Sequence record: OZ035758.1
DNA: 41,071 nucleotides
Direction: 5' to 3' (one strand)
Source of the DNA: Kagunavirus LF7074P1
The notes under the pieces were generated by a model that made no database searches, was not told the origin of the DNA, and saw nothing but the letters and a program-made list of their open reading frames with translations. This document shows, in pieces, positions 1-41,071 of this stretch (positions within the stretch are counted from its first letter, which is position 1; the number at the start of each line of letters is the position of its first letter). The position numbers and the translations under genes are program-made.

Positions 1-33
1 GTAACAACGAATATGGGCGAGGTAGAGGAATGA
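1..33 (+). CDS. Probable C-terminal 11 codons of the terminase small subunit ORF that runs off the 3' end of the window (circular permutation)
   Basis: Frame of the open ORF ending at 41071 continues exactly at nt 1 and reaches TGA at 31-33, overlapping TerL ATG at 30-32 (ATGA coupling). Confidence 0.35.
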   Translation, partial: VTTNMGEVEE

Positions 34-1280
34 GTATTCAGCTATCCGCCCCTCAGGCACTGTTCCTGAATTGTGACAATAAATACAAGGCCTACGTCGG
101 TGGCTTCGGCAGCGGCAAGACGTTTGTCGGCTGTCTTGACCTGCTTACATTTATGCTCAAGCACCCCGGTACGCGCCTCGGATACTTCGGCCCGACATAT
201 CCGGCTATCCGTGACATCTTCTACCCGACATTTGAGGAAGCCGCTAACCTGCTCGGCCTCGATGTGCTGGTTAAATCTGGCGACAAAGAAGTCGTGGTTA
301 CTCGCGGTAAGACGGTGCTCGGTACAGTTATCTGCCGTTCTATGGATAACCCAGGCTCGATAGTCGGCTTCAAAATCGCTGCTGCGGTCGTGGATGAGCT
401 TGATGTATTGAGCCGTGAGAAAGCTGAGCTGGCGTGGAACAAAATAGTCGCCCGTATGCGTCTGGTTATCCCCGGCGTAACTAACCACATCTCTGTCACC
501 ACGACACCGGAAGGGTTCAAGTTCGTCTACGCCAAGTTCAAAGAGAACCCGACGCCGAGTTACTCGATGGTGCAGGCTTCTACACACGAGAACGCGCGAT
601 TCCTGCCGCCTGACTACATTAGCTCACTGACCGAGACTTACCCCGCGCAACTGATTAACGCGTACCTGAACGGTGAGTTCGTTAACCTGACATCCGGCAG
701 CGTGTATTATGCGTATGACCGTCGCAAGCACCGCAGCAAAGAGACAATTCAACCGGGCGATACACTGTACATCGGGCAGGACTTCAACGTTACGAAGAAC
801 GCCAGCGCCGTGTATGTGCAACGTAAAGACGGCTGGCACGCGGTGGCAGAACTGAAAGGTCTGTTTGATACGCCGGACACCGTGCGTGTAATTACTGAGA
901 AGTGGAAGTCGCAGGGCCACCGCATAGTCGTTTACCCGGACGCCAGCGGCAAGAACCGCAAGACCAACTCGGCGTCAATCTCAGATATTGCGTTACTCCA
1001 GCAGGCCGGTTTCGATGTTCGCGCTAAATCCGCCAACCCTCCGGTTAAAGACCGTGTTTTAGCCGTGAATACTGCACTGGAAAAAGGTAAGCTGTGGGTT
1101 AATGACCACTTATGCCCCGAGATAGCGAAGACGCTGGAGCAGCAGGCATACGATGATAACGGAGAGCCAGCTAAAGACGGCATCATTGACCATATGGCGG
1201 ATGCTCTCGGCTATCCTGTAGTTTACGAGATGCCGGTGGCTAAACCAGTAATCAACATCCCGGTGACTTTCGCACTTTAA
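30..1280 (+). CDS. terL: Terminase large subunit
   Basis: 416-aa ORF; N-terminal Walker A GGFGSGKT; RBS gaggtagagga upstream of ATG; immediately followed by portal-like ORF. Confidence 0.88.
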   Translation: MSIQLSAPQALFLNCDNKYKAYVGGFGSGKTFVGCLDLLTFMLKHPGTRLGYFGPTYPAIRDIFYPTFEEAANLLGLDVLVKSGDKEVVVTRGKTVLGTVICRSMDNPGSIVGFKIAAAVVDELDVLSREKAELAWNKIVARMRLVIPGVTNHISVTTTPEGFKFVYAKFKENPTPSYSMVQASTHENARFLPPDYISSLTETYPAQLINAYLNGEFVNLTSGSVYYAYDRRKHRSKETIQPGDTLYIGQDFNVTKNASAVYVQRKDGWHAVAELKGLFDTPDTVRVITEKWKSQGHRIVVYPDASGKNRKTNSASISDIALLQQAGFDVRAKSANPPVKDRVLAVNTALEKGKLWVNDHLCPEIAKTLEQQAYDDNGEPAKDGIIDHMADALGYPVVYEMPVAKPVINIPVTFAL

Positions 1281-1291
1281 GAGGACAACAA

Positions 1292-2785
1292 ATGGTTTCC
1301 GCAAACATTAACGCAGGGCAAGGGCAGAACGTTAAAACCCGCCACCGCCAGTACGAAGAGTATTTCCCTAAGTGGCAGAAGGTGCGACATGCGCTTTCTG
1401 GCGACCTGACATCGTATCTACGTGACGTCAGTAAGAACGAGCCGGACCCGGTTTACGGTCTCCAGCGTCAGGCTGAATACGAAGCGGGGGCAATTTGCTA
1501 CAACTTCACCAAGCGAACGCTTTCAGGCATGGTCGGCAGCGTAATGCGCAAAGACCCCGAGATGATTATTCCGTCTCAGATGGAATACCTGACCACTAAC
1601 TGTGACGGGTCGGGCGTTGGCCTGTGGCAGCACGCACAGGATACTCTGTATGAGATTGATGCTGTTGGTCGCGGTGGTTTGCTGGTTGACGCCCCCGCGG
1701 TAGAAGTAGCTACCATGGCAGAGCAAAACGAGGGTTTACTAAACCCAACAATCGCTTTCTACACCGCAGAGAATATCATCAACTGGCGTCTCCAGCGCGT
1801 CGGGTCTGTTAATCGTGTGGTTATGGTTGTATTGCGTGAGGAATACGAGTACACCGATGGCGCGAATGAGTTCCGCCCCAACTACGGCGAGCAATACCGA
1901 GTCCTTGATATTTTCGAAGGCCAGTATCGCCAGCGTCTGTACCGCTTTAACCAGAAAGGTGCACTGACGGAAGGTGGCTATATCGAAATATTCCCGAAAC
2001 TCGGTAATATTCCGGTCGGGGTGATTCCGTTCACGTTCATCGGCGCGGGAAATAACGACTCAACCCCTGACGATGCACCTTTGCTGCCGTTGGCTGAACT
2101 TAATATCGGGCACTACCGCAACAGCGCGGACAATGAGGAGTCCAGCTTCGTCGTAGGCCAGCCTACTCTGTTCATCGCCCCCGGTGAGAACATGAGCATG
2201 GGACAATGGAAAGAAGCCAACCCTCGCGGAGTGCGTATGGGGTCACGTTCTGGCCATAACATCGGTTACGGCGGCAATGCGTTTCTGGTCCAGGCCGGTG
2301 AGAACAACCTAGCCAAGCAGAACATGTTGGATAAAGAGAACCAGGCAATCCAGATTGGTGCACAGCTTATTACCCCGACGCAGCAAATCACCGCGGAATC
2401 GGCACGCCTGCAACGCGGCGCTGATACGTCCGTTATGGCAACAATCGCACGTAACGTAAGCATGGCGTATACCGATGCGTTGCGCTGGGTCGCGGGTATG
2501 CTTGGGCTTAGCGACAGCACTGAAATTGAGTTCAAACTGAACATGGAGTTCTTCCTGCAACCAATGACCGCTCAGGACCGCGCGCAGTGGATGGCGGATA
2601 TTAACGCGGGCCTGTTACCGGCTACCGCTTACTATGCTGCGTTGCGTAAGGCGGGGGTAACTGACTGGACAGACGAGGACATTAAGAACGCTATCGAGGA
2701 TGCGCCTCTGCCATTAGGTGCTGTTGCTCAGGTGGCTGGGGAGATTCCGCAGTCGGCGCAGCAAAAAGACCCCACCCAGCAGTAA
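1292..2785 (+). CDS. Portal protein
   Basis: 497-aa ORF directly downstream of TerL, RBS gagga 6 nt upstream; size and position typical of portal; followed by hairpin terminator. Confidence 0.75.
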   Translation: MVSANINAGQGQNVKTRHRQYEEYFPKWQKVRHALSGDLTSYLRDVSKNEPDPVYGLQRQAEYEAGAICYNFTKRTLSGMVGSVMRKDPEMIIPSQMEYLTTNCDGSGVGLWQHAQDTLYEIDAVGRGGLLVDAPAVEVATMAEQNEGLLNPTIAFYTAENIINWRLQRVGSVNRVVMVVLREEYEYTDGANEFRPNYGEQYRVLDIFEGQYRQRLYRFNQKGALTEGGYIEIFPKLGNIPVGVIPFTFIGAGNNDSTPDDAPLLPLAELNIGHYRNSADNEESSFVVGQPTLFIAPGENMSMGQWKEANPRGVRMGSRSGHNIGYGGNAFLVQAGENNLAKQNMLDKENQAIQIGAQLITPTQQITAESARLQRGADTSVMATIARNVSMAYTDALRWVAGMLGLSDSTEIEFKLNMEFFLQPMTAQDRAQWMADINAGLLPATAYYAALRKAGVTDWTDEDIKNAIEDAPLPLGAVAQVAGEIPQSAQQKDPTQQ

Positions 2786-2795
2786 GTTCACATAT

Positions 2796-2816
2796 AGCCC
2801 CGAAAGGGGCTTTCTT
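2796..2816 (+). terminator. Intrinsic terminator-like hairpin after portal gene
   Basis: agcccc-gaaa-ggggct stem-loop followed by ttctt. Confidence 0.5.
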
Positions 2817-2821
2817 ATAGT

Positions 2822-3898
2822 ATGCTATTAACTTTAGCGCCACAGGGTTTATCTATGAGCTTACTTACATCACTAATCAGCCACCAGATATGGCTGCAAC
2901 GAACCGCATCCGGTGAGGTGAAAGACCTCGCGCCGTTCATTAAGGAGATGCGGGACGAAATCAAACGGCAGGTGCTGCTATTCGGCGACGGCGGTCGCAG
3001 CACTGCGCGACTGAATAAACTGTTACGTGACCTTGAAGAAGCACTGACAGGACTTACTGGTGACTGGCAAACAAAGCTGGCAGAAGACCTCAAGGAACTG
3101 GCGGTGTATGAAGCTGAGTGGAACGTAAAGACCCTGACCGCCAACGTAGATGCGGAATTTGTTACGCCCACCGCCGAACAGGTGTGGGCCGCTGCTGAGT
3201 TTCAGCCATTATCATTGAGTGGCAAGCCAGTTGATTTCACTAAACTGATGTCAGGTTGGGGTGAAACGGAAGTAGCACGTCTTGTAACCGGCGTTAAGAT
3301 GGGCTTTGTACAAGGTCAAACAACACGGCAGATTGTTAAGAATGTAGTAGGCGCCGGTGGGCTGGCTGACATCTCTGAGCGTAACGCCGCTACCGTCATC
3401 CGCACCGCGCTGTCTCACGTGTCCAACGAAGCCCGTAACGAGACGTACCGCCAGAACGACGACATCATCGAGAAGTACGAGTGGGTGTCAACGCTGGACA
3501 GCCGTACCAGTACGATTTGCAGAGCCAGAGACGGAATGACGTGGGAAATTGGTAAAGGGCCGATGCCCCCTGCCCATCCGAACTGCCGGTCGTGCACGGC
3601 TCCGGTAATCAGTTCCGAGTTCGACTTCCTCGATAAAGGCGCAAAACGCGCGGCTAAGGGCGCCGAAGGCGGTACTCAGGTAAGTGCGGACACCACCTAT
3701 TACGAGTTCCTGAAACAACAACCGGCATGGTTTCAGGACCAGGCGCTCGGCCCTGTTCGCGGTAAGATTTTCCGTAACAGCGGTATATCGCCGGAAGAGT
3801 TTCGCGTAATATCTGTAGATGGTTTCGGGAACCCGCTGACGCTTAAGCAGATGGCGGAACTCGATAAACGTGTTGCTGATTATCTGAAAGGGGAATAA
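2822..3898 (+). CDS. Head morphogenesis / minor head protein (SPP1 gp7 / Mu F-like by position and size)
   Basis: 358-aa ORF after portal; start uncertain (ATG 2822 has no RBS; ATG 2856 alternative). Confidence 0.55.
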   Translation: MLLTLAPQGLSMSLLTSLISHQIWLQRTASGEVKDLAPFIKEMRDEIKRQVLLFGDGGRSTARLNKLLRDLEEALTGLTGDWQTKLAEDLKELAVYEAEWNVKTLTANVDAEFVTPTAEQVWAAAEFQPLSLSGKPVDFTKLMSGWGETEVARLVTGVKMGFVQGQTTRQIVKNVVGAGGLADISERNAATVIRTALSHVSNEARNETYRQNDDIIEKYEWVSTLDSRTSTICRARDGMTWEIGKGPMPPAHPNCRSCTAPVISSEFDFLDKGAKRAAKGAEGGTQVSADTTYYEFLKQQPAWFQDQALGPVRGKIFRNSGISPEEFRVISVDGFGNPLTLKQMAELDKRVADYLKGE

Positions 3899-4359
3899 TG
3901 ATGGGCTTTTTCAAAGTAACTGACGTACCGTCTCGTCGCGTAGTCCAGTACGCCCGCGTGTCTGGCTCTGGCGAGAACGTGGTGTTTATTGAAGACGAAA
4001 GTGTACTCGGAACACCAGTGGACGATATGCCGTTTGCGGACAAGACCGGTATTGCGCTGCCAGCGGCAGGTATGCTTTATGAGATTCAGTACCTGGCGGA
4101 TGCTGGTGATGTGTATTTCTCCGTACAACCGCAGGACGCTGAACTGGCAGACGGCAGCGCAAATATCGCTGTCGAAGTTAAGGCGGGCAAAGCACCATAT
4201 GCGCTGACCTGGTACAAAGACGGGAAGGAAGTGGTAAACGCCCCGGAAGAGGCTCTGTCTCTGACGGTTAACGCAGTTGGTGAATACTTCGTTAAAGTCA
4301 CTGATGCCGATGGTATAGAGGCCGTAAGTAAAGCAGCGAAGGTTACTAAGCCAGAATAA
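3898..4359 (+). CDS. Hypothetical protein, possibly Ig-like (beta-sandwich) C-terminal region; candidate head decoration protein
   Basis: 153-aa ORF, start overlaps upstream stop (TAATG); C-terminal alternating hydrophobic beta-strand-like pattern; followed by strong terminator. Confidence 0.4.
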   Translation: MMGFFKVTDVPSRRVVQYARVSGSGENVVFIEDESVLGTPVDDMPFADKTGIALPAAGMLYEIQYLADAGDVYFSVQPQDAELADGSANIAVEVKAGKAPYALTWYKDGKEVVNAPEEALSLTVNAVGEYFVKVTDADGIEAVSKAAKVTKPE

Positions 4360-4364
4360 ACTGA

Positions 4365-4385
4365 AGCCCCGAAAGGGGCTTTTTA
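4365..4385 (+). terminator. Rho-independent terminator
   Basis: agcccc-gaaa-ggggct hairpin followed by TTTTT. Confidence 0.75.
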
Positions 4386-4433
4386 GTGCCTGTGATTATT
4401 CCAGTTATTCCACTCAATTGTAAATGTTGGAAT

Positions 4434-4451
4434 AAACTATTCGAATAGTTT
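4434..4451. repeat. Perfect 18-bp palindrome AAACTATTCGAATAGTTT
   Basis: Read directly; lies in 316-bp intergenic region and is preceded by ATGTTGGAATAA, which recurs at 5207-5218. Confidence 0.8.
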
Positions 4452-4655
4452 ACTTTTCACCAAAAATGTGCTAAGCTCCACCTGAGCTTGTGAAGTATGA
4501 ACAAGCGACCGCGGCGCGGGCAGGTAACGGAGCGGGACGTAAGTCCTGAGTGTAGTTACGCTGACGCGTTCGGAAGGGCCATACTCTATTGCTTGTGTAA
4601 AAAGTAACTGGTTTACTGAGATTACGCCGTTTCTATGTTTAAATGATAAGGACTA

Positions 4656-4681
4656 GCGCCCCGCTTTAAGGCGGGGCTTTA
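4656..4681 (+). terminator. Terminator-like hairpin
   Basis: gccccgc-tttaag-gcggggc stem followed by ttt. Confidence 0.45.
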
Positions 4682-4701
4682 CTTATCGAGAAAGGGGAAA
4701 C

Positions 4702-5088
4702 ATGAATCTTAAAGCAACTGTCGTAGCGGGAGCATGTTTCATCATCCTGGCTTACGCACACGGCATCTACCAGTATCGCAGCGGCTGGAACGGAGGCCGG
4801 GCGAATCTCGTTTCGCAGCAACAGCAGAAAGCACAGGCTGAGTTAGCTAAGAAAACACAACGGCAGCGGCAGGATGAATCGAAGGCCGCCGCCGCTGATA
4901 ACGAAGGCAAGACGAAATCAGAGGTAATCACCCGTGAAGTCGTTAAGTACATTAAAACGCCTGGCCGCAGCGTGTGCACTTTTGACCCTGAGCGCGTGCA
5001 GCTCAAGTCCCGCGCCGTCGCAAACGCCAATTCCATCCCCGGATACGACGATGATGCAGCCGCCGTGCAAACTGGCACTGCCAAGTAA
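4702..5088 (+). CDS. i-spanin (Rz-like)
   Basis: 128 aa; N-terminal transmembrane segment (VVAGACFIILAYAHGIY) followed by charged, Q/A/K-rich predicted coiled coil; contains an overlapping +1-frame lipoprotein ORF. Confidence 0.65.
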   Translation: MNLKATVVAGACFIILAYAHGIYQYRSGWNGGRANLVSQQQQKAQAELAKKTQRQRQDESKAAAADNEGKTKSEVITREVVKYIKTPGRSVCTFDPERVQLKSRAVANANSIPGYDDDAAAVQTGTAK

Positions 5089-5197
5089 CGACGCGGACGA
5101 GGATTTAGCTATTGACGTCCAGAACGCAGAATGTGTACGGCAACTGAGACTTAAAGTGTTCATGTTGCAGGATTACGTGAGGAATATTCTGGAATAG
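4934..5197 (+). CDS. o-spanin (Rz1-like outer-membrane lipoprotein), overlapped with i-spanin
   Basis: GTG start with GAGG 9 nt upstream; signal peptide ending in lipobox LSAC; proline-rich mature region (PAPSQTPIPSP). Confidence 0.65.
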   Translation: MKSLSTLKRLAAACALLTLSACSSSPAPSQTPIPSPDTTMMQPPCKLALPSNDADEDLAIDVQNAECVRQLRLKVFMLQDYVRNILE

Positions 5198-5276
5198 TTG
5201 CCTTGTATGTTGGAATAATTTATTCTTGACATGTAAATCCGGGTGGCCCGGATTCCAACGTCCAGGGGACATACTG

Positions 5277-5903
5277 ATGAGCGAAGAAGTGAAAGACGAA
5301 ACTATCGAACAACAAGAGACTAAGACCACGTTTACCAAAGAAGAAGTTGACGCGCTGGTATCCGGTCTTAAAGCTAACAACGAGAAACTCTTGTCTGAAA
5401 AGAAAGCTGCCGCCGCTGCCGCGAAAGAAGCCGCAGATGCGAAGCTGAAAGCCGAACAGGAACGCGCAAAACAGAACGGCGAACTTGAGGCATTCGAGAA
5501 AACGTTGCGCAGTCAGTATGAGCCAGTACTCGCCGAGAAAGACGGTAAGATTAGCAAAATGGCTGAGCGTATCCTCGGCGCAGAACGTAAATCAGTTATC
5601 AGCCAGTTGTCTGGCATGTTGATTGATGCGAGCGCAGCGGATATTATCGCTATGATGGTCAAGACCGAATTTGACGGCGATGACGTTGTGACCAAGTTCA
5701 CAGGTGCAGATGGTAATGTCATCACCACCGACGCAGAGCAATTTAAAAAGTATCTGCGTGAGCACAAAGCATTTTCGCATCTGATTAAAGCAGATGCAGC
5801 AACCGGCGGCGGGGCTTCCGGTAACAAAAATTCTACTGGCGGGGCCGGTGGTGCGGACGTAATCCAGCAAAAACTTAACGCCAAATACGGCAAACGAGGA
5901 TAA
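5277..5903 (+). CDS. Putative scaffolding protein
   Basis: Acidic, Ala/Lys/Glu-rich helical 208-aa protein immediately upstream of major capsid gene; ATG 5277 with RBS aggggac preferred over in-frame TTG 5226. Confidence 0.5.
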   Translation: MSEEVKDETIEQQETKTTFTKEEVDALVSGLKANNEKLLSEKKAAAAAAKEAADAKLKAEQERAKQNGELEAFEKTLRSQYEPVLAEKDGKISKMAERILGAERKSVISQLSGMLIDASAADIIAMMVKTEFDGDDVVTKFTGADGNVITTDAEQFKKYLREHKAFSHLIKADAATGGGASGNKNSTGGAGGADVIQQKLNAKYGKRG

Positions 5904-5909
5904 CAGAAT

Positions 5910-6878
5910 ATGTCTCTGTCAGATATGAAGGTTTATAACGACGATATCGTCGGTACCACTATCGAACTGCTTGGCCAGAAAACTGACCAGTTTAACGCAG
6001 CCTCCGGTGGCGCAATTGTACTGTCTACCGCTTCATGGCGCGGTGACTTCTCCCGTGAGTCTTTCTTTAACCAGATTGCCTCCGCTAAACGCCGCGTTGA
6101 CCGTTACGCCGATATCGCGTCTCAGGCAGCTACCGCGCTGACTCAGGGCGAGCATGTAGGCGTTAAAGTAGCTGGCGGCTTCGGACCGGTACTGTTCGAG
6201 CCTGCGCAAATGACCTGGCTGAACGAAGACCCGGCGAGCGCGATTCGTGCTATCTCCGAAGGGTTCTCTGACGCACTGTTAGCTGACCAGCTTAACACCG
6301 CTGTTGGTGCCGCCGTTGCCGCGGTATCAGGTCAGACTGCACTGGTTAACGATGTATCCGCGACCGCTGGCTTGACCCTGAACGTGCTGAACAACAGCCA
6401 CGCTAAATTCGGCGACCAGTCTCAGTTGTTGGTCACTGACATCATGACCGGCGCGGCCTACCACACTCTGGTGGACAAAGCGCTGACCAACGCAAACCAG
6501 TTGTTCGTTGCTGGCAACGTTATGGTTGTCGATGTTCTCGGCAAGCGTTACGTAATCTCTGACATTCCTGCGCTGTACGAGGCCGGTACTCCGAACAAGA
6601 CTAAGGTCCTGTCCGTAGTTGCAAACGGCATCATCGTTGATAATGCTTCTGACATTATCAGCAACATTGACACCAGCAACGGTAACACCCGCATCCAGAC
6701 CACCTGGCAGGCGGACTACAGCTTCGGCCTGAAACTGAAAGGCTACAGCTGGGACGTTACCAACGGCGGTAAATCTCCGCTGGACGCAGAACTGTTCACC
6801 GCGACTAACTGGGACAAAGCTGTTGCCGAGAACAAGCACACCCTCGGTACTCTGGCAATCGCCGACGCAGACCTGTAA
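5910..6878 (+). CDS. Major capsid protein
   Basis: 322-aa ORF with strong RBS (cgagga), directly after scaffold-like gene and followed by strong terminator. Confidence 0.7.
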   Translation: MSLSDMKVYNDDIVGTTIELLGQKTDQFNAASGGAIVLSTASWRGDFSRESFFNQIASAKRRVDRYADIASQAATALTQGEHVGVKVAGGFGPVLFEPAQMTWLNEDPASAIRAISEGFSDALLADQLNTAVGAAVAAVSGQTALVNDVSATAGLTLNVLNNSHAKFGDQSQLLVTDIMTGAAYHTLVDKALTNANQLFVAGNVMVVDVLGKRYVISDIPALYEAGTPNKTKVLSVVANGIIVDNASDIISNIDTSNGNTRIQTTWQADYSFGLKLKGYSWDVTNGGKSPLDAELFTATNWDKAVAENKHTLGTLAIADADL

Positions 6879-6895
6879 CACGGTTAGTAGTAAAA

Positions 6896-6920
6896 ACAAA
6901 GGGGCTTCGGCCCCTTTTTA
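6896..6920 (+). terminator. Rho-independent terminator
   Basis: ggggc-ttcg-gcccc hairpin followed by TTTTT. Confidence 0.75.
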
Positions 6921-6935
6921 CTAGGAGAAATTAAA

Positions 6936-7103
6936 GTGGAAATTAAATACGTACCAATGCCAATTACCATCGAGCAGAAGCGCGAGTATAACCGTCAGGG
7001 GTTCCGTGTGGTAGATGCTCGTTTCGCACCAGAAGGCACCGTGGTAGAATCGGCTAAAGAAGAGACACCACGCCGCCAGCGCCGGGCGAAATCAGAGGAA
7101 TAA
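6936..7103 (+). CDS. Small hypothetical protein (55 aa), not in ORF track
   Basis: GTG start 8 nt after AGGAG; basic C-terminus (RRQRRAKSEE); fills gap between terminator and next gene. Confidence 0.3.
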   Translation: MEIKYVPMPITIEQKREYNRQGFRVVDARFAPEGTVVESAKEETPRRQRRAKSEE

Positions 7104-7106
7104 TTT

Positions 7107-7619
7107 ATGCCGCTAATCGTGGAAGATGGGTCGATAGTACCTGATGCCGACAGTTACATTAGTCTGACTGACGCCCGCGCGTTAGCGGCTAATTATGGTC
7201 TGGAGTTACCGGCAGACGATACTGCCGCAGAGGTGGCCTTACGTAACGGTGCTACTTATGTCGGGCTTGCAGAACCGCAGATGTGCGGTCGTCGGGTATC
7301 CGCTGAACAGTCTCTGGCGTATCCACGCACCGGTGTTACGTTGAATGGTTTCCCCGTAGCGAACAATGTCATTCCGAAGCAGGTGATTCTTGCGCAGGTA
7401 ATCGCCGCTGCTACATATGGCGCAGGTACTGAGGTGCGGGCTAACTCTGACGGACGTTCGGTACAGACCGAGCGCGTAGAGGGCGCAGTAACCGTCACCT
7501 ACTTCAATAACGGCAACAGTGGTTCTACAACCGCGATTACCGCCGCTGACGACGCCTTACGCCCGTTACTGTGTGGTGGTCTTAACAATGGCTTCTCGTT
7601 TAATGTGTACCGGGGTTAA
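7107..7619 (+). CDS. Head-tail adaptor/connector-like protein (DnaT-like N-terminal pattern)
   Basis: 170 aa beginning MPLIVEDGSIVPDADSYISLTDA, a pattern recalled from phage head-tail connector proteins; position after capsid gene. Confidence 0.45.
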   Translation: MPLIVEDGSIVPDADSYISLTDARALAANYGLELPADDTAAEVALRNGATYVGLAEPQMCGRRVSAEQSLAYPRTGVTLNGFPVANNVIPKQVILAQVIAAATYGAGTEVRANSDGRSVQTERVEGAVTVTYFNNGNSGSTTAITAADDALRPLLCGGLNNGFSFNVYRG

Positions 7620-7621
7620 AA

Positions 7622-8236
7622 ATGGCGAAGACTAAATCAGAGATGTTCACCCTTATCGGTGCGAACCTCCCCGATAACACCACCGGACTTATTACCCCGG
7701 CAGCATTGCGCGAGGTAATGACGCAGATGGCGGACTCGCCTATTTACGCCACTCCTGGTGTTAAAGAGGTTGAAGTTCTCCGCGCCGCGTCGACAGTAAC
7801 ACAAGCGCCTGCCGCAGTAGCTACGGCATTGCAGGTATCGTTCGGCTCTGCCCAGGGAAGCGCATCTGACCCGGTAATGATTAATGCTGCGGGGCTGGTT
7901 ACGTTCAACACAGCGGGTAACTACGCCGTTCGCATCAAGTTACAGGCGGGCCGTACAGGGGCCAGCGGTACATCTATCCTGCTATCGCGCATCCTCGTCA
8001 ACGGTGCTCAGTACGGCTCACCCGCCGCCACGAAACTGGTAAGCGCCGACGTAACAATACCGATTGAGTCCCGCGTCGTTATTAACCCCACCGCAGGCCA
8101 GACGTTTGCCGTTCAGATTATGCGAGATAGCGCCGGAAGCAGCTACGGCGGCGTGTACCCACAAGCCGCTACCGTAACCGCATGGGGCACAGCACCGTCC
8201 GCGCTACTGGTTATTTCGAGACTGGAGGCAGCGTAA
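7622..8236 (+). CDS. Hypothetical structural protein
   Basis: 204-aa ORF in head-tail joining region; stop overlaps next start (TAATG). Confidence 0.45.
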   Translation: MAKTKSEMFTLIGANLPDNTTGLITPAALREVMTQMADSPIYATPGVKEVEVLRAASTVTQAPAAVATALQVSFGSAQGSASDPVMINAAGLVTFNTAGNYAVRIKLQAGRTGASGTSILLSRILVNGAQYGSPAATKLVSADVTIPIESRVVINPTAGQTFAVQIMRDSAGSSYGGVYPQAATVTAWGTAPSALLVISRLEAA

Positions 8237-8595
8237 TGAGCACCGCTTTCAGTAAACGTATGCAAGGCGTGGGTACGCGCCTGCTAACCAAATTCGGTAG
8301 CACGGTATCTCTGATTCGCGCTGGTTCAAAAGTATGGGATGAAGTTCTCGGTGAGTACGTCTGGTCTGCGGATGAAGTGTTGCCGTTGAAGGCCGTTCCG
8401 GTTCCGGTAAACGCGGGACTGGTAAACGGTACGACGATTCAGGCTGGCGACATGATTGTTAAAGCCGATTACAGCGTCGTTCCGAAGATGGAAGACAAGG
8501 TGCAATTCGGCGGCGAGCAATGGTCCATCGTAGCTATTGAGAAGAAGATGGTTAACGATGACGTCGTGGCGTACTTTATTCAGGTGAGAAAATGA
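8236..8595 (+). CDS. Hypothetical head-tail joining protein
   Basis: ATG 8236 overlaps upstream stop; 119 aa; position. Confidence 0.45.
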   Translation: MSTAFSKRMQGVGTRLLTKFGSTVSLIRAGSKVWDEVLGEYVWSADEVLPLKAVPVPVNAGLVNGTTIQAGDMIVKADYSVVPKMEDKVQFGGEQWSIVAIEKKMVNDDVVAYFIQVRK

Positions 8596-8987
8596 GTTTC
8601 GCGCTCGATGTCTCTAAGTTCGTGGAAAAGGCGAAGAAGAACCCTGAGAAGGTGATGCGTCAGGTGTCTATCAAGCTGTTTTCCGCTATTATAAAGGCGA
8701 GTCCGGTAGACACGGGCCGCTTTCGTATGAACTGGATGGCATCTGGCGGTACTCCTGCTTCCGGGATTACGGACGCTACGGATAAATCAGGAAACACAGC
8801 AACCGGAAACGCTACGAGTTTCGTGCTGAAAGCCGCTGACTGGCATGAGTTCACGCTGACAAATAATCTGCCGTATGCGCAACGGCTGGAGTATGGTTGG
8901 TCGCAACAGGCGCCAGCCGGGGTTGTCAGGACTAATGTGTCTCGCTTCCAGCAACTCATTAACGAAGAAGCCAACAAGGTGAAATGA
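8592..8987 (+). CDS. Neck/tail component, HK97 gp10-like
   Basis: 131 aa containing PVDTGRFRMNW, resembling the conserved DTGxLRxS/NW region of the HK97 gp10 family. Confidence 0.5.
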   Translation: MSFALDVSKFVEKAKKNPEKVMRQVSIKLFSAIIKASPVDTGRFRMNWMASGGTPASGITDATDKSGNTATGNATSFVLKAADWHEFTLTNNLPYAQRLEYGWSQQAPAGVVRTNVSRFQQLINEEANKVK

Positions 8988-9400
8988 TGGGCTACTTTGA
9001 GGACTTAACAAAAGCGTTCGATGTTCCGCTGGTAGCCTTCGGAACCGCCAACGGCATCAAGGTCGCGCTTGAAAACATCTACGCGCCGACGTCAACCGAT
9101 ACGCCATATCTGGCAAGTTACATGTTACTGGCGGATACCGAGCAAGCAGATTTGTTCTTCACGGAACAACGCGCGGGTGTTTATCAGGTCGACATTAACT
9201 ACGCATCGGTGAAAGGTAGCGCGCCAATCAATAAAATGGCAGACTTACTTAACACGGCATTCAAAGCAGGTAAGTCATTTTCTCGTAACGACATCTGCGC
9301 CGAGGTTCAATCGGTTAGCCTGGGGCCGCTGATTGTAGAAAACGGATGGGCCAAACGACCATTGTCAATTAACTTTATTGCATTCACCAAGAGGCTGTGA
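8984..9400 (+). CDS. Putative tail terminator / tail completion protein
   Basis: 138-aa ORF translationally coupled, immediately upstream of major tail protein gene. Confidence 0.4.
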   Translation: MMGYFEDLTKAFDVPLVAFGTANGIKVALENIYAPTSTDTPYLASYMLLADTEQADLFFTEQRAGVYQVDINYASVKGSAPINKMADLLNTAFKAGKSFSRNDICAEVQSVSLGPLIVENGWAKRPLSINFIAFTKRL

Positions 9401-9402
9401 AT

Positions 9403-10569
9403 ATGGCTACAACTCCTTTTAAGGGCGCGAATACTGCGCAATTCTATGTGGCAGAAACTACCCCTGGCGTAACACCGACTAACCCGGTCTGGTCGCCATT
9501 GCGTAACACAGGTGGCGTTCCTGCCATTACCCGCGACACGCTGACCTCCAACGAACTGGACGGCAGCCGTGAAACTACGTCAATCCGCACCGGTAACAAG
9601 CAGGTTAGCGGAGAATACGCTATTGAGCTTAGCTCGAAAAGCCAGGACGACTGGCTGGCGGGTGCTTTAGGCTCTACATGGCAATCCGGTAGTTCTCTGA
9701 CCGGGCTATCAATTACCGTCGCGCCTGCAGGCAAGACCTTTACCCGTGCCGAAGGTAGCTTTATTTCTGACGGCGTTGAAGTGGGCGACCTGATTGCGTT
9801 TACCGACTTAACCGGTGACAACGCAAAACCGTTTATCGTAACTGCAGTAGAGGCGCTGGTAGTGACCGGGGCGGGTATCCAGCATACCCTGACCACAGAG
9901 ACAGTAACTACCGCCGCTAAGACAGGGGATAAACTGGAAACGGGAAGCCAGTGCAAGACGTTCTCTATTCTCACCTGGTACAAAGGCCAGTGCGGCGGGA
10001 CTGACGCGTACACACTAACCAAAGGCGTGGAAGTTTCTGGTTTTACCATCGAACAGGCTGTTAACGCTATGGTAACTGGCAGCTTCCCGTTCATCGGTCG
10101 CAGTCAGGAGATTCTCACCACGCAGCCGTCTGGTTCTGATTTCTCCTCTGTTACGTTTGGTGACGAGCCATTCTCCTCGGTCGATGTTTCTGTGTTCGAC
10201 GGTTCTACGCCGTTGCGTTGCGACAGCCTGACCATCACCAACGACAACAGCGCGTCCGCACAGTTCGAACTCGGCAACACTAACGTAGCGTTTGTGGAGC
10301 GTAGCCGAGCAGCTAACACCTTCTCCATCTCCGGTAAGCTGTACGACATGGCAATGATTCAGAAGTTTATCAACGAGCAGCAGGTGGAGATTAACTCTAT
10401 TCTGGCTGGGGTAAACGGGGCTATGTCTTTCAGTTTGAAACGTGCAGAACTTACGGCGGTTACACCTGAGATTGGAGGACCTGAGTCAATCACTCAGTCT
10501 ATTGAAGGCCAGGCTACTGGCAACCAGTACCAGTCGTCTATTGTTATTCAGCGTATCACATACGCATAA
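9403..10569 (+). CDS. Major tail protein
   Basis: ~389 aa Thr/Ser/Gly-rich; RBS gagg 8 nt before ATG 9403; followed by strong terminator. Confidence 0.6.
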   Translation: MATTPFKGANTAQFYVAETTPGVTPTNPVWSPLRNTGGVPAITRDTLTSNELDGSRETTSIRTGNKQVSGEYAIELSSKSQDDWLAGALGSTWQSGSSLTGLSITVAPAGKTFTRAEGSFISDGVEVGDLIAFTDLTGDNAKPFIVTAVEALVVTGAGIQHTLTTETVTTAAKTGDKLETGSQCKTFSILTWYKGQCGGTDAYTLTKGVEVSGFTIEQAVNAMVTGSFPFIGRSQEILTTQPSGSDFSSVTFGDEPFSSVDVSVFDGSTPLRCDSLTITNDNSASAQFELGNTNVAFVERSRAANTFSISGKLYDMAMIQKFINEQQVEINSILAGVNGAMSFSLKRAELTAVTPEIGGPESITQSIEGQATGNQYQSSIVIQRITYA

Positions 10570-10573
10570 AACT

Positions 10574-10598
10574 AAGGCCCCGAAAGGGGCCTTTTTCT
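10574..10598. terminator. Bidirectional intrinsic terminator between convergent genes
   Basis: aggcccc-gaaa-ggggcct hairpin flanked by A-run upstream and T-run downstream. Confidence 0.75.
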
Positions 10599-11152
10599 TA
10601 CAAACCTAATTTTAAAGCAATGTCTATAACGTTCGATTTAACGTCACCTGGTAGGATGTAGGTGTCGTAATCTTTTACACCGCTAACATCATACAGATAA
10701 CCGCGGCTGTCCCCCTCAAACGTATAGCCTTCTCGGTGCAGGCGAACGATTCTTACATCATGACCCGCGGCGACGATAGGGGCCACTTCGCTGGCGAACC
10801 CGCCGTCGGACACTACAAAAACTTCGTTGCCGTCGGGCAAGTTTTCAGCAAGATACTTACCGAAATAATCACTACCAAGTACCGGTTTAATGAATTGCTC
10901 AGATATAGCAATCATGAACTGACGCCGCGACAAGCCATTAAGGAAGCCTTCTGGCTTTTCTTTCCGCGCTCGGTCGTCGTAGCCGTCGAGAAACTCGTGG
11001 TAAGCACCCGGGCCTAACGCTGCCAGAGCAATATTGAACATTGGATTCTTGAAACTGGTAGTTCCCTTCGCAAAGCCCATCTCTACCAGCGCCATAGCAA
11101 GTGTGTCTTTCCCGCAACCCGCAGGGCCATTAAGAATAATTACCATAGCCAT
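10598..11152 (-). CDS. P-loop kinase, dNMP-kinase-like (could alternatively be a polynucleotide 5'-kinase)
   Basis: 184 aa; Walker A NGPAGCGKDT near N-terminus; overall arrangement reminiscent of T4 gp1-type kinases; start overlaps upstream stop. Confidence 0.6.
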   Translation of the reverse strand: MAMVIILNGPAGCGKDTLAMALVEMGFAKGTTSFKNPMFNIALAALGPGAYHEFLDGYDDRARKEKPEGFLNGLSRRQFMIAISEQFIKPVLGSDYFGKYLAENLPDGNEVFVVSDGGFASEVAPIVAAGHDVRIVRLHREGYTFEGDSRGYLYDVSGVKDYDTYILPGDVKSNVIDIALKLGL

Positions 11153-11637
11153 TACTTATCACTCCCGTGCGATTTTAAGTGTGTAGAGTTCCCGTTACAG
11201 TCGTATTCAGTAACCGCGTGAGTGGTTATACCGAGGCCACGGAAATGCTTTATTACCGCTGGCGAGTCGTCGAATGCGCACAAGATTCTTTCCAGCCCGA
11301 TAGTACGTAGCACCTCTTCCTTAATTACGATGTCTTTTCTGTTGTCGTGTTTGCTGCGCATGATTAACTGATAAAATTCGACGCGGTGGCGCTGCAACCA
11401 CATTCTGGTTTCTTTTTCCGCGTCATCACTACGGCCTGTTAAGATAATAACGGCATAGCGACGATTAAGGGCGTTACACAGTTCGATGTTATCTTTAATG
11501 GGTGCATCGTCTTTGCACGCCATGTTAAATGGTTTCCACGCCCAGGTTTCGCCGTAGTTATCTTTCGGCAGCAGGTGTAAACGATGAGCACCATCTGCCA
11601 ATGTCCCGTCTAAATCGAAAATCACAATATCTTTCAT
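11152..11637 (-). CDS. HAD-family phosphatase resembling the 3'-phosphatase domain of T4 polynucleotide kinase
   Basis: 161 aa; VIFDLDGTLA, ILTGR, DNRKDIVIKEE, AFDDSP blocks line up with the T4 Pnk C-terminal domain as recalled from memory. Confidence 0.65.
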   Translation of the reverse strand: MKDIVIFDLDGTLADGAHRLHLLPKDNYGETWAWKPFNMACKDDAPIKDNIELCNALNRRYAVIILTGRSDDAEKETRMWLQRHRVEFYQLIMRSKHDNRKDIVIKEEVLRTIGLERILCAFDDSPAVIKHFRGLGITTHAVTEYDCNGNSTHLKSHGSDK

Positions 11638-12770
11638 CCAAGCATCTCCGGTGAAATAGTTAAACGTGCGACCTCGCCATATTCGGCGCTATAAGTAATT
11701 ACGTTTGCACTGCGGCCCGACATCCACCCACCGCGGGAGGCATATGCATCTTTAGCCGCGAGAGTGCGGTGTTGCTCAACAATCATGTTACGGCTTTCTA
11801 CAATCTTTTGGTGGTGCAGGTGACCCACGTGGGCGTAGCTGTAAACACTCTCTCCGAACGCTTTGCGGAACTTGGCGATCATAACCGGTTCGATAGCGTC
11901 GAATCGTGCTTTATGCCCATGATGGAAGAACAGCGTCGTTTTGCCGTGTTGCACCATCTTGTAAACATCCGGCGACGTATCGACGAACACACGCGGCTCA
12001 TTGTCGTACAGCGTACTAAACATCTCAGCTAACCAAATCATTCCGCTTTCGTCGTGGTTACCTTGCACGATAAGCAAGCGAACATTTTTATGTTTAACGA
12101 GAGCCATATCAATGACACGGCGGACCATACGAATCATGTAGCGTACAAGTTTCTGATAGCGGGTGTCAGCGTCAAGAACATGGCCACTTGCGGGTGTAAC
12201 GGCATCCAGACTATCGAAGTGCGCGAAGTCACCTAGCAGGTTAATAACTCCTGTTCCCGCATCTGGCGCTTTCTGAAACGCTGCGTCGAACCATCGAGAG
12301 AACAGGTCTTCTGCGATTTTCATATCCCAGTCGTCGCCGCTCTCGTCGGCCCATGCCAGCATACCGAGATGAAAATCAGATACAGTGTAAAGATTGAGTA
12401 GCTTGTCGTCACGTTTGGTGCGCACGGCTTTAACCGGCGCAACGGGGGTAATCTCTGACTTCATGCCCTCAATTACGGCTTTCATAGCCTCTAACTGTTT
12501 CTCTTTATCCGGCTCGGAAATCACCCACGTCATCACCTCTTCGCCATTAGCCTTTACGCAAGCGGATATTCTTTTAGCAGAGAACCCTTCCGCTATGCGT
12601 TTGGATATTACTGGGTCGTTCCCGTGACCTATGCCCTTCTTGGCTAATCGTGCTTTACGGATACGAATTACGCGGTCTGAGATGCCGTATTTACGGGCGA
12701 TGTCTATATTCCTCATCCCGGCGCTCAATTCTTCCTGTAACTGTTCGTCGGTTATTTTCTTCTGGGCCAT
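11634..12770 (-). CDS. Calcineurin-like metallophosphoesterase with N-terminal helix-turn-helix-like domain
   Basis: Five metallophosphoesterase motifs in order (SDFHLG, LLGDFAHFD, VQGNHDES, FHHGH, HVGHLHH); ~100-aa N-terminal region with HTH-like IDIARKYGISDRVIRIRKARL; start ATG 12770 with RBS GAGGA. Confidence 0.6.
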   Translation of the reverse strand: MAQKKITDEQLQEELSAGMRNIDIARKYGISDRVIRIRKARLAKKGIGHGNDPVISKRIAEGFSAKRISACVKANGEEVMTWVISEPDKEKQLEAMKAVIEGMKSEITPVAPVKAVRTKRDDKLLNLYTVSDFHLGMLAWADESGDDWDMKIAEDLFSRWFDAAFQKAPDAGTGVINLLGDFAHFDSLDAVTPASGHVLDADTRYQKLVRYMIRMVRRVIDMALVKHKNVRLLIVQGNHDESGMIWLAEMFSTLYDNEPRVFVDTSPDVYKMVQHGKTTLFFHHGHKARFDAIEPVMIAKFRKAFGESVYSYAHVGHLHHQKIVESRNMIVEQHRTLAAKDAYASRGGWMSGRSANVITYSAEYGEVARLTISPEMLG

Positions 12771-12808
12771 GCTTACTTCCTCGTGTTTAGGATTTGTCCT
12801 ATAGTAGC

Positions 12809-13000
12809 CTACTTCTCTTTCACGTTCGAGTTGCAAGCCCAGATTAAAATAAAGACCCACGGCAGCAGAACCCAACCAAGAAACAGATTAGCCATGAATA
12901 TCGCTAACTTCGCTTTATGGTTACGGAAGTACGCAACCAGGAAAGGCGCGAAATAAGCGAGCAGTGCAAACAGAATTAAGGAAACTGGTAAACTGGACAT
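12809..13000 (-). CDS. Small two-TM membrane protein, superinfection-immunity (Imm)-like
   Basis: 63 aa; YFAPFLVAYFRNH...NLFLGWVLLPWVFILIWA resembles the Imm_superinfect family consensus; first gene after promoter P3; ATG 13000 has RBS aagggg (alternative ATG 13015). Confidence 0.5.
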   Translation of the reverse strand: MSSLPVSLILFALLAYFAPFLVAYFRNHKAKLAIFMANLFLGWVLLPWVFILIWACNSNVKEK

Positions 13001-13030
13001 TTTAAACCCCTTCATTGTTGGTGTAAGTGA

Positions 13031-13059
13031 ATAGTACCCTATTATATTGGGGTGTGCAA
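13031..13059 (-). promoter_or_regulatory. Sigma70-like promoter P3 (TTGCAC-17-TACTAT) driving the minus-strand cassette
   Basis: Minus strand reads TTGCACaccccaatataatagggTACTATtca, near-identical to promoter P1 at 35039. Confidence 0.6.
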
Positions 13060-13167
13060 GTAATGTGATAGAATAAGTTTGCGCCTAGTGTCGCACACGA
13101 AAAGCGGGTGGTTCCCGTCTGGCGCATTTATCGTTAACCTGTAACCTCTTAACCAAAGGATTAAAGA

Positions 13168-13584
13168 ATGAAACTTTCTGATTTTTATTTCGAAGAGAAA
13201 GCACTGGTAGGCAAGAAGATGCCCATTCTGCTGCCAAACGGCGAAGACTCCGGTGAATGGCTTAACGTTGTAAGTCCCGATGCGGATGTCGCCGTTAAAG
13301 CGGGGCGTGCTTTCATTATTGCGTACCGTCGCGGGTTGGCGCGTTTCGAAGAACTGGAAAAAGCCGCCAAAGAATCCGGCGACTATACTGAATATAACCT
13401 GGCTATTAACGAACTGGCGGAAGACCTCAACCGGCAACTCGCGGCAGAAGTCGTAAACGGCTGGAGCTTTGATGAGCCTTTCTCTAAAGAAGCATTTAAC
13501 AAATTGCTGGACCAGTTCAAGGCATTAGGCACACAGGTAGCAGCGTTCCATAACGCTGAGCGCAAAGCATTACAGGAAAAGTAG
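13168..13584 (+). CDS. Tail assembly chaperone (gpG-like)
   Basis: 138-aa acidic ORF with RBS aagga, immediately upstream of tape measure gene. Confidence 0.5.
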   Translation: MKLSDFYFEEKALVGKKMPILLPNGEDSGEWLNVVSPDADVAVKAGRAFIIAYRRGLARFEELEKAAKESGDYTEYNLAINELAEDLNRQLAAEVVNGWSFDEPFSKEAFNKLLDQFKALGTQVAAFHNAERKALQEK

Positions 13585-13616
13585 ACGCGCTGTACAGGTT
13601 CGCCACCTATGAGTTT

Positions 13617-13949
13617 GTGGATAAGCATAAAATCAGAGAGTTTGATTCTATAGCCGACGGACACGAACAGGCGCTTATCGCGATGGGTGTAATCGATAAG
13701 AAAAAACGTGCAGCGCGACGGGGTGGGCCAGAATGCCCGCCCCTTTTTATATCCACCTTCGAGACGTACTGCGACATTAAGTTTACGCGACACGTGCGCG
13801 AGGACGCTGTAGTATTGTTCGCAAGAGAATCCGTTACGTGGCAAGACCTGAAAGCCTATCTCGATGTTACGCAAAAACAGCTTAGCCTGTTCGAGATAGA
13901 CATTATCATGGGCTTAGAAGCAATCTTTGAAGGTAGAAATCATGGCTGA
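13617..13949 (+). CDS. Second tail chaperone ORF, possibly expressed as a -1 frameshift extension (gpGT-like)
   Basis: The -1 frame is open from 13560 to 13949; no RBS or ATG for independent initiation (track start is GTG 13617); the tape measure start overlaps its 3' end. Confidence 0.4.
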   Translation: MDKHKIREFDSIADGHEQALIAMGVIDKKKRAARRGGPECPPLFISTFETYCDIKFTRHVREDAVVLFARESVTWQDLKAYLDVTQKQLSLFEIDIIMGLEAIFEGRNHG

Positions 13950-16215
13950 TACCGCTAGCTTGATCGTACGAGTATCATCGACCGGCGTCGATAAAACCAC
14001 ATCACAACTGAACGGGCTTACCAAAGCCGCGGGGGCCGCCGCCGCTGCCGTTGTCAGTCTGGAAACTGCCAAACAGGTGTTCAGTGCGCTGGTGGACTCC
14101 CAGCGCAACTTCGATAAGCTGAACTCCGGCCTCATCACAATGACCGGGAGCGCCGAGAACGCTGCTAAGGCATTCAGCGTCCTGCAACAGTTCGCAAAAG
14201 AAACTCCGTATGGCCTCAATCAGGCGGTAGAGGGGTTTACCAAGCTCGTGGCGCTAGGTCTTAACCCCAGCAAAGAGGCGTTAATATCCTACGGCAACAC
14301 CGCGGCGGCTATGGGTAAAGACCTTAATCAGATGATTGAGGCGGTTGCCGACGCCAGTACCTTTGAGTTTGAGCGACTGAAAGAGTTCGGTATCAAGTCT
14401 TCCCAACAGGCGGATACCGTTTCGTTCACGTTCCGCGGCGTCACCACCACGGTTAAAAAGAACTCCGAAGAGATTCAGAAATACCTGCTAAACATCGGCA
14501 ACACCGATTTCGCCGGGGCGATGGAGACGCGCTCTAAGACGTTAGACGGTCAGTTGTCGAGCCTGGCGGACTCCTTTGATGGCCTTGTACTTGCGGTAGC
14601 GCAATCCGGTTTCGGCGACGCCGTAGGTGAGCAAGCCGCGAAGGCAGAAGACGCTATTTCGGCACTCACCGACGCCATTGCGTCTAATGAGATAGCCGCC
14701 ACGCTCCAGGATTGGGTGACACTGTTCAATGAATCATTCAAGTTTATTTCTGATGCCTTAAACGACCTGGCATACGATACCGAGGACAAATCCGCGGATA
14801 TGTCAGACTCGCTGGGTACTATACCGGATGCTATCCGTGAATGGTTGCCTGACATCCAGCAGACGTTTCACGAGGTTATTGCGTGGTTCCAGCGCATTGA
14901 CGATTACGCCGTAGCGTTAGGTCAGACCCTCGCAGACGTGTTTGATCCGAGCAAAACGGCAGCACTCACATTTAAAAACCTGACCGCAGAAGCTGACGCC
15001 GCATACGCCGCCAGCATAAAACGCGCCGAGGCCGAATCACAGGCCATCACCAACAGGTCTAAGCAGCGTAAGAAAGAAATTGAGGAACAGCGCAAGCAGT
15101 ACAACGAGCGTAAGAAGCAAGAAATAGACTTAGCCAGCCTTGTTAATAAAAAGGGCGGAACTGGTGGGGCAGGAAATGCCAACGACAAAGACGCGAAAGC
15201 CGCCGCTAAGAAAGCGGAGCAATTGCGCAAACAAGCCCAGGATTACCTCGACACTTTGGCCCGTCAGAACAACGACGAGTTAAAGGCTATCGACGCGCAG
15301 GAACAGCAGAAACTGGCTAAGGCAAAAGAGTTCTACAGCCAGGGCGCGTTGTCCCTGAAAGAATATGAACAAGCTAAAACAGCTATCGTCCTCGAAGCCG
15401 GGCAAAAACGACAAGATGAACTGGATAAACGCCAGAAAGAAGCCCAGGAAAAGCAACAGAAAGGTGACGACTTCATGGCTCAGATTATGGGTCAGAACGC
15501 TACTGAGCTTGAGCTTCTCGACATCCAGGAACAGCAGAAACTGGCGGTAGCGGATAAGTACCGCGAGCAGGGTTTTATTAGCGAGAAGCAGTATCAGGCC
15601 GCTCTTAACGCCATCAACGAGCAATACGCAACCAAACGTGCCGATGCAACGGCAACGGCCTTTGGTAACATGGCCTCAAACATCGGGTCTGCGTTGGGTG
15701 AGGCTTCTGGCGCGTACAAGGCATTCGCTATCGTACAGGCAACTATCGCCACGTACACCGCAGCTATTGAGGCGTACAAGTCAACGGCAGCTATCCCTGT
15801 AGTTGGCCCGTTCCTGGCCCCTGTAGCCGCTGCCGCTGCCGTTGGTGCAGGTATGGCGCAGGTTTCCGCTATCCGGTCCGCGCGTGAACAGGGCGGACAG
15901 TTATCCGCAGGGCAGGCTTCCACCATCGCAGAACGCGGTAAACCAGAAGTTATTATGCCGGCTGGCGCATCTCGTGTTCGCACAGCACAGCAGATGAAAG
16001 AAATTATGGGGCAAAACGGGTCTTCTTCCGGCCCGTCTAATGTTACTATCGTAAACAACACGAGTTCTCAAATCGGCAACGTATCCACTGAGCAAGATGA
16101 CGAAGGCCGTTTGCGAATCATCATCGAGGAGCAGGTGGCTGCCTCTTTGCAGAATAGCAACAGCAAGATTAGCAAGGCCCGCAAAGCCACAAGAAATGCG
16201 CCGGGGTTTAAATAA
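13942..16215 (+). CDS. Tail tape measure protein
   Basis: ~757 aa, Ala/Gln/Lys-rich helical repeats (DIQEQQKLA twice), long coiled-coil character; canonical position. Confidence 0.8.
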   Translation: MADTASLIVRVSSTGVDKTTSQLNGLTKAAGAAAAAVVSLETAKQVFSALVDSQRNFDKLNSGLITMTGSAENAAKAFSVLQQFAKETPYGLNQAVEGFTKLVALGLNPSKEALISYGNTAAAMGKDLNQMIEAVADASTFEFERLKEFGIKSSQQADTVSFTFRGVTTTVKKNSEEIQKYLLNIGNTDFAGAMETRSKTLDGQLSSLADSFDGLVLAVAQSGFGDAVGEQAAKAEDAISALTDAIASNEIAATLQDWVTLFNESFKFISDALNDLAYDTEDKSADMSDSLGTIPDAIREWLPDIQQTFHEVIAWFQRIDDYAVALGQTLADVFDPSKTAALTFKNLTAEADAAYAASIKRAEAESQAITNRSKQRKKEIEEQRKQYNERKKQEIDLASLVNKKGGTGGAGNANDKDAKAAAKKAEQLRKQAQDYLDTLARQNNDELKAIDAQEQQKLAKAKEFYSQGALSLKEYEQAKTAIVLEAGQKRQDELDKRQKEAQEKQQKGDDFMAQIMGQNATELELLDIQEQQKLAVADKYREQGFISEKQYQAALNAINEQYATKRADATATAFGNMASNIGSALGEASGAYKAFAIVQATIATYTAAIEAYKSTAAIPVVGPFLAPVAAAAAVGAGMAQVSAIRSAREQGGQLSAGQASTIAERGKPEVIMPAGASRVRTAQQMKEIMGQNGSSSGPSNVTIVNNTSSQIGNVSTEQDDEGRLRIIIEEQVAASLQNSNSKISKARKATRNAPGFK

Positions 16216-16715
16216 TGAGCGACTTATATTTCCCACGTAGCCTTAAGCCAATTGTATCGAAAGGCTACTCAATGACCAGACGTAACAACGTCTGGAGTGT
16301 AGATTTAGCCGGTGGCGGGGTGCGTCAGGGCCGTGACACGTATTACGACGTGTTCCCTGTTAGCGTAACCCTGATTACATCCGCAATGGGGCGACAGGCG
16401 TTTCTGTCGTTCCTCGAAAAAGTAGACGGCGGTGCGTCAAGTTTCTGGATGGCGCACGACTTCGGCATGGGCATCGAAGATTATCAGGTAACCATTACGT
16501 CCACTATCGCCGAGTCCACCGAAGACGGGATTAACTGGACAATCACCTTCACGGCAACCGCCGAGAAATCGCCGTTCCAGGACCTTGAGAACCAGTGCCT
16601 GATTAACAATCTGCCGGATTTGTACGGTTGCTATGGTGACGGGCTGGGGTGTTTCCTTAAAGCCTACGGAACTGCACAATCAACGTTTCCACGAATTTGG
16701 GACCCGATGCAATGA
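16215..16715 (+). CDS. Minor tail protein
   Basis: 166-aa ORF coupled to tape measure stop (TAATG). Confidence 0.5.
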   Translation: MSDLYFPRSLKPIVSKGYSMTRRNNVWSVDLAGGGVRQGRDTYYDVFPVSVTLITSAMGRQAFLSFLEKVDGGASSFWMAHDFGMGIEDYQVTITSTIAESTEDGINWTITFTATAEKSPFQDLENQCLINNLPDLYGCYGDGLGCFLKAYGTAQSTFPRIWDPMQ

Positions 16716-17227
16716 GCCAGGAATCAGTAGAAGCATCCTATCGCCGTAAGCTGGCGTCTAACCCGGACGGCGAGATGGACTACATCACGTTGCAAATCAG
16801 CCACCCGTTGCTATCAAAGACGTACTATCTTGTGCGCGGGCTACAGGAACTTACGGCAACACTGGAGACAGGCGAAACTATCACGTTTGAGCCAACCCCG
16901 ATGGAGGCGTCGGGGGCCGCTAACAATAGTGATATGGACCAGACGACGACGTTTACTCTACCGGATATTCTCAATCAACTGGACGATGAGATGGATAAAA
17001 TCCCGATGAGCAATACTGAGTTGCCGAAGTTCGTATTCCGCCGTTACGTCAGCACCGACCTGTCTTACCCGGCTGACGGCCCCGTCGTGTACGAGTTACA
17101 GGCCATCAACCAGGAGAAAGGCGAGTTTTCTGCGGATGTTGGTACGCCTATGCTGAACCAACGAAGCACTGGTATACTGATGACACCTAAAGAGATACCG
17201 TTATTACGCGGCCTGTTGACCACATGA
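16712..17227 (+). CDS. Minor tail protein
   Basis: ATG 16712 overlapping upstream stop (ATGA); 171 aa. Confidence 0.5.
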   Translation: MSQESVEASYRRKLASNPDGEMDYITLQISHPLLSKTYYLVRGLQELTATLETGETITFEPTPMEASGAANNSDMDQTTTFTLPDILNQLDDEMDKIPMSNTELPKFVFRRYVSTDLSYPADGPVVYELQAINQEKGEFSADVGTPMLNQRSTGILMTPKEIPLLRGLLTT

Positions 17228-17589
17228 ATATTAACGACTACACGGGCATACCTTACGACTTTCGCAAGCGCAATTGCTGGCATCACGTGCGCATTGTCCG
17301 CGCGGATGCCGGGCTAGATACTCCGGCGTTCGACGTTACAAGCCCGACGGCAATTAACGAAGCGTTTGACGAAGGCCACCGCAACACAAAAGGGCTTACG
17401 AAAATTGATAAGCCTGAAAACTTCTGTGCGGTGCTTATGGGGTATCGCCGTGGGGGTCGTATCGTGTGGCACGCAGGAGTTTACTTCGACGGGATGGTCA
17501 GCCATTGCGAGCTTGCCTCACGTCAGGTACGGCTTGACAGGCTGGCGGACCTCAGAGACACGTACACGGAGATTGAATTTTGGCGATAA
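17224..17589 (+). CDS. Tail assembly protein, gpK-like (possible NlpC/P60-type Cys-His)
   Basis: 121 aa with NCWHH near N-terminus and conserved His downstream; position after minor tail proteins. Confidence 0.45.
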   Translation: MNINDYTGIPYDFRKRNCWHHVRIVRADAGLDTPAFDVTSPTAINEAFDEGHRNTKGLTKIDKPENFCAVLMGYRRGGRIVWHAGVYFDGMVSHCELASRQVRLDRLADLRDTYTEIEFWR

Positions 17590-20135
17590 TCCTGCACTAC
17601 ACGCGAAACGCTGATGGAGCTTTCGACCGTACAAAACACGTCGGGATGCCGATGGAGTTTGTCGTTAACCGTATCCCTGACGGCGTGCCGGTGCGCGTCT
17701 ACCTCGGCGAGATTGGTGATGATACCGACGTAACTGACGACTTCGACGCACTCAAAGACGAAGACGCTGTGTACCACATTATTGAGGGTGCGGGTAGCGG
17801 GGCGCTCGGTGCGGTTAGTAAGGTGTTTGGTTTTATCCTTAAGCCAATCGCCAAGTTGTTTGGCCTGAACACGGCCGCCAACGCCAACTACACGGCGACT
17901 AACAACCAGACAACATCGCCTAATAACAGTCTCACAGACCGCTCAAACAAACCACGCCCTTACGAGCGCTCTTATGACATCTGCGGGACTGTGCAGACAA
18001 TCCCTAACGACCTGATGCAGACGTATAAAGCGTTCAACTCCACGGGTGCTTTGCTGGAGTATTCGTATTATGACGCGGGGCGCGGGCATCTGCATATTGA
18101 GGCTGATGGCGTAACGGAAGGCGACACCCTGATAAGCGACATCACAGGCTCCTCTGTAGCCGTGTATGCGCCGTATACTTCCCCGAACAACACCGCATCG
18201 CCCCAACTACAAATCGGCGACGTCATTGACCAGAAACTCTATGTGACATACTCCAACGACGACGTTGACGGTATTGTGCTGAAAGCGCCAAACGACATCG
18301 GAGCTAACCCAAGCGCCGACGGCACGGCTAAACGTATTTCAAACACCGGCTACATTTATGACCCGTCCGGCGACTCTGCTTTTTCTGAGTTTCTTAGCGT
18401 CGGTGATGTCGCGGTGTTGAGCAACTTTGACGTTGCTGATGTCACTAACCTGAACGGCTCGTTTGAGGTTTTATACGTTGACGACTTCGAAGTAAGATTA
18501 GCCGTAAACGGGGCGTCTAACTGGGCCGCGTTGACTAGCGGGCAGACGTACACGCTAACAGAGCGTTCAGATACGTTTATCGGCCCGAGCAACACCTACG
18601 ACGTATCCCTTACAGACTGGTATTACATGGTGCGTGGGGAAGTCGACCGTGTGCTCGCTAACGTAGCCGGGCAGAACGGCCTCTACAAATACGACGGCGG
18701 CTACAACCGCACCAGCGTAACCGTAGAACTCCAGTACCAGATGATTGATTCTCAGCGTAACCCGTTGAGCGATATCTACACGGTACAGGCCACAATTACC
18801 GGTAACAATACCGACTACGTCGGCACGTCTATTTACGGGCAGTTACCGACAGCATCGCGCTTCCGCGCCCGTATGCGCCGTATAACGAATTTCGATAAGG
18901 ATTACGACGGAACGGTAAGTGACGAAATAACATTCATCAACCTGTACGGGCAATCACTTGACACCACCCCCCACTACGGCAATAGGACAACGGTGCATTG
19001 CGCCCGTAAACAGACGCCGCGTGCGGCCAGTATAGACAACCCGGAACTGCGCATGATTGCAACCGAGATGTGTTACAAATATCTAGGTAACGGCGTATTT
19101 GATAGCGTAATGACACCGAACACCCGGGCCGTGCAGTCGCTAATCAGACTGGCTCGAGACCCTGCGGTGGGTAATCTGGAACTGACAACGGCAAATATGG
19201 ATAAGTTACTCGCTGTGCAGGAAGAAATTGAGTCCTATTTTGGCAGCGAATTAGCCGGACAATTCTGCTACACGTTCGACGACTACGACACCACGATGCA
19301 GGACGTCGTTCAGACTATAGCGGAAGCCGTGTTCTGTACTGCGTACCGTAAAGGCGCGGATATTATGCTGCGATTCGACCGTCCGGTTGCGGGGCCTGAA
19401 ATGGTGTTCACCCACCGCAGCAAAACTACCGGTACAGAGAAATGGACCCGCACGTTCAACGATTCGACAACCTACGATAGCCTGTCGTTCTCGTACATCG
19501 ACCCGGATACTAATGTACAGGAAACGATTTATATCCCGGAAGAACTCGGGGCAAATACAGAGGAATACGAATCGAAGGGCGTACGTAACTATCAGCAGGC
19601 GTATTGGCTGGCGTGGCGTCGCTATCAGCGCAATGCGTTAAGTAAAGTTGTCGTAGAGTTTGAAGCTACCGAAGAAGGTGCGCTCGCTACTCCAGGCGGT
19701 GTAATCAGCGTAGTTAAAGGCTCGCGTATTGCGCCACAGGACGGCTATGTTATTGCCGTTAATGGGCTTACGCTGACACTGTCGCAGCCTGTTACGTTCA
19801 CCCCCGGCGATGACCACTCCATCATTCTTAAGAAGCGCGACGGCTCTGTGCAGAGTATCTCTGTTATCAAAGGAAGCCACGACCGCGAAGTGATTATGCT
19901 TTCTGCCCCAGAGGAAGCAATCTACACAGGGAATAGCGCACTAAAAACTGAGTTTTCATTCGGCAACGAAGCAAGGCATAATGCTCAGAAGATAGTTGTT
20001 TCTTCAATCGACCCTGGCGACGACCGCACGGTCAAGATTACTGGCTACAACTATGACGACGGATTCTATAAATACGACGGCGTCGCGCCATACGGCAGCG
20101 GTTTCTCCGACGGATTCAGCAATGGTTTTAATTAA
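17580..20135 (+). CDS. Tail tip / host specificity protein (gpJ-like), N-terminal region gpI-like
   Basis: 851 aa; start codon uncertain (TTG 17580 after GGAG, or ATG 17643/17649); N-terminal GAGSGALGAVSKVFGFILKPIAKLFGL resembles the hydrophobic tail of gpI-type proteins. Confidence 0.55.
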   Translation: MAIILHYTRNADGAFDRTKHVGMPMEFVVNRIPDGVPVRVYLGEIGDDTDVTDDFDALKDEDAVYHIIEGAGSGALGAVSKVFGFILKPIAKLFGLNTAANANYTATNNQTTSPNNSLTDRSNKPRPYERSYDICGTVQTIPNDLMQTYKAFNSTGALLEYSYYDAGRGHLHIEADGVTEGDTLISDITGSSVAVYAPYTSPNNTASPQLQIGDVIDQKLYVTYSNDDVDGIVLKAPNDIGANPSADGTAKRISNTGYIYDPSGDSAFSEFLSVGDVAVLSNFDVADVTNLNGSFEVLYVDDFEVRLAVNGASNWAALTSGQTYTLTERSDTFIGPSNTYDVSLTDWYYMVRGEVDRVLANVAGQNGLYKYDGGYNRTSVTVELQYQMIDSQRNPLSDIYTVQATITGNNTDYVGTSIYGQLPTASRFRARMRRITNFDKDYDGTVSDEITFINLYGQSLDTTPHYGNRTTVHCARKQTPRAASIDNPELRMIATEMCYKYLGNGVFDSVMTPNTRAVQSLIRLARDPAVGNLELTTANMDKLLAVQEEIESYFGSELAGQFCYTFDDYDTTMQDVVQTIAEAVFCTAYRKGADIMLRFDRPVAGPEMVFTHRSKTTGTEKWTRTFNDSTTYDSLSFSYIDPDTNVQETIYIPEELGANTEEYESKGVRNYQQAYWLAWRRYQRNALSKVVVEFEATEEGALATPGGVISVVKGSRIAPQDGYVIAVNGLTLTLSQPVTFTPGDDHSIILKKRDGSVQSISVIKGSHDREVIMLSAPEEAIYTGNSALKTEFSFGNEARHNAQKIVVSSIDPGDDRTVKITGYNYDDGFYKYDGVAPYGSGFSDGFSNGFN

Positions 20136-20147
20136 AGAGGACTCTAT

Positions 20148-23102
20148 ATGTCAAGCGGATGCGGTGACGTTCTAAGCCTGGCGGATTTGCAAACCGCCAA
20201 GAAGCACCAGATTTTCGAAGCCGAAGTTATCACCGGTAAATCCGGTGGTGTTGCTGGTGGCGCTGATATCGATTACGCGACAAATCAGGTTACCGGGCAG
20301 ACACAGAAGACGTTACCTGCCGTGTTGCGTGATGCTGGTTTTAAACTGGCAGATTTTGATTTCACGTCAGGCGGTACACTATCCGCTAACGACCGAAACA
20401 CCGCAGTTTTGTGGCCGTCGTCCTCTGGCGGTGACGGGGATTGGTACTATTGGTTGGGTGCTCTACCAAAAATTATCCCAGCGTCATCTTCTCCGCAGTC
20501 CACCGGTGGCGTGGCAGATGGGGCGTGGCAGCCTGTCGGGTCGGTCATACTGCGGCAGCAAATATCAGATGTAAACGGTGCAATTCTGTACCCAGATTTA
20601 CATGTGGCGCGATGGAAGGACGAATACGACCCGCGCGCATGGGGCGCCGTGGGCGACGGCGTAACTGATGATACTCAATCTATTTTTAATGTATTAGCAG
20701 CTTCCCCCAACAATTGGATTATAGACGGCAGGGGTTTGACTTATAAAGTTTCCCAATTACCTGACATTAGTAAATTTAATAATGCTGCATTCGTTTACGA
20801 GCGCGTAGCCGGGCAACCGCTTACTTATGTAGCTGATGGCTTCTTTAACGGCTCACTAACTAAGGTGACGGATACCCCGTTCTACAACGCATGGACGCAG
20901 GATAAAACTTTCGTCTACGACCATGTTATTTACGCCCCGTTTATGGCGGGCGAACGACATGGTGTTAAAAACTTACATGTAGCTTGGGTTCGCTCTGGAG
21001 ACGACGGGCAGACTTGGTCAATGCCTGAGTGGTTGACTCCAATCCATGCTGACTATAATGCTAGTGTTTCTACGGACAGAGTTAACTACCACTGCATGAG
21101 CATGGGTACGTGCGGCAACCGATTATATGCAGTTATAGAAACTCGCTACTTATCTAATATGCGGATGAAGAAGGCAGAACTTTGGTCACGCCCAATGCCG
21201 TATTTTAGACACCCAACCGGCGGAATAACTATTAGTTCTGGCTCCACTACTGCTACCATTGTCATAGAAAATCATGGCCTAAAAGCAGGAGATGCGGTTA
21301 ACTTCTCTAATACATCGGCAACTGGCGTATCGGGTAATATGACGGTTTCGTCTATAATTAACCGAAATACGTTCACTGTTACGCTCTCAAGCCCGGCGAG
21401 TTCCACCATAAACAATGCGGGTGTTACCTGGAACTTCGCAACGCGATTCTGGGACAGCCCGTGGGAAATTACCGAATTGCCTGAGGTAGCATACTCCACT
21501 AATGCTGATTTGTGTGTCACGGAGACACATAGTTTTGCGGTTATAGATGATGTTAACTACACTATCGCTGTCGGCTATCACAACGGCGATGTGTCCCCTA
21601 GGCGTCTCGGTGTCTTGTATTTTAGTAACGTGTATGACAATCCTGGCGTATTCGTTCGTCGCACTGTCGCTCAGGCATACGCTGATAACGCTTCTGAGCC
21701 GTGCGTGAAAAGTTATGGTGGTGTGTTATACCTTACCACACGCGGCACATTACCTACTTCCCCTGGCTCTACACTGGCGATGAGCGCCGATTCTGGGCAA
21801 AACTGGAGCTACTTGCGATTTCCGAACAATGTACATCACTCCAATCTTCCGTTCGCTAAAGTAGGTGACTATCTCTACATCTTTGGTACAGAACGTGCCT
21901 TTGGTGAGTGGGAAGGTGGCGAGCAGGACAGCCGCTATGAAGGTTCGTATCCGAGGACCTTTATGTGCAAAGTTAATGTGTCGTCCTGGCCTTCATCTTT
22001 AGATGATGTTCAGTGGTTTAATATTACCGACCAAATATACCAGGGTCATATCGTTAACTCTGCTGTCGGCGTCGGCTCGGTCTGTGTTAAAGATGGCTGG
22101 TTGTACTATATCTTTGGTGGGGAAGACTTCTTCTCTCCCTGGAGCATAGGGGATAACAGTGCGAAGTTATGGTACAAACATGATGGGCATCCGGCTGACT
22201 TATATAGCTACCGGATAAAGATTGAAGACCACCCGTACGTATCACGTGATTTCAAATACGGAGCAACTCCTAACCGTACAATACCTGTCGCCATGGGGGT
22301 AGATGGTGTACGCCATGTAGAAGCACCTTTAACGTTTGACAATGATGTAAGCGTGTACTCCCTGCATGTAACGGGGCTGGAATACGATGGTACACAACAG
22401 TCTGCCGTGCGCGCACGGTTTGATGGTGATTACGGGCTGATTTCAAAAACAGTCCCCACTAAAACCCCATCGGGTCAAAGACTGATAGTTAGCGGTGGTG
22501 ATGGTGCATCCAGTTCCGATGGTGCGTTGCTGCAACTGTACGGGGCAAACCATGCAACGCCTAACAGGGCTATTATGTATGCGTCAGGAGGCTTCTACTC
22601 ATACAACAATTTTCTTCCTTACTTAGACTCGCAAGTGTCTTTAGGTTCGGCAGGTAATAGGTGGACTACGGTGTACGCGGCCACCGGTACGATAAACACG
22701 TCTGATGGTACACTTAAGACGGACAAAGAGGAAATTGAGGGACAACTCCTTACCGCATGGGAGGATATACATGTAATATCTTTTAAGTGGCTTGAAAGCC
22801 TAGCAATCAAGGGTGACACTGCAAGGATACACTTCGGTGTGATAGCCCAAGATGTGCGAGACATCTTGGTCAACCATGGGCTTATGGAGAAAGATTCTAC
22901 CGATTGTAAATATGCTTTCTTGTGCTACGACTCAATTGAAGCTGCGTATGATATTGATGAAGATGGCCAGACTGTACAAGTATCCCCTCCCGGCGGCAGA
23001 TGGGGGGTTAGGGCGGACCAGATGTTCTTCATAGAGATTGCCTATCAGCGTAAGAAGATGCGCGAGTTCGAGAAGAGGCTGGCAGCACTAGAAGATAAAT
23101 AA
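20148..23102 (+). CDS. Tailspike / receptor-binding protein with sialidase-type Asp-boxes and C-terminal intramolecular chaperone (peptidase S74-like) domain
   Basis: 984 aa; Asp-box SGDDGQTW (nt 20994-21017) and SADSGQNW (nt 21783-21806); pectate-lyase-like WGAVGDGVTDDTQS; C-terminal SDGTLK...HFGVIAQDV typical of endosialidase-type chaperone domains. Confidence 0.75.
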   Translation: MSSGCGDVLSLADLQTAKKHQIFEAEVITGKSGGVAGGADIDYATNQVTGQTQKTLPAVLRDAGFKLADFDFTSGGTLSANDRNTAVLWPSSSGGDGDWYYWLGALPKIIPASSSPQSTGGVADGAWQPVGSVILRQQISDVNGAILYPDLHVARWKDEYDPRAWGAVGDGVTDDTQSIFNVLAASPNNWIIDGRGLTYKVSQLPDISKFNNAAFVYERVAGQPLTYVADGFFNGSLTKVTDTPFYNAWTQDKTFVYDHVIYAPFMAGERHGVKNLHVAWVRSGDDGQTWSMPEWLTPIHADYNASVSTDRVNYHCMSMGTCGNRLYAVIETRYLSNMRMKKAELWSRPMPYFRHPTGGITISSGSTTATIVIENHGLKAGDAVNFSNTSATGVSGNMTVSSIINRNTFTVTLSSPASSTINNAGVTWNFATRFWDSPWEITELPEVAYSTNADLCVTETHSFAVIDDVNYTIAVGYHNGDVSPRRLGVLYFSNVYDNPGVFVRRTVAQAYADNASEPCVKSYGGVLYLTTRGTLPTSPGSTLAMSADSGQNWSYLRFPNNVHHSNLPFAKVGDYLYIFGTERAFGEWEGGEQDSRYEGSYPRTFMCKVNVSSWPSSLDDVQWFNITDQIYQGHIVNSAVGVGSVCVKDGWLYYIFGGEDFFSPWSIGDNSAKLWYKHDGHPADLYSYRIKIEDHPYVSRDFKYGATPNRTIPVAMGVDGVRHVEAPLTFDNDVSVYSLHVTGLEYDGTQQSAVRARFDGDYGLISKTVPTKTPSGQRLIVSGGDGASSSDGALLQLYGANHATPNRAIMYASGGFYSYNNFLPYLDSQVSLGSAGNRWTTVYAATGTINTSDGTLKTDKEEIEGQLLTAWEDIHVISFKWLESLAIKGDTARIHFGVIAQDVRDILVNHGLMEKDSTDCKYAFLCYDSIEAAYDIDEDGQTVQVSPPGGRWGVRADQMFFIEIAYQRKKMREFEKRLAALEDK

Positions 23103-23105
23103 AAC

Positions 23106-23130
23106 TAAGGCCCCAAACGGGGCCTTTTCT
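23106..23130. terminator. Bidirectional intrinsic terminator between convergent tailspike and replication operons
   Basis: aggcccc-aaac-ggggcct hairpin with flanking A/T runs. Confidence 0.7.
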
Positions 23131-23268
23131 CTACTCTTCTGATAGCTTCTCCAGTACAAACGCCAGTTGTGCATTAGCGGCATCCCTCTGTTGTCGTAGT
23201 CGTAGAACCTCCTCTTCAAGTTCCTTGATACGTTTTTGCAATGCCGGAATCGAGGCTATGATGTTCAT
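23131..23268 (-). CDS. Small hypothetical coiled-coil protein (45 aa), not in ORF track
   Basis: ATG overlaps Toprim gene stop (ATGA); heptad-like KRIKELEEEVLRLRQQ; stop abuts terminator. Confidence 0.3.
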   Translation of the reverse strand: MNIIASIPALQKRIKELEEEVLRLRQQRDAANAQLAFVLEKLSEE

Positions 23269-23780
23269 TTAACAAATTTCCTCGCAAGGTAGGTTATCTC
23301 TTCTTCACAAAGCTCATCAAGGTCGTTTGACACAAATCCTCTGGAGAATGTTCTGCTAAATTTTAAACCAGCTTTATCATTATCTCCGGCGCACACCCAA
23401 TCATACGGCAAAAGTGACATTTGCTGCCGTAGGTCTGCAGGTATACCCGACCCCAGTGCGCTTACTGCATGGAATCCGCAATTCATCAAGGCGACAGCTT
23501 TGAATATGCTTTCTGTAACAAATACTACACCGTCGCTTGGTAAATATTCCAACCCCCATAAGCAAGGTCTTGTTGTTCGGGTAAAATACCGCGCATCCTT
23601 TGGGTTCTTGCAGTTCTTTTCAGCATGTGGCTTGTAATGCTGGTACCCGCGTAGCCTACCGTCAAAACCCCACAAGTAGAATGTGGCAACGCCATGGGCT
23701 AAGACTACACGGAGACGGTCGGCGTCAAACCCACGCGCCAGCAGATGCGCCTTAAGTAGTAACTCCTCGCAATCCATCAT
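23265..23780 (-). CDS. Stand-alone Toprim-domain protein (primase-associated)
   Basis: 171 aa; VFVTESIFKAVAL (conserved Glu) and CAGDNDKAG (DxD), the Toprim signature; coupled to helicase gene. Confidence 0.5.
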   Translation of the reverse strand: MMDCEELLLKAHLLARGFDADRLRVVLAHGVATFYLWGFDGRLRGYQHYKPHAEKNCKNPKDARYFTRTTRPCLWGLEYLPSDGVVFVTESIFKAVALMNCGFHAVSALGSGIPADLRQQMSLLPYDWVCAGDNDKAGLKFSRTFSRGFVSNDLDELCEEEITYLARKFVK

Positions 23781-25201
23781 TTCTTACCTCGTCTCTTCAT
23801 ATAATTAAGTAGTTCATCCTGTACAGACCTTTTCTCGTCTGTGCGCGCGGCGACAACTTCATCAAGAGTATCTCGGGCTATTATTTGATAAATGAATACA
23901 GACCGTTTGTACCCAGACTGCATCTGCCTTACCGGACCTATGCGCTCGATAACCTGCAGATAATGTTCCAGGTTCCACCCCTGACTCATAAAGGCCATGT
24001 GATGTCCGCCGTGTTGTAGCGACAGCCCGTGGCCCGCGGAGGCCGGGTGTATCAGGAGCATAGGTATCTCCCCACGGTTCCACGCGTCCATCTGCTTATT
24101 ACCCTTAGCACCTTTGGCAAACGCCTGTGCCTGCGGGAATCGCTTAAGGATGCGCTCCAGTTCGTGCTTGAACTGATAGGCTACCAGTAATGGCGCACCC
24201 TGCAACTCCTCAACAATGGACTCAAGCGCATCCAGTTTCGTGTCGTGCACCTTCTCCCAGTCTTTCGTTGCTTCGCCATCAGGCCCCGACACATACACGG
24301 CACCAGATGCAATTTGCAGGCACTTAGACGTCTTCGCCGCAGCGTTAGCCGCTTCAACTTCTCCGCTCTCCAGCTCCGCGAATAGCTTCTCCTCCATATC
24401 GAGGTACGCCTGCCGCGCTTTCTTCGGCAGGTCGATTTCAACCGGTACGATAACAGGCGCTTCACACCCAAACCACTCTGCGGCGTCAATCGTGAGACTA
24501 ATGTCTTTCATCTTCTGGTGGATTTCATTATCCGCACCAGGACGCGCATGATACTCCCGCGCCATCGCCGACTTACCTTTTTGCACAGAGTTGAACCAGC
24601 GGTCGGTGAACGCAGTGTACGATGAACCGAGGCGCTCGCCAGCGTCGATAAACCAGTTCTGGCCCCACAGGTCTTTGAGGCCGTTAGGCGACGGTGTGCC
24701 CGTCAGATTGATGAAACGCTTAACTTTACCGAACGCCACTTTGCTGAGCGCCTTTGCCCGCTTGCTACCACCAGAACGGCTACGGAATGACTTCAGTTTC
24801 GTACTCTCATCCGCAACGATAACCGTAAAAGGCCAGTCGTCTTTGCCGTAGTAGTCAATCAGCCACTCGATAACTTCGTAGTTGGTACACACCACGTTAG
24901 CATCTGACTCCAGCGCCGCGATGCGGCGCTTCTCTGAACCTGTTGCATCTACGACACTCAGACATGGGAAGTCCCAACGTGCCTGTTCTGCAGGCCACGT
25001 ACCGGAAGCAACACGTAAAGGAGCCAGAATTAACACGCGGTCGTCATCATTAAGTTGGCCGTTGCGGAACAGTCGGTTGAGTACCCACAACGTTGCGGAA
25101 CTTTTGCCCGCGCCCATCGAAGCCCAAATATTACAGCGAGGATGCCGCAGCATGAATGAAGTCATGAGCTTTTGGTACTCTCGACGGATAAATTTAGACA
25201 T
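23777..25201 (-). CDS. SNF2/DEAD-like superfamily 2 helicase
   Basis: Walker A SMGAGKSS, DExx box VIVADEST, C-terminal helicase domain; ATG 25201 with RBS AAGGG (track start 25207 is TTG). Confidence 0.75.
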   Translation of the reverse strand: MSKFIRREYQKLMTSFMLRHPRCNIWASMGAGKSSATLWVLNRLFRNGQLNDDDRVLILAPLRVASGTWPAEQARWDFPCLSVVDATGSEKRRIAALESDANVVCTNYEVIEWLIDYYGKDDWPFTVIVADESTKLKSFRSRSGGSKRAKALSKVAFGKVKRFINLTGTPSPNGLKDLWGQNWFIDAGERLGSSYTAFTDRWFNSVQKGKSAMAREYHARPGADNEIHQKMKDISLTIDAAEWFGCEAPVIVPVEIDLPKKARQAYLDMEEKLFAELESGEVEAANAAAKTSKCLQIASGAVYVSGPDGEATKDWEKVHDTKLDALESIVEELQGAPLLVAYQFKHELERILKRFPQAQAFAKGAKGNKQMDAWNRGEIPMLLIHPASAGHGLSLQHGGHHMAFMSQGWNLEHYLQVIERIGPVRQMQSGYKRSVFIYQIIARDTLDEVVAARTDEKRSVQDELLNYMKRRGKK

Positions 25202-25203
25202 AA

Positions 25204-25398
25204 TCAACCCTTAATGTAGAGTACCAGCTCTTTACGCCCGAACGCCGTAACGTTACCCGTTACATCTTCGATAACCAGTTTACCGTTTGACTCGACGTAC
25301 ACCGTATCAACGGCAACAGGGTGGCGGGTCTTAACGTTGAAAATCATATCGCCAGGTACGATGTCACGTGCTGGTTTGCGGTCATATTCGTGTTTCAT
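25204..25398 (-). CDS. Hypothetical protein (64 aa)
   Basis: RBS AGGA 9 nt upstream; directly downstream of promoter P4. Confidence 0.4.
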   Translation of the reverse strand: MKHEYDRKPARDIVPGDMIFNVKTRHPVAVDTVYVESNGKLVIEDVTGNVTAFGRKELVLYIKG

Positions 25399-25428
25399 TT
25401 CTCAATTCCTTATATTGTTGGTGTGTGA

Positions 25429-25716
25429 TTAACTATAATAGCCCGCTATTAGGTCGTCAACCTGTTTAAACGAACCAACGACAAAAACATTTGCACCACG
25501 TTTACGCATCCGCTCGTGCTCTCGTAACTGGTGCGGGTCCGGCTTCGTGTTTTCGTCTTTCTTAACCTCGACGAACCAGATGATGCCACCAGGGAGAATT
25601 ACCAGCAGGTCGGGGGCGCCCGCTCTATTTTCGTACGACAATTTGCGTACGAGGCCTCCCAGGGCCTCGAATCGCTCTTTTGCGTATTTCTGCACGCGCC
25701 CCTCAGGCGTACTCAT
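25429..25716 (-). CDS. VRR-NUC domain nuclease (PD-(D/E)xK)
   Basis: 95 aa; GAPDLLVI...WFVEVKK pattern; RBS GGGAGG. Confidence 0.6.
   Translation of the reverse strand: MSTPEGRVQKYAKERFEALGGLVRKLSYENRAGAPDLLVILPGGIIWFVEVKKDENTKPDPHQLREHERMRKRGANVFVVGSFKQVDDLIAGYYS
25432..25460 (-). promoter_or_regulatory. Sigma70-like promoter P4 (TTGACG-17-TATAGT), internal to replication operon
   Basis: Minus strand TTGACGacctaatagcgggctatTATAGT; shares the conserved core with P5 and P6. Confidence 0.5.
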
Positions 25717-25797
25717 CTATACACCCCTCCCGTTTCGTATGCGCGATACCGCAGCGAGGGCAGATTCGACAGTCTTCTTCATATAACCAGTAAATTT

Positions 25798-25929
25798 TCA
25801 TTCCAGCACCCACAGATAAATTGCGATGAATATACCCAATACGGCAACCATCATGCCGTACTGACCCTCATGACAGTAAACACCGGCGGCGAATCCAGCC
25901 AGTACCGCGATAATCAGTTTACTTAGCAT
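25798..25929 (-). CDS. Small hydrophobic protein (43 aa), not in ORF track
   Basis: MLSKLIIAVLAGFAAGVYCHEGQYGMMVAVLGIFIAIYLWVLE; two predicted TM helices; start overlaps DNA polymerase stop. Confidence 0.3.
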   Translation of the reverse strand: MLSKLIIAVLAGFAAGVYCHEGQYGMMVAVLGIFIAIYLWVLE

Positions 25930-28168
25930 ATCGCTTCATCTCCGCACCTTCAGCTACAAGAGGGAACCCCTCCGCCCATTCCGGTAATTCGCACATCAAT
26001 CGTTCCAGTTCTGCTACATTATATTCCGGTGAATCTGGTGTCTCGCAGATAATCTCATCGTGTACGTGAAGTACAATCGGGTAGCCGTTTGCTTCTACGT
26101 TCAGCAGGGCATTAGCCAGCAAATCGCGGCACAGCGCCTGAGTGCAGTTTTCCACCAGTTTGCCTGAGTACGTGTACTGGAATCCCCACTGACGAGTTAA
26201 CTGGTTCTCCCCCTGATACTTGATGCGCACGTTAGTAGAAACTTTCCCGTCTTCGTCCGTCTCTTTCGATACGCTCAATCCGACGCCAGGGTAAGACATT
26301 ACGCGGCCTGACGGCAACGTCATACGCAACCACCAACCAGCGACTTTGTTGCCGTTGTTGTCTGTCTCCACGTTACGCGAAAACTTAACGCCGCGCGGCC
26401 CCGCGGTGAACTCTTTACCGGGATTGCGGATAGCCGCCATAGCTGCGTCTTCAATATCTCGCCAGAAAGCTACTGTTTCAGGATGAGACTCGCGCCACAT
26501 ACGCTTGATAGCGTCGCAGGTACGCCACACTTTCTTGTCCAGAATATATGATGGTCGGTCATCTTTTTCACCGGGACGTGGTGGTCTCTTGGCTTCCTGA
26601 ATACGCGCCCACTCATAACCCCGCGCGGTAGCGGCCCATATATGGCCTGGGAAAGTACCGTCCATTGTTTTAGCCATATCAACAAGGTTTAAGCCGAGGT
26701 TTTTAGCAAACTGAACGAAAGCACCGACACCACCTGCATAGCCGAGGCCCAATTCACATGCTTTACCAATCTGGCGCAGGTCACTACGGCTTTCGAGAAT
26801 GTAATCAGGGTCCATGCCAAACATCTTACCTGCAGTTACGCAGTAAATATCCAATCCCGCACGGAAGGTATCTAGCGCGGTTTCTTCTCCTGCCAGCCAT
26901 GCCAACCCGCGTCCTTCGACGTTAGAGTAATCGGCGACTACAAACTTATGTCCGGCTTCCGGTATGATGCAACTACGCACCGTCGACGCCGTTAGCTTGG
27001 CTACATCAAAACGGCGATGCGCACGACCTTTAAACAACAGGTCGATTCCGTAGGACAATGGGTGTGTTACTCTCCACCAGTCCTTCTCTGACATCCAGTC
27101 ATAACGTACTTTCTTCTTTTTATTCTTCGGGTCGTCGTGATAGTACCCGCGCGCCAGGTTCTGCGGCTGGAAGCCTTTACCCGCAAACCGTAATGTACGC
27201 TTTGCCCCACCGTACTGGATGCAACCGCGGCGTCGGTCGTCCGACGAGCGACCTAACAGCAGCGGGTTATATTTCGTTGACGCGGTAGACGCGGCCCCGA
27301 GTCGCATCTCGATAATCGCGCTGGCGTCGTCCGGTAAATCGTCGTCAGCAAGCAGGTCGTTAAGCGTTGACTTCTGTGCGTTGTGAATACGGTGTGCCGG
27401 TGCGAGTTCACGCAGAATCGGAAGGAAGTCCTTTCCGGTAAGCGAGCCGCCGTATTTACGTTGGGCTTCTTCCTGTAACTGTGCTTTGTGCTTCTCCACG
27501 GCTTCAATCGCGGCTTCCGCCAGTGCCACGTCAACCTTAAACCCGCGGTCATTTATTAACTGATCCAGTTCCAGTACCCGGTCCTCGAATTCAGAGTTAC
27601 CCCAACGCGGCAGCTTATAGAAGACTTCACGCATCGCAGTGATGTCGCTCACAGCGTACTTGATGAACAGAGCCCACTCGTCAGGGTGAGTTTCTGCGGT
27701 GTAGCGGCGGATTTTGTAGTTCTTTGGCGTCGGTTTAGAGAAACGCTTAATCAGCGCCTTGCCGCGTTTATCTTTCGCGTTGTCCGCGGATACACCCAGC
27801 ACTTCGCACAACGCATCAAGTGAACCAGGCAGCGCGTGACGAAACGCCCAAATCATCGTATCAATGGTGTTGCTTACCGGAATATCAAAGCCCCAGCAGT
27901 GTTTCATGATGAGCCTGTCGAACATTGAGCCGTTATGCCACACCATCTTGATGCGACTGTTTGGCTTCACCAGACGGCGTAACGCGCGGTGCAAATCCCC
28001 CGGCATGTCGCTGCCGTCTGTGCAATCCCATACCCGCACAGGCTCGTCGTCAAAAGCATATGTACAAATAAGGACTTCGGTAGTTGGATGCTCAGCGTAA
28101 GCGTAGGAACCAACTTTCTTCAAATCGGCTTCGGAGAATGTTTCAAAGTCTAAGAACAGGTAACTCAT
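25919..28168 (-). CDS. DNA polymerase I family (family A) with N-terminal 3'-5' exonuclease domain
   Basis: 749 aa; exo motif LFLDFETFS; polymerase motifs RQIGKACELGLGYAGG and VLHVHDEIICE. Confidence 0.9.
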   Translation of the reverse strand: MSYLFLDFETFSEADLKKVGSYAYAEHPTTEVLICTYAFDDEPVRVWDCTDGSDMPGDLHRALRRLVKPNSRIKMVWHNGSMFDRLIMKHCWGFDIPVSNTIDTMIWAFRHALPGSLDALCEVLGVSADNAKDKRGKALIKRFSKPTPKNYKIRRYTAETHPDEWALFIKYAVSDITAMREVFYKLPRWGNSEFEDRVLELDQLINDRGFKVDVALAEAAIEAVEKHKAQLQEEAQRKYGGSLTGKDFLPILRELAPAHRIHNAQKSTLNDLLADDDLPDDASAIIEMRLGAASTASTKYNPLLLGRSSDDRRRGCIQYGGAKRTLRFAGKGFQPQNLARGYYHDDPKNKKKKVRYDWMSEKDWWRVTHPLSYGIDLLFKGRAHRRFDVAKLTASTVRSCIIPEAGHKFVVADYSNVEGRGLAWLAGEETALDTFRAGLDIYCVTAGKMFGMDPDYILESRSDLRQIGKACELGLGYAGGVGAFVQFAKNLGLNLVDMAKTMDGTFPGHIWAATARGYEWARIQEAKRPPRPGEKDDRPSYILDKKVWRTCDAIKRMWRESHPETVAFWRDIEDAAMAAIRNPGKEFTAGPRGVKFSRNVETDNNGNKVAGWWLRMTLPSGRVMSYPGVGLSVSKETDEDGKVSTNVRIKYQGENQLTRQWGFQYTYSGKLVENCTQALCRDLLANALLNVEANGYPIVLHVHDEIICETPDSPEYNVAELERLMCELPEWAEGFPLVAEGAEMKRYAK

Positions 28169-28183
28169 TATTTTCGACCCTTA

Positions 28184-28210
28184 GTAAAAAGGCCCAATGA
28201 AGGGCCTTAG
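28184..28210 (-). terminator. Intrinsic terminator between SSB-like gene and DNA polymerase
   Basis: Minus strand aaggccc-ttcatt-gggcc followed by TTTTT. Confidence 0.65.
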
Positions 28211-28227
28211 TTAAATTGATTCAGATA

Positions 28228-28854
28228 TTATCGGCGACGACGTTCGCGGCGCGGTGCTTCATCCTCTTCATCGTCTTCAAGGTCATCGACGCTTGCGGCT
28301 ACTTTAGAACCGCCAAACGCTTTACCTTCACCAACGTATTTAATAGCCAGCAGGTTAACGCCGAGGACTTTGTATTTCTGGCTGAACCAGATTTCAACGC
28401 TTACGTTAGCGACGCAGCCGCTGTAAACCTGTTCACCTTCAATCTGTTCGCCGTCTACGTTGAAGTCCTGCTCTACCTGAGTCTCACCTTTTTTAGAGGT
28501 TACAATCAGCGGCTGCTTCTGTGCCTTCGCTTTGAAGTAGAAGCCTTCTGGGAAGTCTTCAAACGGGTTATCACGCTCAGCAATGTCTTTAATCGCGCAT
28601 TTATCCATGTGCTTACCTTCGCCGTAGTTGGACTTCATCCATTTCTCGGCAGCAGCTGCGCCTAACGCTTCTTCAACTACAGCGTAAACAGTGTCGTAGA
28701 GTGCATCGATTTGAGCGTGGTCAGACGGCAGGATGATAGTCGCGCTGTACTGGCCTTTAGTGATTGAGCCATCATCGTTTTCACGGTCTTTTTCGCGTTC
28801 GAATACGTTAACCCATGCAGTGTTTACTTTACGCAGATTTAATTTCAGTCCCAC
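28228..28854 (-). CDS. Putative ssDNA-binding protein (DUF2815-like)
   Basis: 208 aa, GTG start after gaggg; acidic C-terminal stretch DDLEDDEEDE; sits between Cas4-like nuclease and PolA as in DUF2800/DUF2815/PolA modules. Confidence 0.5.
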   Translation of the reverse strand: MGLKLNLRKVNTAWVNVFEREKDRENDDGSITKGQYSATIILPSDHAQIDALYDTVYAVVEEALGAAAAEKWMKSNYGEGKHMDKCAIKDIAERDNPFEDFPEGFYFKAKAQKQPLIVTSKKGETQVEQDFNVDGEQIEGEQVYSGCVANVSVEIWFSQKYKVLGVNLLAIKYVGEGKAFGGSKVAASVDDLEDDEEDEAPRRERRRR

Positions 28855-28919
28855 AGTTCAGCCCTCATTAAGTTTAGATTTTCAGTTTACTCCGGGAAGC
28901 TGCCCGGCCAGTGATTAGA

Positions 28920-28948
28920 ACTATAATAGCTAACTATTCAGGTGTCAA
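28920..28948 (-). promoter_or_regulatory. Sigma70-like promoter P5 (TTGACA-17-TATAGT)
   Basis: Minus strand TTGACAcctgaatagttagctatTATAGT. Confidence 0.6.
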
Positions 28949-28952
28949 CACT

Positions 28953-30224
28953 TTATTCTAAATCGTCTTCACTTACCTGATTCCACTCAGGCCGTTTATC
29001 ATCTGCCGTTGCGACACATGGTGTGCCGTGGTTACGAGTTACGTGTTTCTCCAGCGCAGCCCATAGCTCTGAGCCCTTATGCTGCTTCTCAGCCTCGGTC
29101 GGGGACATTAGGACTTCTTTATGGAGCATTTCGACACCAAGCTCAAATCGAGACAGGGTGTCCATAAGCGCCTGCTTATCTTTCCACGCGCGATTTCCTG
29201 GGCGGCCCTCAACCAGCTTGTACCCCGGCACTTTCTTACCGGAATGCAATGCGGCGGTCATCGCTTTCTCAACCTTGTCGATGTGCTGGCGTAACAGCGG
29301 CAACTTCTCATACTCAACTACGAGTTGCTCCGTCGTCAGTTCCAGCGCAAAGTCGTCTTCCAGTTCTTCCGCCAGTACAGAATTAACCGTCTTTGTACGT
29401 GCGGCACACTGTTCAGAGAACCGGCACCACTGGCAACCATCGACCGACGGTTTAAAGTCCGACGCTTTCAGGTTCTTCTTTCCACGGAAATAAGCATCAA
29501 GCGCTAACAGTGCCCGTTTCTGTGCGAACTTAGCGAACAGTTCCAGACCTTCGACAGAGATGTCCCACTCTGACGCACCCCCTGCGTACGGCTGGAAGAT
29601 GACCAGGCGCACTACTGTGATGTTATAACGTCTCTTGAGTCGGCGATAAACACCGAGAGCGTAAAGCATAAGCTGTTTGTTTTCTTTCGCTTCGACACGA
29701 TGTCGTCCTGTTTTCAGGTCGCCAATAATGAGCATGTGCTCGTCGGTGTTCGCCAGTTCCTGAACGGCAACAATGTCGGCGGTTCCGAATGTCTCAACGC
29801 CTTCGTAGCCTGGATGCAATACCTCAGTAAGATTGACACGCATCTCGAGTTTGGCGTAAGTCGCCACGTCTATAATCGCCTTGCAGTAGTCGGTATACTT
29901 GCGCACCTGCTCAATCATGTCAGCCGTGATTAGTACAGCGCCTTTCATCGGACTAATTAGCGCCTTAATCTGGCCTTTACCCTCGTCCAGCACGTAAGCA
30001 CCGACTTCACGCTCTAACGGCAGCGCAGTGCCTTTGATGTACTGGTTAAGGTGCATCTCAGCTATGGTGTGGCACGCAGTACCTGTAACGGCGGCTTTAC
30101 CAGACGTGTTGGGAATATCTTTTTCACAGGCCAGTGACGCGGCGCAGCTTAGCCACTTTTTAGCGCCTGATGGTGACAGTAAGGCGTGCACATCATTATT
30201 GCCGCCACGTTCTTTTAGAATCAT
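28953..30224 (-). CDS. PD-(D/E)xK nuclease with C-terminal Cys cluster (DUF2800 / Cas4-like exonuclease)
   Basis: 423 aa; N-terminal LSPSGAKKWLSCAASLAC; catalytic-like IIGDLKTG; C-terminal CQWCRFSEQC cluster. Confidence 0.6.
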   Translation of the reverse strand: MILKERGGNNDVHALLSPSGAKKWLSCAASLACEKDIPNTSGKAAVTGTACHTIAEMHLNQYIKGTALPLEREVGAYVLDEGKGQIKALISPMKGAVLITADMIEQVRKYTDYCKAIIDVATYAKLEMRVNLTEVLHPGYEGVETFGTADIVAVQELANTDEHMLIIGDLKTGRHRVEAKENKQLMLYALGVYRRLKRRYNITVVRLVIFQPYAGGASEWDISVEGLELFAKFAQKRALLALDAYFRGKKNLKASDFKPSVDGCQWCRFSEQCAARTKTVNSVLAEELEDDFALELTTEQLVVEYEKLPLLRQHIDKVEKAMTAALHSGKKVPGYKLVEGRPGNRAWKDKQALMDTLSRFELGVEMLHKEVLMSPTEAEKQHKGSELWAALEKHVTRNHGTPCVATADDKRPEWNQVSEDDLE

Positions 30225-30568
30225 CCTAAACTCTCCAAATACAAGTTTAATGCCTGTAGCTGTTCTTCTGTGGGGATGAAAGAATCATCGCGGTGTAAGT
30301 CGCTTAACTGTTGCAACATTCCTGCGAACTGACGTCTTGCGTCAACAGCGACCATGTGATGCTTTTCACTTTTGTATATTAATGTTTTCGGGTAATCCTC
30401 AAGCCTGCCAGACGATTTATTCACGCGGAGCGCGCGAGCTTCGTGCGCAATGTGGATGTACTTTTTGCCGTTTTGTAGCACAGTAGCTACACCGCTGTTC
30501 TTTCTGCGGTCACCGACGGTGTAAACTTTGTCGCCGCTGCGCAAATTAAGCCACCATTTATCAGTCAT
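30221..30568 (-). CDS. Hypothetical protein
   Basis: 116 aa from ATG 30568, coupled (ATGA) to flanking genes. Confidence 0.45.
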   Translation of the reverse strand: MTDKWWLNLRSGDKVYTVGDRRKNSGVATVLQNGKKYIHIAHEARALRVNKSSGRLEDYPKTLIYKSEKHHMVAVDARRQFAGMLQQLSDLHRDDSFIPTEEQLQALNLYLESLG

Positions 30569-30837
30569 ACCCTGTTCTCCCACTGATCAATTAAATGTCG
30601 TGTCTTATGGTCGCAGTGCATAGCCCAGCTGTACATCGGCTCAAAGACATAAAAGTCAGGCTTGGCGAATGTCGTGCGCTTAATCTGCGACACGTGACGG
30701 CCTATATCTTTAGACAGCGGTACTTTGCCTAAGTACGCCATCTCTTCCATCTGGTGTGCACCGGACGGCGCACGCAATAACCATAGCGCCTCTGTGGTAT
30801 CCCGCCGGTCAACGGCGCGGTATAGTTGGTAAATCAT
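30565..30837 (-). CDS. Hypothetical protein
   Basis: 90 aa, RBS gaggg 9 nt upstream. Confidence 0.45.
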   Translation of the reverse strand: MIYQLYRAVDRRDTTEALWLLRAPSGAHQMEEMAYLGKVPLSKDIGRHVSQIKRTTFAKPDFYVFEPMYSWAMHCDHKTRHLIDQWENRV

Positions 30838-30880
30838 AATCCCGACCCTCAGTTAAAGCGGCCCGAAGGCCGCGGGATAG

Positions 30881-31390
30881 TTATTCTTCTTCGAAATACT
30901 TGTTCTTGATTGCTGTCAGGCGCTCCAGATACTCAGCCAGGTCTTCGTCTTTAATCGCTGCAATCTTCATCTTCTTACCGGTAAACTCTTCCAGCAGTTC
31001 GTCAGAATCGTCGCACGCGGCATCGCTTGGGCCTTCGTTAATCGCATCGTCGATAGCCTGAATCTGGTCGCGCAGAGACTGGTAATCGACTTCTTCTTTC
31101 TCTTCTTCCGGCTCTGGCGTTGGCTCCTCTACTTTAGCTTTACGCGGCTTGCGTTTCGGCTTCTCTTCTTCCGCAGGTTTAGTGTCAACGAGGTCCTCGC
31201 CTTCGACCGGGATTTCTTTCCCGACGCCAGTGCCTGGGTCGACTTCAAGCACCTCTCCGGTAACCGATACATCTACAAGCATTTCACCTACACACTCAGT
31301 TGACGGCATCGGTCGTTTCGCGCTGTTCGCAGCAATCAGTTCATGCGCAACTACGAAACGTTCCAGTAATACTAAGAATTTCTCTAACAT
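30881..31390 (-). CDS. Highly acidic early protein (candidate DNA mimic / anti-restriction)
   Basis: 169 aa, very Glu/Asp-rich with long acidic runs (EEEKEEVD, DDSDELLEE); first gene after strong promoter P6; RBS GAGGAG. Confidence 0.5.
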   Translation of the reverse strand: MLEKFLVLLERFVVAHELIAANSAKRPMPSTECVGEMLVDVSVTGEVLEVDPGTGVGKEIPVEGEDLVDTKPAEEEKPKRKPRKAKVEEPTPEPEEEKEEVDYQSLRDQIQAIDDAINEGPSDAACDDSDELLEEFTGKKMKIAAIKDEDLAEYLERLTAIKNKYFEEE

Positions 31391-31421
31391 TATTTATTCT
31401 CCTCTCGTTTGGTATGGGCTA

Positions 31422-31450
31422 ACTATAATAGCGAACTATTCACTTGTCAA
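31422..31450 (-). promoter_or_regulatory. Sigma70-like promoter P6 (TTGACA-17-TATAGT), leftward early promoter
   Basis: Minus strand TTGACAagtgaatagttcgctatTATAGT. Confidence 0.65.
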
Positions 31451-31474
31451 TGGGCTTTTCTAAAATAATTAATA

Positions 31475-31483
31475 TGGTACTAT
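31475..31483 (+). promoter_or_regulatory. Extended -10 promoter element (TGgTACTAT) for the XRE regulator gene
   Basis: TGn motif directly upstream of TACTAT; no convincing -35; about 30 nt upstream of ATG 31515. Confidence 0.4.
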
Positions 31484-31514
31484 TCACATATCAACTGACT
31501 AAGGAGTAATTGAC

Positions 31515-31730
31515 ATGCAACCATCTGAACTAGGCATCCGTGTAGAGCAACGCCGTAAAGAACTCGGTATCTCCCAGCGCCATCTGGCTGTCCTGGCCGG
31601 TGTTTCCCAAGGCGCGATTAACCAGCTGGCACTTGGAGTAACTCAGGACGTCCGCCCGGCGACGCTGTTTAAACTGGCGGAAGTGCTGGAAGTAGACGCC
31701 AAGTGGCTGGCGTTCGGTGAAGGGGCTTAA
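31515..31730 (+). CDS. XRE-family helix-turn-helix transcriptional regulator (Cro/CI-like)
   Basis: 71 aa; HTH ISQRHLAVLAGVSQGAINQLALG; RBS AGGAG 8 nt upstream. Confidence 0.7.
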   Translation: MQPSELGIRVEQRRKELGISQRHLAVLAGVSQGAINQLALGVTQDVRPATLFKLAEVLEVDAKWLAFGEGA

Positions 31731-31746
31731 CGCCCCTTTCTTTTTA
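31721..31746. terminator. Bidirectional intrinsic terminator
   Basis: aggggc-ttaac-gcccct hairpin followed by ttcttttt; XRE stop codon lies in the loop; convergent primase gene ends at 31748. Confidence 0.7.
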
Positions 31747-31747
31747 C

Positions 31748-33955
31748 CTATTCCAAATCCTCTTCTGTCACCACCAGCATTTCATTCGGTTCGTATATTG
31801 TCTTCGGTCTTAGTCTATCCCCTATTCTTTCAGGTATACGATACGTTCTCGGTACTACTTCGCCATTAGCATCACAGCCTAGCATTAGTTCACCATCTTT
31901 CAGCATTTTATCAAGATGGGTGTTAGTCACAGAAAAGTCACCGGAACGGGCCACTATCTGCTGCTGAGTAAAACCGCGACCTGTGTCATCTGACTGTTGC
32001 AGGTCTTCCAGTGCCGAAAGTATCGACTCCTTCCTTACTTCATCCCTGCCGCGTTTAACTTCTTCCTTTACTTTTTGTTTACCTTCGTTAGTTAACCCTT
32101 CTTCCCGCTCTTTCTCCTCGTCAGTTTTGAACGGCTCGAAGCCCCACGGCATCAGAACAAGCGCCTTGTGTGGTTCCGGCAGGTCGAGGTTTACGATTGT
32201 GCCGTATTCCTCTGTGCTGCCCAAGAACTCAACAGCACGGTACTCTTTCGGCGGTGGTGCTTCACGGAACTGTACAGACTCAAGTACCATGCCAACCGTT
32301 TTCTGTTGAGGCCCGTGCTTAAATTTCGAGTGGTATACGTTTATCTGACGGTCGGTTGCACGTTCTATTGTCAGTTCCACATCGACACCCGCATACAGCG
32401 CCCCGCTGCCACGGGCTTTCTTTCCGCCCTTCGGTGTATGGTGGACGACGCCCACCGCGGCTTTAGTTGCGTCACGTACTTCTTTAAGGATGGCGATAAC
32501 TTTACCCATGCCGATTGCCGTTGATGAACTGTTCTCGTCGAACTTATCAATCGTCATGGCCAGTGTCTGGTTAAGGGTGTCGAACGCAACCATCCCAATT
32601 GGCTCGTCACCCGCAGTTTCTCGCATTAGCTTAATCAGGCTTTTCAGTTTGCCAACTTCGCCCATATCGATGACATGTACATAATCTTTACCTTCCTCGC
32701 CGTATTTAGCCGCGAGTGCATCAATACGGGTGCGTGTGGCAGCACCGCCCTCACCGTCAATATAGAAATGGTGGCAACGCTGTGTATCAGCGCCTGCAAA
32801 CCGGTACCCGGCGGCGCTCAGGTACATCATACCCAGCGTATAGAATGATTTATATGTGCCGGATTCCCCGACGATGTCCCAGATGCAATCCGACGGCATG
32901 TACCCTTCAACGACGAAATCAGCCTTTACCGGTTCAGGTAACTCGTCATCGTCTTCAAGGTCTTCCAGTGTACAAGTTACAGGCTCCTCGTTCTCTGTGC
33001 GGTGCAGTTCTTCAATCTCTTCATCCGGTAAATCAGGCAGAGCCGCACGAATGCTGTTAATACTGATAGGTTGCTTGTCTACGTTAAGCTCGTCCGGAAG
33101 GCCGCACATACGCAGGGCCAAATGTTGTCGGCGGTTAAGCTCAGTGCAAGCACCGTTGTTTGTGTGCTGGCACACGAAGCGCACTTCTTTACCGTCGAGC
33201 ATGATGCTGGTGGAGCCTTTGCCGGTGTGCAGGTGTTCGTTAGGGCAAGGCACTTCGTACCCGCGACCGGAAGATAAAGCGTCAAGGCCAAGCTCCGCTT
33301 CGCAGAAATGCGCTATATCCGCGTTAAGCCCATGCTCATCGGCAGCAAGGGTCTTAGCTTCACGCTTACGCAACCCCATTTCTTCGGCTTTCTTGATGTA
33401 CCGCTCGGCACGGATAACACGCCCTTCTGTAACCGTTATCTTCGACTCTTTATGCGGCAGGTAGATAAGGCGGTTGCCATCTTCTGTGCAGTGGTCGCGC
33501 AATGCTTCGTCTATTTCTAACTCAGCACAAATAGCACGTTGCACCATCCACGCGTCGTTAGAGTTAAACGGCGTGCGGGCCGGTACAAGAACGCGGAAAG
33601 CGTAGTCACCGTTTTTACACGCGTGCTGGTGCGACGCCGTTGTGTGCAGAATATTGAAGAACGGCGCGTTCTTGAATTTGCGGGTGAGGTCGCGGTACTG
33701 GGTACGGTTTAGATGGTCGAAATCGAACTTAACCACACTGTCTTCCAGAATCGCGTTCTTACGGCGACCGCCAACCGGCGCAATAGCTTTCTGCTTAATC
33801 TTGGCCGCGTCGTACTCTTCCTTAGTCCATGACGGGTCTACGGACAGACGCTTCGATGTATCGCAGACATACTCTACAAACTGCTCCAGTGGCATTTCAC
33901 GGGCTACCGGGTTTTTATCGAAAGTGTTACGCAGCGTTGCAAAAACAATATTCAT
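31748..33955 (-). CDS. Primase-helicase fusion (AEP/PrimPol-type N-terminal domain, Zn-binding region, P-loop helicase C-terminal domain)
   Basis: 735 aa; N-terminal VKFDFDHL (DxD); Cys/His cluster CPNEHLHTGK...CQHTNNGAC; Walker A GESGTYKS. Confidence 0.7.
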   Translation of the reverse strand: MNIVFATLRNTFDKNPVAREMPLEQFVEYVCDTSKRLSVDPSWTKEEYDAAKIKQKAIAPVGGRRKNAILEDSVVKFDFDHLNRTQYRDLTRKFKNAPFFNILHTTASHQHACKNGDYAFRVLVPARTPFNSNDAWMVQRAICAELEIDEALRDHCTEDGNRLIYLPHKESKITVTEGRVIRAERYIKKAEEMGLRKREAKTLAADEHGLNADIAHFCEAELGLDALSSGRGYEVPCPNEHLHTGKGSTSIMLDGKEVRFVCQHTNNGACTELNRRQHLALRMCGLPDELNVDKQPISINSIRAALPDLPDEEIEELHRTENEEPVTCTLEDLEDDDELPEPVKADFVVEGYMPSDCIWDIVGESGTYKSFYTLGMMYLSAAGYRFAGADTQRCHHFYIDGEGGAATRTRIDALAAKYGEEGKDYVHVIDMGEVGKLKSLIKLMRETAGDEPIGMVAFDTLNQTLAMTIDKFDENSSSTAIGMGKVIAILKEVRDATKAAVGVVHHTPKGGKKARGSGALYAGVDVELTIERATDRQINVYHSKFKHGPQQKTVGMVLESVQFREAPPPKEYRAVEFLGSTEEYGTIVNLDLPEPHKALVLMPWGFEPFKTDEEKEREEGLTNEGKQKVKEEVKRGRDEVRKESILSALEDLQQSDDTGRGFTQQQIVARSGDFSVTNTHLDKMLKDGELMLGCDANGEVVPRTYRIPERIGDRLRPKTIYEPNEMLVVTEEDLE

Positions 33956-34080
33956 TTCTTTTTCTCCGCGCGTTCTAAGGCTTCCTGCATACGACGCATT
34001 GCGCGGTTCATCTTTACCGGTGCGAAGAAATCAGCGCCGTGTTTCTGGCGGCGCAACTGTGGAACTATTAACTTCGTCAT
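33952..34080 (-). CDS. Small basic hypothetical protein (42 aa), not in ORF track
   Basis: RBS AGGA 8 nt upstream of ATG; stop overlaps primase ATG (ATGA). Confidence 0.3.
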   Translation of the reverse strand: MTKLIVPQLRRQKHGADFFAPVKMNRAMRRMQEALERAEKKK

Positions 34081-34149
34081 TGTATAATCCTTGTGCTTAC
34101 TTTGATGATTTGTGCTTCGGCCCCGACGTTCTAGCGTTGGGGTTTCTTT

Positions 34150-34440
34150 TTACCGTTTAGCCAACTCTTCCAGCAAATTTTTATACTCTTCAAAATATTC
34201 CTCGACCAAATCATCGCCGAAATAGAAGTCGATATACTCGAGATTATCTCTTACGTTAAGCGACGCAGACATGGTGCTTAGTTGGCGTAAGCTAATTAGC
34301 TTCATTTCTGTTTCTACACAGAAAGGCCGGTAGGTATCGAGGTGGCAAGAGATGTTGAAGCATAAAGCGAACTCTCCCGCCACGGAGTGAACCATATACA
34401 CTTCGTTTTCTGCTTTATTGTGGAAAATTACACCTTTCAT
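34150..34440 (-). CDS. Hypothetical protein
   Basis: 96-aa acidic ORF coupled to upstream HTH gene (ATGA). Confidence 0.45.
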   Translation of the reverse strand: MKGVIFHNKAENEVYMVHSVAGEFALCFNISCHLDTYRPFCVETEMKLISLRQLSTMSASLNVRDNLEYIDFYFGDDLVEEYFEEYKNLLEELAKR

Positions 34441-34619
34441 TTCACATTCTCCTTAATCCATTCTTCAACTTTATTACGGTCAAATGTACCTGGTAAACGG
34501 CGACCCATAACCTTAATACAACAATCAGGGAATTTACCACTGCGCAACCAGTTATTAATTGTCTGACGTGTTACCCCAATACGCTCGGCTACTTCATTCT
34601 GGGTCATGTAATGTTGCAT
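34437..34619 (-). CDS. Small HTH DNA-binding protein (AlpA/excisionase-like fold suggested)
   Basis: 60 aa from ATG 34619 (RBS AGGAG 8 nt upstream); MTQNEVAERIGVTRQTINNWLRSGKFP. Confidence 0.5.
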   Translation of the reverse strand: MQHYMTQNEVAERIGVTRQTINNWLRSGKFPDCCIKVMGRRLPGTFDRNKVEEWIKENVK

Positions 34620-34650
34620 TTTTATATCTCCTGTTTGTTTGGTGAAGCTG

Positions 34651-34679
34651 AGTATAGGATAGCGGGAATGTAAAAGCAA
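34651..34679 (-). promoter_or_regulatory. Candidate sigma70 promoter (TTGCTT-17-TATACT) for the HTH/primase operon
   Basis: Read on the minus strand upstream of the 34619 start. Confidence 0.4.
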
Positions 34680-34716
34680 CCAATCCCTGCAATATTTAAT
34701 CTTTACAAAAAAGTTA

Positions 34717-34746
34717 TTGAAAGTTCTTGACACATGTTTGTATAAT
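34717..34746 (+). promoter_or_regulatory. Candidate rightward sigma70 promoter (TTGAAA-18-TATAAT)
   Basis: Consensus -10 TATAAT at 34741-34746; reads into a non-coding region containing a long hairpin. Confidence 0.4.
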
Positions 34747-34773
34747 GGTTTTGGGACTTGTATATATTACGGA

Positions 34774-34805
34774 GTTGACGAACCCTCCCTGAGGGATTCG
34801 TCAAC
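34774..34805 (+). other. Long perfect inverted repeat / stem-loop (GTTGACGAACCCTC-CCT-GAGGGATTCGTCAAC)
   Basis: ~14-bp perfect stem read directly from sequence; about 30 nt downstream of the candidate promoter at 34717. Confidence 0.7.
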
Positions 34806-34946
34806 CCCTCCCAGACAGCTGAGATGCTTGTTTTAGGGTTTAAGGATAAGTGTATCTAAATCTCATTTAAAGAAGTAACCCACTGAAATATCTACTGTTT
34901 CTTAATGTGCCGTAGATTCGCAACCGTAAAAATGTAACGATTATTG

Positions 34947-34972
34947 GGCAGGCTTAAGGCCTGCCCTTTAGT
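34947..34972 (+). terminator. Weak terminator-like hairpin
   Basis: gggcaggc-ttaag-gcctgccc stem followed by ttt. Confidence 0.35.
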
Positions 34973-35038
34973 TACCAAGTAATAAGAATAAAGGCACAAC
35001 CTTCCCCGAAGAATCACAACGGCAACGTAACTAATCTC

Positions 35039-35067
35039 TTGCACACCCCAACATAATAGGATACTAT
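35039..35067 (+). promoter_or_regulatory. Sigma70-like promoter P1 (TTGCAC-17-TACTAT), rightward early promoter
   Basis: TTGCACaccccaacataataggaTACTAT; conserved leader ...aaacgagacagaggag... to ATG 35102. Confidence 0.65.
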
Positions 35068-35101
35068 TCACTTATCGAAACGAGACAGAGGAGTGAGGGT
35101 T

Positions 35102-35284
35102 ATGTTTAAGAATGGTCAGTTGGTGAAAACAAAGCGCAGCCGGCAACACGTAATAGTTACCAAAGACGAGGATGAATATGGTGTTGTCGCCGTATTTAGC
35201 CTTATACGGAGGAAACATGGTTATGTTCGTCACGATAATTTAGAACTCATCGGCAACAATTTTAAATTCAAAGGGGCGAAGTGA
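35102..35284 (+). CDS. Hypothetical early protein (60 aa)
   Basis: ATG 8 nt after GAGGAG. Confidence 0.45.
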   Translation: MFKNGQLVKTKRSRQHVIVTKDEDEYGVVAVFSLIRRKHGYVRHDNLELIGNNFKFKGAK

Positions 35285-35469
35285 TGGGAGAATTAATTTA
35301 CGACGTATACGTCGACGGGGTCATAACAGAGACGACAAGTAATAAAGATTACGCAATAAAGCGGTATGTGTATTATGCCGCAGTGGTAGGAAGGATGGTA
35401 GAAGTGCGGGAGCAAACGGCATCGAATCATGATGCTCGTGCCGACGACTCTGAGGGAGGTTGCCGTTAA
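35284..35469 (+). CDS. Hypothetical protein
   Basis: ATG overlapping upstream TGA; RBS aagggg. Confidence 0.4.
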   Translation: MGELIYDVYVDGVITETTSNKDYAIKRYVYYAAVVGRMVEVREQTASNHDARADDSEGGCR

Positions 35470-35624
35470 TGCGAATCCGTATAACTGACCGCAGGCTTAT
35501 AGATTTCGGTATCTCGGTAGGTGATGTTTTTCTGGCGTTCAGCAGCAACCATTATGGTTTTATGATTGAGTACAAAGGGTCGTTATTGTTCGTGTATCGG
35601 GATGAATGTGAGGTTCTGGTATGA
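35469..35624 (+). CDS. Small hypothetical protein (51 aa), not in ORF track
   Basis: TAATG coupling to the upstream gene. Confidence 0.3.
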   Translation: MRIRITDRRLIDFGISVGDVFLAFSSNHYGFMIEYKGSLLFVYRDECEVLV

Positions 35625-35764
35625 GAGAAGCATTTGAACGGTGGGCTGTGGTCGAGGGTCTGCCGGTTAACAAGGGTTCAAAGAAAGAGTACCTGAACGT
35701 TAAGACCCGTCTCGCGTGGCGGGCGTTGAAAGCTGGTGTGTTGTCTGTTGCGAATCCGAGGTGA
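35621..35764 (+). CDS. Small hypothetical protein (47 aa), not in ORF track
   Basis: ATGA coupling; basic. Confidence 0.3.
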   Translation: MREAFERWAVVEGLPVNKGSKKEYLNVKTRLAWRALKAGVLSVANPR

Positions 35765-35767
35765 GAT

Positions 35768-35968
35768 ATGAGCGAGTGGATTAAGTGTAGTGAGATGCTG
35801 CCAGGTAATGGGTATACGGATAAAGAGTTCCTGGTGTATGAAACGTTAAATAACGCAGTTCAGCACGATTATTACATAGTTCCTGATGACGGGAGAAAGC
35901 CTTTCTGGAATCACTACGATAAGTACGTGACGCACTGGATGCCGTTACCCGAGCCGCCAGAAGTGTGA
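35768..35968 (+). CDS. Hypothetical protein, DUF551-like C-terminus
   Basis: 66 aa ending THWMPLPEPPEV, a motif recalled from a widespread enterophage protein family. Confidence 0.45.
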   Translation: MSEWIKCSEMLPGNGYTDKEFLVYETLNNAVQHDYYIVPDDGRKPFWNHYDKYVTHWMPLPEPPEV

Positions 35969-36101
35969 TGTTCAATAGTTTGGGATCTTACTGAGTGACT
36001 TACGCTGCTACACAGCAGCGTACAACTTTAACTTAGTGTCGTCAAAGGCGACACTTTCATCAAACGCAACAATCGAAGCGACTATTGCAGGAGATGCAAC
36101 A

Positions 36102-36275
36102 ATGATTACTAAAGAACAGGCTGAACGACTAATCACGTTAATCGACACGATGATTGACGTAAAAACCGATTTAGCAACGGCAACAGAGGAATCCGCTACC
36201 TGGTCGCTTGAAGAAAGAGAAGCAGAAGCGGAAAGGGAGTTACTGGCGTTCATCGACTCTATAACACACCAATAA
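36102..36275 (+). CDS. Hypothetical acidic protein (57 aa)
   Basis: ATG 36102 8 nt after AGGAG (track ORF starts further upstream at 36036). Confidence 0.4.
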   Translation: MITKEQAERLITLIDTMIDVKTDLATATEESATWSLEEREAEAERELLAFIDSITHQ

Positions 36276-36282
36276 AATTTAC

Positions 36283-36311
36283 TTGCACACTAAGATAGAA
36301 TAGGCTACTAT
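36283..36311 (+). promoter_or_regulatory. Sigma70-like promoter P2 (TTGCAC-17-TACTAT)
   Basis: TTGCACactaagatagaataggcTACTAT; conserved leader ...aaacgagaggggag... to ATG 36343. Confidence 0.65.
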
Positions 36312-36342
36312 TCATTTACACAAACGAGAGGGGAGACAGAAT

Positions 36343-36471
36343 ATGAAAGATTATAGCGAAGTAACTTTAGGCGAGTTGCAGGACGAGTACGAAGATATGC
36401 TCTACCCGTTCATCTGCGACGGGGACTACAACGGCGTCTATAACGGGGTGAGCGAAGAATATGAACACTAA
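36343..36471 (+). CDS. Small acidic hypothetical protein (42 aa), not in ORF track
   Basis: Strong RBS gagaggggag; first ORF after P2. Confidence 0.35.
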   Translation: MKDYSEVTLGELQDEYEDMLYPFICDGDYNGVYNGVSEEYEH

Positions 36472-36919
36472 AAACGAAATATTCGAGTACCTGATCGACC
36501 AACTACGGCAGCAGGTAAATAACAGCCGGAGCGAAGACCTGGCGCATGAGGTGCAGTCACTTAAGAATCAGTTACGTGATGCGTCGGCGCAGATTAAGGA
36601 GTTGCGTCTGGCGCTGGTCAAAGCTACGGGTGACGTGGAGGCGTACAAACTTATCCGCAAACAGGAGCAATCCGGTTGCCGTAAGGAAGACGTTCAGGAA
36701 TGCGACCACAATTGGATTATCGCTCCCGGATTGTTTATTGCCGAAGGTCACAAGGATAACGTGCCAGGTAGTCGGTTTTGCCGTGAATGTGGTGCGCGTG
36801 AGTGGGACGACAAGGAATATAAACCTAAAAACGATACGCAGAAATGCAAACACGAGTGGAGTAGGTACATTGTACACCCTCACAGAAAGATATGTTTAGT
36901 ATGCGGGGTGGAGGAATGA
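36461..36919 (+). CDS. Hypothetical protein with N-terminal coiled coil and C-terminal Cys-rich (zinc-ribbon-like) region
   Basis: 152 aa; Cys pairs CRKEDVQEC, CRECG, CKHEW, CLVCG. Confidence 0.45.
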   Translation: MNTKNEIFEYLIDQLRQQVNNSRSEDLAHEVQSLKNQLRDASAQIKELRLALVKATGDVEAYKLIRKQEQSGCRKEDVQECDHNWIIAPGLFIAEGHKDNVPGSRFCRECGAREWDDKEYKPKNDTQKCKHEWSRYIVHPHRKICLVCGVEE

Positions 36920-37119
36920 CCAGCATCTTATTTATCTGGGTGCTGTCCACGGGTCAGATGCAACTAGCGGCATCAGAAACGTTTTACTCGATGGAGGCGT
37001 GCCAGTCCGCGGCACGCGCCGCAGAGAACGCACACTTCCTGTTTCAGGGCGACAAGCCCAACGATTCAGAGGTGCGCGCTATCTGCTCACCTAAGCGACT
37101 TGGTAAACAGGAGAAGTGA
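36892..37119 (+). CDS. Hypothetical protein with N-terminal hydrophobic (signal-like) segment
   Basis: Start uncertain (ATG 36892/36901/36916); ILFIWVLSTGQMQLAASE. Confidence 0.35.
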   Translation: MFSMRGGGMTSILFIWVLSTGQMQLAASETFYSMEACQSAARAAENAHFLFQGDKPNDSEVRAICSPKRLGKQEK

Positions 37120-37325
37120 TTGTGGCGCAGAGATATTTATTACAAGGCGGTTTAATTGGACCGCACGATGCAGGTGATTGGGTTGGCTATGAAGATTACG
37201 CAAAACTTGAGGCCGCCGTTATCGCATTACTTGCGGACATAAACCGACGCTACCCTGGAGAAGGGTTTAAGTGCCCGTTAATACTTAAACTCGCGGAGAT
37301 TGTGGAACATGAGCCTGGCAACTGA
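37116..37325 (+). CDS. Hypothetical protein
   Basis: 69-aa ORF; start probably GTG 37122, 8 nt after AGGAG. Confidence 0.4.
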   Translation: MIVAQRYLLQGGLIGPHDAGDWVGYEDYAKLEAAVIALLADINRRYPGEGFKCPLILKLAEIVEHEPGN

Positions 37326-37602
37326 CATCCTTAAACGCAGCGGCCTTGCGCCGCTGTCGCCGAGAGCGAATACACGAATACACAAGCGCCGCCGTAATGC
37401 ACTGTACCCCGAGATTCAGGCCAGGCGCAAAGCGGTCCGCGCCTGTGGATTCCAGAACGGGAAGGCCGTGAATCTCGGTGAGTTTAAAACGCAGGAACGT
37501 GCAGCTATCGCTAATCGGCTATTTAATTACTGGAAATCGCTGGGGTACGTGGATATTCCGACGAAACCACAGAGACGACAATACATCTGGCGGCATAAAT
37601 AA
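37309..37602 (+). CDS. Hypothetical basic protein
   Basis: 97 aa from ATG 37309; Arg/Lys-rich. Confidence 0.4.
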   Translation: MSLATDILKRSGLAPLSPRANTRIHKRRRNALYPEIQARRKAVRACGFQNGKAVNLGEFKTQERAAIANRLFNYWKSLGYVDIPTKPQRRQYIWRHK

Positions 37603-37677
37603 ACCGTTATTAAGATAATTCCTACCCGTGGTATCCTCCAGTTACTGCATACTTAATACGCACCTGGAGGATTCATC

Positions 37678-37986
37678 TTGGATAAATTTACTGAAACAGT
37701 GACAGGCTGGCTTCTCGCCGCCGCGCTCGCCGGAGGGGTCATCGGACTACGACAACATAAGTCCGTTATTTCTGGCCCTATCGACGGATTCTGCTTTATT
37801 GCTACTGGTTTCGCCTGCGCTGTATTTGGCGCACCTCTCGCGGCTCAATGGTTCGGTATCACGGGCGACCGTGAAATCGCTGGCCTTGGCTTCATCATCG
37901 CTATTCTCTGGATGCCTATCTATTCCCGTCTCTCCAGTATCGTCGCTGGAGAATACATCGCACGTCGAGGAGGCACAGATGAATGA
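37678..37986 (+). CDS. Holin (three predicted TM segments)
   Basis: TTG start 7 nt after GGAGG; three hydrophobic helices; immediately upstream of endolysin. Confidence 0.55.
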   Translation: MDKFTETVTGWLLAAALAGGVIGLRQHKSVISGPIDGFCFIATGFACAVFGAPLAAQWFGITGDREIAGLGFIIAILWMPIYSRLSSIVAGEYIARRGGTDE

Positions 37987-38251
37987 GTTATTCTGGTTCG
38001 GCGGTATGCTGGCAATCGGCGGCACATCGCTGTTTAATGTATACCATCCGAGCGTGGATGACGGGCTATTTGGTCGGGTGCTCTATATCCTGACTGCTAT
38101 CGTCTGCGCTGCCGGATGTATCCACCTGTTACAGGGCAGCATGTCGCCGACGCTGCCTGAGACATTAATCACATTAGTTGCGCTGCGTCAGATTCGTCAG
38201 GCGTGGCTGTCATACGGAGGACATAAGCGTGTCTCGAAACATTTCAGATAA
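37979..38251 (+). CDS. Second small membrane protein (two TM segments); holin/antiholin-like
   Basis: 90 aa from ATG 37979 overlapping the upstream gene end; hydrophobic FWFGGMLAIGGTSLF and VLYILTAIVCAAGCIHLL. Confidence 0.45.
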   Translation: MNELFWFGGMLAIGGTSLFNVYHPSVDDGLFGRVLYILTAIVCAAGCIHLLQGSMSPTLPETLITLVALRQIRQAWLSYGGHKRVSKHFR

Positions 38252-38717
38252 TGGATTGCATTTTACCGCCGCGTTTGAGGGGTTCCGCGGAACTGCGTAT
38301 CGTGCTACGCCATCGGAAAAATACTTAACTATAGGCTACGGTCATTACGGGCCGGACGTGGCCCCAGGCAAGACCATCACGCCAGGGCAAGGCCTCCTGT
38401 TACTGAACCGTGATATGGCTAAGGCCGTAGCTGCGGTTGACGCAGCGGCGCACCATTCGCTAACACAGGCGCAGTTTGATGCAGTGTGCGACCTGGTCTA
38501 TAACGCGGGGGCCGGCGTTATTTCGGCTACTACCGGTACAGGTAAGGCACTGCGCTCCGGTGATATCGCGACGTTACGGGCTAAACTGGCGCTGTTCATC
38601 AACCAGAACGGCAAACCGTTACTGGGCCTTCGCCGCCGTACCGCCGGTCGCCTGGCGCTGTTTGACGGTAAACCGTGGCAAGAGGCGGAGGCTATCGGGC
38701 GCGCGGTGAAAGGTTGA
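38229..38717 (+). CDS. Endolysin, glycoside hydrolase family 24 (lambdoid/P22 gp19-type lysozyme)
   Basis: GTG start 8 nt after GGAGG; motifs EGFRGTAY...TIGYGH...QFDAVCDLVYNAG...LLGLRRRTAGRLALF parallel P22-type lysozymes; no N-terminal signal-arrest-release segment. Confidence 0.8.
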   Translation: MSRNISDNGLHFTAAFEGFRGTAYRATPSEKYLTIGYGHYGPDVAPGKTITPGQGLLLLNRDMAKAVAAVDAAAHHSLTQAQFDAVCDLVYNAGAGVISATTGTGKALRSGDIATLRAKLALFINQNGKPLLGLRRRTAGRLALFDGKPWQEAEAIGRAVKG

Positions 38718-38782
38718 CACCCAAGACTAATCCGATGATACTTAAATCACCTCCTGTTCCATCCCTCTGCTCTCCAGTTTTA

Positions 38783-38813
38783 TCCCGGCCCTGACCCAGC
38801 CGGGATTTTTTTT
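38783..38813 (+). terminator. Strong rho-independent terminator after lysis cassette
   Basis: tcccggc-(9-nt loop)-gccggga stem followed by 8 T. Confidence 0.8.
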
Positions 38814-38835
38814 ATCTATTTTCTGCAATGACTAG

Positions 38836-38864
38836 TTGACTATTATCCTAGACCCTACTATATT
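38836..38864 (+). promoter_or_regulatory. Sigma70-like promoter P8 (TTGACT-17-TATATT)
   Basis: TTGACTattatcctagaccctacTATATT; leader contains the conserved ACGAGA before the RBS. Confidence 0.55.
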
Positions 38865-38897
38865 TACTTCATCGACAACGAGAACGGAGTAGAGAAG

Positions 38898-39047
38898 ATG
38901 AAAATCACAGATACCGAAGCATTCGAAGACGCGCAACTGATGGCGCGCATTGCCGTTAGTCACCGGGGTGGGAGCATTCCCGCGGACTCGTTCTGGTTCG
39001 CTGCGATGCAGACACTGAAAGCAGCTTATGCAGGAGAGAAGAAATGA
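38898..39047 (+). CDS. Small hypothetical protein (49 aa), not in ORF track
   Basis: RBS ggag; ATGA-coupled to next ORF. Confidence 0.3.
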   Translation: MKITDTEAFEDAQLMARIAVSHRGGSIPADSFWFAAMQTLKAAYAGEKK

Positions 39048-39238
39048 AAAATATAGTCCCAGAAGTCGGTAAAGGTTGCTTCGTTGTTTCTTATTTCGAT
39101 GGGGACGAGTACGTTGATTGCGGCCAGTTTCATCAATCTGGTGATGCTGGTGCTTACGCCGCGAAGTTAGTAGGTACTACGCCACTGGAAGACATTCGTA
39201 TTGTATTCAATATGGAACTTGCAGGAGATAAGAAATGA
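39044..39238 (+). CDS. Hypothetical protein
   Basis: 64-aa ORF, coupled. Confidence 0.4.
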   Translation: MKNIVPEVGKGCFVVSYFDGDEYVDCGQFHQSGDAGAYAAKLVGTTPLEDIRIVFNMELAGDKK

Positions 39239-39393
39239 GCGAACACGGTGAAGTAAGCCAACCATTACGAGTAGGCCGTAAAGTCAGTCACACCCCGTTC
39301 CCGACACGCGAGGAACTGATGAAACGTAATAGTTTCCCGGGGCCGGACAAGAACAAGTATCTCAATCGCATGTGGGGAGAGCGTAAAGAATGA
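39235..39393 (+). CDS. Small hypothetical protein (52 aa), not in ORF track
   Basis: ATGA coupling on both sides. Confidence 0.3.
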   Translation: MSEHGEVSQPLRVGRKVSHTPFPTREELMKRNSFPGPDKNKYLNRMWGERKE

Positions 39394-39563
39394 CTAACAA
39401 CGAATACGAGAAACTTAGCGTCGAATCTGCGACCGGTGAATCAGAAATAGCATGGATTGACGCCCACATTGAGCACTACTTACGGCAAGTAGACGCCCTT
39501 ATGGAACGCCGCCGCGAGCTGATTAACCGCTTCAACCTGAACAAATGTGACACCAATGCCTAA
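39390..39563 (+). CDS. Small hypothetical protein (57 aa), not in ORF track
   Basis: ATGA coupling. Confidence 0.3.
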   Translation: MTNNEYEKLSVESATGESEIAWIDAHIEHYLRQVDALMERRRELINRFNLNKCDTNA

Positions 39564-39759
39564 AATCACAATCGCATCACTCGAGCGCCGTATTCTGGTG
39601 CTTGAGTCAGAGAAACAGACGTTAGGCGGACAACTGTCAATTAACGGTGAGTTTCAGCTGGAGGCGTTTAAGTTGTTGCTCGGGAAATTGAAGGAAGAAG
39701 AGCAGAAGCTACTACTCTCCCCTGAGTTCGATTACGGTGTTGATGATGAAAGCGCCTGA
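39556..39759 (+). CDS. Hypothetical coiled-coil protein
   Basis: ORF in track (39547 GTG or 39556 ATG start). Confidence 0.4.
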   Translation: MPKITIASLERRILVLESEKQTLGGQLSINGEFQLEAFKLLLGKLKEEEQKLLLSPEFDYGVDDESA

Positions 39760-39928
39760 ACCCGTAGTTATCGATGGCGTCCTGTGGAAACCATACTCGG
39801 TTAACCACATCGACGCCGACGGGAAGAAGTTCAGCTTCTACATTTTTGCAATTAGCCGTGAGCACGCCGCTTGTGTGGTTGATGATATACGAGAAACAGC
39901 GTGGCTTGGTGATGAGATAGTGGGGTGA
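39737..39928 (+). CDS. Hypothetical protein
   Basis: ORF in track; start TTG 39737 or ATG 39740/39743. Confidence 0.4.
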   Translation: MLMMKAPEPVVIDGVLWKPYSVNHIDADGKKFSFYIFAISREHAACVVDDIRETAWLGDEIVG

Positions 39929-39932
39929 GAGT

Positions 39933-40103
39933 ATGTTCAGTGACATCAACGCAGCAATCGAAGAAGCAATCTGGCGCAGATACAACGGCGAGCAACAACG
40001 GCACTTCTGCCTGGTGCAACGTGGAAACATGATTGCCGTAGTGCAGGACCGCGATAACAAATATCCGAATGCGATGTGGACAACGAGGAATTTTGTAGGA
40101 TGA
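39933..40103 (+). CDS. Small hypothetical protein (56 aa), not in ORF track
   Basis: ATG 39933; stop overlaps next ATG (ATGA). Confidence 0.3.
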   Translation: MFSDINAAIEEAIWRRYNGEQQRHFCLVQRGNMIAVVQDRDNKYPNAMWTTRNFVG

Positions 40104-40336
40104 TTACCAGCATTCCGAACCTGATTAAAGAATACGGCACGATGGCGGAGACATGCCGACAAACCGGCATCAACGAAATGACGATTGCCAAGTACCGCAA
40201 CGACGTGAACTGCGAGCGCCACGTAATTTATAACAACCGTCTTATGACGCACGTTAAGACAAGCCCGGTGTTATTCACGCGCCGTGGTATCACTAAAACT
40301 GAGCAACGTATTGCTAAAGAGGAGAGCGGAGAATGA
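40100..40336 (+). CDS. Small HTH-like protein; candidate regulator
   Basis: 78 aa from ATG 40100; ETCRQTGINEMTIAKYRN helix-turn-helix-like; last substantial gene before the terS promoter region. Confidence 0.4.
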   Translation: MITSIPNLIKEYGTMAETCRQTGINEMTIAKYRNDVNCERHVIYNNRLMTHVKTSPVLFTRRGITKTEQRIAKEESGE

Positions 40337-40436
40337 GACTGCTAACCATTCCGAATGCCTGGGCTATTGCCGTAGCTAACGACCATTACGGCGGCGATGG
40401 TAAAAGAGCACCACGACATGGCCTATACAACTGATA

Positions 40437-40459
40437 CAAGCCCTCTACGGAGGGCTTTT
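40437..40459 (+). terminator. Intrinsic terminator
   Basis: agccctc-tacg-gagggct hairpin followed by tttt. Confidence 0.65.
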
Positions 40460-40482
40460 CTGTACATCCCGCCCAATCCCCT

Positions 40483-40488
40483 TATATA
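40483..40488 (+). promoter_or_regulatory. Candidate -10 element (TATAAT) of late/terS promoter lacking a clear -35
   Basis: Consensus hexamer about 70 nt upstream of terS ATG; no TTGACA-like -35 at the proper spacing. Confidence 0.35.
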
Positions 40489-40494
40489 ATCCCT

Positions 40495-40538
40495 TTAGAC
40501 GCGTAGGGCGCGTCTGATGCGCTCTGATGGTCAGACGC
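40495..40538 (+). other. Two adjacent inverted repeats in the terS leader
   Basis: AGACGCG-taggg-CGCGTCT and ATGCGCTCTGA-tgg-TCAGACGCAT, flanked by outer AATCCCC ... GGGGATT inverted repeat. Confidence 0.6.
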
Positions 40539-40555
40539 ATACGAAAGGGGATTCT

Positions 40556-41071
40556 ATGAAGCTGAAACTCAAGCAGCCATCGCCAGAGGTGGTGCAAGCT
40601 GCACATGAAGAAGCTGTTAGCGCAAACCGTCGACGTAAACGACCGCGCGGTAAACAGAGCCTTTATCAATCGTCCCGTAATTCCGCCGCGTTGTGGGACC
40701 CGGACTATTGCGACGAATTGATTCGTTTCTTCGACCGCACGTCATGGGAGTCTATGCCGACCGGTGCACACGGAGACTACAAAGCTGTCATTGCGGACAA
40801 GCCACCGTCACTGGCCCGCTTTGCATTGCACATCGGCGTCACTATCCCGATTATTAAGTTGTGGCTGCGTGAGATTCCAGCTTTTGCAGAAGCATATGAA
40901 ACAGCACAGGCGCTGGAAGAGGCATACTTCACTGAGACGGGGGCCGCGGGTATCTCCGCTACGTTTGCTGCCGCGAAGCTGGGCCTCGGTAAAGAGAAAC
41001 CAGTTGAATCTACAGAAGAAACAGCACCGACTGAGATTATTTTCAGTGTTGCAGAGCCTGTAGGTAAAATC
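40556..41071 (+). CDS. Putative terminase small subunit, truncated by window end (continues in frame at nt 1-33)
   Basis: ORF with RBS aaagggg, 172 codons without stop to the last base; basic N-terminus (RRRKRPRGK); missed by the ORF track because there is no stop inside the window. Confidence 0.5.
   Translation, partial: MKLKLKQPSPEVVQAAHEEAVSANRRRKRPRGKQSLYQSSRNSAALWDPDYCDELIRFFDRTSWESMPTGAHGDYKAVIADKPPSLARFALHIGVTIPIIKLWLREIPAFAEAYETAQALEEAYFTETGAAGISATFAAAKLGLGKEKPVESTEETAPTEIIFSVAEPVGKI

What the first reader, a model, noticed from the sequence alone, without database searches (positions are those of the whole stretch)
4386..4701. Terminator-bracketed 316-bp intergenic region in the head operon with an 18-bp perfect palindrome and a repeat shared with the scaffold upstream region
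The region between the Ig-like protein gene and the spanins is flanked by intrinsic terminators. It contains the perfect palindrome AAACTATTCGAATAGTTT (4434-4451) and the sequence TTGTA-ATGTTGGAATAA, whose core recurs at 5207-5218 just upstream of a TTGACA box before the scaffold gene. There is a GC-rich stretch (4500-4580) with only a weak 36-codon ORF. Possible protein-binding site (late regulator), small RNA, or remnant of a moron.
Basis: seen in the sequence. Interest (0 to 1): 0.4.

Follow-up and report, generated by a model that had tools for sequence, protein, structure and literature searches.

The report
Conserved structured leader RNA in phage
The "empty" 316-bp gap in front of the lysis and capsid genes of this E. 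coli phage is a small transcription unit for a previously undescribed, tightly folded non-coding RNA that nearly all phages of this subfamily carry, and that probably controls transcription into the genes behind it.

Summary
The main content is different. An extended -10 sigma-70 promoter (4449-4477) is predicted to drive a ~200-nt non-coding RNA from ~4484 to the hairpin at 4658-4677. Its first 108 nt (4484-4591) fold into a short hairpin plus a long three-helix hairpin. Across 41 distinct relatives, 94.8% of pair cells stay paired and 15 of 29 pairs show compensatory changes. The ORF is broken or lacks its ATG in relatives. This RNA family has no Rfam match. It occupies this locus in 449 of 487 Guernseyvirinae records with a homologous spanin region. 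About 40 relatives carry a second copy at the head of the rightward early operon. The RNA is more conserved (about 98%) than the flanking genes (84-92%). The palindrome and repeat belong to an array of GGAATA motifs around a divergent promoter region. Its leftward promoter is orphaned here, so it is a moron remnant. The best reading is a cis-acting promoter-proximal leader that governs read-through into spanin, scaffold and capsid genes. That function is inferred, not shown. A stand-alone sRNA is the main rival.

The parts
4364..4381 (.). Bidirectional intrinsic terminator hairpin (GCCCC-GAAA-GGGGC, T5 on the + strand) that ends the portal/head-morphogenesis/Hoc-like gene block
   Evidence: The same hairpin sequence recurs at 2796-2813.
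4395..4424 (-). Leftward promoter-like site TTTACA-18-AATAAT with TG. It is orphaned in this genome. In relatives two small leftward genes sit between it and the terminator.
   Evidence: 10 of 12 matches; fBC-Eco01 genes 07 and 08, and a predicted leftward promoter; alignment breakpoint near 4397. Many relatives match only from 4397 onward.
4397..4447 (.). Array of GGAATA/TATTCC motifs: TATTCC at 4397 and 4406, GGAATA at 4429, TATTC at 4438, GAATA at 4443. It includes the inverted repeat GGAATA-AAC-TATTC (4429-4442). Candidate operator array, binding factor unknown.
   Evidence: (one of only two such clusters in the genome; nearly invariant in 51 distinct relatives). GGAATA-N3-TATTC is kept in Jerseyvirus and is a perfect GGAATAAATTATTCC in phiEap-2.
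4433..4452 (.). Perfect 20-bp palindrome TAAACTATTCGAATAGTTTA with a conserved 16-bp core at 4435-4450. It overlaps the -35 hexamer and is centred about 41.5 bp upstream of the predicted start.
4449..4477 (+). Extended -10 sigma-70 promoter: -35 TTTACT (TTGACT in nearly all relatives), 17-nt spacer, TGc, -10 TAAGCT (4472-4477). Predicted start is near G4484.
   Evidence: Read from the sequence. It is conserved together with the RNA at both loci. Jerseyvirus has TAGACT-17-TGtTACGCT and phiEap-2 has TGGACT-17-TGaTAACCT. The start site is inferred.
4484..4591 (+). Conserved structured RNA core. P1 is 4486-4491/4501-4506. P2 is 4509-4511 plus 4513-4518 paired with 4565-4573, with C4512 bulged and tandem G.U pairs. 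P3 is 4521-4528 paired with 4555-4559 plus 4561-4563. P4 is 4533-4538/4543-4548 with a GUAA loop. A conserved tail AAGGGCC..UCUAUUG follows.
   Evidence: Covariance model hit of 134.8 bits, the only one in the window. Independent minimum-energy folds of every variant give the same architecture. Covariation is shown. Frequent G.U pairs fix the strand as +.
4497..4607 (+). 36-codon ORF, annotated as a hypothetical protein in some relatives. Judged not to be a gene.
   Evidence: Among 71 distinct units the product is 9, 17, 19, 22, 32, 34, 36, 40, 41 or 48 aa, in shifting frames. The ATG is absent in 9 of them, and Jerseyvirus P1 has no ATG. No PHROG match.
4592..4657 (+). A/U-rich 3' part of the transcript, with short motifs shared among cassette types (ACUGA, GCCGU, GUUUCUAU). 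Sequence is conserved, with no convincing covarying structure.
   Evidence: (98% identity among type-A copies).
4658..4680 (+). 3' hairpin/terminator GCCCCGCU-UUAA-GGCGGGGC with a short U tract (UUUAC). Stem changes in relatives are compensatory.
   Evidence: (GCCCAGC/GCTGGGC, GCCCTGC/GCAGGGC). The equivalent hairpins in the J, B, C, E and V types lack a U tract.
4702..5197 (+). Overlapping Rz-like i-spanin (4702-5088) and o-spanin (4934-5197) genes, the first genes downstream of the RNA
5181..5225 (+). Second GGAATA cluster (5181, 5191, 5212), including GGAATAATTTATTC (5212-5225).
   Evidence: Conserved in Jerseyvirus. Its left half lies in the o-spanin coding end.
5236..5254 (+). Hairpin AAUCCGGG-UGG-CCCGGAUU upstream of the scaffold gene (start 5277). 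No U tract.
   Evidence: Jerseyvirus has ACACCGGG-TGG-CCCGGTGT, a compensatory change.

Best explanation
The region is a compact transcription unit, not spacer DNA.

**What it contains**
- A divergent promoter region (4395-4477) carries an array of GGAATA motifs and a palindrome. These are probably operators for an unidentified DNA-binding protein.
- Its leftward promoter has lost its genes in this genome.
- Its rightward extended -10 promoter is predicted to start a ~200-nt non-coding RNA at about 4484.
- The first 108 nt fold co-transcriptionally into a 5'-terminal hairpin (P1) and a long irregular hairpin (P2-P3-P4). The base of that hairpin (P2, with a bulged C and tandem G.U pairs) and its 3' tail (AAGGGCC) are the invariant parts.
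- The transcript then reaches a GC-rich hairpin with a poor U tract, 24 nt before the spanin start codon.

**Proposed mechanism**
- The folded 5' domain acts in cis as a promoter-proximal leader. It sets how much transcription continues through this hairpin, and through later terminators, into the spanin, scaffold and major-capsid operon.
- The most likely route is action on the elongating host RNA polymerase or an associated host factor, in the manner of phage HK022 put RNA. Pairing with the terminator is unlikely.

**Shown versus inferred**
- Shown: the structure, its conservation, its non-coding nature, its position and its distribution.
- Inferred: the transcription start, the cis action and the read-through mechanism.
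For: **Structure**
- Every sequence variant independently folds to the same architecture.
- On the model-fitted alignment, 94.8% of cells pair, against 29-43% when partners are slid.
- 15 of 29 pairs carry double changes. The covariation score is 0.366 against 0.125, reached by 0 of 500 shuffles.

**Non-coding:** the ORF is broken or lacks its ATG in relatives.

**Selection**
- The RNA is about 98% identical among type-A copies, while flanking genes are 84-92%.
- In Salmonella phage S120 the RNA is 97.7% identical but the adjacent spanin only 80.2%.

**Leader-like context**
- The RNA always sits directly after a conserved promoter and on the same strand as a long operon.
- This holds at two independent loci: upstream of spanin/scaffold/capsid (180 type-A plus 269 type-J of 487 records), and at the head of the rightward early operon in about 40 relatives.

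**The 3' hairpin is a poor terminator in most lineages**
- U tracts are UUUAC in type A and UUAGC in type J. Types B, C, phiEap-2 and Cornellvirus have none.
- So the RNA is probably co-transcribed with downstream genes in those lineages.

**Need for read-through**
- There is no room for a promoter between 4680 and 4702.
- No sigma-70-like promoter was found before the scaffold gene.
- The structural gene block contains several terminators with no promoter behind them: 2796, 4364, 4658 and 6898.

**No terminator pairing:** terminator stem variants change without any correlated change in the core, which argues against a terminator/antiterminator switch.

**Interchangeable copies:** one relative (L012) has a type-C-like P3/P4 at the type-A locus.
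Against: - No transcript data are available. The start site, the 3' end and any read-through are all predictions.
- In Kagunavirus the hairpin is a reasonable intrinsic terminator and its stem is maintained by compensatory changes. That is also what a stand-alone sRNA gene would need.
- The early-locus copy is optional. It is absent from this window, where a different RNA cassette fills the slot.
- A moderate promoter-like site (TTGCAC-17-TACTAT) lies between that slot and the first early gene. The cassettes could therefore be independent units.
- Other rightward promoters (38714, 38836) have no such RNA.
- The model does not match HK022 putL or putR, no boxA is present, and no Q- or N-like protein was recognised. 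No known antitermination system is therefore identified.
- The high primary-sequence conservation of the unstructured 3' part would also suit a base-pairing or protein-binding trans function.
Confidence: 0.42

Rival explanations
1. It is a stand-alone, trans-acting small RNA gene (a moron-like unit with its own promoter and terminator). Its product acts on host or phage targets or proteins, for example by titrating a host RNA-binding protein or as an anti-defence decoy. The downstream genes are fed only by leakage.
For: - The unit has its own promoter and hairpin/terminator and is bracketed by terminators in this genome.
- The terminator stem is kept by compensatory changes.
- Cassette-like exchange is visible. 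Type A is 96-98% identical in phages whose spanins are only 80% identical.
- There are alternative alleles (A or J) at one locus, and optional or replaceable copies at the early locus.
- The unstructured 3' part is sequence-conserved.
Against: - In most lineages the 3' hairpin has no U tract, so a discrete sRNA end is not predicted there.
- No extended complementarity to phage transcripts was found.
- The one 14-of-17 match to spanin mRNA (4527-4543 against 5002-5018) does not covary.
- No similarity to any of 5,426 complete E. coli genomes.
- The 3-nt U tail is too short for a typical Hfq-class sRNA (judged from my own knowledge of that class).
- Orientation is always co-directional with, and immediately upstream of, an operon.
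Confidence: 0.3
2. It is a 5' UTR element that stabilises or processes the spanin/scaffold/capsid mRNA. A 5'-terminal stem-loop would protect against RNase E or RppH, and the hairpins would serve as processing or stability signals. It would not affect transcription elongation.
For: - P1 begins 2 nt from the predicted 5' end. From established knowledge, this is the classic position for a 5' stabiliser.
- Further conserved hairpins sit just upstream of the spanin and scaffold start sites.
Against: - A simple stabiliser does not need a 90-nt domain with an invariant P2 and tail kept across variants that differ by about 45%.
- P1 itself is the least conserved helix. It is shortened and resequenced in Jerseyvirus.
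Confidence: 0.13
3. It is a riboswitch or other ligand- or protein-sensing attenuator whose aptamer is the P2-P4 domain.
For: The order is promoter, structured domain, terminator, then genes. There are an invariant junction and tail and a conserved bulge with tandem G.U pairs.
Against: - No Rfam family matches, even at E-values up to 10.
- Internal-loop sequences are not conserved between the A, J, E and V types.
- About 65 nt of poorly structured sequence separate the domain from the terminator.
- No alternative pairing with the terminator is evident, and no covariation links the two.
- The same element heads two functionally unrelated operons.
Confidence: 0.06
4. The conserved feature is a small protein gene (the 36-aa ORF at 4497-4607, annotated as a hypothetical protein in several GenBank records).
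For: The ORF is annotated in Sciku, fBC-Eco01 and others. The N-terminal MNKRPR is shared by many copies.
Against: - Frame-shifting indels and early stops give products of 9 to 48 aa.
- The ATG lies in the P1 loop and is lost in the C2 and J variants.
- Substitutions are compensatory in helices rather than following codon positions.
- There is no PHROG family and the ribosome-binding site is weak.
Confidence: 0.02

Closest known systems
HK022 put RNAs (putL/putR), cis-acting processive antitermination RNAs
   Same: - The element begins within a few nucleotides of the start of a sigma-70 transcript. putL starts at +3 (PMC9378689); P1 here starts at +3.
- It consists of two adjacent stem-loops with bulges.
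- Sequence-related copies head different operons of one phage genome.
- It is followed by terminators that must be passed to express downstream genes.
- No dedicated antiterminator protein is recognisable.
   Different: - There is no sequence or structure match. Model R1 finds nothing at putL or putR in the HK022 genome.
- The core is about 90-108 nt rather than about 70 nt, with one short and one long three-helix hairpin.
- It occurs in virulent Guernseyvirinae, not lambdoid phages.
- RNA polymerase binding and antitermination are untested.
Lambda pR'-6S RNA-tR' late leader (Q-dependent antitermination)
   Same: A promoter is followed by a ~200-nt non-coding transcript that ends at a terminator, immediately upstream of lysis genes and then head genes (established knowledge of lambda). 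The overall layout is the same here.
   Different: - No Q homologue is annotated or detected.
- The lambda leader works through DNA and pause elements and a protein, not through a conserved RNA fold.
- Here it is the RNA fold that is under selection.
- The weak model hit in the HK022 pR' region covers only a P1-like hairpin and is probably chance.
N/nut and rrn-type antitermination sites (boxA plus boxB hairpin)
   Same: Promoter-proximal RNA signals occur in more than one copy per genome. P4 carries a GNRA-type loop (GUAA) in the A, E and V types.
   Different: No boxA-like sequence lies near the element. The P4 loop is not conserved across types. No N-like protein is recognised.
Phage-encoded trans-acting sRNAs carried as morons
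   Same: It is a self-contained promoter, RNA and terminator unit inserted between structural genes, and it is exchanged between phages as a cassette.
   Different: The fold is much more elaborate and covarying. The unit is near-universal at a fixed locus in a whole subfamily. Most lineages lack a terminator U tract.

Membership tests
Any Rfam 15 family | Covariance-model match at or near the gathering score | tested here: not met
   No hit at gathering thresholds over the whole window. Over 4300-4760 at E-values up to 10, only chance-level hits of 12-16 bits to unrelated families appeared. ARAGORN finds no tRNA or tmRNA.
HK022 put RNA | Sequence and structure similarity to putL/putR (about 70 nt, two stem-loops forming a V shape, stem I with a triplex) | tested here: not met
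   Model R1 run without filters on the full HK022 genome gives no hit at the put sites. The best hit is 17 bits in the pR' region and covers P1 only. Architecture taken from PMC9378689.
HK022 put RNA | Located at the very 5' end of, or shortly downstream in, an early sigma-70 transcript, upstream of terminators, with more than one related copy per genome | tested here: met
   The predicted start is 2 nt before P1. Terminators lie downstream. Two copies are present in about 40 relatives but only one in this window. The start site is predicted, not measured.
HK022 put RNA | Binds the RNA polymerase beta' zinc-binding domain and suppresses termination in cis without protein factors | not testable with these tools
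   Needs in vitro transcription and rpoC mutants.
Lambda-type Q/pR' late leader | A Q antiterminator gene upstream, and a Q-binding element or sigma-dependent pause at the promoter | tested here: not met
   No antiterminator appears in the curated annotation of the relative Sciku. No PHROG antitermination family was found among 20 small ORFs of the window. A -10-like repeat at the RNA start (TAAGCT...TGAGCT here; TACGCT...TACGCT in type J) is noted but has G at the critical second position in this genome.
nut/rrn boxA-boxB antitermination site | A boxA (GCUCUUUA-like) next to a hairpin on the transcript | tested here: not met
   No + strand boxA-like match with up to 3 mismatches lies anywhere near 4484-4700 or 34700-35000.
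Hfq-type trans-acting sRNA | Rho-independent terminator with a long U tail, and a conserved single-stranded seed complementary to targets | tested here: inconclusive
   The terminator is present but the U tail is only 3 nt, and it is absent in the J, B, C, E and V types. No convincing phage target was found. Host targets with short seeds cannot be assessed (one search tests only longer similarity).
Transcriptional riboswitch | An aptamer whose 3' strand competes with a terminator stem, and conserved ligand-pocket nucleotides | tested here: not met
   Terminator stem variants carry no correlated core change. Internal loops differ between types. Ligand binding is not testable here.
Small protein gene | The reading frame, start codon and length are conserved among homologues | tested here: not met
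   One search shows many different products in shifting frames, with the ATG absent in 9 distinct units. Type J has no ATG. No PHROG match.
RcsB box (host response-regulator site) | TN(G/A)GAN4TC(T/C)NA (PMC7913699) | tested here: not met
   The GGAATA-N3-TATTC units have 9 nt rather than 4 between GGA and TC. Only GGAATATTCT at 5181-5190 fits the core, and it lacks the outer T and A.

The most novel reading that the evidence does not exclude
This is a new class of phage RNA that, once transcribed from its own promoter, makes the host RNA polymerase resistant to termination without a phage protein. It would be a functional analogue of HK022 put with an unrelated fold. A whole subfamily of virulent, therapy-relevant coliphages and Salmonella phages would use it to drive their lysis and capsid operon and, in some genomes, their early operon.
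Probability: 0.27. Interest if true: 0.8.

Novelty: new variant of a known kind. Interest (0 to 1): 0.62.

Why it matters
- **Scope.** Guernseyvirinae (Kagunavirus, Jerseyvirus, Cornellvirus) are among the most frequently isolated E. coli K1 and Salmonella phages. By my own knowledge, they are widely proposed for therapy and food biocontrol.
- **A gap in understanding.** I found no description of how their gene-expression programme is controlled, and no antiterminator or late activator was recognised here.
- **What this adds.** The most conserved non-coding segment of these genomes is a structured RNA at the head of the capsid/lysis operon. In GenBank it is currently left unannotated or annotated as a hypothetical protein. 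It gives a concrete, testable handle on late-gene control.
- **If it modifies RNA polymerase.** It would be only the second fold known to do what put RNA does, and the first in virulent phages.
- **If it is a trans-acting RNA.** It would be a widespread phage sRNA of unknown target.
- **Practical consequences either way.** The ORF calls in this region should be removed from annotations. Engineered phages should not use this "intergenic" site as a neutral insertion point.

Tried and rejected
- **Rfam and tRNA scans.** Rfam at gathering and permissive thresholds, and ARAGORN, found nothing.
- **Coding hypothesis for 4497-4607.** Rejected on frame, stop and ATG variation and the absence of a PHROG match.
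- **A second copy in the window.** None was found by BLAST or by the covariance model without filters. The early-locus cassette at 34700-34985 shares only 3' motifs and is not a family member.
- **Members outside Guernseyvirinae.**
  - Degenerate pattern scans of IMG/VR, JGI/ENA metagenomes and GTDB genomes returned only contigs of about 41-45 kb resembling these phages, one short contig binned as a Bacillota MAG, and chance GC-rich hits.
  - There was no match in 5,426 E. coli genomes.
- **HK022 put membership.** No hit. The weak hit in HK022 pR' covers a P1-like hairpin only.
- **Known antitermination components.** There is no boxA. An ops-like resemblance in Jerseyvirus P3, judged by eye against a consensus recalled from memory, is not shared by type A and lies in a covarying helix. 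No Q- or N-like protein was found.
- **Terminator/antiterminator pairing with the core.** No correlated changes.
- **Antisense pairing of P3/P4 with spanin mRNA (4527-4543 against 5002-5018).** No covariation, so judged chance.
- **P1 loop pairing with CAUACU at 4580-4585.** The partner varies freely while the loop does not.
- **RcsB box reading of the GGAATA motifs.** The spacing is wrong.
- **TGnTAAGCT as a repeated phage promoter motif.** It is not enriched.
- **The tRNA-Ser annotation in phage SGP007.** It lies on the opposite strand over the upstream terminator and ARAGORN does not reproduce it in a relative.
- **Literature searches.** Searches for Kagunavirus, Jerseyvirus or Guernseyvirinae non-coding RNA found no description. 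The one Kagunavirus RNA-seq paper reports gene-level data only.
Full report
**Identity of the window.** The 41,071-bp window is essentially a complete Kagunavirus genome (Guernseyvirinae). It is nearly identical to Kagunavirus LF7074P1 and close to the K1G and K1ind phages. The finding lies between a Hoc-like Ig-domain decoration gene (3898-4359) and the overlapping Rz-like spanin genes (4702-5197). The scaffold gene (5277-5903) and the major capsid gene follow.

**Observation check.**
- Terminator hairpins sit at 4364-4381 and 4658-4677.
- The palindrome is a perfect 20-mer at 4433-4452. It is the only perfect palindrome with arms of 8 or more in the genome, and arms of 9 or more occur in 15.5% of dinucleotide shuffles.
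- The shared repeat is 17 of 19 (4424-4442 against 5207-5225).
- It is part of a larger pattern. GGAATAANNTATTC with up to 1 mismatch occurs 5 times against 0.16 expected.
- GGAATA/TATTCC hexamers form only two clusters of three in the genome, at 4397-4434 and 5181-5217.
- The 36-codon ORF is at 4497-4607.

**What the region mainly encodes.** BLAST showed that 4397-4701 is 95.7-99.7% identical in about 180 Escherichia and Salmonella phage records. It is more conserved than its coding flanks: about 98% against 84-92% in 100-nt windows. In Salmonella phage S120 it is 97.7% against 80.2% for the adjacent spanin.

Upstream of the conserved GC-rich block lies an extended -10 promoter, read from the sequence. 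It has a -35 TTTACT at 4449-4454 (TTGACT in nearly all other distinct relatives), a 17-nt spacer, TGc, and TAAGCT at 4472-4477. This predicts a start near G4484 and a ~197-nt transcript ending at the 4658-4677 hairpin.

**Paralogues supply the variation.** A divergent copy in another record (81% identity) first showed whole-stem compensatory replacement and frame-breaking indels. An IMG/VR scan then showed that many relatives carry two different copies. One is "type A" at this locus. The other is a paralogue (types B, C, C2 and an L020-type) about 11-13 kb away.

**Structure.**
- Each variant on its own folds, by minimum free energy, to the same architecture.
- P1 is 4486-4491/4501-4506.
- After two nucleotides comes a long irregular hairpin.
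- P2 is 4509-4518 paired with 4565-4573, with C4512 bulged and two conserved G.U pairs.
- P3 is 4521-4528 paired with 4555-4563.
- P4 is 4533-4538/4543-4548, capped by GUAA.
- RNAalifold recovers P1-P3 from a plain MAFFT alignment. The long-range pair 4515:4568 occurs as C-G (17), U-A (7) and A-U (1).
- A covariance model (R1) finds exactly one copy in the window (134.8 bits, 4484-4591).
- On 35 distinct sequences, 95.6% of cells pair, against 30-43% for slid partners, with 7 pairs changed on both sides.
- Adding the Jerseyvirus version gives 41 distinct sequences. Then 94.8% of cells pair, 15 of 29 pairs have double changes, and the covariation score is 0.366 against 0.125, reached by 0 of 500 shuffles.
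- These alignments are fitted to the model, so they lean towards it. The independent single-sequence folds and the MAFFT-based result agree with them.
- Frequent G.U pairs fix the transcribed strand as +.

**The ORF is not a gene.** Among 71 distinct units the "protein" is 9 to 48 aa in shifting frames. The ATG sits in the P1 loop. It is missing in 9 of the 71 distinct units; the Jerseyvirus P1 also has no ATG. There is no PHROG match.

**Distribution.**
- Of 487 phage records with a homologous spanin region, 180 carry type A.
- A further 269, mostly Jerseyvirus, carry a divergent "type J" at the same place.
- R1 detects type J at 35-44 bits with the same helices, although P1 and P3 are entirely resequenced.
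- phiEap-2 has a marginal hit (E = 0.13) with recognisable P2-P4 and the CGGAAGGGCC tail.
- Cornellvirus keeps only a P3/P4-like hairpin with a GUAA loop and the AGUCUAUU motif, behind a different promoter.
- The second copies (B, C, C2) occur in about 40 records.
- They sit between the divergently transcribed HTH gene and the first gene of the long rightward early operon.
- One relative has a chimeric type-A-locus element with type-C helices, which suggests exchange between the copies.
- Pattern scans of IMG/VR, metagenomes and GTDB genomes found family members only on Guernseyvirinae-like contigs.
- 5,426 E. coli genomes have no match, and Rfam has none.

**The regulatory DNA.** The palindrome and repeat lie in a divergent promoter region.
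- A leftward promoter-like site (TTTACA-18-AATAAT, 4424..4395) faces the upstream terminator with no gene between them. In fBC-Eco01 and many others, two small leftward genes sit there. The "moron remnant" idea is therefore right for this part.
- The segment GGAATAAACTATTCGAATAGTTGACTTTT is almost invariant in 51 distinct type-A upstream sequences.
- Across genera, what persists is GGAATA-N3-TATTC: GGAATACTTTATTC in Jerseyvirus and the perfect GGAATAAATTATTCC in phiEap-2. The 18-20-bp palindrome does not persist.
- The B and C copies lack these motifs. The motifs therefore belong to the locus, not to the RNA.
- They are good candidates for operators. The palindrome is centred about 41.5 bp upstream of the predicted start. 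The binding protein is unknown, and the host RcsB box does not fit.
- The TTGACA at 5226 has no -10 and reads TTGTTA in Jerseyvirus. The hairpin after it (5236-5254) is conserved through compensatory changes.

**How it probably works.** Two readings fit the anatomy: a cis-acting leader or a stand-alone sRNA. I favour the leader, for these reasons.
- The RNA always follows a conserved promoter directly and precedes a co-directional operon, at two unrelated loci.
- In most lineages the 3' hairpin has no usable U tract, so the RNA should be part of the operon mRNA.
- There is no space for a promoter between the hairpin and the spanin start.
- No sigma-70-like promoter was found before the scaffold and capsid genes.
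- The structural block contains several terminators without following promoters.
- The invariant parts (the P2 base, the bulge, the tandem G.U pairs and the AAGGGCC tail), combined with freely resequenced distal helices, look like a docking surface for a conserved host machine. They do not look like a base-pairing seed.
- Terminator variants do not covary with the core, so a classical terminator/antiterminator switch is unlikely.

The closest functional precedent is HK022 put RNA. It starts at +3 of the transcript, has two stem-loops, occurs as two related copies per genome and needs no protein factor (PMC9378689). This RNA is not a member of that family. Antitermination here is an inference.

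Several points count against the leader model. The Kagunavirus hairpin is a credible, selectively maintained terminator. The early-locus copy is optional, and in this window a different cassette replaces it. A possible downstream promoter exists there. Other rightward promoters lack the element.

**Novelty and significance.** No Rfam family and no paper found in the searches describes this RNA. It is a new RNA family. It is near-universal in a phage subfamily, has strong covariation support, and sits at a position that suggests control of late or lysis gene transcription. I rate it a new variant of a known kind, namely promoter-proximal structured phage leader RNAs or sRNAs. Interest is moderately high because the function is untested.

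Noticed in passing
window 34700-34985: A different non-coding cassette sits exactly where relatives carry the second (B or C) copy of the RNA. It has the strongest rightward promoter match in the genome (TTGAAA-18-TATAAT, 34717-34746). It also has a ~220-nt strongly structured transcript (z = -4.5, including the long hairpin GUUGACGAACCCUC...GAGGGAUUCGUCAAC) and a terminator at 34946-34966. The full cassette occurs in only 20 records, but its last ~100 nt occur in 334. R1 does not match it. It may be a second unrecognised RNA.
   Followed up: partly
window 4451 (-35 hexamer 4449-4454): This genome has TTTACT where nearly all of the other 50 distinct type-A upstream sequences have TTGACT. This single G-to-T change weakens the -35 and is what makes the palindrome perfect beyond 16 bp.
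   Followed up: yes
window 5236-5254; L117 2258-2276: The hairpin AAUCCGGG-UGG-CCCGGAUU lies about 20 nt upstream of the scaffold start codon. Jerseyvirus conserves it through compensatory changes (ACACCGGG-UGG-CCCGGUGU). It has no U tract. It may be a processing or stability element.
   Followed up: partly
L012 2220-2328 (IMGVR_UViG_3300045988_039442): This is a chimeric element. It has the type-A locus and 3' part, but P2 loop, P3 and P4 sequences of the early-locus type C1. That implies recombination or gene conversion between the two copies in one genome.
   Followed up: partly
L008 about 4330-4360, and other type-B copies (L010, L038, L050): A (CTCA)n microsatellite of variable length, 3 to about 6 units, sits between the type-B RNA core and its 3' hairpin.
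   Followed up: no
window 38714-38810: A promoter-like site (TTGACA-17-GATACT) overlaps the end of the endolysin gene. About 60 nt later comes a strong terminator (CCCGGC...GCCGGG plus T8), and then another promoter (TTGACT-17-TATATT, 38836). This may be a very short transcription unit.
   Followed up: no
window 4472-4488; L117 1510-1530: The start of the RNA nearly repeats the promoter's -10 hexamer: TAAGCT...TGAGCT here, and an exact TACGCT...TACGCT in Jerseyvirus. It may be a sigma-dependent pause signal or a by-product of the P1 sequence. It remains unexplained.
   Followed up: no
window 2796-2813, 4364-4381, 10574-10593: Nearly the same terminator hairpin (GCCCCGAAAGGGGC) is reused at several places in the structural gene block, with no promoter-like site behind it.
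   Followed up: partly
L118 252-330 (Salmonella phage SGP007, PV654122.1): A tRNA-Ser is annotated on the opposite strand, across the end of the decoration gene and its terminator. ARAGORN finds no tRNA in the equivalent region of a relative, so the annotation is probably spurious.
   Followed up: partly
window 7097-7110: GGAATAATTTATGC, a one-mismatch copy of the GGAATAATTTATTC motif, overlaps the ribosome-binding site and start codon of the gene beginning at 7107. It may be coincidental.
   Followed up: no
L001 1988-2430 (fBC-Eco01 genes 07 and 08): These are the two leftward genes that this genome lacks. They encode a 114-aa protein of PHROG 13472 (unknown function) and a 33-aa peptide with no family.
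   Followed up: partly

What the first reader, a model, noticed from the sequence alone, without database searches (positions are those of the whole stretch)
4702..5197. Rz/Rz1-like overlapped spanin pair located in the head module, 33 kb from the holin-endolysin cassette
A type II membrane protein with a coiled-coil periplasmic domain contains a +1-frame ORF that encodes a lipoprotein with lipobox LSAC and a proline-rich mature region extending beyond the outer gene. This is the hallmark overlapped spanin arrangement. Its placement between the head morphogenesis and scaffold genes, bracketed by terminators, rather than next to the endolysin at 38.2 kb, is unusual.
Basis: partly seen in the sequence, partly recalled or inferred. 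Interest (0 to 1): 0.45.

Follow-up and report, generated by a model that had tools for sequence, protein, structure and literature searches.

The report
Known overlapped spanin pair of Kagunavirus
The two overlapping genes are almost certainly the phage's outer-membrane-breaking "spanin" pair, but this gene pair, its 155-base overlap and its odd position among the head genes are already catalogued for this phage group, so the finding is correct and ordinary.

Summary
The ORFs exist exactly as described. 4702-5088 encodes a 128-aa protein with an N-terminal membrane helix. 4934-5197 (GTG start, +1 frame) encodes an 87-aa lipoprotein precursor with lipobox LSAC (Cys22) and a proline-rich linker, and it runs 109 nt past the first gene.

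The window is a whole Kagunavirus genome (Guernseyvirinae), 99.9% identical to LF7074P1 over the 1-kb stretch compared. Both proteins match PHROG "Rz-like spanin" families. RefSeq annotates them as spanins in phage K1H. Kongari et al. 2018 list K1H in the overlapped "Jersey" spanin family and state the same 155-bp overlap.

The position (head-morphogenesis, Hoc-like, spanins, scaffold) holds in all 64 related loci I fetched. A genome announcement for a related phage already noted the separation from holin and endolysin. The "33 kb" distance comes from where the circular map was opened; across the junction the spanins lie about 7 kb downstream of the endolysin on the same strand. Only the upstream side has terminator-like hairpins.

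One thing may be new. The spanins follow a conserved promoter-like site and a roughly 200-nt covarying structured leader RNA that is absent from Rfam. Sister phages carry a second copy of it.

The parts
4702..5088 (+). i-spanin gene (128 aa; inner-membrane protein with an N-terminal transmembrane helix and a periplasmic, partly helical domain containing conserved Cys92)
   Evidence: ORF. phrog_2536 'Rz-like spanin', E=2.8e-56, full length. Hydropathy. AlphaFold2 helices at 3-64 and 69-80. Conserved motifs and Cys in the family alignment. Annotated as a spanin in K1H.
4711..4773 (+). Approximate coding region of the i-spanin transmembrane helix (residues ~4-24)
   Evidence: Kyte-Doolittle 17-residue windows above 1.4 start at residues 1-8, maximum 1.94. 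This lies inside the predicted helix 3-64.
4934..5197 (+). o-spanin gene (87-aa prolipoprotein in the +1 frame; mature 66 aa with a Pro/Ser/Thr-rich linker, conserved Cys45 and Cys67, and a conserved C-terminal segment DADEDL..DV.N.EC..LR..V..LQ)
   Evidence: ORF. phrog_5672 E=7.4e-30 and phrog_1267 E=6.1e-20. Kept open in 40/40 relatives; the start is GTG here and ATG at the same position in Jersey-type phages. Alignment.
4934..5088 (+). 155-nt dual-coding overlap (i-spanin C-terminus / o-spanin signal peptide and linker)
   Evidence: Coordinates and overlap length. The same 155-bp figure is published for Jersey (PMC6139136). Within the overlap, diversity is highest at i-frame position 3, which is o-frame position 2 (0.175 against 0.106 and 0.094), so the i-frame dominates constraint there.
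4988..4999 (+). Lipobox LSAC (residues 19-22); Cys22 is the predicted lipidated residue and Ser at +2 predicts outer-membrane sorting
   Evidence: The Cys at this alignment position is kept across Kagunavirus, Jerseyvirus, Dhillonvirus and Cornell-like relatives (as LSAC, LASC, LSGC, LNGC, ITGC or MSAC), whereas Cys14 is not conserved.
4920..4924 (+). Shine-Dalgarno-like AGAGG, 9 nt before the o-spanin GTG
   Evidence: Sequence read.
4691..4699 (+). Shine-Dalgarno-like AAAGGGGAA before the i-spanin ATG
   Evidence: Sequence read; conserved in relatives.
4645..4687 (+). Extended GC-rich hairpin (core 4658-4677, terminator-like) ending 14 nt before the i-spanin ATG
   Evidence: The terminator scan hits 4658-4677. 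A hairpin is kept at this place in four lineages with different sequences, and compensatory changes occur within lineages (GCCCCGC/GCGGGGC, GCCCUGC/GCAGGGC, GCCCGGC/GCCGGGC, GCCCGAC/GUCGGGC).
4478..4581 (+). Conserved structured 5' leader RNA element (helices P1, P2, P2b, P3, then UUCGGAAGGG)
   Evidence: Covariance model R1 scores this site at 128 bits. On the alignment, 89.8% of cells pair against 33-42% when partners are slid by one to three columns; 11 pairs show changes on both sides. There is no Rfam match. Single-base indels among relatives rule out the 36-aa ORF 4497-4607.
4449..4477 (+). Promoter-like site TTTACT-17 nt-TAAGCT with TGn before the -10 (TTGACT in most relatives)
   Evidence: Read. 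Conserved as T(T/G/A)GA(C/T)T-N17-TGnTA(A/C)(G/C)CT in Kagunavirus, Jerseyvirus and Cornell-like loci. Not detected by the consensus scan. Function is inferred.
4429..4442 (+). Palindromic motif GGAATAAACTATTC, upstream copy of a 19-nt direct repeat (4424-4442)
   Evidence: conserved position in relatives. Extra GGAATA/TATTCC half-sites lie at 4396-4411.
5212..5225 (+). Palindromic motif GGAATAATTTATTC, downstream copy of the direct repeat (5207-5225), followed by TTGACA and the hairpin at ~5236-5253
   Evidence: Hairpin arms covary between groups (AUCCGGG/CCCGGAU against CACCGGG/CCCGGUG).
4364..4381 (+). Terminator-like hairpin after the Hoc-like gene
   Evidence: One search lists it on the - strand. 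The palindromic stem is followed by TTTTT on the + strand.
37678..38717 (+). Functional partners: two holin genes (37678-37986, 37979-38251) and the endolysin (38229-38717)
   Evidence: phrog_2359 and phrog_2508 (holin), phrog_33703 and phrog_7 (endolysin). No lipoprotein or TMD pair lies downstream of the endolysin.

Best explanation
ORFs 4702-5088 and 4934-5197 are the two-component spanin of a Kagunavirus, belonging to the already-defined 'Jersey' family of overlapped spanins.

Inferred mechanism, by analogy with lambda Rz/Rz1 and T4 PseT.3/PseT.2: the 128-aa protein inserts in the inner membrane N-in/C-out. The 87-aa protein is lipidated at Cys22, cleaved by signal peptidase II and sorted to the outer membrane. 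The two periplasmic domains bind through the peptidoglycan mesh and are probably locked by disulfides through the conserved Cys92 (i-spanin) and Cys45/Cys67 (o-spanin). Once holin and endolysin have removed the peptidoglycan, the complexes fuse the inner and outer membranes, which is the last step of lysis.

Shown here: gene structure, targeting signals, dual-frame purifying selection, family membership and conserved synteny. Inferred: localisation, complex formation and membrane fusion.

The genes sit in the rightward (+ strand) gene block, about 7 kb downstream of the endolysin on the circular map. They appear to have their own promoter-like site and a structured leader.
For: - ORFs and signals.
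- PHROG spanin families: E=2.8e-56, 7.4e-30 and 6.1e-20.
- 195 phage records share the DNA and about 660 share each protein; many annotate them as i-/o-spanin.
- Kongari et al. 2018 list K1G, K1H and K1ind1-3 in the overlapped Jersey i- and o-spanin families and give a 155-bp overlap.
- 40/40 relatives keep both ORFs, with frame-specific third-position diversity.
- The lipobox Cys and the periplasmic Cys residues are conserved out to Dhillonvirus.
- No other spanin candidate exists in the genome, and the holin-holin-endolysin cassette lacks one.
Against: - I found no experiment on this family in the papers I read. The experiments described in the Kongari et al. review concern lambda, T4 and T1.
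- There is no significant sequence similarity to Rz/Rz1 or LysB/LysC and none to any solved structure.
- The AlphaFold2 model has low confidence beyond residue 65, and coiled-coil propensity was not measured.
- The N-terminal side of the TMD carries only one Lys, so topology rests on analogy.
Confidence: 0.9

Rival explanations
1. The pair is an envelope-protein module unrelated to lysis. For example, it could be a superinfection-exclusion or receptor-masking lipoprotein (like T5 Llp or Cor) with a membrane partner, placed among structural genes as a moron.
For: It lies outside the lysis cassette. It is preceded by its own promoter-like site and hairpin and is flanked by a 19-nt direct repeat, which looks like a moron. 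No sequence similarity to experimentally tested spanins was found.
Against: The architecture is the diagnostic spanin one: a TMD protein plus a +1-frame outer-membrane lipoprotein, with periplasmic Cys residues. It is universal in about 660 phage records. The phage has holins and an endolysin but no other spanin candidate. In Dhillonvirus the pair directly follows the head-morphogenesis gene without a separate promoter region.
Confidence: 0.05
2. Only the 128-aa gene is real. The +1-frame ORF would be a by-product of sequence composition with a fortuitous lipobox.
For: It has a GTG start. Within the overlap the diversity pattern follows the i-frame, not the o-frame. Several GenBank records do not annotate it, or annotate only a 47-aa C-terminal piece; phrog_5672 covers only residues 41-87.
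Against: The 106 nt beyond the i-spanin stop show strong o-frame periodicity (0.071/0.027/0.226). The ORF is open in 40/40 relatives, and the start is ATG at the same position in Jersey-type phages. The lipobox Cys, Cys45, Cys67 and the C-terminal motif are conserved even where the two genes barely overlap, by 8-14 nt in Cornell-like phages.
Confidence: 0.02
3. The spanin genes are simply read through from the upstream portal/head-morphogenesis transcript. On this view the upstream hairpins and the 'leader' have no specific role in spanin expression; they would be terminators of the preceding unit or recombination scars.
For: All neighbours are on the same strand. In Dhillonvirus the i-spanin overlaps the head-morphogenesis gene by 8 nt with no leader. 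The promoter-like site did not pass the generic scan.
Against: The -35/-10/TGn arrangement, the leader structure and the hairpin are conserved with compensatory changes across Kagunavirus and Jerseyvirus. The same promoter and leader recur as a second copy elsewhere in sister genomes.
Confidence: 0.3

Closest known systems
'Jersey' family of overlapped two-component spanins (Kongari et al. 2018, BMC Bioinformatics 19:326; members Jersey, SETP3, K1G, K1H, K1ind1-3, EP23, HK578 and others)
   Same: It is the same family. The i-spanin is 99% identical to that of K1H and 65% identical to that of Jersey. The overlap is the same 155 bp. The place in the genome is the same: after head-morphogenesis and Hoc-like genes, before the scaffold.
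   Different: Nothing material. This isolate has -35 TTTACT where most relatives have TTGACT, and it lacks the second leader copy present in some sister phages.
Lambda Rz/Rz1
   Same: It has the same two-protein logic: a type II inner-membrane protein with a helical periplasmic domain, plus a small proline-rich outer-membrane lipoprotein in the +1 frame. Periplasmic cysteines are present in both.
   Different: In lambda Rz1 is fully embedded in Rz; here the o-spanin overlaps and extends 109 nt beyond. No detectable sequence similarity was found. The o-spanin here has a conserved C-terminal segment; in the review lambda Rz1 is described as unstructured. It is not adjacent to the holin and endolysin.
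T4 PseT.3/PseT.2
   Same: [quoted passage not shown] The o-spanin has two periplasmic Cys residues. In T4 the C-terminal part is a predicted helix; whether the conserved C-terminal segment here is helical was not tested.
   Different: The T4 genes are 'separated', not overlapped. The T4 i-spanin has no Cys, whereas this one has the conserved Cys92. They are different sequence families.
P2 LysB/LysC
   Same: It shares the overlapped architecture. There is a weak, sub-threshold NCBIfam hit of the o-spanin to P2_Rz1/LysC (E=0.052, 13.7 bits against a cut-off of 27).
   Different: In P2 the genes are part of the lysis cassette (my own knowledge, not checked here). The hit is below the family cut-off, so this is not a member.

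Membership tests
Two-component spanin (functional class; criteria of Summer et al. 2007 and Kongari et al. 2018) | i-spanin: a single N-terminal transmembrane domain followed by a periplasmic domain with predicted alpha-helices | tested here: met
   Hydropathy maximum 1.94 over the N-terminus. AlphaFold2 helices at 3-64 and 69-80, at low confidence. Coiled-coil propensity itself was not tested.
Two-component spanin (functional class; criteria of Summer et al. 2007 and Kongari et al. 2018) | o-spanin: a signal peptidase II signal with a lipobox Cys and an outer-membrane sorting signal (no Asp at +2) | tested here: met
   MKSLSTLKRLAAACALLTLSAC|SSS: three basic residues, a hydrophobic core, LSAC, and Ser at +2. 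The Cys is conserved family-wide. This is a rule-based check only; SignalP and LipoP were not available.
Two-component spanin (functional class; criteria of Summer et al. 2007 and Kongari et al. 2018) | Gene pair in embedded, overlapped or separated architecture, with the o-spanin in the +1 frame when the genes overlap | tested here: met
   +1 frame, 155-nt overlap, extends 109 nt beyond. Relatives show 8-, 14-, 98-, 128- and 155-nt overlaps in the same slot.
Two-component spanin (functional class; criteria of Summer et al. 2007 and Kongari et al. 2018) | At least one periplasmic Cys available for intermolecular disulfide bonds | tested here: met
   i-spanin Cys92 and o-spanin Cys45 and Cys67 are conserved in all aligned lineages. 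Disulfide formation itself cannot be tested here.
Two-component spanin (functional class; criteria of Summer et al. 2007 and Kongari et al. 2018) | Required for outer-membrane disruption; complements lambda Rz/Rz1 null mutants | not testable with these tools
   This needs the wet-lab complementation or knockout test.
Jersey spanin sequence family (Kongari 2018) / phrog_2536 + phrog_5672/1267 | Significant sequence similarity of both proteins to family members | tested here: met
   phrog_2536 E=2.8e-56; phrog_5672 E=7.4e-30; phrog_1267 E=6.1e-20. tblastn gives 99-100% identity to Kagunavirus and 62-77% to Jerseyvirus. K1H is named as a member.
Lambda Rz / Rz1 and P2 LysB / LysC sequence families | Score above the curated threshold of the family model | tested here: not met
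   No Pfam Rz/Rz1 family was hit. DUF2514 scored E=0.025, 15.1 bits against a cut-off of 26. NCBIfam P2_Rz1 scored 13.7 bits against a cut-off of 27.
   Upstream, 4364-4381 and 4658-4677 qualify. Downstream, nothing qualifies between 5197 and 5277, and the hairpin at ~5236-5253 lacks a T-run.
HK022 put-type cis-acting antiterminator RNA (considered for the leader 4478-4581) | A promoter-proximal RNA of two stem-loops, present in two copies per genome, that confers read-through of downstream terminators | tested here: inconclusive
   The promoter-proximal position, the conserved helices and the two copies in sister phages are met. The covariance model finds nothing in HK022, so there is no homology. 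Antitermination activity cannot be tested here.

The most novel reading that the evidence does not exclude
The spanin pair may be the first cistron of a separately controlled transcription unit. That unit would consist of a conserved extended -10 promoter-like site (4449-4477) flanked by clustered GGAATA/TATTCC palindromes, a ~200-nt covarying structured leader (core 4478-4581) with no Rfam match, and a conserved hairpin (4645-4687).

Sister Kagunaviruses carry a paralogous promoter-plus-leader copy just upstream of the homologue of this window's early-promoter region at 35009 and the + strand genes that follow it. The leader could therefore be an undescribed cis-acting RNA, such as a put-like processive antiterminator, or a ~200-nt small RNA. 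Either could time expression of the spanins and late head genes relative to the holin and endolysin.
Probability: 0.25. Interest if true: 0.55.

Novelty: already known. Interest (0 to 1): 0.12.

Why it matters
For the finding as given, the main value is annotation quality. The o-spanin is missing or truncated in many GenBank records of these therapeutic-candidate coliphages and salmonella phages, and the correct start is the GTG at 4934.

Biologically, the case illustrates that spanins need not be linked to the holin and endolysin. They are harmless until the peptidoglycan is removed, so they can sit among genes such as those for the head.

The only part that could open a new question is the conserved promoter-leader-hairpin in front of the spanins. 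If it is a regulatory RNA, it would be an untested layer of late-gene and lysis control in a widely used group of virulent siphophages.

Tried and rejected
- Rfam on the whole window at gathering thresholds, and on 4380-4720 at E<=10, gave nothing credible. No tRNA or tmRNA was found.
- The search for a spanin or u-spanin next to the endolysin found none.
- The PDB sequence search with the i-spanin gave no relative.
- The 36-aa ORF 4497-4607 in the leader is rejected as a gene, because relatives carry single-base indels in it.
- Reading the downstream repeat copy plus TTGACA (5226-5231) as a sigma-70 promoter found no acceptable -10 at 16-18 nt spacing, either here or in Jersey-type relatives.
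- The exact-pattern scan of IMG/VR for the leader returned many chance matches in unrelated contigs, and the apparent 'second copies' in Jerseyvirus genomes are unrelated sequence. Only the Kagunavirus copy B is a true paralogue.
- The covariance model of the leader found no match in HK022, Dhillonvirus or Cornell-like loci, and no second site in this window.
- The MAFFT-only alignment puts the Jersey rows out of structural register in some helices, so counts on A2 and A3 understate pairing, while A4 is fitted to the model and may overstate it.

Full report
**1. What the window is**

A 1-kb query around the finding matches 195 phage records. The best is Kagunavirus LF7074P1 (OZ035752.1, 41,072 bp) at 99.9% identity and at the same coordinates, 4400-5400. 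From this I infer that the 41,071-base window is essentially a whole Kagunavirus genome (Guernseyvirinae) opened at the terminase gene. The annotated relative K1H (NC_027994) is deposited as a circular record and has the same gene order.

**2. The observation**

- 4702-5088: ATG start, 128 aa.
- 4934-5197: GTG start, 87 aa, +1 frame.

They overlap by 155 nt, and the second ORF runs 109 nt past the first.

The first protein has a hydrophobic N-terminus (Kyte-Doolittle maximum 1.94) followed by about 104 polar residues. A single-sequence AlphaFold2 model puts residues 3-64 and 69-80 in helices, but mean pLDDT is only 58.5. 'Helical' is therefore supported. 'Coiled coil' is not demonstrated.

The second protein begins MKSLSTLKRLAAACALLTLSAC|SSSPAPSQTPIPSPD. 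It has three basic residues, a hydrophobic core, lipobox LSAC with Cys22, and Ser at +2. Seven of the first 25 mature residues are prolines. Both starts have Shine-Dalgarno-like sequences.

**3. Is the second frame real?**

I collected 64 related loci from IMG/VR and GenBank. All 40 with the same 496-nt layout keep both frames open, and 37 of them are distinct sequences.

| Region | Frame used | Diversity at codon positions 1 / 2 / 3 |
|---|---|---|
| i-only | i-frame | 0.083 / 0.071 / 0.203 |
| o-only (beyond the i-spanin stop) | o-frame | 0.071 / 0.027 / 0.226 |

Each frame is thus under purifying selection where it stands alone. Inside the overlap the i-frame pattern dominates: diversity is 0.175 at i-frame position 3, which is o-frame position 2. 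This fits the weakly constrained signal peptide and linker of the lipoprotein.

The start is ATG at the same position in Jersey-type phages. The lipobox Cys, Cys45, Cys67 and the C-terminal motif DADEDL..DV.N.EC..LR..V..LQ are conserved out to Dhillonvirus. So is Cys92 of the membrane protein.

A crude lipobox rule passes only 6 of 1148 start/ORF combinations in the genome. This is the only one that sits beside a TMD protein.

**4. What it is**

- Both proteins hit PHROG families labelled 'Rz-like spanin': phrog_2536 (E=2.8e-56), phrog_5672 (E=7.4e-30) and phrog_1267 (E=6.1e-20).
- Kongari et al. 2018 (PMC6139136) list Jersey, SETP3, K1G, K1H, K1ind1-3, EP23, HK578 and others as the overlapped 'Jersey' i- and o-spanin families. 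[quoted passage not shown] I saw the same variants in loci L005 and L041.
- There is no significant similarity to lambda Rz/Rz1 or P2 LysB/LysC models, and none to any solved structure. This is an analogue of Rz/Rz1 and a member of a separate, already named family.

**5. Placement**

The holins (37678-37986, 37979-38251) and the endolysin (38229-38717) are confirmed, and no spanin candidate follows them.

The order head-morphogenesis > Hoc-like > i-spanin > o-spanin > scaffold is found in every one of the 64 loci whose flanks reach far enough. In Dhillonvirus the pair directly follows the head-morphogenesis gene. The placement is therefore the family norm.

It has also been remarked in print. 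[quoted passage not shown] Similar statements exist for Golestan and fBC-Eco01. Unlinked spanins are also known from T4.

The '33 kb' figure depends on where the circular map is cut. Across the junction, the i-spanin start lies 41071-38717+4701 = 7,055 nt downstream of the endolysin stop. The intervening ORFs that correspond to annotated K1H genes (small ORFs, terminase, portal, head-morphogenesis, Hoc-like) are all on the + strand.

**6. 'Bracketed by terminators'**

This claim is half right. Terminator-like hairpins lie at 4364-4381 (after the Hoc-like gene) and at 4658-4677 (24 nt before the i-spanin ATG). The scan finds none between 5197 and the scaffold gene. The hairpin at about 5236-5253 has no T-run.

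**7. What surrounds the cassette (beyond the finding)**

*Direct repeat.* A 19-nt direct repeat ATGTTGGAATAAnnTATTC occurs at 4424-4442 and 5207-5225. Its palindromic core GGAATAnnnTATTC occurs with zero mismatches only at these two places in the genome. It is conserved at both places in Kagunavirus and Jerseyvirus. Extra GGAATA/TATTCC half-sites cluster at both places.

*Promoter-like site.* After the upstream copy comes TTTACT-17 nt-TAAGCT, preceded by TGn (4449-4477). This is conserved as TTGACT/TAGACT/TGGACT-N17-TGnTA(A/C)(G/C)CT in three lineages.

*Leader.* The following ~200 nt are non-coding, because relatives carry single-base indels. They fold into conserved helices. On a model-fitted alignment of 20 distinct copies:
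- 89.8% of cells pair, against 33-42% when partners are slid by one to three columns.
- 11 pairs show changes on both sides; only 1 of 500 shuffles reaches that number.
- The covariation score is 0.244, against at most 0.069 for the slid versions.

MAFFT-only alignments give 86-89% paired and a score of 0.161. One P2 pair occurs as C-G, U-A and A-U. The P3 hairpin exists in at least six different sequences.

*Hairpin.* The hairpin before the ribosome-binding site (4645-4687) is kept, with different sequences and compensatory changes, in four lineages.

*No Rfam match.* Rfam has no match to the leader.

*Second copy in sister phages.* Many sister Kagunaviruses carry a second, paralogous promoter-plus-leader copy. 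It lies about 11.7 kb upstream, between the homologues of window 34262-34598 and 35009 onwards. That puts it just upstream of the early-promoter region and the + strand genes that follow. This window lacks the copy. In its place it has a different promoter-like site, a hairpin and a terminator (34717-34972).

*Interpretation.* I read these facts as a separately controlled transcription unit starting with the spanins. The leader's role is open. It could be a cis-acting antiterminator in the manner of HK022 put, a small RNA, or an RNA-stability or processing element. The covariance model finds nothing in HK022, so any resemblance to put is functional at most.

**8. Verdict**

The interest score is low. 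The conserved promoter-leader-hairpin is the only lead here that might be new, and it needs transcript mapping to be taken further.

Noticed in passing
window 4449-4687 (promoter-like 4449-4477; leader core 4478-4581; hairpin 4645-4687): A conserved extended -10 promoter-like site is followed by a ~200-nt non-coding, covarying structured leader and a conserved hairpin, immediately upstream of the i-spanin. It has no Rfam match. The covariance model built here (R1) finds it only in Kagunavirus and Jerseyvirus.
   Followed up: partly
loci L094 (153-256 and 11818-11923, - strand), L140, L068/L092, L088/L095; corresponds to window ~34600-35010: Sister Kagunaviruses have a second, paralogous copy of the same promoter and leader (78% identical to copy A). 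It lies between the HTH gene and the homologue of this window's early-promoter region at 35009. This window lacks that copy.
   Followed up: partly
window 34717-34972: In the slot where relatives carry leader copy B, this genome has a different unit. It consists of TTGAAA-18-TATAAT (34717-34746), a 14-bp hairpin (~34775-34810) and a clean intrinsic terminator GGGCAGGC-TTAA-GGCCTGCCC-TTT (34947-34972). This would make a possible ~220-nt RNA.
   Followed up: no
window 4424-4442 and 5207-5225 (plus half-sites 4396-4411, 5181-5197): A 19-nt direct repeat with palindromic core GGAATAnnnTATTC brackets the leader-plus-spanin segment, with 783 nt between repeat starts. It is conserved at both sites in Kagunavirus and Jerseyvirus. 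It could be an operator for a phage regulator or a boundary for module exchange. In this isolate a perfect 20-bp palindrome TAAACTATTCGAATAGTTTA (4433-4452) overlaps the -35.
   Followed up: partly
locus L041 (4001-4589) versus window 4702-5197: This is a mosaic phage. Its leader and flanks are Kagunavirus-type, but its spanins are Cornell-like and nearly separated (14-nt overlap, i-spanin 69% identical). The spanin cassette is therefore exchanged between lineages within the same slot.
   Followed up: partly
window 5226-5277: The scaffold gene more likely starts at ATG 5277 (RBS AGGGGA) than at TTG 5226, which is the start K1H annotates. Two scaffold N-terminal alleles diverge exactly at 5277. 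The stretch 5226-5276 is conserved and contains a covarying hairpin.
   Followed up: partly
window 13024-13060 (-), ~28910-28945, ~31410-31445, ~31455-31490, 35038-35072, 36282-36316 (+): This is a family of about 35-nt promoter-like repeats, CTTGCAC..N..TAATAGGnTACTATTCAC (TTGCAC-17-TACTAT). It matches the PHIRE 'phage promoter' consensus tgAATAGTa-ccTATTat-T reported for Kagunavirus fBC-Eco01 (PMC9825357). These phages have no annotated RNA polymerase, so the repeats are probably host sigma-70 early promoters.
   Followed up: partly
window 4360-4701 versus K1H (L001 4331-4837): The Hoc-to-spanin gap is 342 nt here and 507 nt in K1H and most relatives. Those relatives carry a leftward copy of the early-promoter repeat where this genome has the terminator hairpin 4364-4381.
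   Followed up: no
window 5910-6878: tblastn at E<=1e-5 recovers the major capsid protein (Pfam Gp13-like, E=7.9e-105) in only 9 of the 64 related loci, although scaffold homologues are found in nearly all. For the 20 loci fetched with 1.5-kb flanks the capsid region lies outside the stored DNA. For the 4-kb-flank loci the absence suggests a different scaffold-C-terminus/capsid allele (module swap) in most Kagunaviruses.
   Followed up: no

What the first reader, a model, noticed from the sequence alone, without database searches (positions are those of the whole stretch)
10598..13059. Opposite-strand accessory cassette inside the tail module: Imm-like protein, HTH-metallophosphoesterase, Pnk-like 3'-phosphatase and P-loop kinase
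Four translationally coupled minus-strand genes with their own promoter (P3) are wedged between the major tail gene and the tail chaperones, interrupting an otherwise co-directional structural operon. The HAD protein aligns block by block with the T4 polynucleotide kinase 3'-phosphatase domain. The neighbouring P-loop kinase and a five-motif binuclear metallophosphoesterase with an extra N-terminal HTH-like domain together supply the activities of a nucleic-acid end-healing set (5'-kinase, 3'-phosphatase, 2',3'-cyclic phosphodiesterase), but as separate polypeptides and with no ligase in the cassette. Hypotheses are a split RNA/tRNA repair system countering host anticodon nucleases, or a nucleotide salvage or DNA modification pathway. 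The Imm-like membrane protein points to an exclusion or counter-defence island.
Basis: partly seen in the sequence, partly recalled or inferred. Interest (0 to 1): 0.75.

Follow-up and report, generated by a model that had tools for sequence, protein, structure and literature searches.

The report
Phage nucleotide-salvage genes beside immunity gene
This is an ordinary, already annotated accessory operon of a Kagunavirus coliphage (a small membrane "immunity" protein, a nuclease-like metallophosphoesterase, a 3'-phosphatase and a dNMP kinase) that most likely helps supply DNA building blocks, not a split RNA-repair system.

Summary
The domain calls are correct: Imm_superinfect, HTH plus five-motif metallophosphoesterase (MPE), a HAD phosphatase of the T4 Pnkp type, and a P-loop kinase.

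The favoured reading, a split RNA/tRNA end-healing set, is not supported.
- The kinase is a T4 gp1-type dNMP kinase. It is 49% identical to phage Rao1 R1DNK, a purified enzyme that phosphorylates dNMPs.
- Rao1 carries the same MPE-HAD-kinase trio in the same order.
- The MPE fold is closest to Mre11/SbcD/PolD-DP1 nucleases, not to lambda-phosphatase or CthPnkp-type end healers.
- The genome has no ligase.

The cassette is not one unit. Imm plus MPE is the constant part of this slot in Guernseyvirinae. HAD plus kinase is a mobile pair, found fused in two proteins, and only about half of Kagunaviruses carry it.

Best reading: an independently transcribed accessory operon for DNA-precursor salvage plus superinfection exclusion. 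The roles of the HAD and MPE are untested. The gene set is already annotated and has been discussed for T1-like phages, so interest is low.

The parts
10574..10593 (.). Bidirectional intrinsic-terminator hairpin (AAGGCCCC-GAAA-GGGGCCTT) between the convergent tail-tube gene and the kinase gene
   Evidence: Found on both strands, 8-bp stem with 6 G-C pairs, followed by T-runs; sequence read
10598..11152 (-). dNMP kinase (184 aa), T4 gp1 / phage DNK family; P-loop GPAGCGKD with Lys15
11152..11637 (-). Stand-alone HAD (DxDxT) phosphatase of the Pnkp 3'-phosphatase type (161 aa). Its start overlaps the MPE stop (ATGA); its stop overlaps the kinase start (TAATG)
   Evidence: Pfam HAD_PNKP 3.6e-19; phrog_415 9e-66. 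PDB: Pnkp1 4xrp 4.9e-6, T4 Pnk 4.4e-3. Aligned to T4 Pnkp, D8/D10/R19/T67/R69/D102/K106/D123/D124 match D165/D167/R176/S211/R213/D254/K258/D277/D278. Roles of D165, D167, S211, K258 and D278 are taken from PMC3592404
11634..12770 (-). HTH-metallophosphoesterase (378 aa): N-terminal three-helix HTH, a beta-hairpin and linker helix, then a binuclear MPE core with all five motifs. The ORF can be extended to TTG 12875, but homologues start at MAQKK
12809..13000 (-). Imm_superinfect-family small membrane protein (63 aa from ATG 13000; alternative ATG 13015 gives 68 aa), with two hydrophobic segments flanking RNHKAK
   Evidence: Pfam PF14373 9.3e-13, above cut-off; phrog_1039 4.7e-23; hydropathy profile. 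The relative fTaEco01 annotates the 63-aa form
13031..13069 (-). Candidate sigma-70 promoter(s) of the cassette: TTGCAC-17-TACTAT (13059-13031) and the overlapping ATCACA-17-TATAAT (13069-13041)
   Evidence: Consensus scan. Hexamer positions are conserved between Kagunavirus and Jerseyvirus intergenic regions. No transcript data, so this is inferred

Best explanation
The locus is an independently transcribed accessory operon in a permissive slot of the Guernseyvirinae tail module.

Fixed part of the slot: a small Imm-family inner-membrane protein, presumed to exclude superinfecting phage, and an HTH-metallophosphoesterase. The MPE is a core phage gene of unproven function and is most likely a Mn2+-dependent DNA nuclease or phosphodiesterase.

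Variable part in this phage: a mobile two-gene unit, a Pnkp-type HAD 3'-phosphatase followed by a T4 gp1-type dNMP kinase.

The kinase converts 5'-dNMPs, released when DNA is broken down during infection, into dNDPs. Host Ndk then makes dNTPs for phage replication.

The HAD is inferred to remove 3'-phosphates from DNA ends, oligonucleotides or nucleotides, so that breakdown products can be digested further or used. The MPE is inferred to be the nuclease, or one of the nucleases, feeding this pathway.

Shown: the gene identities, the conserved HAD-then-kinase pairing and fusion, and dNMP kinase activity of 49-50% identical homologues. Inferred: the substrates of the HAD and MPE, a link to host DNA degradation, expression timing, and Imm function.
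For: Kinase family:
- Full-length profile match to T4 gp1, against a P-loop-only match to T4 Pnk.

Experimental anchor (bioRxiv 10.1101/2024.12.20.629578):
- Rao1 R1DNK is 49% identical and the same length, 184 aa. The purified enzyme phosphorylates dAMP, dGMP, dCMP and dTMP.
- The K15A mutant is inactive. Deleting dnk lowers dATP during infection.
- KarlJaspers DNK, 50% identical, also works in their assay.
- Rao1 gp56-gp57-gp58 is the same MPE-HAD-kinase trio in the same order: 42%, 51% and 49% identity.

Conserved pairing:
- The trio is contiguous in Webervirus, Pantoea phage AAS23-like contigs and Pseudomonas podophage MR4.
- 65 of 80 IMG/VR kinase loci have the HAD upstream on the same strand.
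- HAD_PNKP-kinase fusion proteins exist: P0346 and P0360.

Nucleotide-metabolism context:
- A related stand-alone HAD overlaps nrdB in a T4-like phage.
- In MR4 the trio follows the exonuclease and endonuclease genes.

Literature:
- The same genes next to the 'DNA repair exonuclease' in Drexlerviridae are proposed to enhance nucleotide supply (PMC13164509).
- T1 and TLS degrade host DNA and reuse the nucleotides; the nuclease is unidentified (PMC11447400).

MPE: all metal ligands are invariant, and the closest folds are SbcD, DP1 and Mre11.
Against: - No activity has been measured for the HAD or the MPE of any member.
- An Mre11-type exonuclease yields 3'-OH products, so the need for a 3'-phosphatase in salvage is not obvious.
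- The HAD active site is that of a polynucleotide 3'-phosphatase, not a dedicated nucleotidase.
- The MPE subfamily is ambiguous. Generic phosphodiesterases (MJ0936, YfcE, Rv0805, Vps29) score almost as well as the nucleases.
- The MPE often occurs without HAD and kinase: Jerseyvirus, Dhillonvirus, about half of Kagunaviruses, and many T1-like phages. Its role need not be tied to theirs.
- Host DNA degradation by Kagunaviruses has not been reported in anything I could find.
- Deleting dnk in Rao1 had no fitness cost in the laboratory.
Confidence: 0.5

Rival explanations
1. Split Pnkp-like nucleic-acid end-healing set. The HAD removes 3'-phosphate or 2',3'-cyclic phosphate, the P-loop kinase phosphorylates 5'-OH ends, and the MPE trims ends. 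A host or other ligase then seals them, repairing tRNA or DNA cut by host defence nucleases.
For: - The HAD keeps the complete T4 Pnkp phosphatase active site and hits Pfam HAD_PNKP.
- HAD and kinase form a conserved ordered pair and are sometimes fused, phosphatase then kinase.
- In MR4-like podophage contigs an ATP-dependent DNA ligase gene directly follows, and often overlaps, the kinase gene: 15 of 80 loci, 6 of them with the full MPE-HAD-kinase-ligase row.
Against: - The kinase is a gp1-type dNMP kinase by sequence, fold and experiment on 49-50% identical homologues.
- No ligase is present in this genome or in its annotated near-relative.
- Kinase next to ligase is also the T7 arrangement (genes 1.3 and 1.7), where the kinase is a nucleotide kinase (my own knowledge).
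- About half of Kagunaviruses do without the pair.
Confidence: 0.1
2. Counter-defence or exclusion island. The slot collects genes that act against host immunity or rival phages. For example, the MPE might degrade (cyclic) nucleotide signals, the HAD might reshape nucleotide pools to blunt nucleotide-sensing defences, and Imm might block superinfection.
For: - The slot has its own promoter and terminator, and its content differs between close relatives: HAD+kinase, small ORFs, Rha/ANT protein, HNH.
- An Imm-family gene is present.
- Phage dNMP phosphatases (T5 Dmp) are proven anti-Kongming factors that co-occur with DNKs.
Against: - The MPE is a persistent core gene: 508 of 522 Drexlerviridae, and every Guernseyvirinae locus inspected here. 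It also carries a DNA-binding HTH, which is unlike typical anti-defence morons.
- Rao1 carries the same HAD next to its DNK yet is sensitive to Kongming, so the HAD is not an effective Dmp analogue.
- T5 Dmp belongs to a different fold family (my own knowledge).
- No PADLOC hits.
Confidence: 0.12
3. No joint pathway. The genes merely share a permissive insertion site and transcript. The MPE works in phage DNA replication, recombination or maturation. The kinase boosts dNTP supply. The HAD cleans 3'-blocked DNA ends, like the stand-alone DNA 3'-phosphatase Tpp1 of yeast. Imm acts at the membrane.
For: - The MPE occurs alone in many lineages, and 13 kb from the HAD...kinase pair in T1-like NorthRox.
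- The HAD occurs without the kinase in Drulisvirus.
- The kinase occurs without HAD or MPE in several podophage contigs.
- Imm accompanies the MPE only in Guernseyvirinae.
Against: - HAD then kinase, in the same order on the same strand, in 65 of 80 loci, plus fusion proteins, argues for a functional link at least between these two.
- The contiguous trio recurs in at least four unrelated phage backgrounds.
Confidence: 0.25

Closest known systems
Phage Rao1 gp56-gp57-gp58 and the Drexlerviridae 'DNA repair exonuclease - PNK - dNMP kinase' block
   Same: Same three genes in the same order and orientation: 42%, 51% and 49% identity. The kinase has the same length and the same catalytic Lys15. The block has been noted and ascribed to nucleotide supply. 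R1DNK is biochemically a dNMP kinase.
   Different: In T1-like phages the block sits just upstream of the lysis cassette. Here it lies inverted inside the tail module, preceded by an Imm gene.
T4 gp1 deoxynucleoside monophosphate kinase (PDB 1DEK)
   Different: Only 19-23% identity. The protein is 184 aa against 241 aa, lacking the large insertion of gp1. Relatives phosphorylate all four dNMPs including dAMP and dCMP, whereas T4 gp1 does not act on those two (record note).
T4 polynucleotide kinase-phosphatase (PseT) and Pnkp1 of the bacterial Pnkp1-Rnl-Hen1 system
   Same: The HAD domain aligns over its whole length with every catalytic residue conserved. Pfam family HAD_PNKP.
   Different: No fused Pnk-type kinase domain. 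The neighbouring kinase belongs to a different P-loop kinase family. There is no RNA ligase partner.
Clostridium thermocellum Pnkp (kinase - metallophosphoesterase - ligase)
   Same: It combines a P-loop kinase with a binuclear metallophosphoesterase (PMC3675462, abstract seen).
Mre11/SbcD nucleases and the PolD DP1 proofreading exonuclease
   Same: Best structural neighbours of the MPE core. All five motifs with their metal ligands are present. GenBank annotators' HHpred also pointed to DP1.
   Different: No Rad50/SbcC partner gene and no capping domain. It has an N-terminal HTH instead, and an invariant insertion TPASGHVLDADTR (residues 192-204) that the model does not resolve. Scores are barely above those of generic phosphodiesterases.
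T4 Imm (superinfection immunity protein)
   Same: Pfam Imm_superinfect domain above the cut-off. A small protein with two hydrophobic segments.
   Different: Function untested. The family is widespread, and most members are uncharacterised.

Membership tests
T4 gp1-type phage dNMP kinase (DNK) | Full-length homology to gp1/DNK beyond the P-loop | tested here: met
   hhalign: 172 columns, P 93%, E 3.6e-7. phrog_139 2.3e-43. 49-50% identity to R1DNK and KarlJaspers DNK
T4 gp1-type phage dNMP kinase (DNK) | gp1-like fold | tested here: met
T4 gp1-type phage dNMP kinase (DNK) | ATP-dependent phosphorylation of 5'-dNMPs | not testable with these tools
   Shown for the homologue R1DNK in bioRxiv 10.1101/2024.12.20.629578, not for this protein
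Pnkp end-healing enzymes (T4 PseT type) | DxDxT HAD 3'-phosphatase with the Pnkp catalytic residue set | tested here: met
   All nine aligned residues are conserved. Pfam HAD_PNKP 3.6e-19
Pnkp end-healing enzymes (T4 PseT type) | Pnk-type 5'-OH polynucleotide kinase module | tested here: not met
Pnkp end-healing enzymes (T4 PseT type) | Partner ligase (Rnl or a ligase domain) to seal healed ends | tested here: not met
   No ligase in the annotated near-relative. No ORF in the window matches the T4 Rnl1 or MR4 DNA ligase seeds, and every ORF of 250 aa or more corresponds in size and position to a gene annotated in the relative, none a ligase. Rnl2 and RtcB seeds were not tested
Binuclear metallophosphoesterase (calcineurin-like) superfamily | Five motifs: DxH, GD, GNH(D/E), H, GHxH | tested here: met
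   D132-x-H134, G180-D181, G237-N238-H239-D240, H284-G-H286 and G316-H317-x-H319 are invariant in 30 sequences. Pfam Metallophos hits are below the cut-off, but the fold is confirmed
Mre11/SbcD nuclease subfamily | Capping domain and a Rad50/SbcC ATPase partner | tested here: not met
   The model ends with the MPE core. No SbcC/Rad50-like gene is annotated in the relative
Mre11/SbcD nuclease subfamily | DNA exo/endonuclease activity | not testable with these tools
Lambda-phosphatase / CthPnkp-type 2',3'-phosphoesterase | Lambda-phosphatase-like fold and motifs (GDxVDRG, GNHE) | tested here: not met
Imm_superinfect (T4 Imm) family | Pfam PF14373 domain above the gathering score; small two-TM protein | tested here: met
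   48.3 bits against a cut-off of 27.9; hydropathy profile
Imm_superinfect (T4 Imm) family | Blocks DNA entry of superinfecting phage | not testable with these tools
   No experimental data found for Guernseyvirinae

The most novel reading that the evidence does not exclude
The conserved, sometimes fused, pair of a Pnkp-type 3'-phosphatase and a gp1-type dNMP kinase may form an uncharacterised pathway, often joined by the HTH-metallophosphoesterase. One version: the pathway turns 3'-phosphorylated breakdown products, such as 3',5'-bisphosphates or 3'-P oligonucleotides, into dNDPs. Another version: the HAD is a DNA 3'-end repair enzyme that counters a host nuclease leaving 3'-phosphates. Either way, the pathway would be a widespread phage function hidden under the label 'polynucleotide kinase'.
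Probability: 0.12. Interest if true: 0.55.

Novelty: already known. Interest (0 to 1): 0.2.

Why it matters
There is little new here. The same four genes are annotated in dozens of Kagunavirus records, and the MPE-'PNK'-dNMP kinase block has been described and given a nucleotide-supply role in T1-like phages.

Three points are still useful:
1. The widespread label 'polynucleotide kinase' on these 160-aa proteins is misleading. They are phosphatase-only, and the adjacent kinase is a dNMP kinase.
2. Kinases of this family are the trigger of the Kongming defence system. This phage is therefore predicted to be Kongming-sensitive, while the roughly half of Kagunaviruses that lack the pair would escape. 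That may explain the patchy distribution.
3. The HTH-metallophosphoesterase is found in about 2,000 phage genomes. Its function is untested, and it is a candidate for the unidentified host-DNA-degrading nuclease of T1-like phages.

Tried and rejected
- Sequence and profile searches against PDB sequences were uninformative for the kinase (P-loop hits only) and for the MPE (HTH hits only).
- Two of the three large protein searches returned only near-identical Guernseyvirinae MPEs. A third, seeded with distant homologues, gave the diversity needed for structure prediction.
- NCBIfam gave nothing above any cut-off. PADLOC gave no hits.
- Literature searches for Kagunavirus or Guernseyvirinae together with phosphoesterase or metallophosphoesterase found nothing. 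Other hits were genome announcements that repeat the annotations.
- I considered the HAD as an anti-Kongming dAMP phosphatase analogous to T5 Dmp. I rejected this as the main role because Rao1 carries the same HAD and is still sensitive.
- I considered a DNA hypermodification pathway. I rejected it because no hydroxymethylase, transferase or other modification gene beyond a C5 methyltransferase is annotated.
- I considered that the kinase-ligase adjacency in podophages supports end sealing. I judged it weak, because T7 places its nucleotide kinase near its ligase too (my own knowledge).
- The 41-aa ORF at 13002-13127, annotated in one relative, overlaps the conserved promoter region and is probably spurious.
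Full report
WHAT THE WINDOW IS. The window is a Kagunavirus (Guernseyvirinae) genome. Over the 2.9-kb stretch 10400-13300 it is 99.6% identical to Kagunavirus LF7074P3 and 93-95% identical to annotated coliphages such as fTaEco01 and K1G. In those records the four genes are already named metallophosphoesterase or DNA repair exonuclease, polynucleotide kinase/phosphatase, deoxynucleotide kinase and superinfection immunity protein.

THE OBSERVATION. Four minus-strand ORFs lie between the tail-tube gene (9397-10569) and the tail assembly chaperones (from 13168). The structural block around them is otherwise all plus-strand.

The kinase is at 10598-11152, the HAD at 11152-11637, the MPE at 11634-12770 and Imm at 12809-13000. 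MPE/HAD overlap as ATGA and HAD/kinase as TAATG.

The TTG start at 12875 for the MPE is an over-call. PHROG and nearly all homologues begin at MAQKK, giving 376-378 aa. Imm and the MPE are therefore separated by 38 nt that contain an RBS, and they are not coupled by overlap.

A strong bidirectional terminator (10574-10593) separates the convergent tail-tube and kinase genes.

Upstream of Imm there are two overlapping promoter-like sites. ATCACA-17-TATAAT matches 10 of 12 consensus positions. TTGCAC-17-TACTAT keeps its hexamer positions in Jerseyvirus. The count of promoter-like sites is not above the shuffled expectation, so the promoter remains an inference from position and conservation.

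IMM. Pfam Imm_superinfect scores 48.3 bits against a cut-off of 27.9. Two hydrophobic segments flank a basic loop.

HAD. Pfam HAD_PNKP gives 3.6e-19. The nearest solved relatives are Pnkp1 and T4 Pnk.

Aligned to T4 Pnkp, D8, D10, R19, T67, R69, D102, K106, D123 and D124 correspond to D165, D167, R176, S211, R213, D254, K258, D277 and D278. The catalytic roles of D165, D167, S211, K258 and D278 are described in PMC3592404.

The protein has no kinase domain, so the common annotation 'polynucleotide kinase' is a misnomer.

KINASE.
- PHROG dNMP kinase, 2.3e-43.
- A profile of 61 diverse homologues aligns with T4 gp1 over 172 columns (P 93%) but with T4 Pnk only over the 23-residue P-loop.

An experimental anchor exists. 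The Kongming study (bioRxiv 10.1101/2024.12.20.629578) purified R1DNK of phage Rao1. It showed phosphorylation of dAMP, dGMP, dCMP and dTMP, loss of function with K15A, and lower dATP in a dnk deletion. DNKs of KarlJaspers and a Webervirus also worked in their in-vivo assay.

The window's kinase is 49% identical to R1DNK, has the same 184-aa length and has Lys15 in the same place. It is 50% identical to the KarlJaspers enzyme.

MPE. The five metallophosphoesterase motifs and their metal ligands are invariant across 30 homologues down to 37% identity.

The AF2 model (pLDDT 78) shows an N-terminal three-helix HTH, a beta-hairpin, a linker helix and the MPE core. Three conserved loops are unresolved, including the invariant TPASGHVLDADTR segment.

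Superfamily membership is therefore firm. A nuclease-like subfamily is favoured, and the HTH supports that, but it is not proven. A CthPnkp-type end-healing phosphoesterase is unlikely.

NO LIGASE. The carefully annotated near-relative has none. No window ORF matches the T4 Rnl1 or an ATP-dependent DNA ligase seed. Every ORF of 250 aa or more corresponds in size and position to a gene annotated in the relative, none of them a ligase.

THE CASSETTE IS NOT ONE UNIT.
- Jerseyvirus, the sister genus, has in the same slot an Imm homologue (unannotated in f18SE), the MPE, a 76-aa ORF and a Rha/ANT protein. It has no HAD or kinase.
- About 115 Kagunavirus-type records share the tail-tube gene, but only 52-56 carry the HAD-kinase DNA. 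The others, for example fPoEco01 and Bas70, have an Imm-like gene, the MPE and small ORFs.
- The MPE alone is found in 2,049 phage records, including Dhillonvirus and most Drexlerviridae. It is reported as a persistent gene in 508 of 522 Drexlerviridae (PMC13164509).

HAD AND KINASE BEHAVE AS A PAIR. Of 80 IMG/VR loci recovered with the kinase profile, 65 have the HAD upstream on the same strand. These were the 80 best by similarity, so the sample is biased. Twenty-eight of the 80 (16 Kagunavirus and 12 others) have the contiguous MPE-HAD-kinase row.

Two cluster representatives are HAD_PNKP-kinase fusions.

The contiguous trio recurs in Webervirus, in podophage MR4 and in T1-like Rao1. In Rao1 it is the very locus whose kinase was characterised.

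MECHANISM. The firm part is the kinase: dNMP to dNDP, feeding dNTP synthesis from DNA breakdown products. This fits three things:
- the rise of dAMP, dADP and dATP on Rao1 infection;
- the known reuse of host nucleotides by T1-like phages, whose nuclease is unidentified;
- the interpretation already published for the Drexlerviridae block.

Context also points to nucleotide metabolism. A stand-alone HAD of this type is translationally coupled to nrdB in a T4-like phage. In MR4 the trio follows the exonuclease and endonuclease genes.

The roles I assign to the HAD (removing 3'-phosphates from ends, oligonucleotides or nucleotides) and to the MPE (a nuclease supplying dNMPs) are inferences. The HAD's role is the weakest link, because Mre11-type digestion leaves 3'-OH.

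RIVALS. A split Pnkp-like repair set is disfavoured by the kinase's identity, the MPE's fold class and the absence of a ligase. Three facts keep it alive at low probability: the intact Pnkp-type active site, the HAD-kinase fusions, and the kinase-ligase adjacency in podophages (15 of 80 loci).

A counter-defence role is possible for this variable slot. It fits poorly with the MPE being a core gene, and with Rao1 being Kongming-sensitive despite carrying the HAD.

A 'no joint pathway' reading, with independent functions sharing a permissive site, is a serious alternative for the MPE and Imm but less so for the HAD-kinase pair.

NOVELTY AND VERDICT. The domain calls are right.

The gene set is already annotated, its T1-like counterpart has been discussed in print, and the kinase family has been characterised biochemically. 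I rate it already known and of low interest.

Two residual questions are modest but real: what the stand-alone Pnkp-type phosphatase does next to a dNMP kinase, and what the very widespread HTH-metallophosphoesterase does.

One testable by-product follows. This phage should trigger Kongming through its kinase, while Kagunaviruses lacking the pair should not.

Noticed in passing
L006 (Salmonella phage f18SE, NC_028698) about 3760-3950, between the tail chaperone and MPE genes: An unannotated ORF encodes a clear Imm homologue (MSVFIGIIAFIYFIPFLVALLRNHKAKLGIFVCNLLLGWILLPWVGALIWACNSNVNGK). Imm plus MPE is therefore the conserved core of this slot across Guernseyvirinae, although the RefSeq record shows an empty intergenic region.
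   Followed up: partly
window 13075-13130 (intergenic, between the cassette promoter and the tail chaperone gene): A stretch that is nearly invariant between Kagunavirus and Jerseyvirus (CCAGACGGGAACCACCCGCTTTTC...GTGCGAC..TAG.CGC) contains two small hairpins. The tail-tube gene ends at a strong terminator, so the downstream tail genes need their own promoter or an antitermination signal here. No sigma-70-like site was found on the plus strand.
   Followed up: partly
P0346 (403 aa) and P0360 (461 aa), representatives from the kinase search: Natural fusion proteins with an N-terminal HAD_PNKP phosphatase and a C-terminal gp1-type dNMP kinase. The order is the same as the separate genes here. 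Their genomic context could not be retrieved.
   Followed up: partly
L065, L077, L078, L081-L084, L087, L089-L092, L094-L096 (IMG/VR podophage-like contigs) and L005 (Pseudomonas phage MR4): The gp1-type kinase gene is directly followed, and often overlapped, by an ATP-dependent DNA ligase gene. Some of these loci have the MPE and HAD upstream and some do not.
   Followed up: partly
L097 (T4-like phage vB_Eco_SAP) 3498-3974: A stand-alone HAD_PNKP-type phosphatase, 40% identical to the window's HAD, overlaps the stop of nrdB. It is additional to the phage's full-length Pnk.
   Followed up: no
L003 5122-5289 (W011D); L002 5131-5343; L006 5128-5358; L016 5702-5932: Where HAD and kinase are absent, the MPE gene is followed by a small ORF. 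In Drexlerviridae this ORF is the DUF7244/SH3 protein (Pfam 1.6e-28). The 66-76-aa Guernseyvirinae and Dhillonvirus ORFs have no Pfam match, and their relation to it is unknown.
   Followed up: partly
window 10598-11637 versus 11634-12770: The HAD-kinase DNA is 100% identical to Kagunavirus LF7074P3 but only 92.6% identical to LF7074P1. The MPE protein is 100% identical and the tail-tube DNA 99.9% identical to LF7074P1. This suggests recent exchange of the HAD-kinase segment between co-circulating phages.
   Followed up: no
window 13002-13127 (minus strand): A 41-aa ORF, annotated as a hypothetical protein in fTaEco01, overlaps the conserved promoter and hairpin region. It is probably not a gene.
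   Followed up: no
window 34000-35500: GC content drops to 0.41 where GC skew changes sign. In the relative's annotation this is the divergent early region of many small ORFs.
   Followed up: no

What the first reader, a model, noticed from the sequence alone, without database searches (positions are those of the whole stretch)
13031..36311. Conserved ~20-bp core element (ATAATAG-S-N1-3-ACTATTCA) shared by at least seven promoters and used in two architectures
In P1 (35039), P2 (36283), P3 (13031, minus) and the XRE promoter (31475) the element supplies the -10 (TACTAT) with TTGCAC 17 bp upstream. In P4 (25432), P5 (28920) and P6 (31422) the same element lies on the opposite strand relative to transcription, forming the -10 (TATAGT) and spacer with TTGACA 17 bp away. 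Several leaders also share ACGAGA just before the RBS. This degree of conservation beyond the sigma70 hexamers suggests a common regulator binding site (candidates: the XRE protein at 31515 or the HTH proteins at 34437 and 40100) or a phage-specific promoter class.
Basis: seen in the sequence. Interest (0 to 1): 0.55.

Follow-up and report, generated by a model that had tools for sequence, protein, structure and literature searches.

The report
Shared repressor-binding palindrome in phage promoters
At least seven promoters of this virulent E. coli phage carry the same small palindrome (AATAG-N4-CTATT), which looks like the binding site of the phage's own Cro-like repressor; this is a classical kind of switch, and the motif had been published before but mislabelled as a phage-polymerase promoter.

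Summary
The window is the whole genome of Kagunavirus LF7074P1, a virulent E. coli siphophage of the Guernseyvirinae. The shared core is an imperfect palindrome, (T)GAATAG-N4-CTATTC(A). It occurs exactly six times and once with one mismatch, at the seven named promoters, and two weaker copies overlap -35 boxes at 38831 and 4444. It is the commonest 5-N-5 palindrome in Kaguna- and Jerseyvirus genomes.

The palindrome sits in three registers relative to the sigma-70 hexamers: centre -12.5, -18.5 and -33.5. Across about 50 relatives, half-site bases outside the hexamers are as conserved as the hexamers, while the central 4 bp and the rest of the spacer vary. Other lineages keep the same architecture with symmetrically changed half-sites: TAATAG, TAATAC and TATTAG.

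The best explanation is an operator for a phage-encoded dimeric repressor. The most likely protein is the 71-aa XRE at 31515-31730, which is 434-Cro-like and flanked by two operators. It would turn down early and replication promoters and its own promoter. Binding has not been shown.

The motif was already reported by PHIRE in three genome papers, one of which ascribed it to a phage RNA polymerase; these phages have none. Verdict: a new member of a known kind, of moderate interest.

The parts
13030..13043 (-). Operator O-P3 (AATAGGGTACTATT on the minus strand) inside class A promoter P3. The -35 TTGCAC is at 13059-13054 and the -10 TACTAT at 13036-13031. The palindrome centre is about -12.5. 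P3 drives the Imm-like gene 12809-13015 and the exonuclease operon.
25437..25450 (-). Operator O-P4 in the spacer of class B promoter P4. The -35 TTGACG is at 25460-25455 and the -10 TATAGT at 25437-25432. Centre -18.5. P4 drives 25204-25398 and the helicase operon, and lies in the 3' end of the resolvase ORF.
28925..28938 (-). Operator O-P5 in class B promoter P5. The -35 TTGACA is at 28948-28943 and the -10 TATAGT at 28925-28920, an 11/12 match to consensus. P5 drives the Gp2.5-like SSB and DNA polymerase genes.
31427..31440 (-). Operator O-P6 in class B promoter P6. The -35 TTGACA is at 31450-31445 and the -10 TATAGT at 31427-31422, an 11/12 match. P6 is divergent from the XRE gene.
31471..31484 (+). 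Weaker operator O-Pxre (AATATGGTACTATT, 1 mismatch) over the -10 (TACTAT, 31478-31483) of the XRE gene's own weak promoter. It lies 44 bp centre to centre from O-P6.
31515..31730 (+). XRE / 434-Cro-like gene (71 aa), the candidate regulator. It is monocistronic and is followed by a terminator-like hairpin at 31719-31740.
35055..35068 (+). Operator O-P1 in class A promoter P1. The -35 TTGCAC is at 35039-35044 and the -10 TACTAT at 35062-35067. P1 drives small early genes from about 35093.
36299..36312 (+). Operator O-P2 in class A promoter P2. The -35 TTGCAC is at 36283-36288 and the -10 TACTAT at 36306-36311. A 48-nt stretch is 77% identical to P1.
38831..38844 (+). One-mismatch site ACTAGTTGACTATT centred on the -35 box of promoter TTGACT(38836)-17-TATATT(38859-38864), a 10/12 match. 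Centre -33.5 (class C). It is conserved in Jersey phage as AATAGTTGACTAGT.
4444..4457 (+). Weak one-mismatch site AATAGTTTACTTTT over the -35 box (TTTACT) of a TG-extended promoter (-10 TAAGCT, 4472-4477). Membership is uncertain.

Best explanation
The element is an operator embedded in ordinary host sigma-70 promoters. It is a 16-18 bp two-fold symmetric site, TGAATAG-N4-CTATTCA. The likely binder is a dimer of a phage-encoded helix-turn-helix protein, most probably the 71-aa 434-Cro-like XRE protein (31515-31730).

Every copy overlaps the -10 box, the spacer or the -35 box. An occupied site would therefore exclude RNA polymerase. On infection, host polymerase fires all these promoters: P1 and P2 for small early genes, and P3-P6 for replication and recombination genes. 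XRE is made from its own weak promoter and accumulates. It then turns these promoters down, and at higher concentration turns down its own promoter through the weaker site O-Pxre. This is a Cro-like shut-off and autoregulation circuit with no CI partner.

Shown here: the sites, their symmetry, their registers, their selective conservation, the lineage variants, and the fold and family of XRE. Inferred: that XRE is the binder, that binding represses, and the timing.
For: 1. The palindrome AATAG-N4-CTATT has 6 exact copies, and 11 at <=1 mismatch against 0.94 expected. It is the top palindrome in the window, in Bas72 and in Jersey phage. It is also top in every group of Kaguna- and Jerseyvirus loci, at 3-5.7 copies per ~20-kb locus.

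2. It occurs in three registers in one genome (centres -12.5, -18.5, -33.5) and in both orientations. The orthologous P3 site in Jersey phage is shifted by 3 bp. This argues against recognition by RNA polymerase or a sigma factor, and for an independent protein site that occludes the core promoter.

3. Footprint in 25-42 unique orthologues of each of seven promoters. Half-site positions outside the hexamers vary in 1.5% of sequences, and hexamer positions in 2.9%. The central N4 varies in 19% and the other spacer positions in 12% (half-sites vs N4 plus spacer, Mann-Whitney p = 5e-10). The alignment anchored on the XRE start codon shows the same pattern.

4. Other lineages keep the same architecture with symmetric half-site changes:
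- Kagunavirus TGAATAG versus Jerseyvirus TTAATAG/GTAATAG.
- L052 has AATAC-N4-GTATT, 4 sites against 0.37 expected.
- L066 and L075 have ATTAG-N4-CTAA[A/T], 5 sites against 0.18 expected.
Each of these lineages has a diverged XRE at the same syntenic position.

5. XRE matches Pfam HTH_3 at 2e-11. Its best solved homologue is 434 Cro over the full length (E 5.5e-7). The AlphaFold2 model has five helices, and its top Foldseek hits are the 434 repressor N-terminal domain, 434 Cro, SinR, HipB, C-proteins and P22 c2. From my own knowledge, these proteins bind 14-18 bp palindromes with uncontacted central bases.

6. The XRE gene sits between two copies of the site. Their spacing keeps helical phase across lineages: 43-45, 55 and 65 bp. 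A terminator-like hairpin follows the gene directly.

7. The other HTH candidates do not fit. HTH_17 was found only in Kaguna- and Jerseyvirus, and NinH is too conserved to follow the operator changes.
Against: No binding or transcript data exist for any of this. The residues of XRE helix 3 do not map cleanly onto the half-site variants. phiEap-2 (SQGRVSH) keeps only degenerate AATA[C/G/T] sites. VSiP and the W and Z lineages have an XRE but weak or no palindromes. The lineage covariation is confounded with phylogeny, so any lineage-specific factor would give the same pattern.

Close homologues of this XRE are found only on Kagunavirus-type contigs, so there is no independent genomic context to test the pairing. 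The only RNA-seq study of a Kagunavirus is coarse. It puts the gene that I infer, from gene order only, to be XRE in the 'middle' class, and it reports no clear early shut-off. The footprint statistic treats alignment columns and related sequences as independent.
Confidence: 0.6

Rival explanations
1. The palindrome is an operator, but for a different protein. That could be a host transcription factor shared by E. coli and Salmonella (for example a TrpR-like factor; the trp operator ACTAG-TTAA-CTAGT has the same 5-4-5 layout), or another small phage protein.
For: Kaguna- and Jerseyvirus infect related hosts and share the core AATAG-N4-CTATT although their XRE proteins are only ~50% identical. 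The site at 38831 carries one exact ACTAG half. The mapping of XRE helix 3 onto the operator variants is not clean.
Against: The extended half-site does differ between Kaguna- and Jerseyvirus, G versus T at the outer position. Other lineages carry symmetric variants. The sites flank the XRE gene in every lineage where they are seen. HTH_17 and NinH do not fit. AATAG differs from the trp half-site at a base that, from my own knowledge, matters for TrpR. No host genome was scanned.
Confidence: 0.15
2. No dedicated regulator exists. The similarity reflects duplicated promoter-leader cassettes, together with polymerase-related constraints such as back-to-back -10-like boxes (TATTAT / TACTAT) that give bidirectional promoters.
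For: P1 and P2 share 48 nt at 77% identity and P1 and P3 are nearly identical over ~40 nt, including leaders. Both half-sites resemble -10 boxes. Class A cassettes accompany inserted accessory genes in relatives, for example Bas72 at 5138.
Against: In class B the promoter-distal half-site (TGAATAG at -27 to -21) lies far from any -10 box, yet it is as conserved as the hexamers, while neighbouring spacer bases vary and even carry an indel. The symmetric lineage changes to AATAC/GTATT and ATTAG/CTAAT keep the dyad while making the -10 match worse. The class C copies sit on -35 boxes.
Confidence: 0.12
3. The element defines a phage-specific promoter class under positive control. It would be recognised by a phage RNA polymerase, a phage sigma factor, or an activator that recruits host polymerase. 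This is the published PHIRE reading.
For: PHIRE-based genome papers list the motif among phage promoters or phage regulatory elements. One gives seven 'phage RNAP promoters' with consensus tgAATAGTa-ccTATTat-T. Class A promoters match the sigma-70 consensus poorly (7-8 of 12) and might need help.
Against: Annotated relatives have no RNA polymerase or sigma gene. Class B promoters are near-consensus sigma-70 promoters with optimal 17-bp spacers. The element has no fixed register or orientation. Centres at -12.5 and -18.5 lie inside the polymerase footprint, where activators other than MerR-type do not act, and the spacers are not the long ones that MerR-type activation needs.
Confidence: 0.08

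Closest known systems
Phage 434 Cro / 434 repressor with the OR and OL operators (and P22 c2/Cro)
   Same: The protein is a small five-helix HTH_3 protein of the same length as 434 Cro (71 aa). 434 Cro is its best sequence match in the PDB, and the 434 repressor N-terminal domain and 434 Cro are its best fold matches. The operators are palindromic, with conserved outer half-sites and a variable central 4 bp, and they overlap core promoters. The regulator gene sits in a divergent promoter region with a site on its own promoter. The Gln at the first position of helix 3 is invariant, and so is the A at half-site position 1. From my own knowledge this parallels the Gln28-A1 contact in 434.
   Different: The annotated relatives show no CI-type partner, integrase or lysogeny module. 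Each promoter carries a single operator, and seven to nine promoters around the genome carry one, instead of two clusters of three. The half-site sequence differs (GAATAG versus ACAA / TTAAG). The phage is virulent.
Controller (C) proteins of restriction-modification systems (C.AhdI, C.BclI, C.PvuII)
   Same: These are stand-alone XRE dimers of ~70-80 aa with the same fold (Foldseek hits). They time gene expression through palindromic boxes that overlap promoters, including their own (own knowledge).
   Different: C-boxes have a different sequence and occur as one paired site per system. C-proteins first activate and then repress one operon. Here there are many dispersed single sites and no evidence of activation.
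Dispersed operator regulons of phage repressors (P1 C1 operators; mycobacteriophage L5 gp71 'stoperators')
   Same: One phage-encoded repressor has many copies of a short site spread over the genome at or near promoters (own knowledge).
   Different: Those sites are asymmetric, the proteins bind them as monomers, and they maintain lysogeny. Here the sites are dyads and the phage has no lysogeny functions.
PHIRE 'phage-specific promoters / regulatory elements' reported for Kaguna- and Jerseyviruses (fBC-Eco01, VB_EcoS-Golestan, SGP-C)
   Same: It is the same motif: tgAATAGTa-ccTATTat-T in seven copies (PMC9825357) and TAATAGTACCCTATTATGTT (PMC8790156). VB_EcoS-Golestan also has seven PHIRE promoters (PMC7203180), but their sequences were not read here.
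   Different: The fBC-Eco01 paper ascribes the motif to a phage-encoded RNA polymerase; the SGP-C paper calls it a phage-specific regulatory element. None of the passages read mentions the dyad symmetry, the three registers, the link to the XRE gene or the lineage variants.

Membership tests
Host sigma-70 promoters | -35 and -10 hexamers close to TTGACA/TATAAT with a 16-18 bp spacer | tested here: met
   P5 and P6 score 11/12, and P4 and the promoter at 38836 score 10/12, with 17-bp spacers. Class A (TTGCAC-17-TACTAT) scores only 7-8/12 and was not listed. The Jersey phage counterpart has TTGACA-18-TACTAT.
Host sigma-70 promoters | Position upstream of co-oriented genes, with mapped transcription start sites | not testable with these tools
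   Each site precedes a co-oriented gene with a Shine-Dalgarno sequence. The predicted leaders are 19-27 nt for six of them; the leader search failed for P5, P6 and 4449. No 5'-end data are available.
434-Cro / XRE-type repressor-operator pair | Two-fold symmetric operator with conserved half-sites and an unconstrained centre | tested here: met
   The layout is 5-4-5 (extended 7-4-7). Half-site positions vary in 1.5% of sequences against 19% for N4.
434-Cro / XRE-type repressor-operator pair | Operator overlaps the core promoter so that binding excludes RNA polymerase | tested here: met
   The centres are at -12.5, -18.5 and -33.5. The repression itself is inferred.
434-Cro / XRE-type repressor-operator pair | Cognate small HTH_3 protein with a Cro/repressor fold encoded next to the operators, including one on its own promoter | tested here: met
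   Pfam HTH_3 at 2e-11. 434 Cro at E 5.5e-7. Foldseek top hits are the 434 repressor and 434 Cro. Sites lie at 31427 and 31471, flanking Pxre.
434-Cro / XRE-type repressor-operator pair | Specific binding of the protein to the site | not testable with these tools
   This needs EMSA, footprinting or ChIP. No modelling of protein-DNA complexes is available here.
434-Cro / XRE-type repressor-operator pair | Co-variation of operator sequence with the protein's recognition helix | tested here: inconclusive
   Four half-site variants follow four XRE lineages. No residue-to-base rule emerges, and the phiEap-2, VSiP, W and Z lineages are weak or unclear. The signal is confounded with phylogeny.
Lambdoid immunity region (CI-Cro switch of a temperate phage) | CI-type repressor with a cleavable C-terminal domain, plus integration functions | tested here: not met
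   The annotated relatives show no CI-like repressor or integrase. The gene divergent from XRE encodes an acidic 169-aa protein with no Pfam match and a PHROG family of unknown function.
Phage-RNA-polymerase promoters (the PHIRE reading in the literature) | A phage-encoded RNA polymerase, and a fixed register and orientation of the motif relative to the start site | tested here: not met
   The annotated relatives have no RNA polymerase gene. The motif occurs in three registers and both orientations.

The most novel reading that the evidence does not exclude
The Cro-like XRE protein could be the single master timer of a strictly virulent phage family. It would shut off all early and replication promoters through sites at -12.5 and -18.5. 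It would also switch on late promoters through sites that straddle the -35 box (38831, 4444) or lie about -44 from the divergent tail-gene promoter next to P3. In addition, the diversification of operator specificity among these virulent phages (GAATAG, TAATAG, TAATAC, TATTAG) could serve competition between co-infecting relatives, by avoiding cross-repression. That would be an 'immunity' system without lysogeny.
Probability: 0.12. Interest if true: 0.7.

Novelty: new member of a known kind. Interest (0 to 1): 0.42.

Why it matters
Kaguna- and Jerseyviruses are widely isolated therapeutic and biocontrol phages and are used as engineering chassis (phage CM001 is cited for this in PMC11990801). 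Their transcription programme is unknown. One published annotation ascribes this motif to a phage RNA polymerase that these phages do not have.

Reading the motif as an operator set gives a concrete regulatory map: seven to nine promoters, one candidate repressor, and natural specificity variants. That map could guide where to insert payload genes, supply small orthogonal repressor-operator pairs, and allow a test of whether virulent phages diversify repressor specificity. Conceptually it is a classical Cro-type circuit, so the surprise is moderate.

Tried and rejected
1. I looked for a residue-to-base rule between XRE helix 3 and the half-site variants and found none.

2. I looked for the same XRE in unrelated genomic contexts, to test the pairing independently. 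The search for homologous proteins returned only Kagunavirus-type contigs.

3. Palindrome counting with one mismatch and no normalisation was swamped by GC-rich, codon-derived patterns and was uninformative for the weaker lineages.

4. My first promoter-class classifier mis-oriented many sites. I replaced it with orthologue sets found by blastn of the 134-bp promoter regions.

5. The K1B4 RNA-seq paper gives only coarse classes, and the supplementary table I opened was the host genome, so it gave no promoter-level data.

6. I considered HTH_17 and NinH as the binder and rejected both on their distribution and conservation.

7. I considered a phage RNA polymerase or sigma promoter class and rejected it.

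8. Rfam and tRNA scans of the window were empty.

9. The Cornellvirus (VSiP) pattern TATTAG-N4-[C/G]TAATA is too weak to count as a clean variant (4 hits against 1.4 expected).

Full report
**Identity of the window.** The window is 100% identical to Kagunavirus LF7074P1 (OZ035752.1, 41,072 bp). It is about 90% identical to many E. coli Kagunavirus phages and more distantly related to several hundred Salmonella Jerseyvirus genomes. It is therefore the whole genome of a small virulent siphophage of the subfamily Guernseyvirinae. Annotated relatives (Bas72; Jersey, VSiP and phiEap-2) give the gene map. Structural genes lie on the plus strand. Three leftward clusters encode replication and recombination genes. 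A rightward block of small genes is followed by the lysis genes. These annotations list no integrase, no CI-type repressor and no RNA polymerase.

**Check of the observation.** The literal consensus matches four of them, against none expected. What all seven share is a palindrome, AATAG-N4-CTATT. It has six exact copies (13030, 25437, 28925, 31427, 35055, 36299), and the XRE promoter copy (31471) has one mismatch. At <=1 mismatch there are 11 hits, against 0.94 expected and at most 3 in 100 shuffles. A count of every 5-N(0-8)-5 palindrome, made without prior assumption, puts it first in the window, in Bas72 and in Jersey phage. It is also first in every group of Kaguna- and Jerseyvirus loci fetched around the XRE gene.

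- In P1, P2 and P3, TTGCAC lies 17 bp upstream of TACTAT, which overlaps the right half-site. The palindrome centre is at -12.5.
- In P4, P5 and P6, TTGAC[A/G] lies 17 bp upstream of TATAGT, and the whole palindrome sits in the spacer. The centre is at -18.5.

Two corrections are needed. The XRE promoter has no TTGCAC and only a weak -35. Class A promoters match the sigma-70 consensus only 7-8 of 12, whereas class B promoters score 10-11 of 12.

One-mismatch copies are centred on the -35 box of a good promoter at 38836 (TTGACT-17-TATATT) and, more weakly, of a TG-extended promoter at 4449. The leader motif AAACGAGA is shared by P1, P2 and P6. P3 and P4 share ACACCAACAAT instead.

**Is the conservation more than the hexamers require?** I collected orthologues of seven promoters from about 50 Kaguna- and Jerseyvirus loci by similarity of the whole 134-bp region. 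I then scored, per position, the fraction of unique sequences that depart from the majority base.
- Half-site positions that do not overlap a hexamer: 1.5%.
- Hexamer positions: 2.9%.
- The central four bases: 19%.
- The remaining spacer: 12%.

The difference between half-sites and N4 plus spacer gives Mann-Whitney p = 5e-10. Columns and related sequences are not independent, so that number is only indicative. An alignment of the P6/Pxre intergenic region anchored solely on the XRE start codon shows the same picture. In 36 unique Kagunavirus sequences the half-sites never change. The N4 and the two to four bases between the half-site and the -35 box change freely and include a one-base indel. 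In class B the promoter-distal half-site lies at -27 to -21, where RNA polymerase makes no base-specific contacts (own knowledge). Its conservation is therefore the clearest sign of a separate binding protein.

**Registers and orientation.** One genome uses the dyad at -12.5, -18.5 and -33.5. The orthologous P3 site in Jersey phage is shifted by 3 bp, to -15.5. An element read by a sigma factor, a phage polymerase or a face-specific activator should keep one register. A repressor only has to overlap the polymerase footprint.

**Lineage variants.** Related phage contigs keep the same promoter architectures and the same synteny (a homologue of the 169-aa protein, a divergent XRE gene, a primase). 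Their dyads, however, are changed symmetrically.
- Kagunavirus uses TGAATAG in 100 of 126 hexamer-free half-sites.
- Jerseyvirus uses TTAATAG or GTAATAG and never GAATAG.
- Contig L052 has AATAC-N4-GTATT at its P6-like, Pxre and class A promoters: 4 sites against 0.37 expected.
- L066 and L075 have ATTAG-N4-CTAA[A/T] at class A, class B and Pxre positions: 5 sites against 0.18 expected.
- phiEap-2 keeps a degenerate AATA[C/G/T]-N4-CTATT: 10 hits at <=1 mismatch against 0.67 expected.
- Cornellvirus VSiP shows only a weak TATTAG-type pattern.

Symmetric change of both halves, at several promoters at once, is what co-evolution of an operator with a dimeric protein produces. It is hard to explain by promoter duplication alone.

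**Which protein?** The 71-aa product of 31515-31730 matches Pfam HTH_3 (2e-11). Its best solved homologue is phage 434 Cro, aligned over the full length (E 5.5e-7). An AlphaFold2 model (mean pLDDT 79, five helices) finds the 434 repressor N-terminal domain, 434 Cro, SinR, HipB, the C-proteins C.BclI and C.AhdI, and P22 c2 as its top structural matches. From my own knowledge, all of these are dimeric palindrome binders, and the P22 and 434 operators have the same layout of outer half-sites around uncontacted central bases.

The gene is monocistronic. It has its own weak promoter, which carries the weaker site, and a hairpin terminator follows it. It is divergent from P6, which carries a perfect site. 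The spacing of this operator pair is 43-45 bp in Kagunavirus and L066, 55 bp in Jerseyvirus and 65 bp in L052. That is a constant helical phase.

XRE is present in every lineage examined. The HTH_17 protein (34437-34733) was found only in Kaguna- and Jerseyvirus and is absent from the complete phiEap-2 and VSiP genomes. NinH (40076-40336) stays 62-72% identical across lineages whose dyads differ.

Against a firm assignment, helix 3 differs between the lineages (Kagunavirus SQGAINQ, Jerseyvirus SQSLITH, L052 TQGGIGH, L066 SQGYISH, VSiP TQSAISH, phiEap-2 SQGRVSH) without an obvious residue-to-base rule. The first-position Gln is invariant, as is the A at half-site position 1. This parallels the Gln28-adenine contact of 434 (own knowledge) but proves nothing. 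Close homologues of this XRE occur only on Kagunavirus-type contigs, so no independent context could be used as a test.

**Proposed mechanism.** Host sigma-70 polymerase transcribes all of these units on entry. P1 and P2 drive small early genes. P3 drives a superinfection-immunity-like gene and an exonuclease. P4 drives a helicase. P5 drives the single-strand-binding protein and the DNA polymerase. P6 drives a gene of unknown function and an exonuclease. XRE accumulates from its weak promoter, occupies the dyads and excludes polymerase. Its own, poorer site gives negative autoregulation at higher concentration. Several structural-gene promoters lack a good dyad, for example the TG-extended promoter at about 13047-13074 for the tail genes. 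The sites, symmetry, conservation and protein family are shown. Binding, the sign of the regulation and the timing are inferred. I put this at about 0.6.

**Rivals.**
- A different binder, either a host factor or another phage protein, is rated about 0.15. The trp operator ACTAG-TTAA-CTAGT has the same layout and differs by one base per half (own knowledge).
- Promoter-cassette duplication together with back-to-back -10-like boxes is rated about 0.12. It explains the long P1/P2/P3 similarity. It does not explain the distal half-site in class B or the symmetric lineage changes.
- A phage-specific promoter class under positive control is rated about 0.08. It conflicts with the absence of a polymerase or sigma gene, with the near-consensus class B promoters and with the variable register.

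**Prior knowledge.** The motif is not new as a sequence. PHIRE found it in fBC-Eco01: seven 'phage RNAP promoters' with consensus tgAATAGTa-ccTATTat-T (PMC9825357). It was found in the Jerseyvirus SGP-C as TAATAGTACCCTATTATGTT (PMC8790156). Seven PHIRE promoters are also reported for VB_EcoS-Golestan (PMC7203180). None of the passages I read mentions the dyad symmetry, the registers or a link to the XRE gene, and the fBC-Eco01 paper ascribes the motif to a phage RNA polymerase that these phages lack. Searches for an operator or Cro interpretation in these genera found nothing. The one Kagunavirus RNA-seq study is too coarse to test the model.

**Verdict.** The regulator-site reading is supported and the promoter-class reading is not. 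This is a new member of a known kind: a Cro/XRE-type repressor-operator regulon, unusual in being spread over nearly all early and replication promoters of a virulent phage and in showing natural specificity variants. Interest is moderate (0.42). The most novel reading still open is that the same protein also activates late promoters and that the specificity variants serve competition between phages. I rate that at about 0.12.

Noticed in passing
window 4396-4442 and 5181-5225: There are clusters of GGAATAR repeats that include the palindrome GAATA-N3-TATTC (GGAATAAACTATTC at 4429; GGAATAATTTATTC-TTGACA at 5212). They lie just upstream of the spanin and scaffold genes. The arrangement is conserved in Kagunavirus, Jerseyvirus, Cornellvirus and phiEap-2. 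It may be the site of a second regulator, for late promoters.
   Followed up: partly
window 4449-4685: A TG-extended promoter-like site (TTTACT-17-TAAGCT) and a strong terminator hairpin (4658-4677) bracket about 200 nt without a convincing ORF. Bas72 annotates a 36-aa CDS at the corresponding place. The predicted RNA fold has z = -2.27, and Rfam gives no match. It may be a small RNA or a structured leader.
   Followed up: partly
window 31427-31484; L002 35812-35880; L052 2396-2474; L066 about 9850-9908: The two operators that flank the XRE promoter are 43-45 bp apart in Kagunavirus and L066, 55 bp in Jerseyvirus and 65 bp in L052. The steps are about one helical turn, so the phase is constant. 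This hints at cooperative binding or looping between the two sites.
   Followed up: partly
window 13030-13081: The P3 operator centre lies about 44.5 bp upstream of the presumed start of the divergent tail-gene promoter (TGaTAGAAT, 13066-13074). The corresponding distances are about -42.5 in Jersey phage, -44.5 in phiEap-2 and -54.5 in VSiP (read). This is near a class-II activator position. It is speculative, and the geometry may simply follow from the two overlapping -35 regions.
   Followed up: no
window 34734-35040: This non-coding stretch lies in the most AT-rich kilobase of the window (41% GC for 34001-35000) between the HTH_17 gene and P1. It holds a 15-nt inverted repeat (34771-34808, TTGACGAA/TTCGTCAA) and a GC-rich hairpin (34946-34966). 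Its function is unknown. It could be an origin or the control region of the leftward primase operon, whose promoter I could not place.
   Followed up: no
window 10574-10593, 23107-23126, 28190-28207: Hairpins of the type AAGGCCCC-N4-GGGGCCTT recur. The first two stand where convergent gene clusters meet, and the one at 10574-10593 is terminator-like on both strands.
   Followed up: no
L001 (Bas72) 5138-5151; fBC-Eco01 PP1 and PP2: Relatives carry extra class A promoter-operator cassettes in front of small accessory genes inserted among the head genes. The cassette therefore travels with moron-like genes.
   Followed up: no
Literature: PMC9825357, PMC7203180, PMC8790156: Published genome notes list this dyad among PHIRE phage promoters or phage-specific regulatory elements, and the fBC-Eco01 paper ascribes it to a phage-encoded RNA polymerase. 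Annotated phages of this subfamily have no RNA polymerase gene.
   Followed up: yes

What the first reader, a model, noticed from the sequence alone, without database searches (positions are those of the whole stretch)
13560..13620. Possible stop-adjacent programmed -1 frameshift producing a gpG-gpT-like tail chaperone fusion
The chaperone ORF ends CAG GAA AAG TAG (13573-13584). The -1 frame is open from 13560 through 13949, and the downstream ORF has no RBS and no ATG. A P-site Lys-tRNA slipping from AAG to the overlapping AAA at the stop would continue as ...ALQEK-VDALYRF... to 13949. Tail chaperone frameshifting is conserved in siphophages, but this site (GGAAAAG-UAG) is not the canonical X_XXY_YYZ heptamer, so the mechanism would be atypical.
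Basis: partly seen in the sequence, partly recalled or inferred. Interest (0 to 1): 0.5.

Follow-up and report, generated by a model that had tools for sequence, protein, structure and literature searches.

The report
Known tail-chaperone frameshift site
The phage's two tail-assembly chaperone reading frames are very probably joined by a ribosome slipping back one base on A_AAG just before the stop codon, but this fusion is already annotated in GenBank for the identical phage K1G sequence, so it is correct yet ordinary.

Summary
A 138-aa chaperone ORF (13168-13584) ends CAG GAA AAG TAG. The -1 frame is open from 13560 to 13949. It has no conserved start codon or Shine-Dalgarno, and it encodes a Phage_TAC_18 domain.

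The window is a Kagunavirus, 100% identical here to phage K1G. The exact 260-aa fusion (...ALQEK|VDALYRF...) is already deposited as ADA82267.1 / YP_009168804.1, so the feature is known.

Comparing 154 related loci (120 unique junctions, 37 clusters below 80% nt identity) sharpens the mechanism:
- The invariant signal is NNA_AAR followed directly by a stop: 120/120 junctions (TAG 79, TAA 40, TGA 1).
- The codon before it varies (GAA, GCA, GTA, TCA, CAA, GGA, AAA). Some relatives carry canonical G_GGA_AAG or A_AAA_AAG at the same place.
- In some relatives the 0/-1 overlap is only 7 nt, which pins the shift to the last two codons.
- Codon periodicity switches to the -1 frame right after the stop.
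- No conserved downstream RNA structure was found.

This fits the known A_AAG tetramer / NNA_AAG class of tRNA-Lys slippage with an adjacent stop. It is non-canonical as a heptamer but not mechanistically new. No protein-level evidence exists here.

The parts
13168..13584 (+). gpG-like tail assembly chaperone ORF (138 aa, 0 frame), ATG start preceded by AAGGA, ending AAG TAG
   Evidence: Pfam Phage_TAC_4. phrog_15027 positions 1-138. Annotated as a tail assembly chaperone in K1G and fKuEco01.
13575..13581 (+). Shift site G_GAA_AAG. The essential core is A_AAG (13578-13581), where tRNA-Lys re-pairs from AAG to AAA.
   Evidence: A at 13578 and AAR at 13579-81 are invariant in 120/120 unique junctions. 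Overlap is only 7 nt in L056, L058, L139 and L147. G at 13575 is present in 76/76 GAA-type junctions across six different preceding codons.
13582..13584 (+). 0-frame TAG stop directly abutting the shift codon; likely slow-to-decode A-site stimulator ('shifty stop')
   Evidence: A stop immediately 3' of A_AAR occurs in 120/120 unique junctions: TAG 79, TAA 40, TGA 1. The window's genes overall use TAA 26, TGA 15, TAG 6.
13581..13949 (+). -1 frame gpT-like extension (122 codons, GTA GAC GCG CTG ... TGA), translated only as the C-terminal part of the 260-aa G-T fusion, join(13168..13581,13581..13949)
   Evidence: Pfam Phage_TAC_18, E=1e-18. phrog_15027 positions 139-259. Amino-acid conservation and -1 frame codon periodicity begin right at the junction, upstream of any start codon. 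The exact fusion is in NCBI.
13942..16215 (+). Tape measure protein gene. Its ATG (13942) overlaps the end of the T frame (ATGGCTGA).
   Evidence: Pfam TMP_3 at E=1e-9, 38.8 bits, just below the curated cut-off of 41. Annotated in K1G.

Best explanation
This is a programmed -1 ribosomal frameshift in the tail assembly chaperone gene of a K1G-type Kagunavirus. Most ribosomes translate the 138-aa G-like chaperone and terminate at TAG 13582-13584. A minority slip back one base on A_AAG (13578-13581), where the single E. coli tRNA-Lys (anticodon UUU) re-pairs from AAG to AAA. They then read GTA GAC GCG CTG... in the -1 frame to 13949, producing a 260-aa G-T fusion.

The stop codon directly after the slip codon most likely supplies the pause that an RNA structure provides at other sites. 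In this genome the preceding codon GAA with a G before it (G_GAA_AAG) would let tRNA-Glu re-pair near-cognately on GGA, with a G.U at the middle position.

By analogy with lambda G/GT, the G part would bind the tape measure protein and the T part would recruit the tail tube protein, at a low GT:G ratio.

Shown here: the ORF architecture, homology, conservation of the signal, and coding in the -1 frame from the junction onward. Inferred: that slippage actually occurs, its efficiency, which ribosomal site the slipping tRNA occupies, and the protein functions.
For: 1. Position and homology. The ORF pair lies directly upstream of the tape measure gene. It hits TAC Pfam families and a single PHROG that spans both halves.
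2. No independent start. Across 79 unique relatives the first NTG in the -1 frame ranges from +8 to +323 nt, and the first ATG (usually at +101) lacks an SD in 70 of 71 cases.
3. Coding begins at the junction. K138, V139, A141 and L142 are invariant in fusions as low as 31% identical. Least-conserved positions are 0-frame third positions upstream (0.35 bits). They become -1-frame third positions from +3 to +34, before GTG 13617 (0.70 vs 1.39 and 1.11 bits), and stay so beyond.
4. Conserved signal. A_AAR plus an adjacent stop is found in 120/120 unique junctions and 37/37 clusters below 80% nt identity.
5. Canonical heptamers at the same position in relatives: G_GGA_AAG (L023, L113) and A_AAA_AAG (Shewanella phage 3/49 and others).
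6. The overlap shrinks to 7 nt in some relatives.
7. Literature. A_AAG is the best -1 tetramer in E. coli (PMC4066793). NNA_AAG sites are used by IS1222 and occur in B. subtilis cdd (PMC5009743).
8. The same join is deposited for K1G, K1H, fKuEco01, fPoEco01, fFiEco02 and Shewanella 3/49.
Against: There is no protein-level or reporter evidence for this phage group, in the sources searched or in this work. Tetramers without a stimulator gave only about 0.15% frameshifting in reporter assays, barely above background (PMC4066793). No conserved downstream structure or properly spaced upstream SD was found. The required efficiency therefore rests on the untested stimulatory effect of the adjacent stop and its context. 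tRNA-Glu has a restricted-wobble anticodon, which (from memory of Licznar et al. 2003, not readable here) should disfavour NNA_AAG slippage. The related sequences are not phylogenetically independent, so the counts overstate the number of independent events.
Confidence: 0.88

Rival explanations
1. The downstream ORF is a separate gene, initiated independently at GTG 13617 (or CTG 13590, as some pipelines annotate). It would give a free T-like protein of about 110-119 aa and no fusion.
For: Several public records annotate it this way: Jersey gp27, SETP13 gp26 and Bas74_0026. A GTG exists at 13617.
Against: The position equivalent to 13617 is G in 54 and A in 25 of 79 unique relatives, so the GTG is often ATH (Ile). 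The first NTG position is not conserved and has no SD, except at a TTG at +8 that falls 12 nt after the slip site's own AGGA. The 11 codons between the stop and 13617 are conserved as protein and show -1 frame periodicity. phrog_15027 models the two halves as one 259-position protein.
Confidence: 0.05
2. Termination-reinitiation coupling: ribosomes terminate at TAG and restart nearby in the -1 frame on a non-canonical codon, yielding separate G and T polypeptides.
For: The stop lies exactly at the frame junction in every relative. That geometry is also typical of coupled genes.
Against: No start-like codon lies within a few nucleotides of the stop in the window (GTA, GAC, GCG, CTG). The invariant element is A_AAR, a slippery tetramer that reinitiation does not need. 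Relatives carry full canonical slippery heptamers at the same spot.
Confidence: 0.04
3. RNA polymerase slippage on the A run deletes or adds a base in a fraction of transcripts, so the fusion arises from edited mRNA rather than from ribosomal slippage.
For: The site contains an A run. Some distant relatives have A6-A7 runs (AAAAAAG, AAAAAAA) where transcriptional slippage is conceivable.
Against: In the window and in most relatives the run is only four A's (GGAAAAG) or three (GCAAAG, GTAAAG). By established knowledge this is far below the 8-9 or more residues generally needed for productive transcriptional slippage. The invariant adjacent stop is unexplained by this model.
Confidence: 0.01

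Closest known systems
Phage K1G ORF22A/ORF22B (ADA82266.1 / ADA82267.1; RefSeq YP_009168805.1 / YP_009168804.1), with the same joins in K1H, fKuEco01, fPoEco01 and fFiEco02
   Same: The nucleotide sequence is identical over 13100-14000. The deposited 260-aa fusion protein is letter-for-letter the one derived here. It is annotated as a two-piece joined CDS.
   Different: Nothing differs in sequence. The records are annotations only, and no experimental support was found in the papers searched.
Bacteriophage lambda G / G-T frameshift (G_GGA_AAG; Levin et al. 1993; Xu, Hendrix and Duda 2004, 2013, 2014, as cited in PMC5009743)
   Same: A -1 shift near the 3' end of a chaperone gene just upstream of the tape measure gene. 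tRNA-Lys slips AAG to AAA. No strong RNA stimulator is known. A low-abundance fusion is made. The window's site differs from lambda's heptamer by one base (GGAAAAG vs GGGAAAG), and a close relative (L023) has the lambda heptamer.
   Different: The P-site codon cannot re-pair cognately (GAA to GGA). The stop codon abuts the slip codon directly rather than lying further downstream. The proteins fall in other Pfam families (TAC_4 / TAC_18) than lambda gpG/gpT. A reverse-strand gene module separates the tube gene from the chaperones.
Burkholderia phage KL1 gp18/gp19 (PMC3483164)
   Same: [quoted passage not shown] The paper reports KL1 capsid and tail proteins as similar to those of K1G/K1H.
   Different: Canonical heptamer GGGAAAC and a TGA stop. 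An extra tail gene lies between the chaperones and the tape measure gene.
A_AAG tetramer / NNA_AAG hexanucleotide -1 sites (IS1222 G_CGA_AAG; B. subtilis cdd A_CGA_AAG; synthetic series; PMC5009743, PMC4066793, PMC10861913)
   Same: Single tRNA-Lys slippage on A_AAG with a variable preceding NNA codon. This is exactly the pattern of variation seen across this chaperone family (GAA, GCA, GTA, TCA, CAA, GGA, AAA).
   Different: Those cases rely on an upstream SD-like element or a downstream pseudoknot. Here neither is conserved, and an adjacent stop codon is the only invariant flanking feature.
E. coli dnaX (A_AAA_AAG)
   Same: The same slipping tRNA and the same second codon. The A_AAA_AAG heptamer is used at the homologous position in the Shewanella 3/49 branch of this family.
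   Different: dnaX uses an upstream SD-like sequence and a downstream hairpin, and it shifts at about 50%. No such stimulators are present here.

Membership tests
Conserved tail assembly chaperone G/GT -1 frameshift of long-tailed phages (Xu, Hendrix and Duda 2004 class) | Two overlapping ORFs immediately upstream of the tape measure gene and downstream of the major tail (tube) gene | tested here: met
   Tube gene 9397-10569 (Phage_tube_2). Chaperone ORFs 13168-13949. Tape measure gene 13942-16215. A reverse-strand module (10598-13015) is inserted between the tube and chaperone genes.
Conserved tail assembly chaperone G/GT -1 frameshift of long-tailed phages (Xu, Hendrix and Duda 2004 class) | The second ORF is in the -1 frame and lacks its own start signal | tested here: met
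   Frame confirmed. No conserved NTG or SD in 79 unique relatives.
Conserved tail assembly chaperone G/GT -1 frameshift of long-tailed phages (Xu, Hendrix and Duda 2004 class) | Canonical X_XXY_YYZ slippery heptamer in the overlap | tested here: not met
   The window has G_GAA_AAG. Only the A_AAG tetramer is slippery. Canonical heptamers occur at the same position in a few relatives.
Conserved tail assembly chaperone G/GT -1 frameshift of long-tailed phages (Xu, Hendrix and Duda 2004 class) | The arrangement is conserved across diverged relatives | tested here: met
   120/120 unique junctions and 37/37 clusters below 80% nt identity.
Conserved tail assembly chaperone G/GT -1 frameshift of long-tailed phages (Xu, Hendrix and Duda 2004 class) | Two protein products (short abundant, long rare), both needed for tail assembly and absent from virions | not testable with these tools
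   Requires western blot or MS of infected cells, plus genetics.
A_AAG tetramer / NNA_AAG -1 frameshift motifs in E. coli | A_AAG in the 0 frame, with AAA available in the -1 frame | tested here: met
   13578-13581. Invariant in relatives: AAG 118, AAA 2 of 120.
A_AAG tetramer / NNA_AAG -1 frameshift motifs in E. coli | A stimulator (downstream structure or upstream SD-like element 10-14 nt away) | tested here: not met
   Fold z-scores 0.00 and -0.28. RNAalifold predicts 0 pairs over 24 diverse sequences. No Rfam hit. The upstream region is variable.
A_AAG tetramer / NNA_AAG -1 frameshift motifs in E. coli | Decoding by a single tRNA-Lys (anticodon UUU) with no competing CUU isoacceptor | tested here: inconclusive
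   The window encodes no tRNA. That E. coli has only tRNA-Lys(UUU) comes from the literature (PMC5009743), not from a test here.
'Shifty stop' sites (slippage promoted by a stop codon in the A site) | [quoted passage not shown] | tested here: met
   TAG at 13582-13584. An adjacent stop is present in 120/120 unique junctions.
'Shifty stop' sites (slippage promoted by a stop codon in the A site) | Frameshift efficiency responds to release-factor level or stop context | not testable with these tools
   Needs reporter assays with RF1/RF2 titration and stop-to-sense substitutions.
Lambda gpG / gpT protein families (sequence membership) | A significant match to the Pfam families that contain lambda gpG and gpT | tested here: not met
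   The only Pfam hits at E<=0.01 are Phage_TAC_4 and Phage_TAC_18. Which families hold lambda gpG/gpT is from memory. Functional analogy remains plausible, but sequence membership is not shown.

The most novel reading that the evidence does not exclude
In this chaperone lineage the adjacent stop codon may be the frameshift stimulator itself, so the G:GT ratio would be set by competition between release factor and tRNA-Lys slippage rather than by RNA structure. This would explain three patterns. First, the stop never moves from the slip codon in 120/120 junctions. Second, UGA is almost excluded (1/120, against about 32% of stops genome-wide), although UAA to UGA would be silent in both frames. 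Third, the fourth base is A or C in 118/120. A second layer would be co-adaptation of the -7 base to the wobble capacity of the P-site tRNA: G is obligatory before GAA, while the base is free before GCA.
Probability: 0.35. Interest if true: 0.35.

Novelty: already known. Interest (0 to 1): 0.18.

Why it matters
The practical value is for annotation. Many Guernseyvirinae records, including Jersey, SETP13, phiEap-2, SP-031 and recent pipeline annotations, still list the T frame as a separate gene with arbitrary start codons. The invariant NNA_AAR-stop signature gives a simple rule for annotating the join correctly.

For the biology of recoding, the family is a clean natural series. It combines one tetramer, an always-adjacent stop, a variable P-site codon and no RNA structure. 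That makes it suitable for testing how much a stop codon alone can stimulate -1 slippage. The phenomenon and this instance are both already known.

Tried and rejected
- **Downstream stimulatory structure.** Single-sequence folds of 13585-13684 and 13540-13660 are no more stable than shuffles (z = 0.00 and -0.28). RNAalifold on 24 diverse junctions predicts no pairs. Rejected.
- **Upstream 7-bp hairpin 13541-13558 (CAGCGTT/AACGCTG).** It first appeared to have a compensatory change in Bas74. Across 21 unique K1G-like segments the variable pair forms a standard pair in only 13 of 21 sequences, and the hairpin is absent outside the clade. Rejected as a conserved element.
- **Upstream SD-like stimulator.** AGGA overlaps the slip site only in CAG-GAA variants and is too close. 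The -20 to -8 region is variable. Rejected.
- **Rfam.** No match at E<=1 in 13300-13900.
- **Phage-encoded tRNA that could modulate Lys decoding.** None in the window.
- **Solved structures.** No meaningful PDB sequence match for the fusion; the only hit is E=0.005 over 33 residues to an unrelated chain.
- **Literature on experimental evidence in Kagunavirus or Jerseyvirus.** Nothing relevant found. Xu et al. 2004 and Licznar et al. 2003 could not be read.
- **Prophage relatives in bacterial genomes.** Only one locus was found, in a Taishania assembly whose junction segment is identical to that of the Jerseyvirus locus L011, so it adds no new junction type.

Full report
**What is there**

The 0-frame ORF 13168-13584 encodes 138 aa and ends CAG GAA AAG TAG (13573-13584). 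The -1 frame has a TGA at 13557-13559 and is then open from 13560 to a TGA at 13947-13949. Its first NTG is GTG at 13617 and its first ATG lies 101 nt past the stop. Neither is preceded by a Shine-Dalgarno-like motif.

The 0-frame protein matches Pfam Phage_TAC_4, and the -1 frame matches Phage_TAC_18 at E=1.1e-18. In PHROGs the two pieces match positions 1-138 and 139-259 of one 259-position family, phrog_15027 'tail assembly chaperone'. The pair lies directly upstream of the tape measure gene (13942-16215). It lies downstream of the tail tube gene (9397-10569), with a reverse-strand module in between.

**Identity of the window, and prior knowledge**

The stretch 13100-14000 is 100% identical to Escherichia phage K1G (GU196277 / NC_027993) and to several other Kagunavirus genomes in the Guernseyvirinae. 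These records already carry a two-piece joined CDS over exactly this span:
- K1G ORF22B, fKuEco01 KE1_023, K1H ORF19B, fPoEco01 and fFiEco02.
- The more distant Shewanella phage 3/49.

An exact-sequence look-up shows that the 260-aa fusion I derived (...ALQEK|VDALYRF...) is deposited as ADA82267.1, YP_009168804.1, QNO11738.1 and QNO11960.1. The feature, and even its junction, is therefore already annotated. Other records list the T frame as a separate gene with ad hoc starts: Jersey, SETP13, phiEap-2, SP-031, fSE4S and Bas74.

**Comparative test of the frameshift**

I collected related loci from annotated phages, IMG/VR, metagenomes and bacterial genomes. Among 154 loci with enough flank there are 120 unique 240-nt junction segments, falling into 37 clusters below 80% nucleotide identity.
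- **Invariant signal.** Every junction has an A, then AAR (AAG 118, AAA 2), then a stop codon with no spacer (TAG 79, TAA 40, TGA 1).
- **Variable preceding codon.** It can be GAA, GCA, GTA, TCA, CAA, GGA or AAA. Full canonical heptamers occur at the homologous position: G_GGA_AAG (L023, L113), A_AAA_AAG (the Shewanella 3/49 branch, L153, L164) and A_AAA_AAA (L161, L165).
- **Localisation.** In L056, L058, L139 and L147 the -1 frame is open for only 7 nt before the stop. The shift must therefore occur within the last two sense codons.
- **Protein conservation.** An alignment of seven fusions, down to 31% identity, has K138, V139, A141 and L142 invariant.
- **Codon periodicity.** Upstream of the junction the least conserved positions are 0-frame third positions (0.35 bits vs 0.86 and 1.06). 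Between the stop and GTG 13617 they are -1-frame third positions (0.70 vs 1.39 and 1.11), and the same holds further downstream (0.40). The -1 frame is thus under protein-coding selection from the first codon after the slip, upstream of any possible initiator.
- **No conserved start.** The position of the first NTG in the T frame is scattered from +8 to +323 nt. The base equivalent to 13617 is A in 25 of 79 unique sequences.

Together these results make independent initiation or reinitiation unlikely.

**Mechanism**

The invariant element is the tetramer A_AAG. In E. coli reporter assays it is the most shift-prone Z_ZZN motif (A_AA.G >> U_UU.C ...). It reached several percent with a pseudoknot but only about 0.15% without a stimulator (PMC4066793). 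NNA_AAG sites with a variable first codon are a described class, used by IS1222 and occurring incidentally in B. subtilis cdd. Their efficiency depends on the wobble properties of the tRNA reading NNA (PMC5009743, PMC10861913).

I looked for the usual stimulators and found none:
- Folds of the downstream 100 nt and of a 121-nt window are no more stable than shuffles.
- RNAalifold on 24 diverse junctions predicts no base pairs.
- There is no Rfam match.
- The upstream -20 to -8 region is variable.

The only invariant flanking feature is the adjacent stop codon. My best-supported model is that tRNA-Lys slips from AAG to AAA while the A site holds a slowly decoded stop, the classical 'shifty stop' situation. 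Slippage in the A site just before that, as in the NNA_AAG model, is also possible, and sequence alone cannot separate the two. A stop-adjacent slippery site has been published for Burkholderia phage KL1, a phage the paper reports as having capsid and tail proteins similar to K1G/K1H: GGGAAAC immediately upstream of the TGA stop, giving 142- and 264-aa products (PMC3483164).

**Finer patterns (suggestive only)**
1. All 76 unique junctions with GAA before AAG have G at the -7 position. The preceding codon varies among CAG, CTG, TCG, GCG, ATG and TTG. With GCA the -7 base is C, A or G. This fits a requirement for near-cognate re-pairing of the restricted-wobble tRNA-Glu on GGA (G.U at the middle position), and no such requirement for the flexible tRNA-Ala. 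That is inference, and shared ancestry inflates the counts.
2. TGA is nearly absent at this stop (1/120 unique junctions, 1/37 clusters), whereas 15 of 47 long ORFs in the window end in TGA. A TAA to TGA change would keep both the stop and the Val codon (GTA to GTG).
3. The base after the stop is A or C in 118/120. It is also the second base of a -1-frame codon, so protein constraint cannot be excluded.
4. The third positions of the next Ala and Leu codons (13589, 13592) are almost invariant within the Guernseyvirinae-like set. They vary in deeper branches.

**Function**

By analogy with lambda, G and the G part of GT would bind the tape measure protein. The T part would recruit the tube protein, with a ratio near 30:1 being critical (summarised in PMC5009743). 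This was not tested here. The proteins belong to different Pfam families from lambda's, so I claim functional analogy and not family membership.

**Verdict**

However, the feature is already annotated for the identical sequence. The mechanism also belongs to a known class: a non-canonical heptamer, but a canonical A_AAG tetramer with an adjacent stop. Interest is low.

**Side observation**

An intrinsic-terminator-like hairpin with a T tract lies inside the T frame at 13720-13752. It recurs in 33-34 of 87 unique relatives, with stem extensions that change on both sides. It is too far from the slip site (about 139 nt) to stimulate frameshifting, and Jerseyvirus genomes that keep the same slip site lack it.

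Noticed in passing
window 13720-13752 (+), inside the -1 frame T region: An intrinsic-terminator-like element: GGGGTGGGCC-AGAATG-CCCGCCCC (9 bp, 8 G-C) followed by TTTTTATATC, encoding RRGGPECPPLFIS. In 34 of 87 unique relatives a stem of at least 7 bp is kept in register, and 33 of those also have a T tract. The outer stem pairs change on both sides: GAGGGGCC/CCCCTC, AAAGGGGCC/CCCCTTT, TTAAAGGGGCC/CCCCTTAA, ACGGGGCC/CCCCGT. Synonymous-shuffle z-scores run from -1.2 to -3.9 where it is present. It is absent in Jerseyvirus, phiEap-2, SP-031 and Shewanella 3/49. It could be a partial terminator or a 3'-end stabiliser between the chaperone and tape measure genes. Its function is untested.
   Followed up: partly
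window 13582-13585 and homologous positions in L004-L171: The stop after the slip codon is TAG (79) or TAA (40) and almost never TGA (1 of 120 unique junctions). A TAA to TGA change would be silent in both frames, and 15 of 47 long ORFs in the window end in TGA. The fourth base is A or C in 118/120. This may reflect a release-factor or context preference, or shared ancestry.
   Followed up: partly
window 13575 (the base before GAA AAG) and homologues: G is present in 76/76 unique GAA-type junctions although the codon it ends varies (CAG, CTG, TCG, GCG, ATG, TTG). With GCA as the penultimate codon the same position is C, A or G. This suggests co-adaptation of the -7 base to the P-site tRNA.
   Followed up: partly
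window 13587-13592: The third-codon positions of the -1-frame Ala (GCG) and Leu (YTG) codons just after the junction are invariant or nearly so (78/79 and 79/79 unique sequences), while other Ala/Leu third positions nearby vary freely. Deeper branches use GCC. The cause is unknown; it may be 3' context or codon preference.
   Followed up: no
window 10598-13015 (- strand): A reverse-strand module sits between the tail tube gene and the chaperone genes. It comprises a 184-aa ORF, a 161-aa ORF (annotated polynucleotide kinase in K1G), a 413-aa ORF whose K1G homologue, annotated 'DNA repair exonuclease' (metallophosphoesterase in fKuEco01), spans 1131 bases, and a 68-aa ORF whose K1G homologue, annotated 'immunity to superinfection', spans 192 bases. 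It interrupts the usual tube-chaperone-tape measure order. In phiEap-2 and SP-031 only one small minus-strand ORF separates the tube gene from the chaperones.
   Followed up: no
window 13042-13437 and 13383-13874 (- strand): Long antisense ORFs of 131 and 163 aa lie opposite the chaperone genes. No record annotates them, and the conservation periodicity follows the sense frames, so they are probably spurious.
   Followed up: no
public records of relatives: L003 (Bas74), L004 (Jersey), L006 (SETP13), L007 (phiEap-2), L010 (SP-031), L011 (fSE4S): Annotation is inconsistent. The T frame is listed as a stand-alone gene with differing starts, including one that corresponds to CTG 13590 in the window. 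Sister genomes carry the joined frameshift CDS (versus 5, 6, 11, 14, 15).
   Followed up: yes
window 13541-13558: A perfect 7-bp hairpin (CAGCGTT CCAT AACGCTG) lies 20 nt upstream of the slip site. Its variable pair forms a standard pair in only 13 of 21 unique K1G-like sequences, and the hairpin is absent in other clades. It is probably fortuitous.
   Followed up: yes
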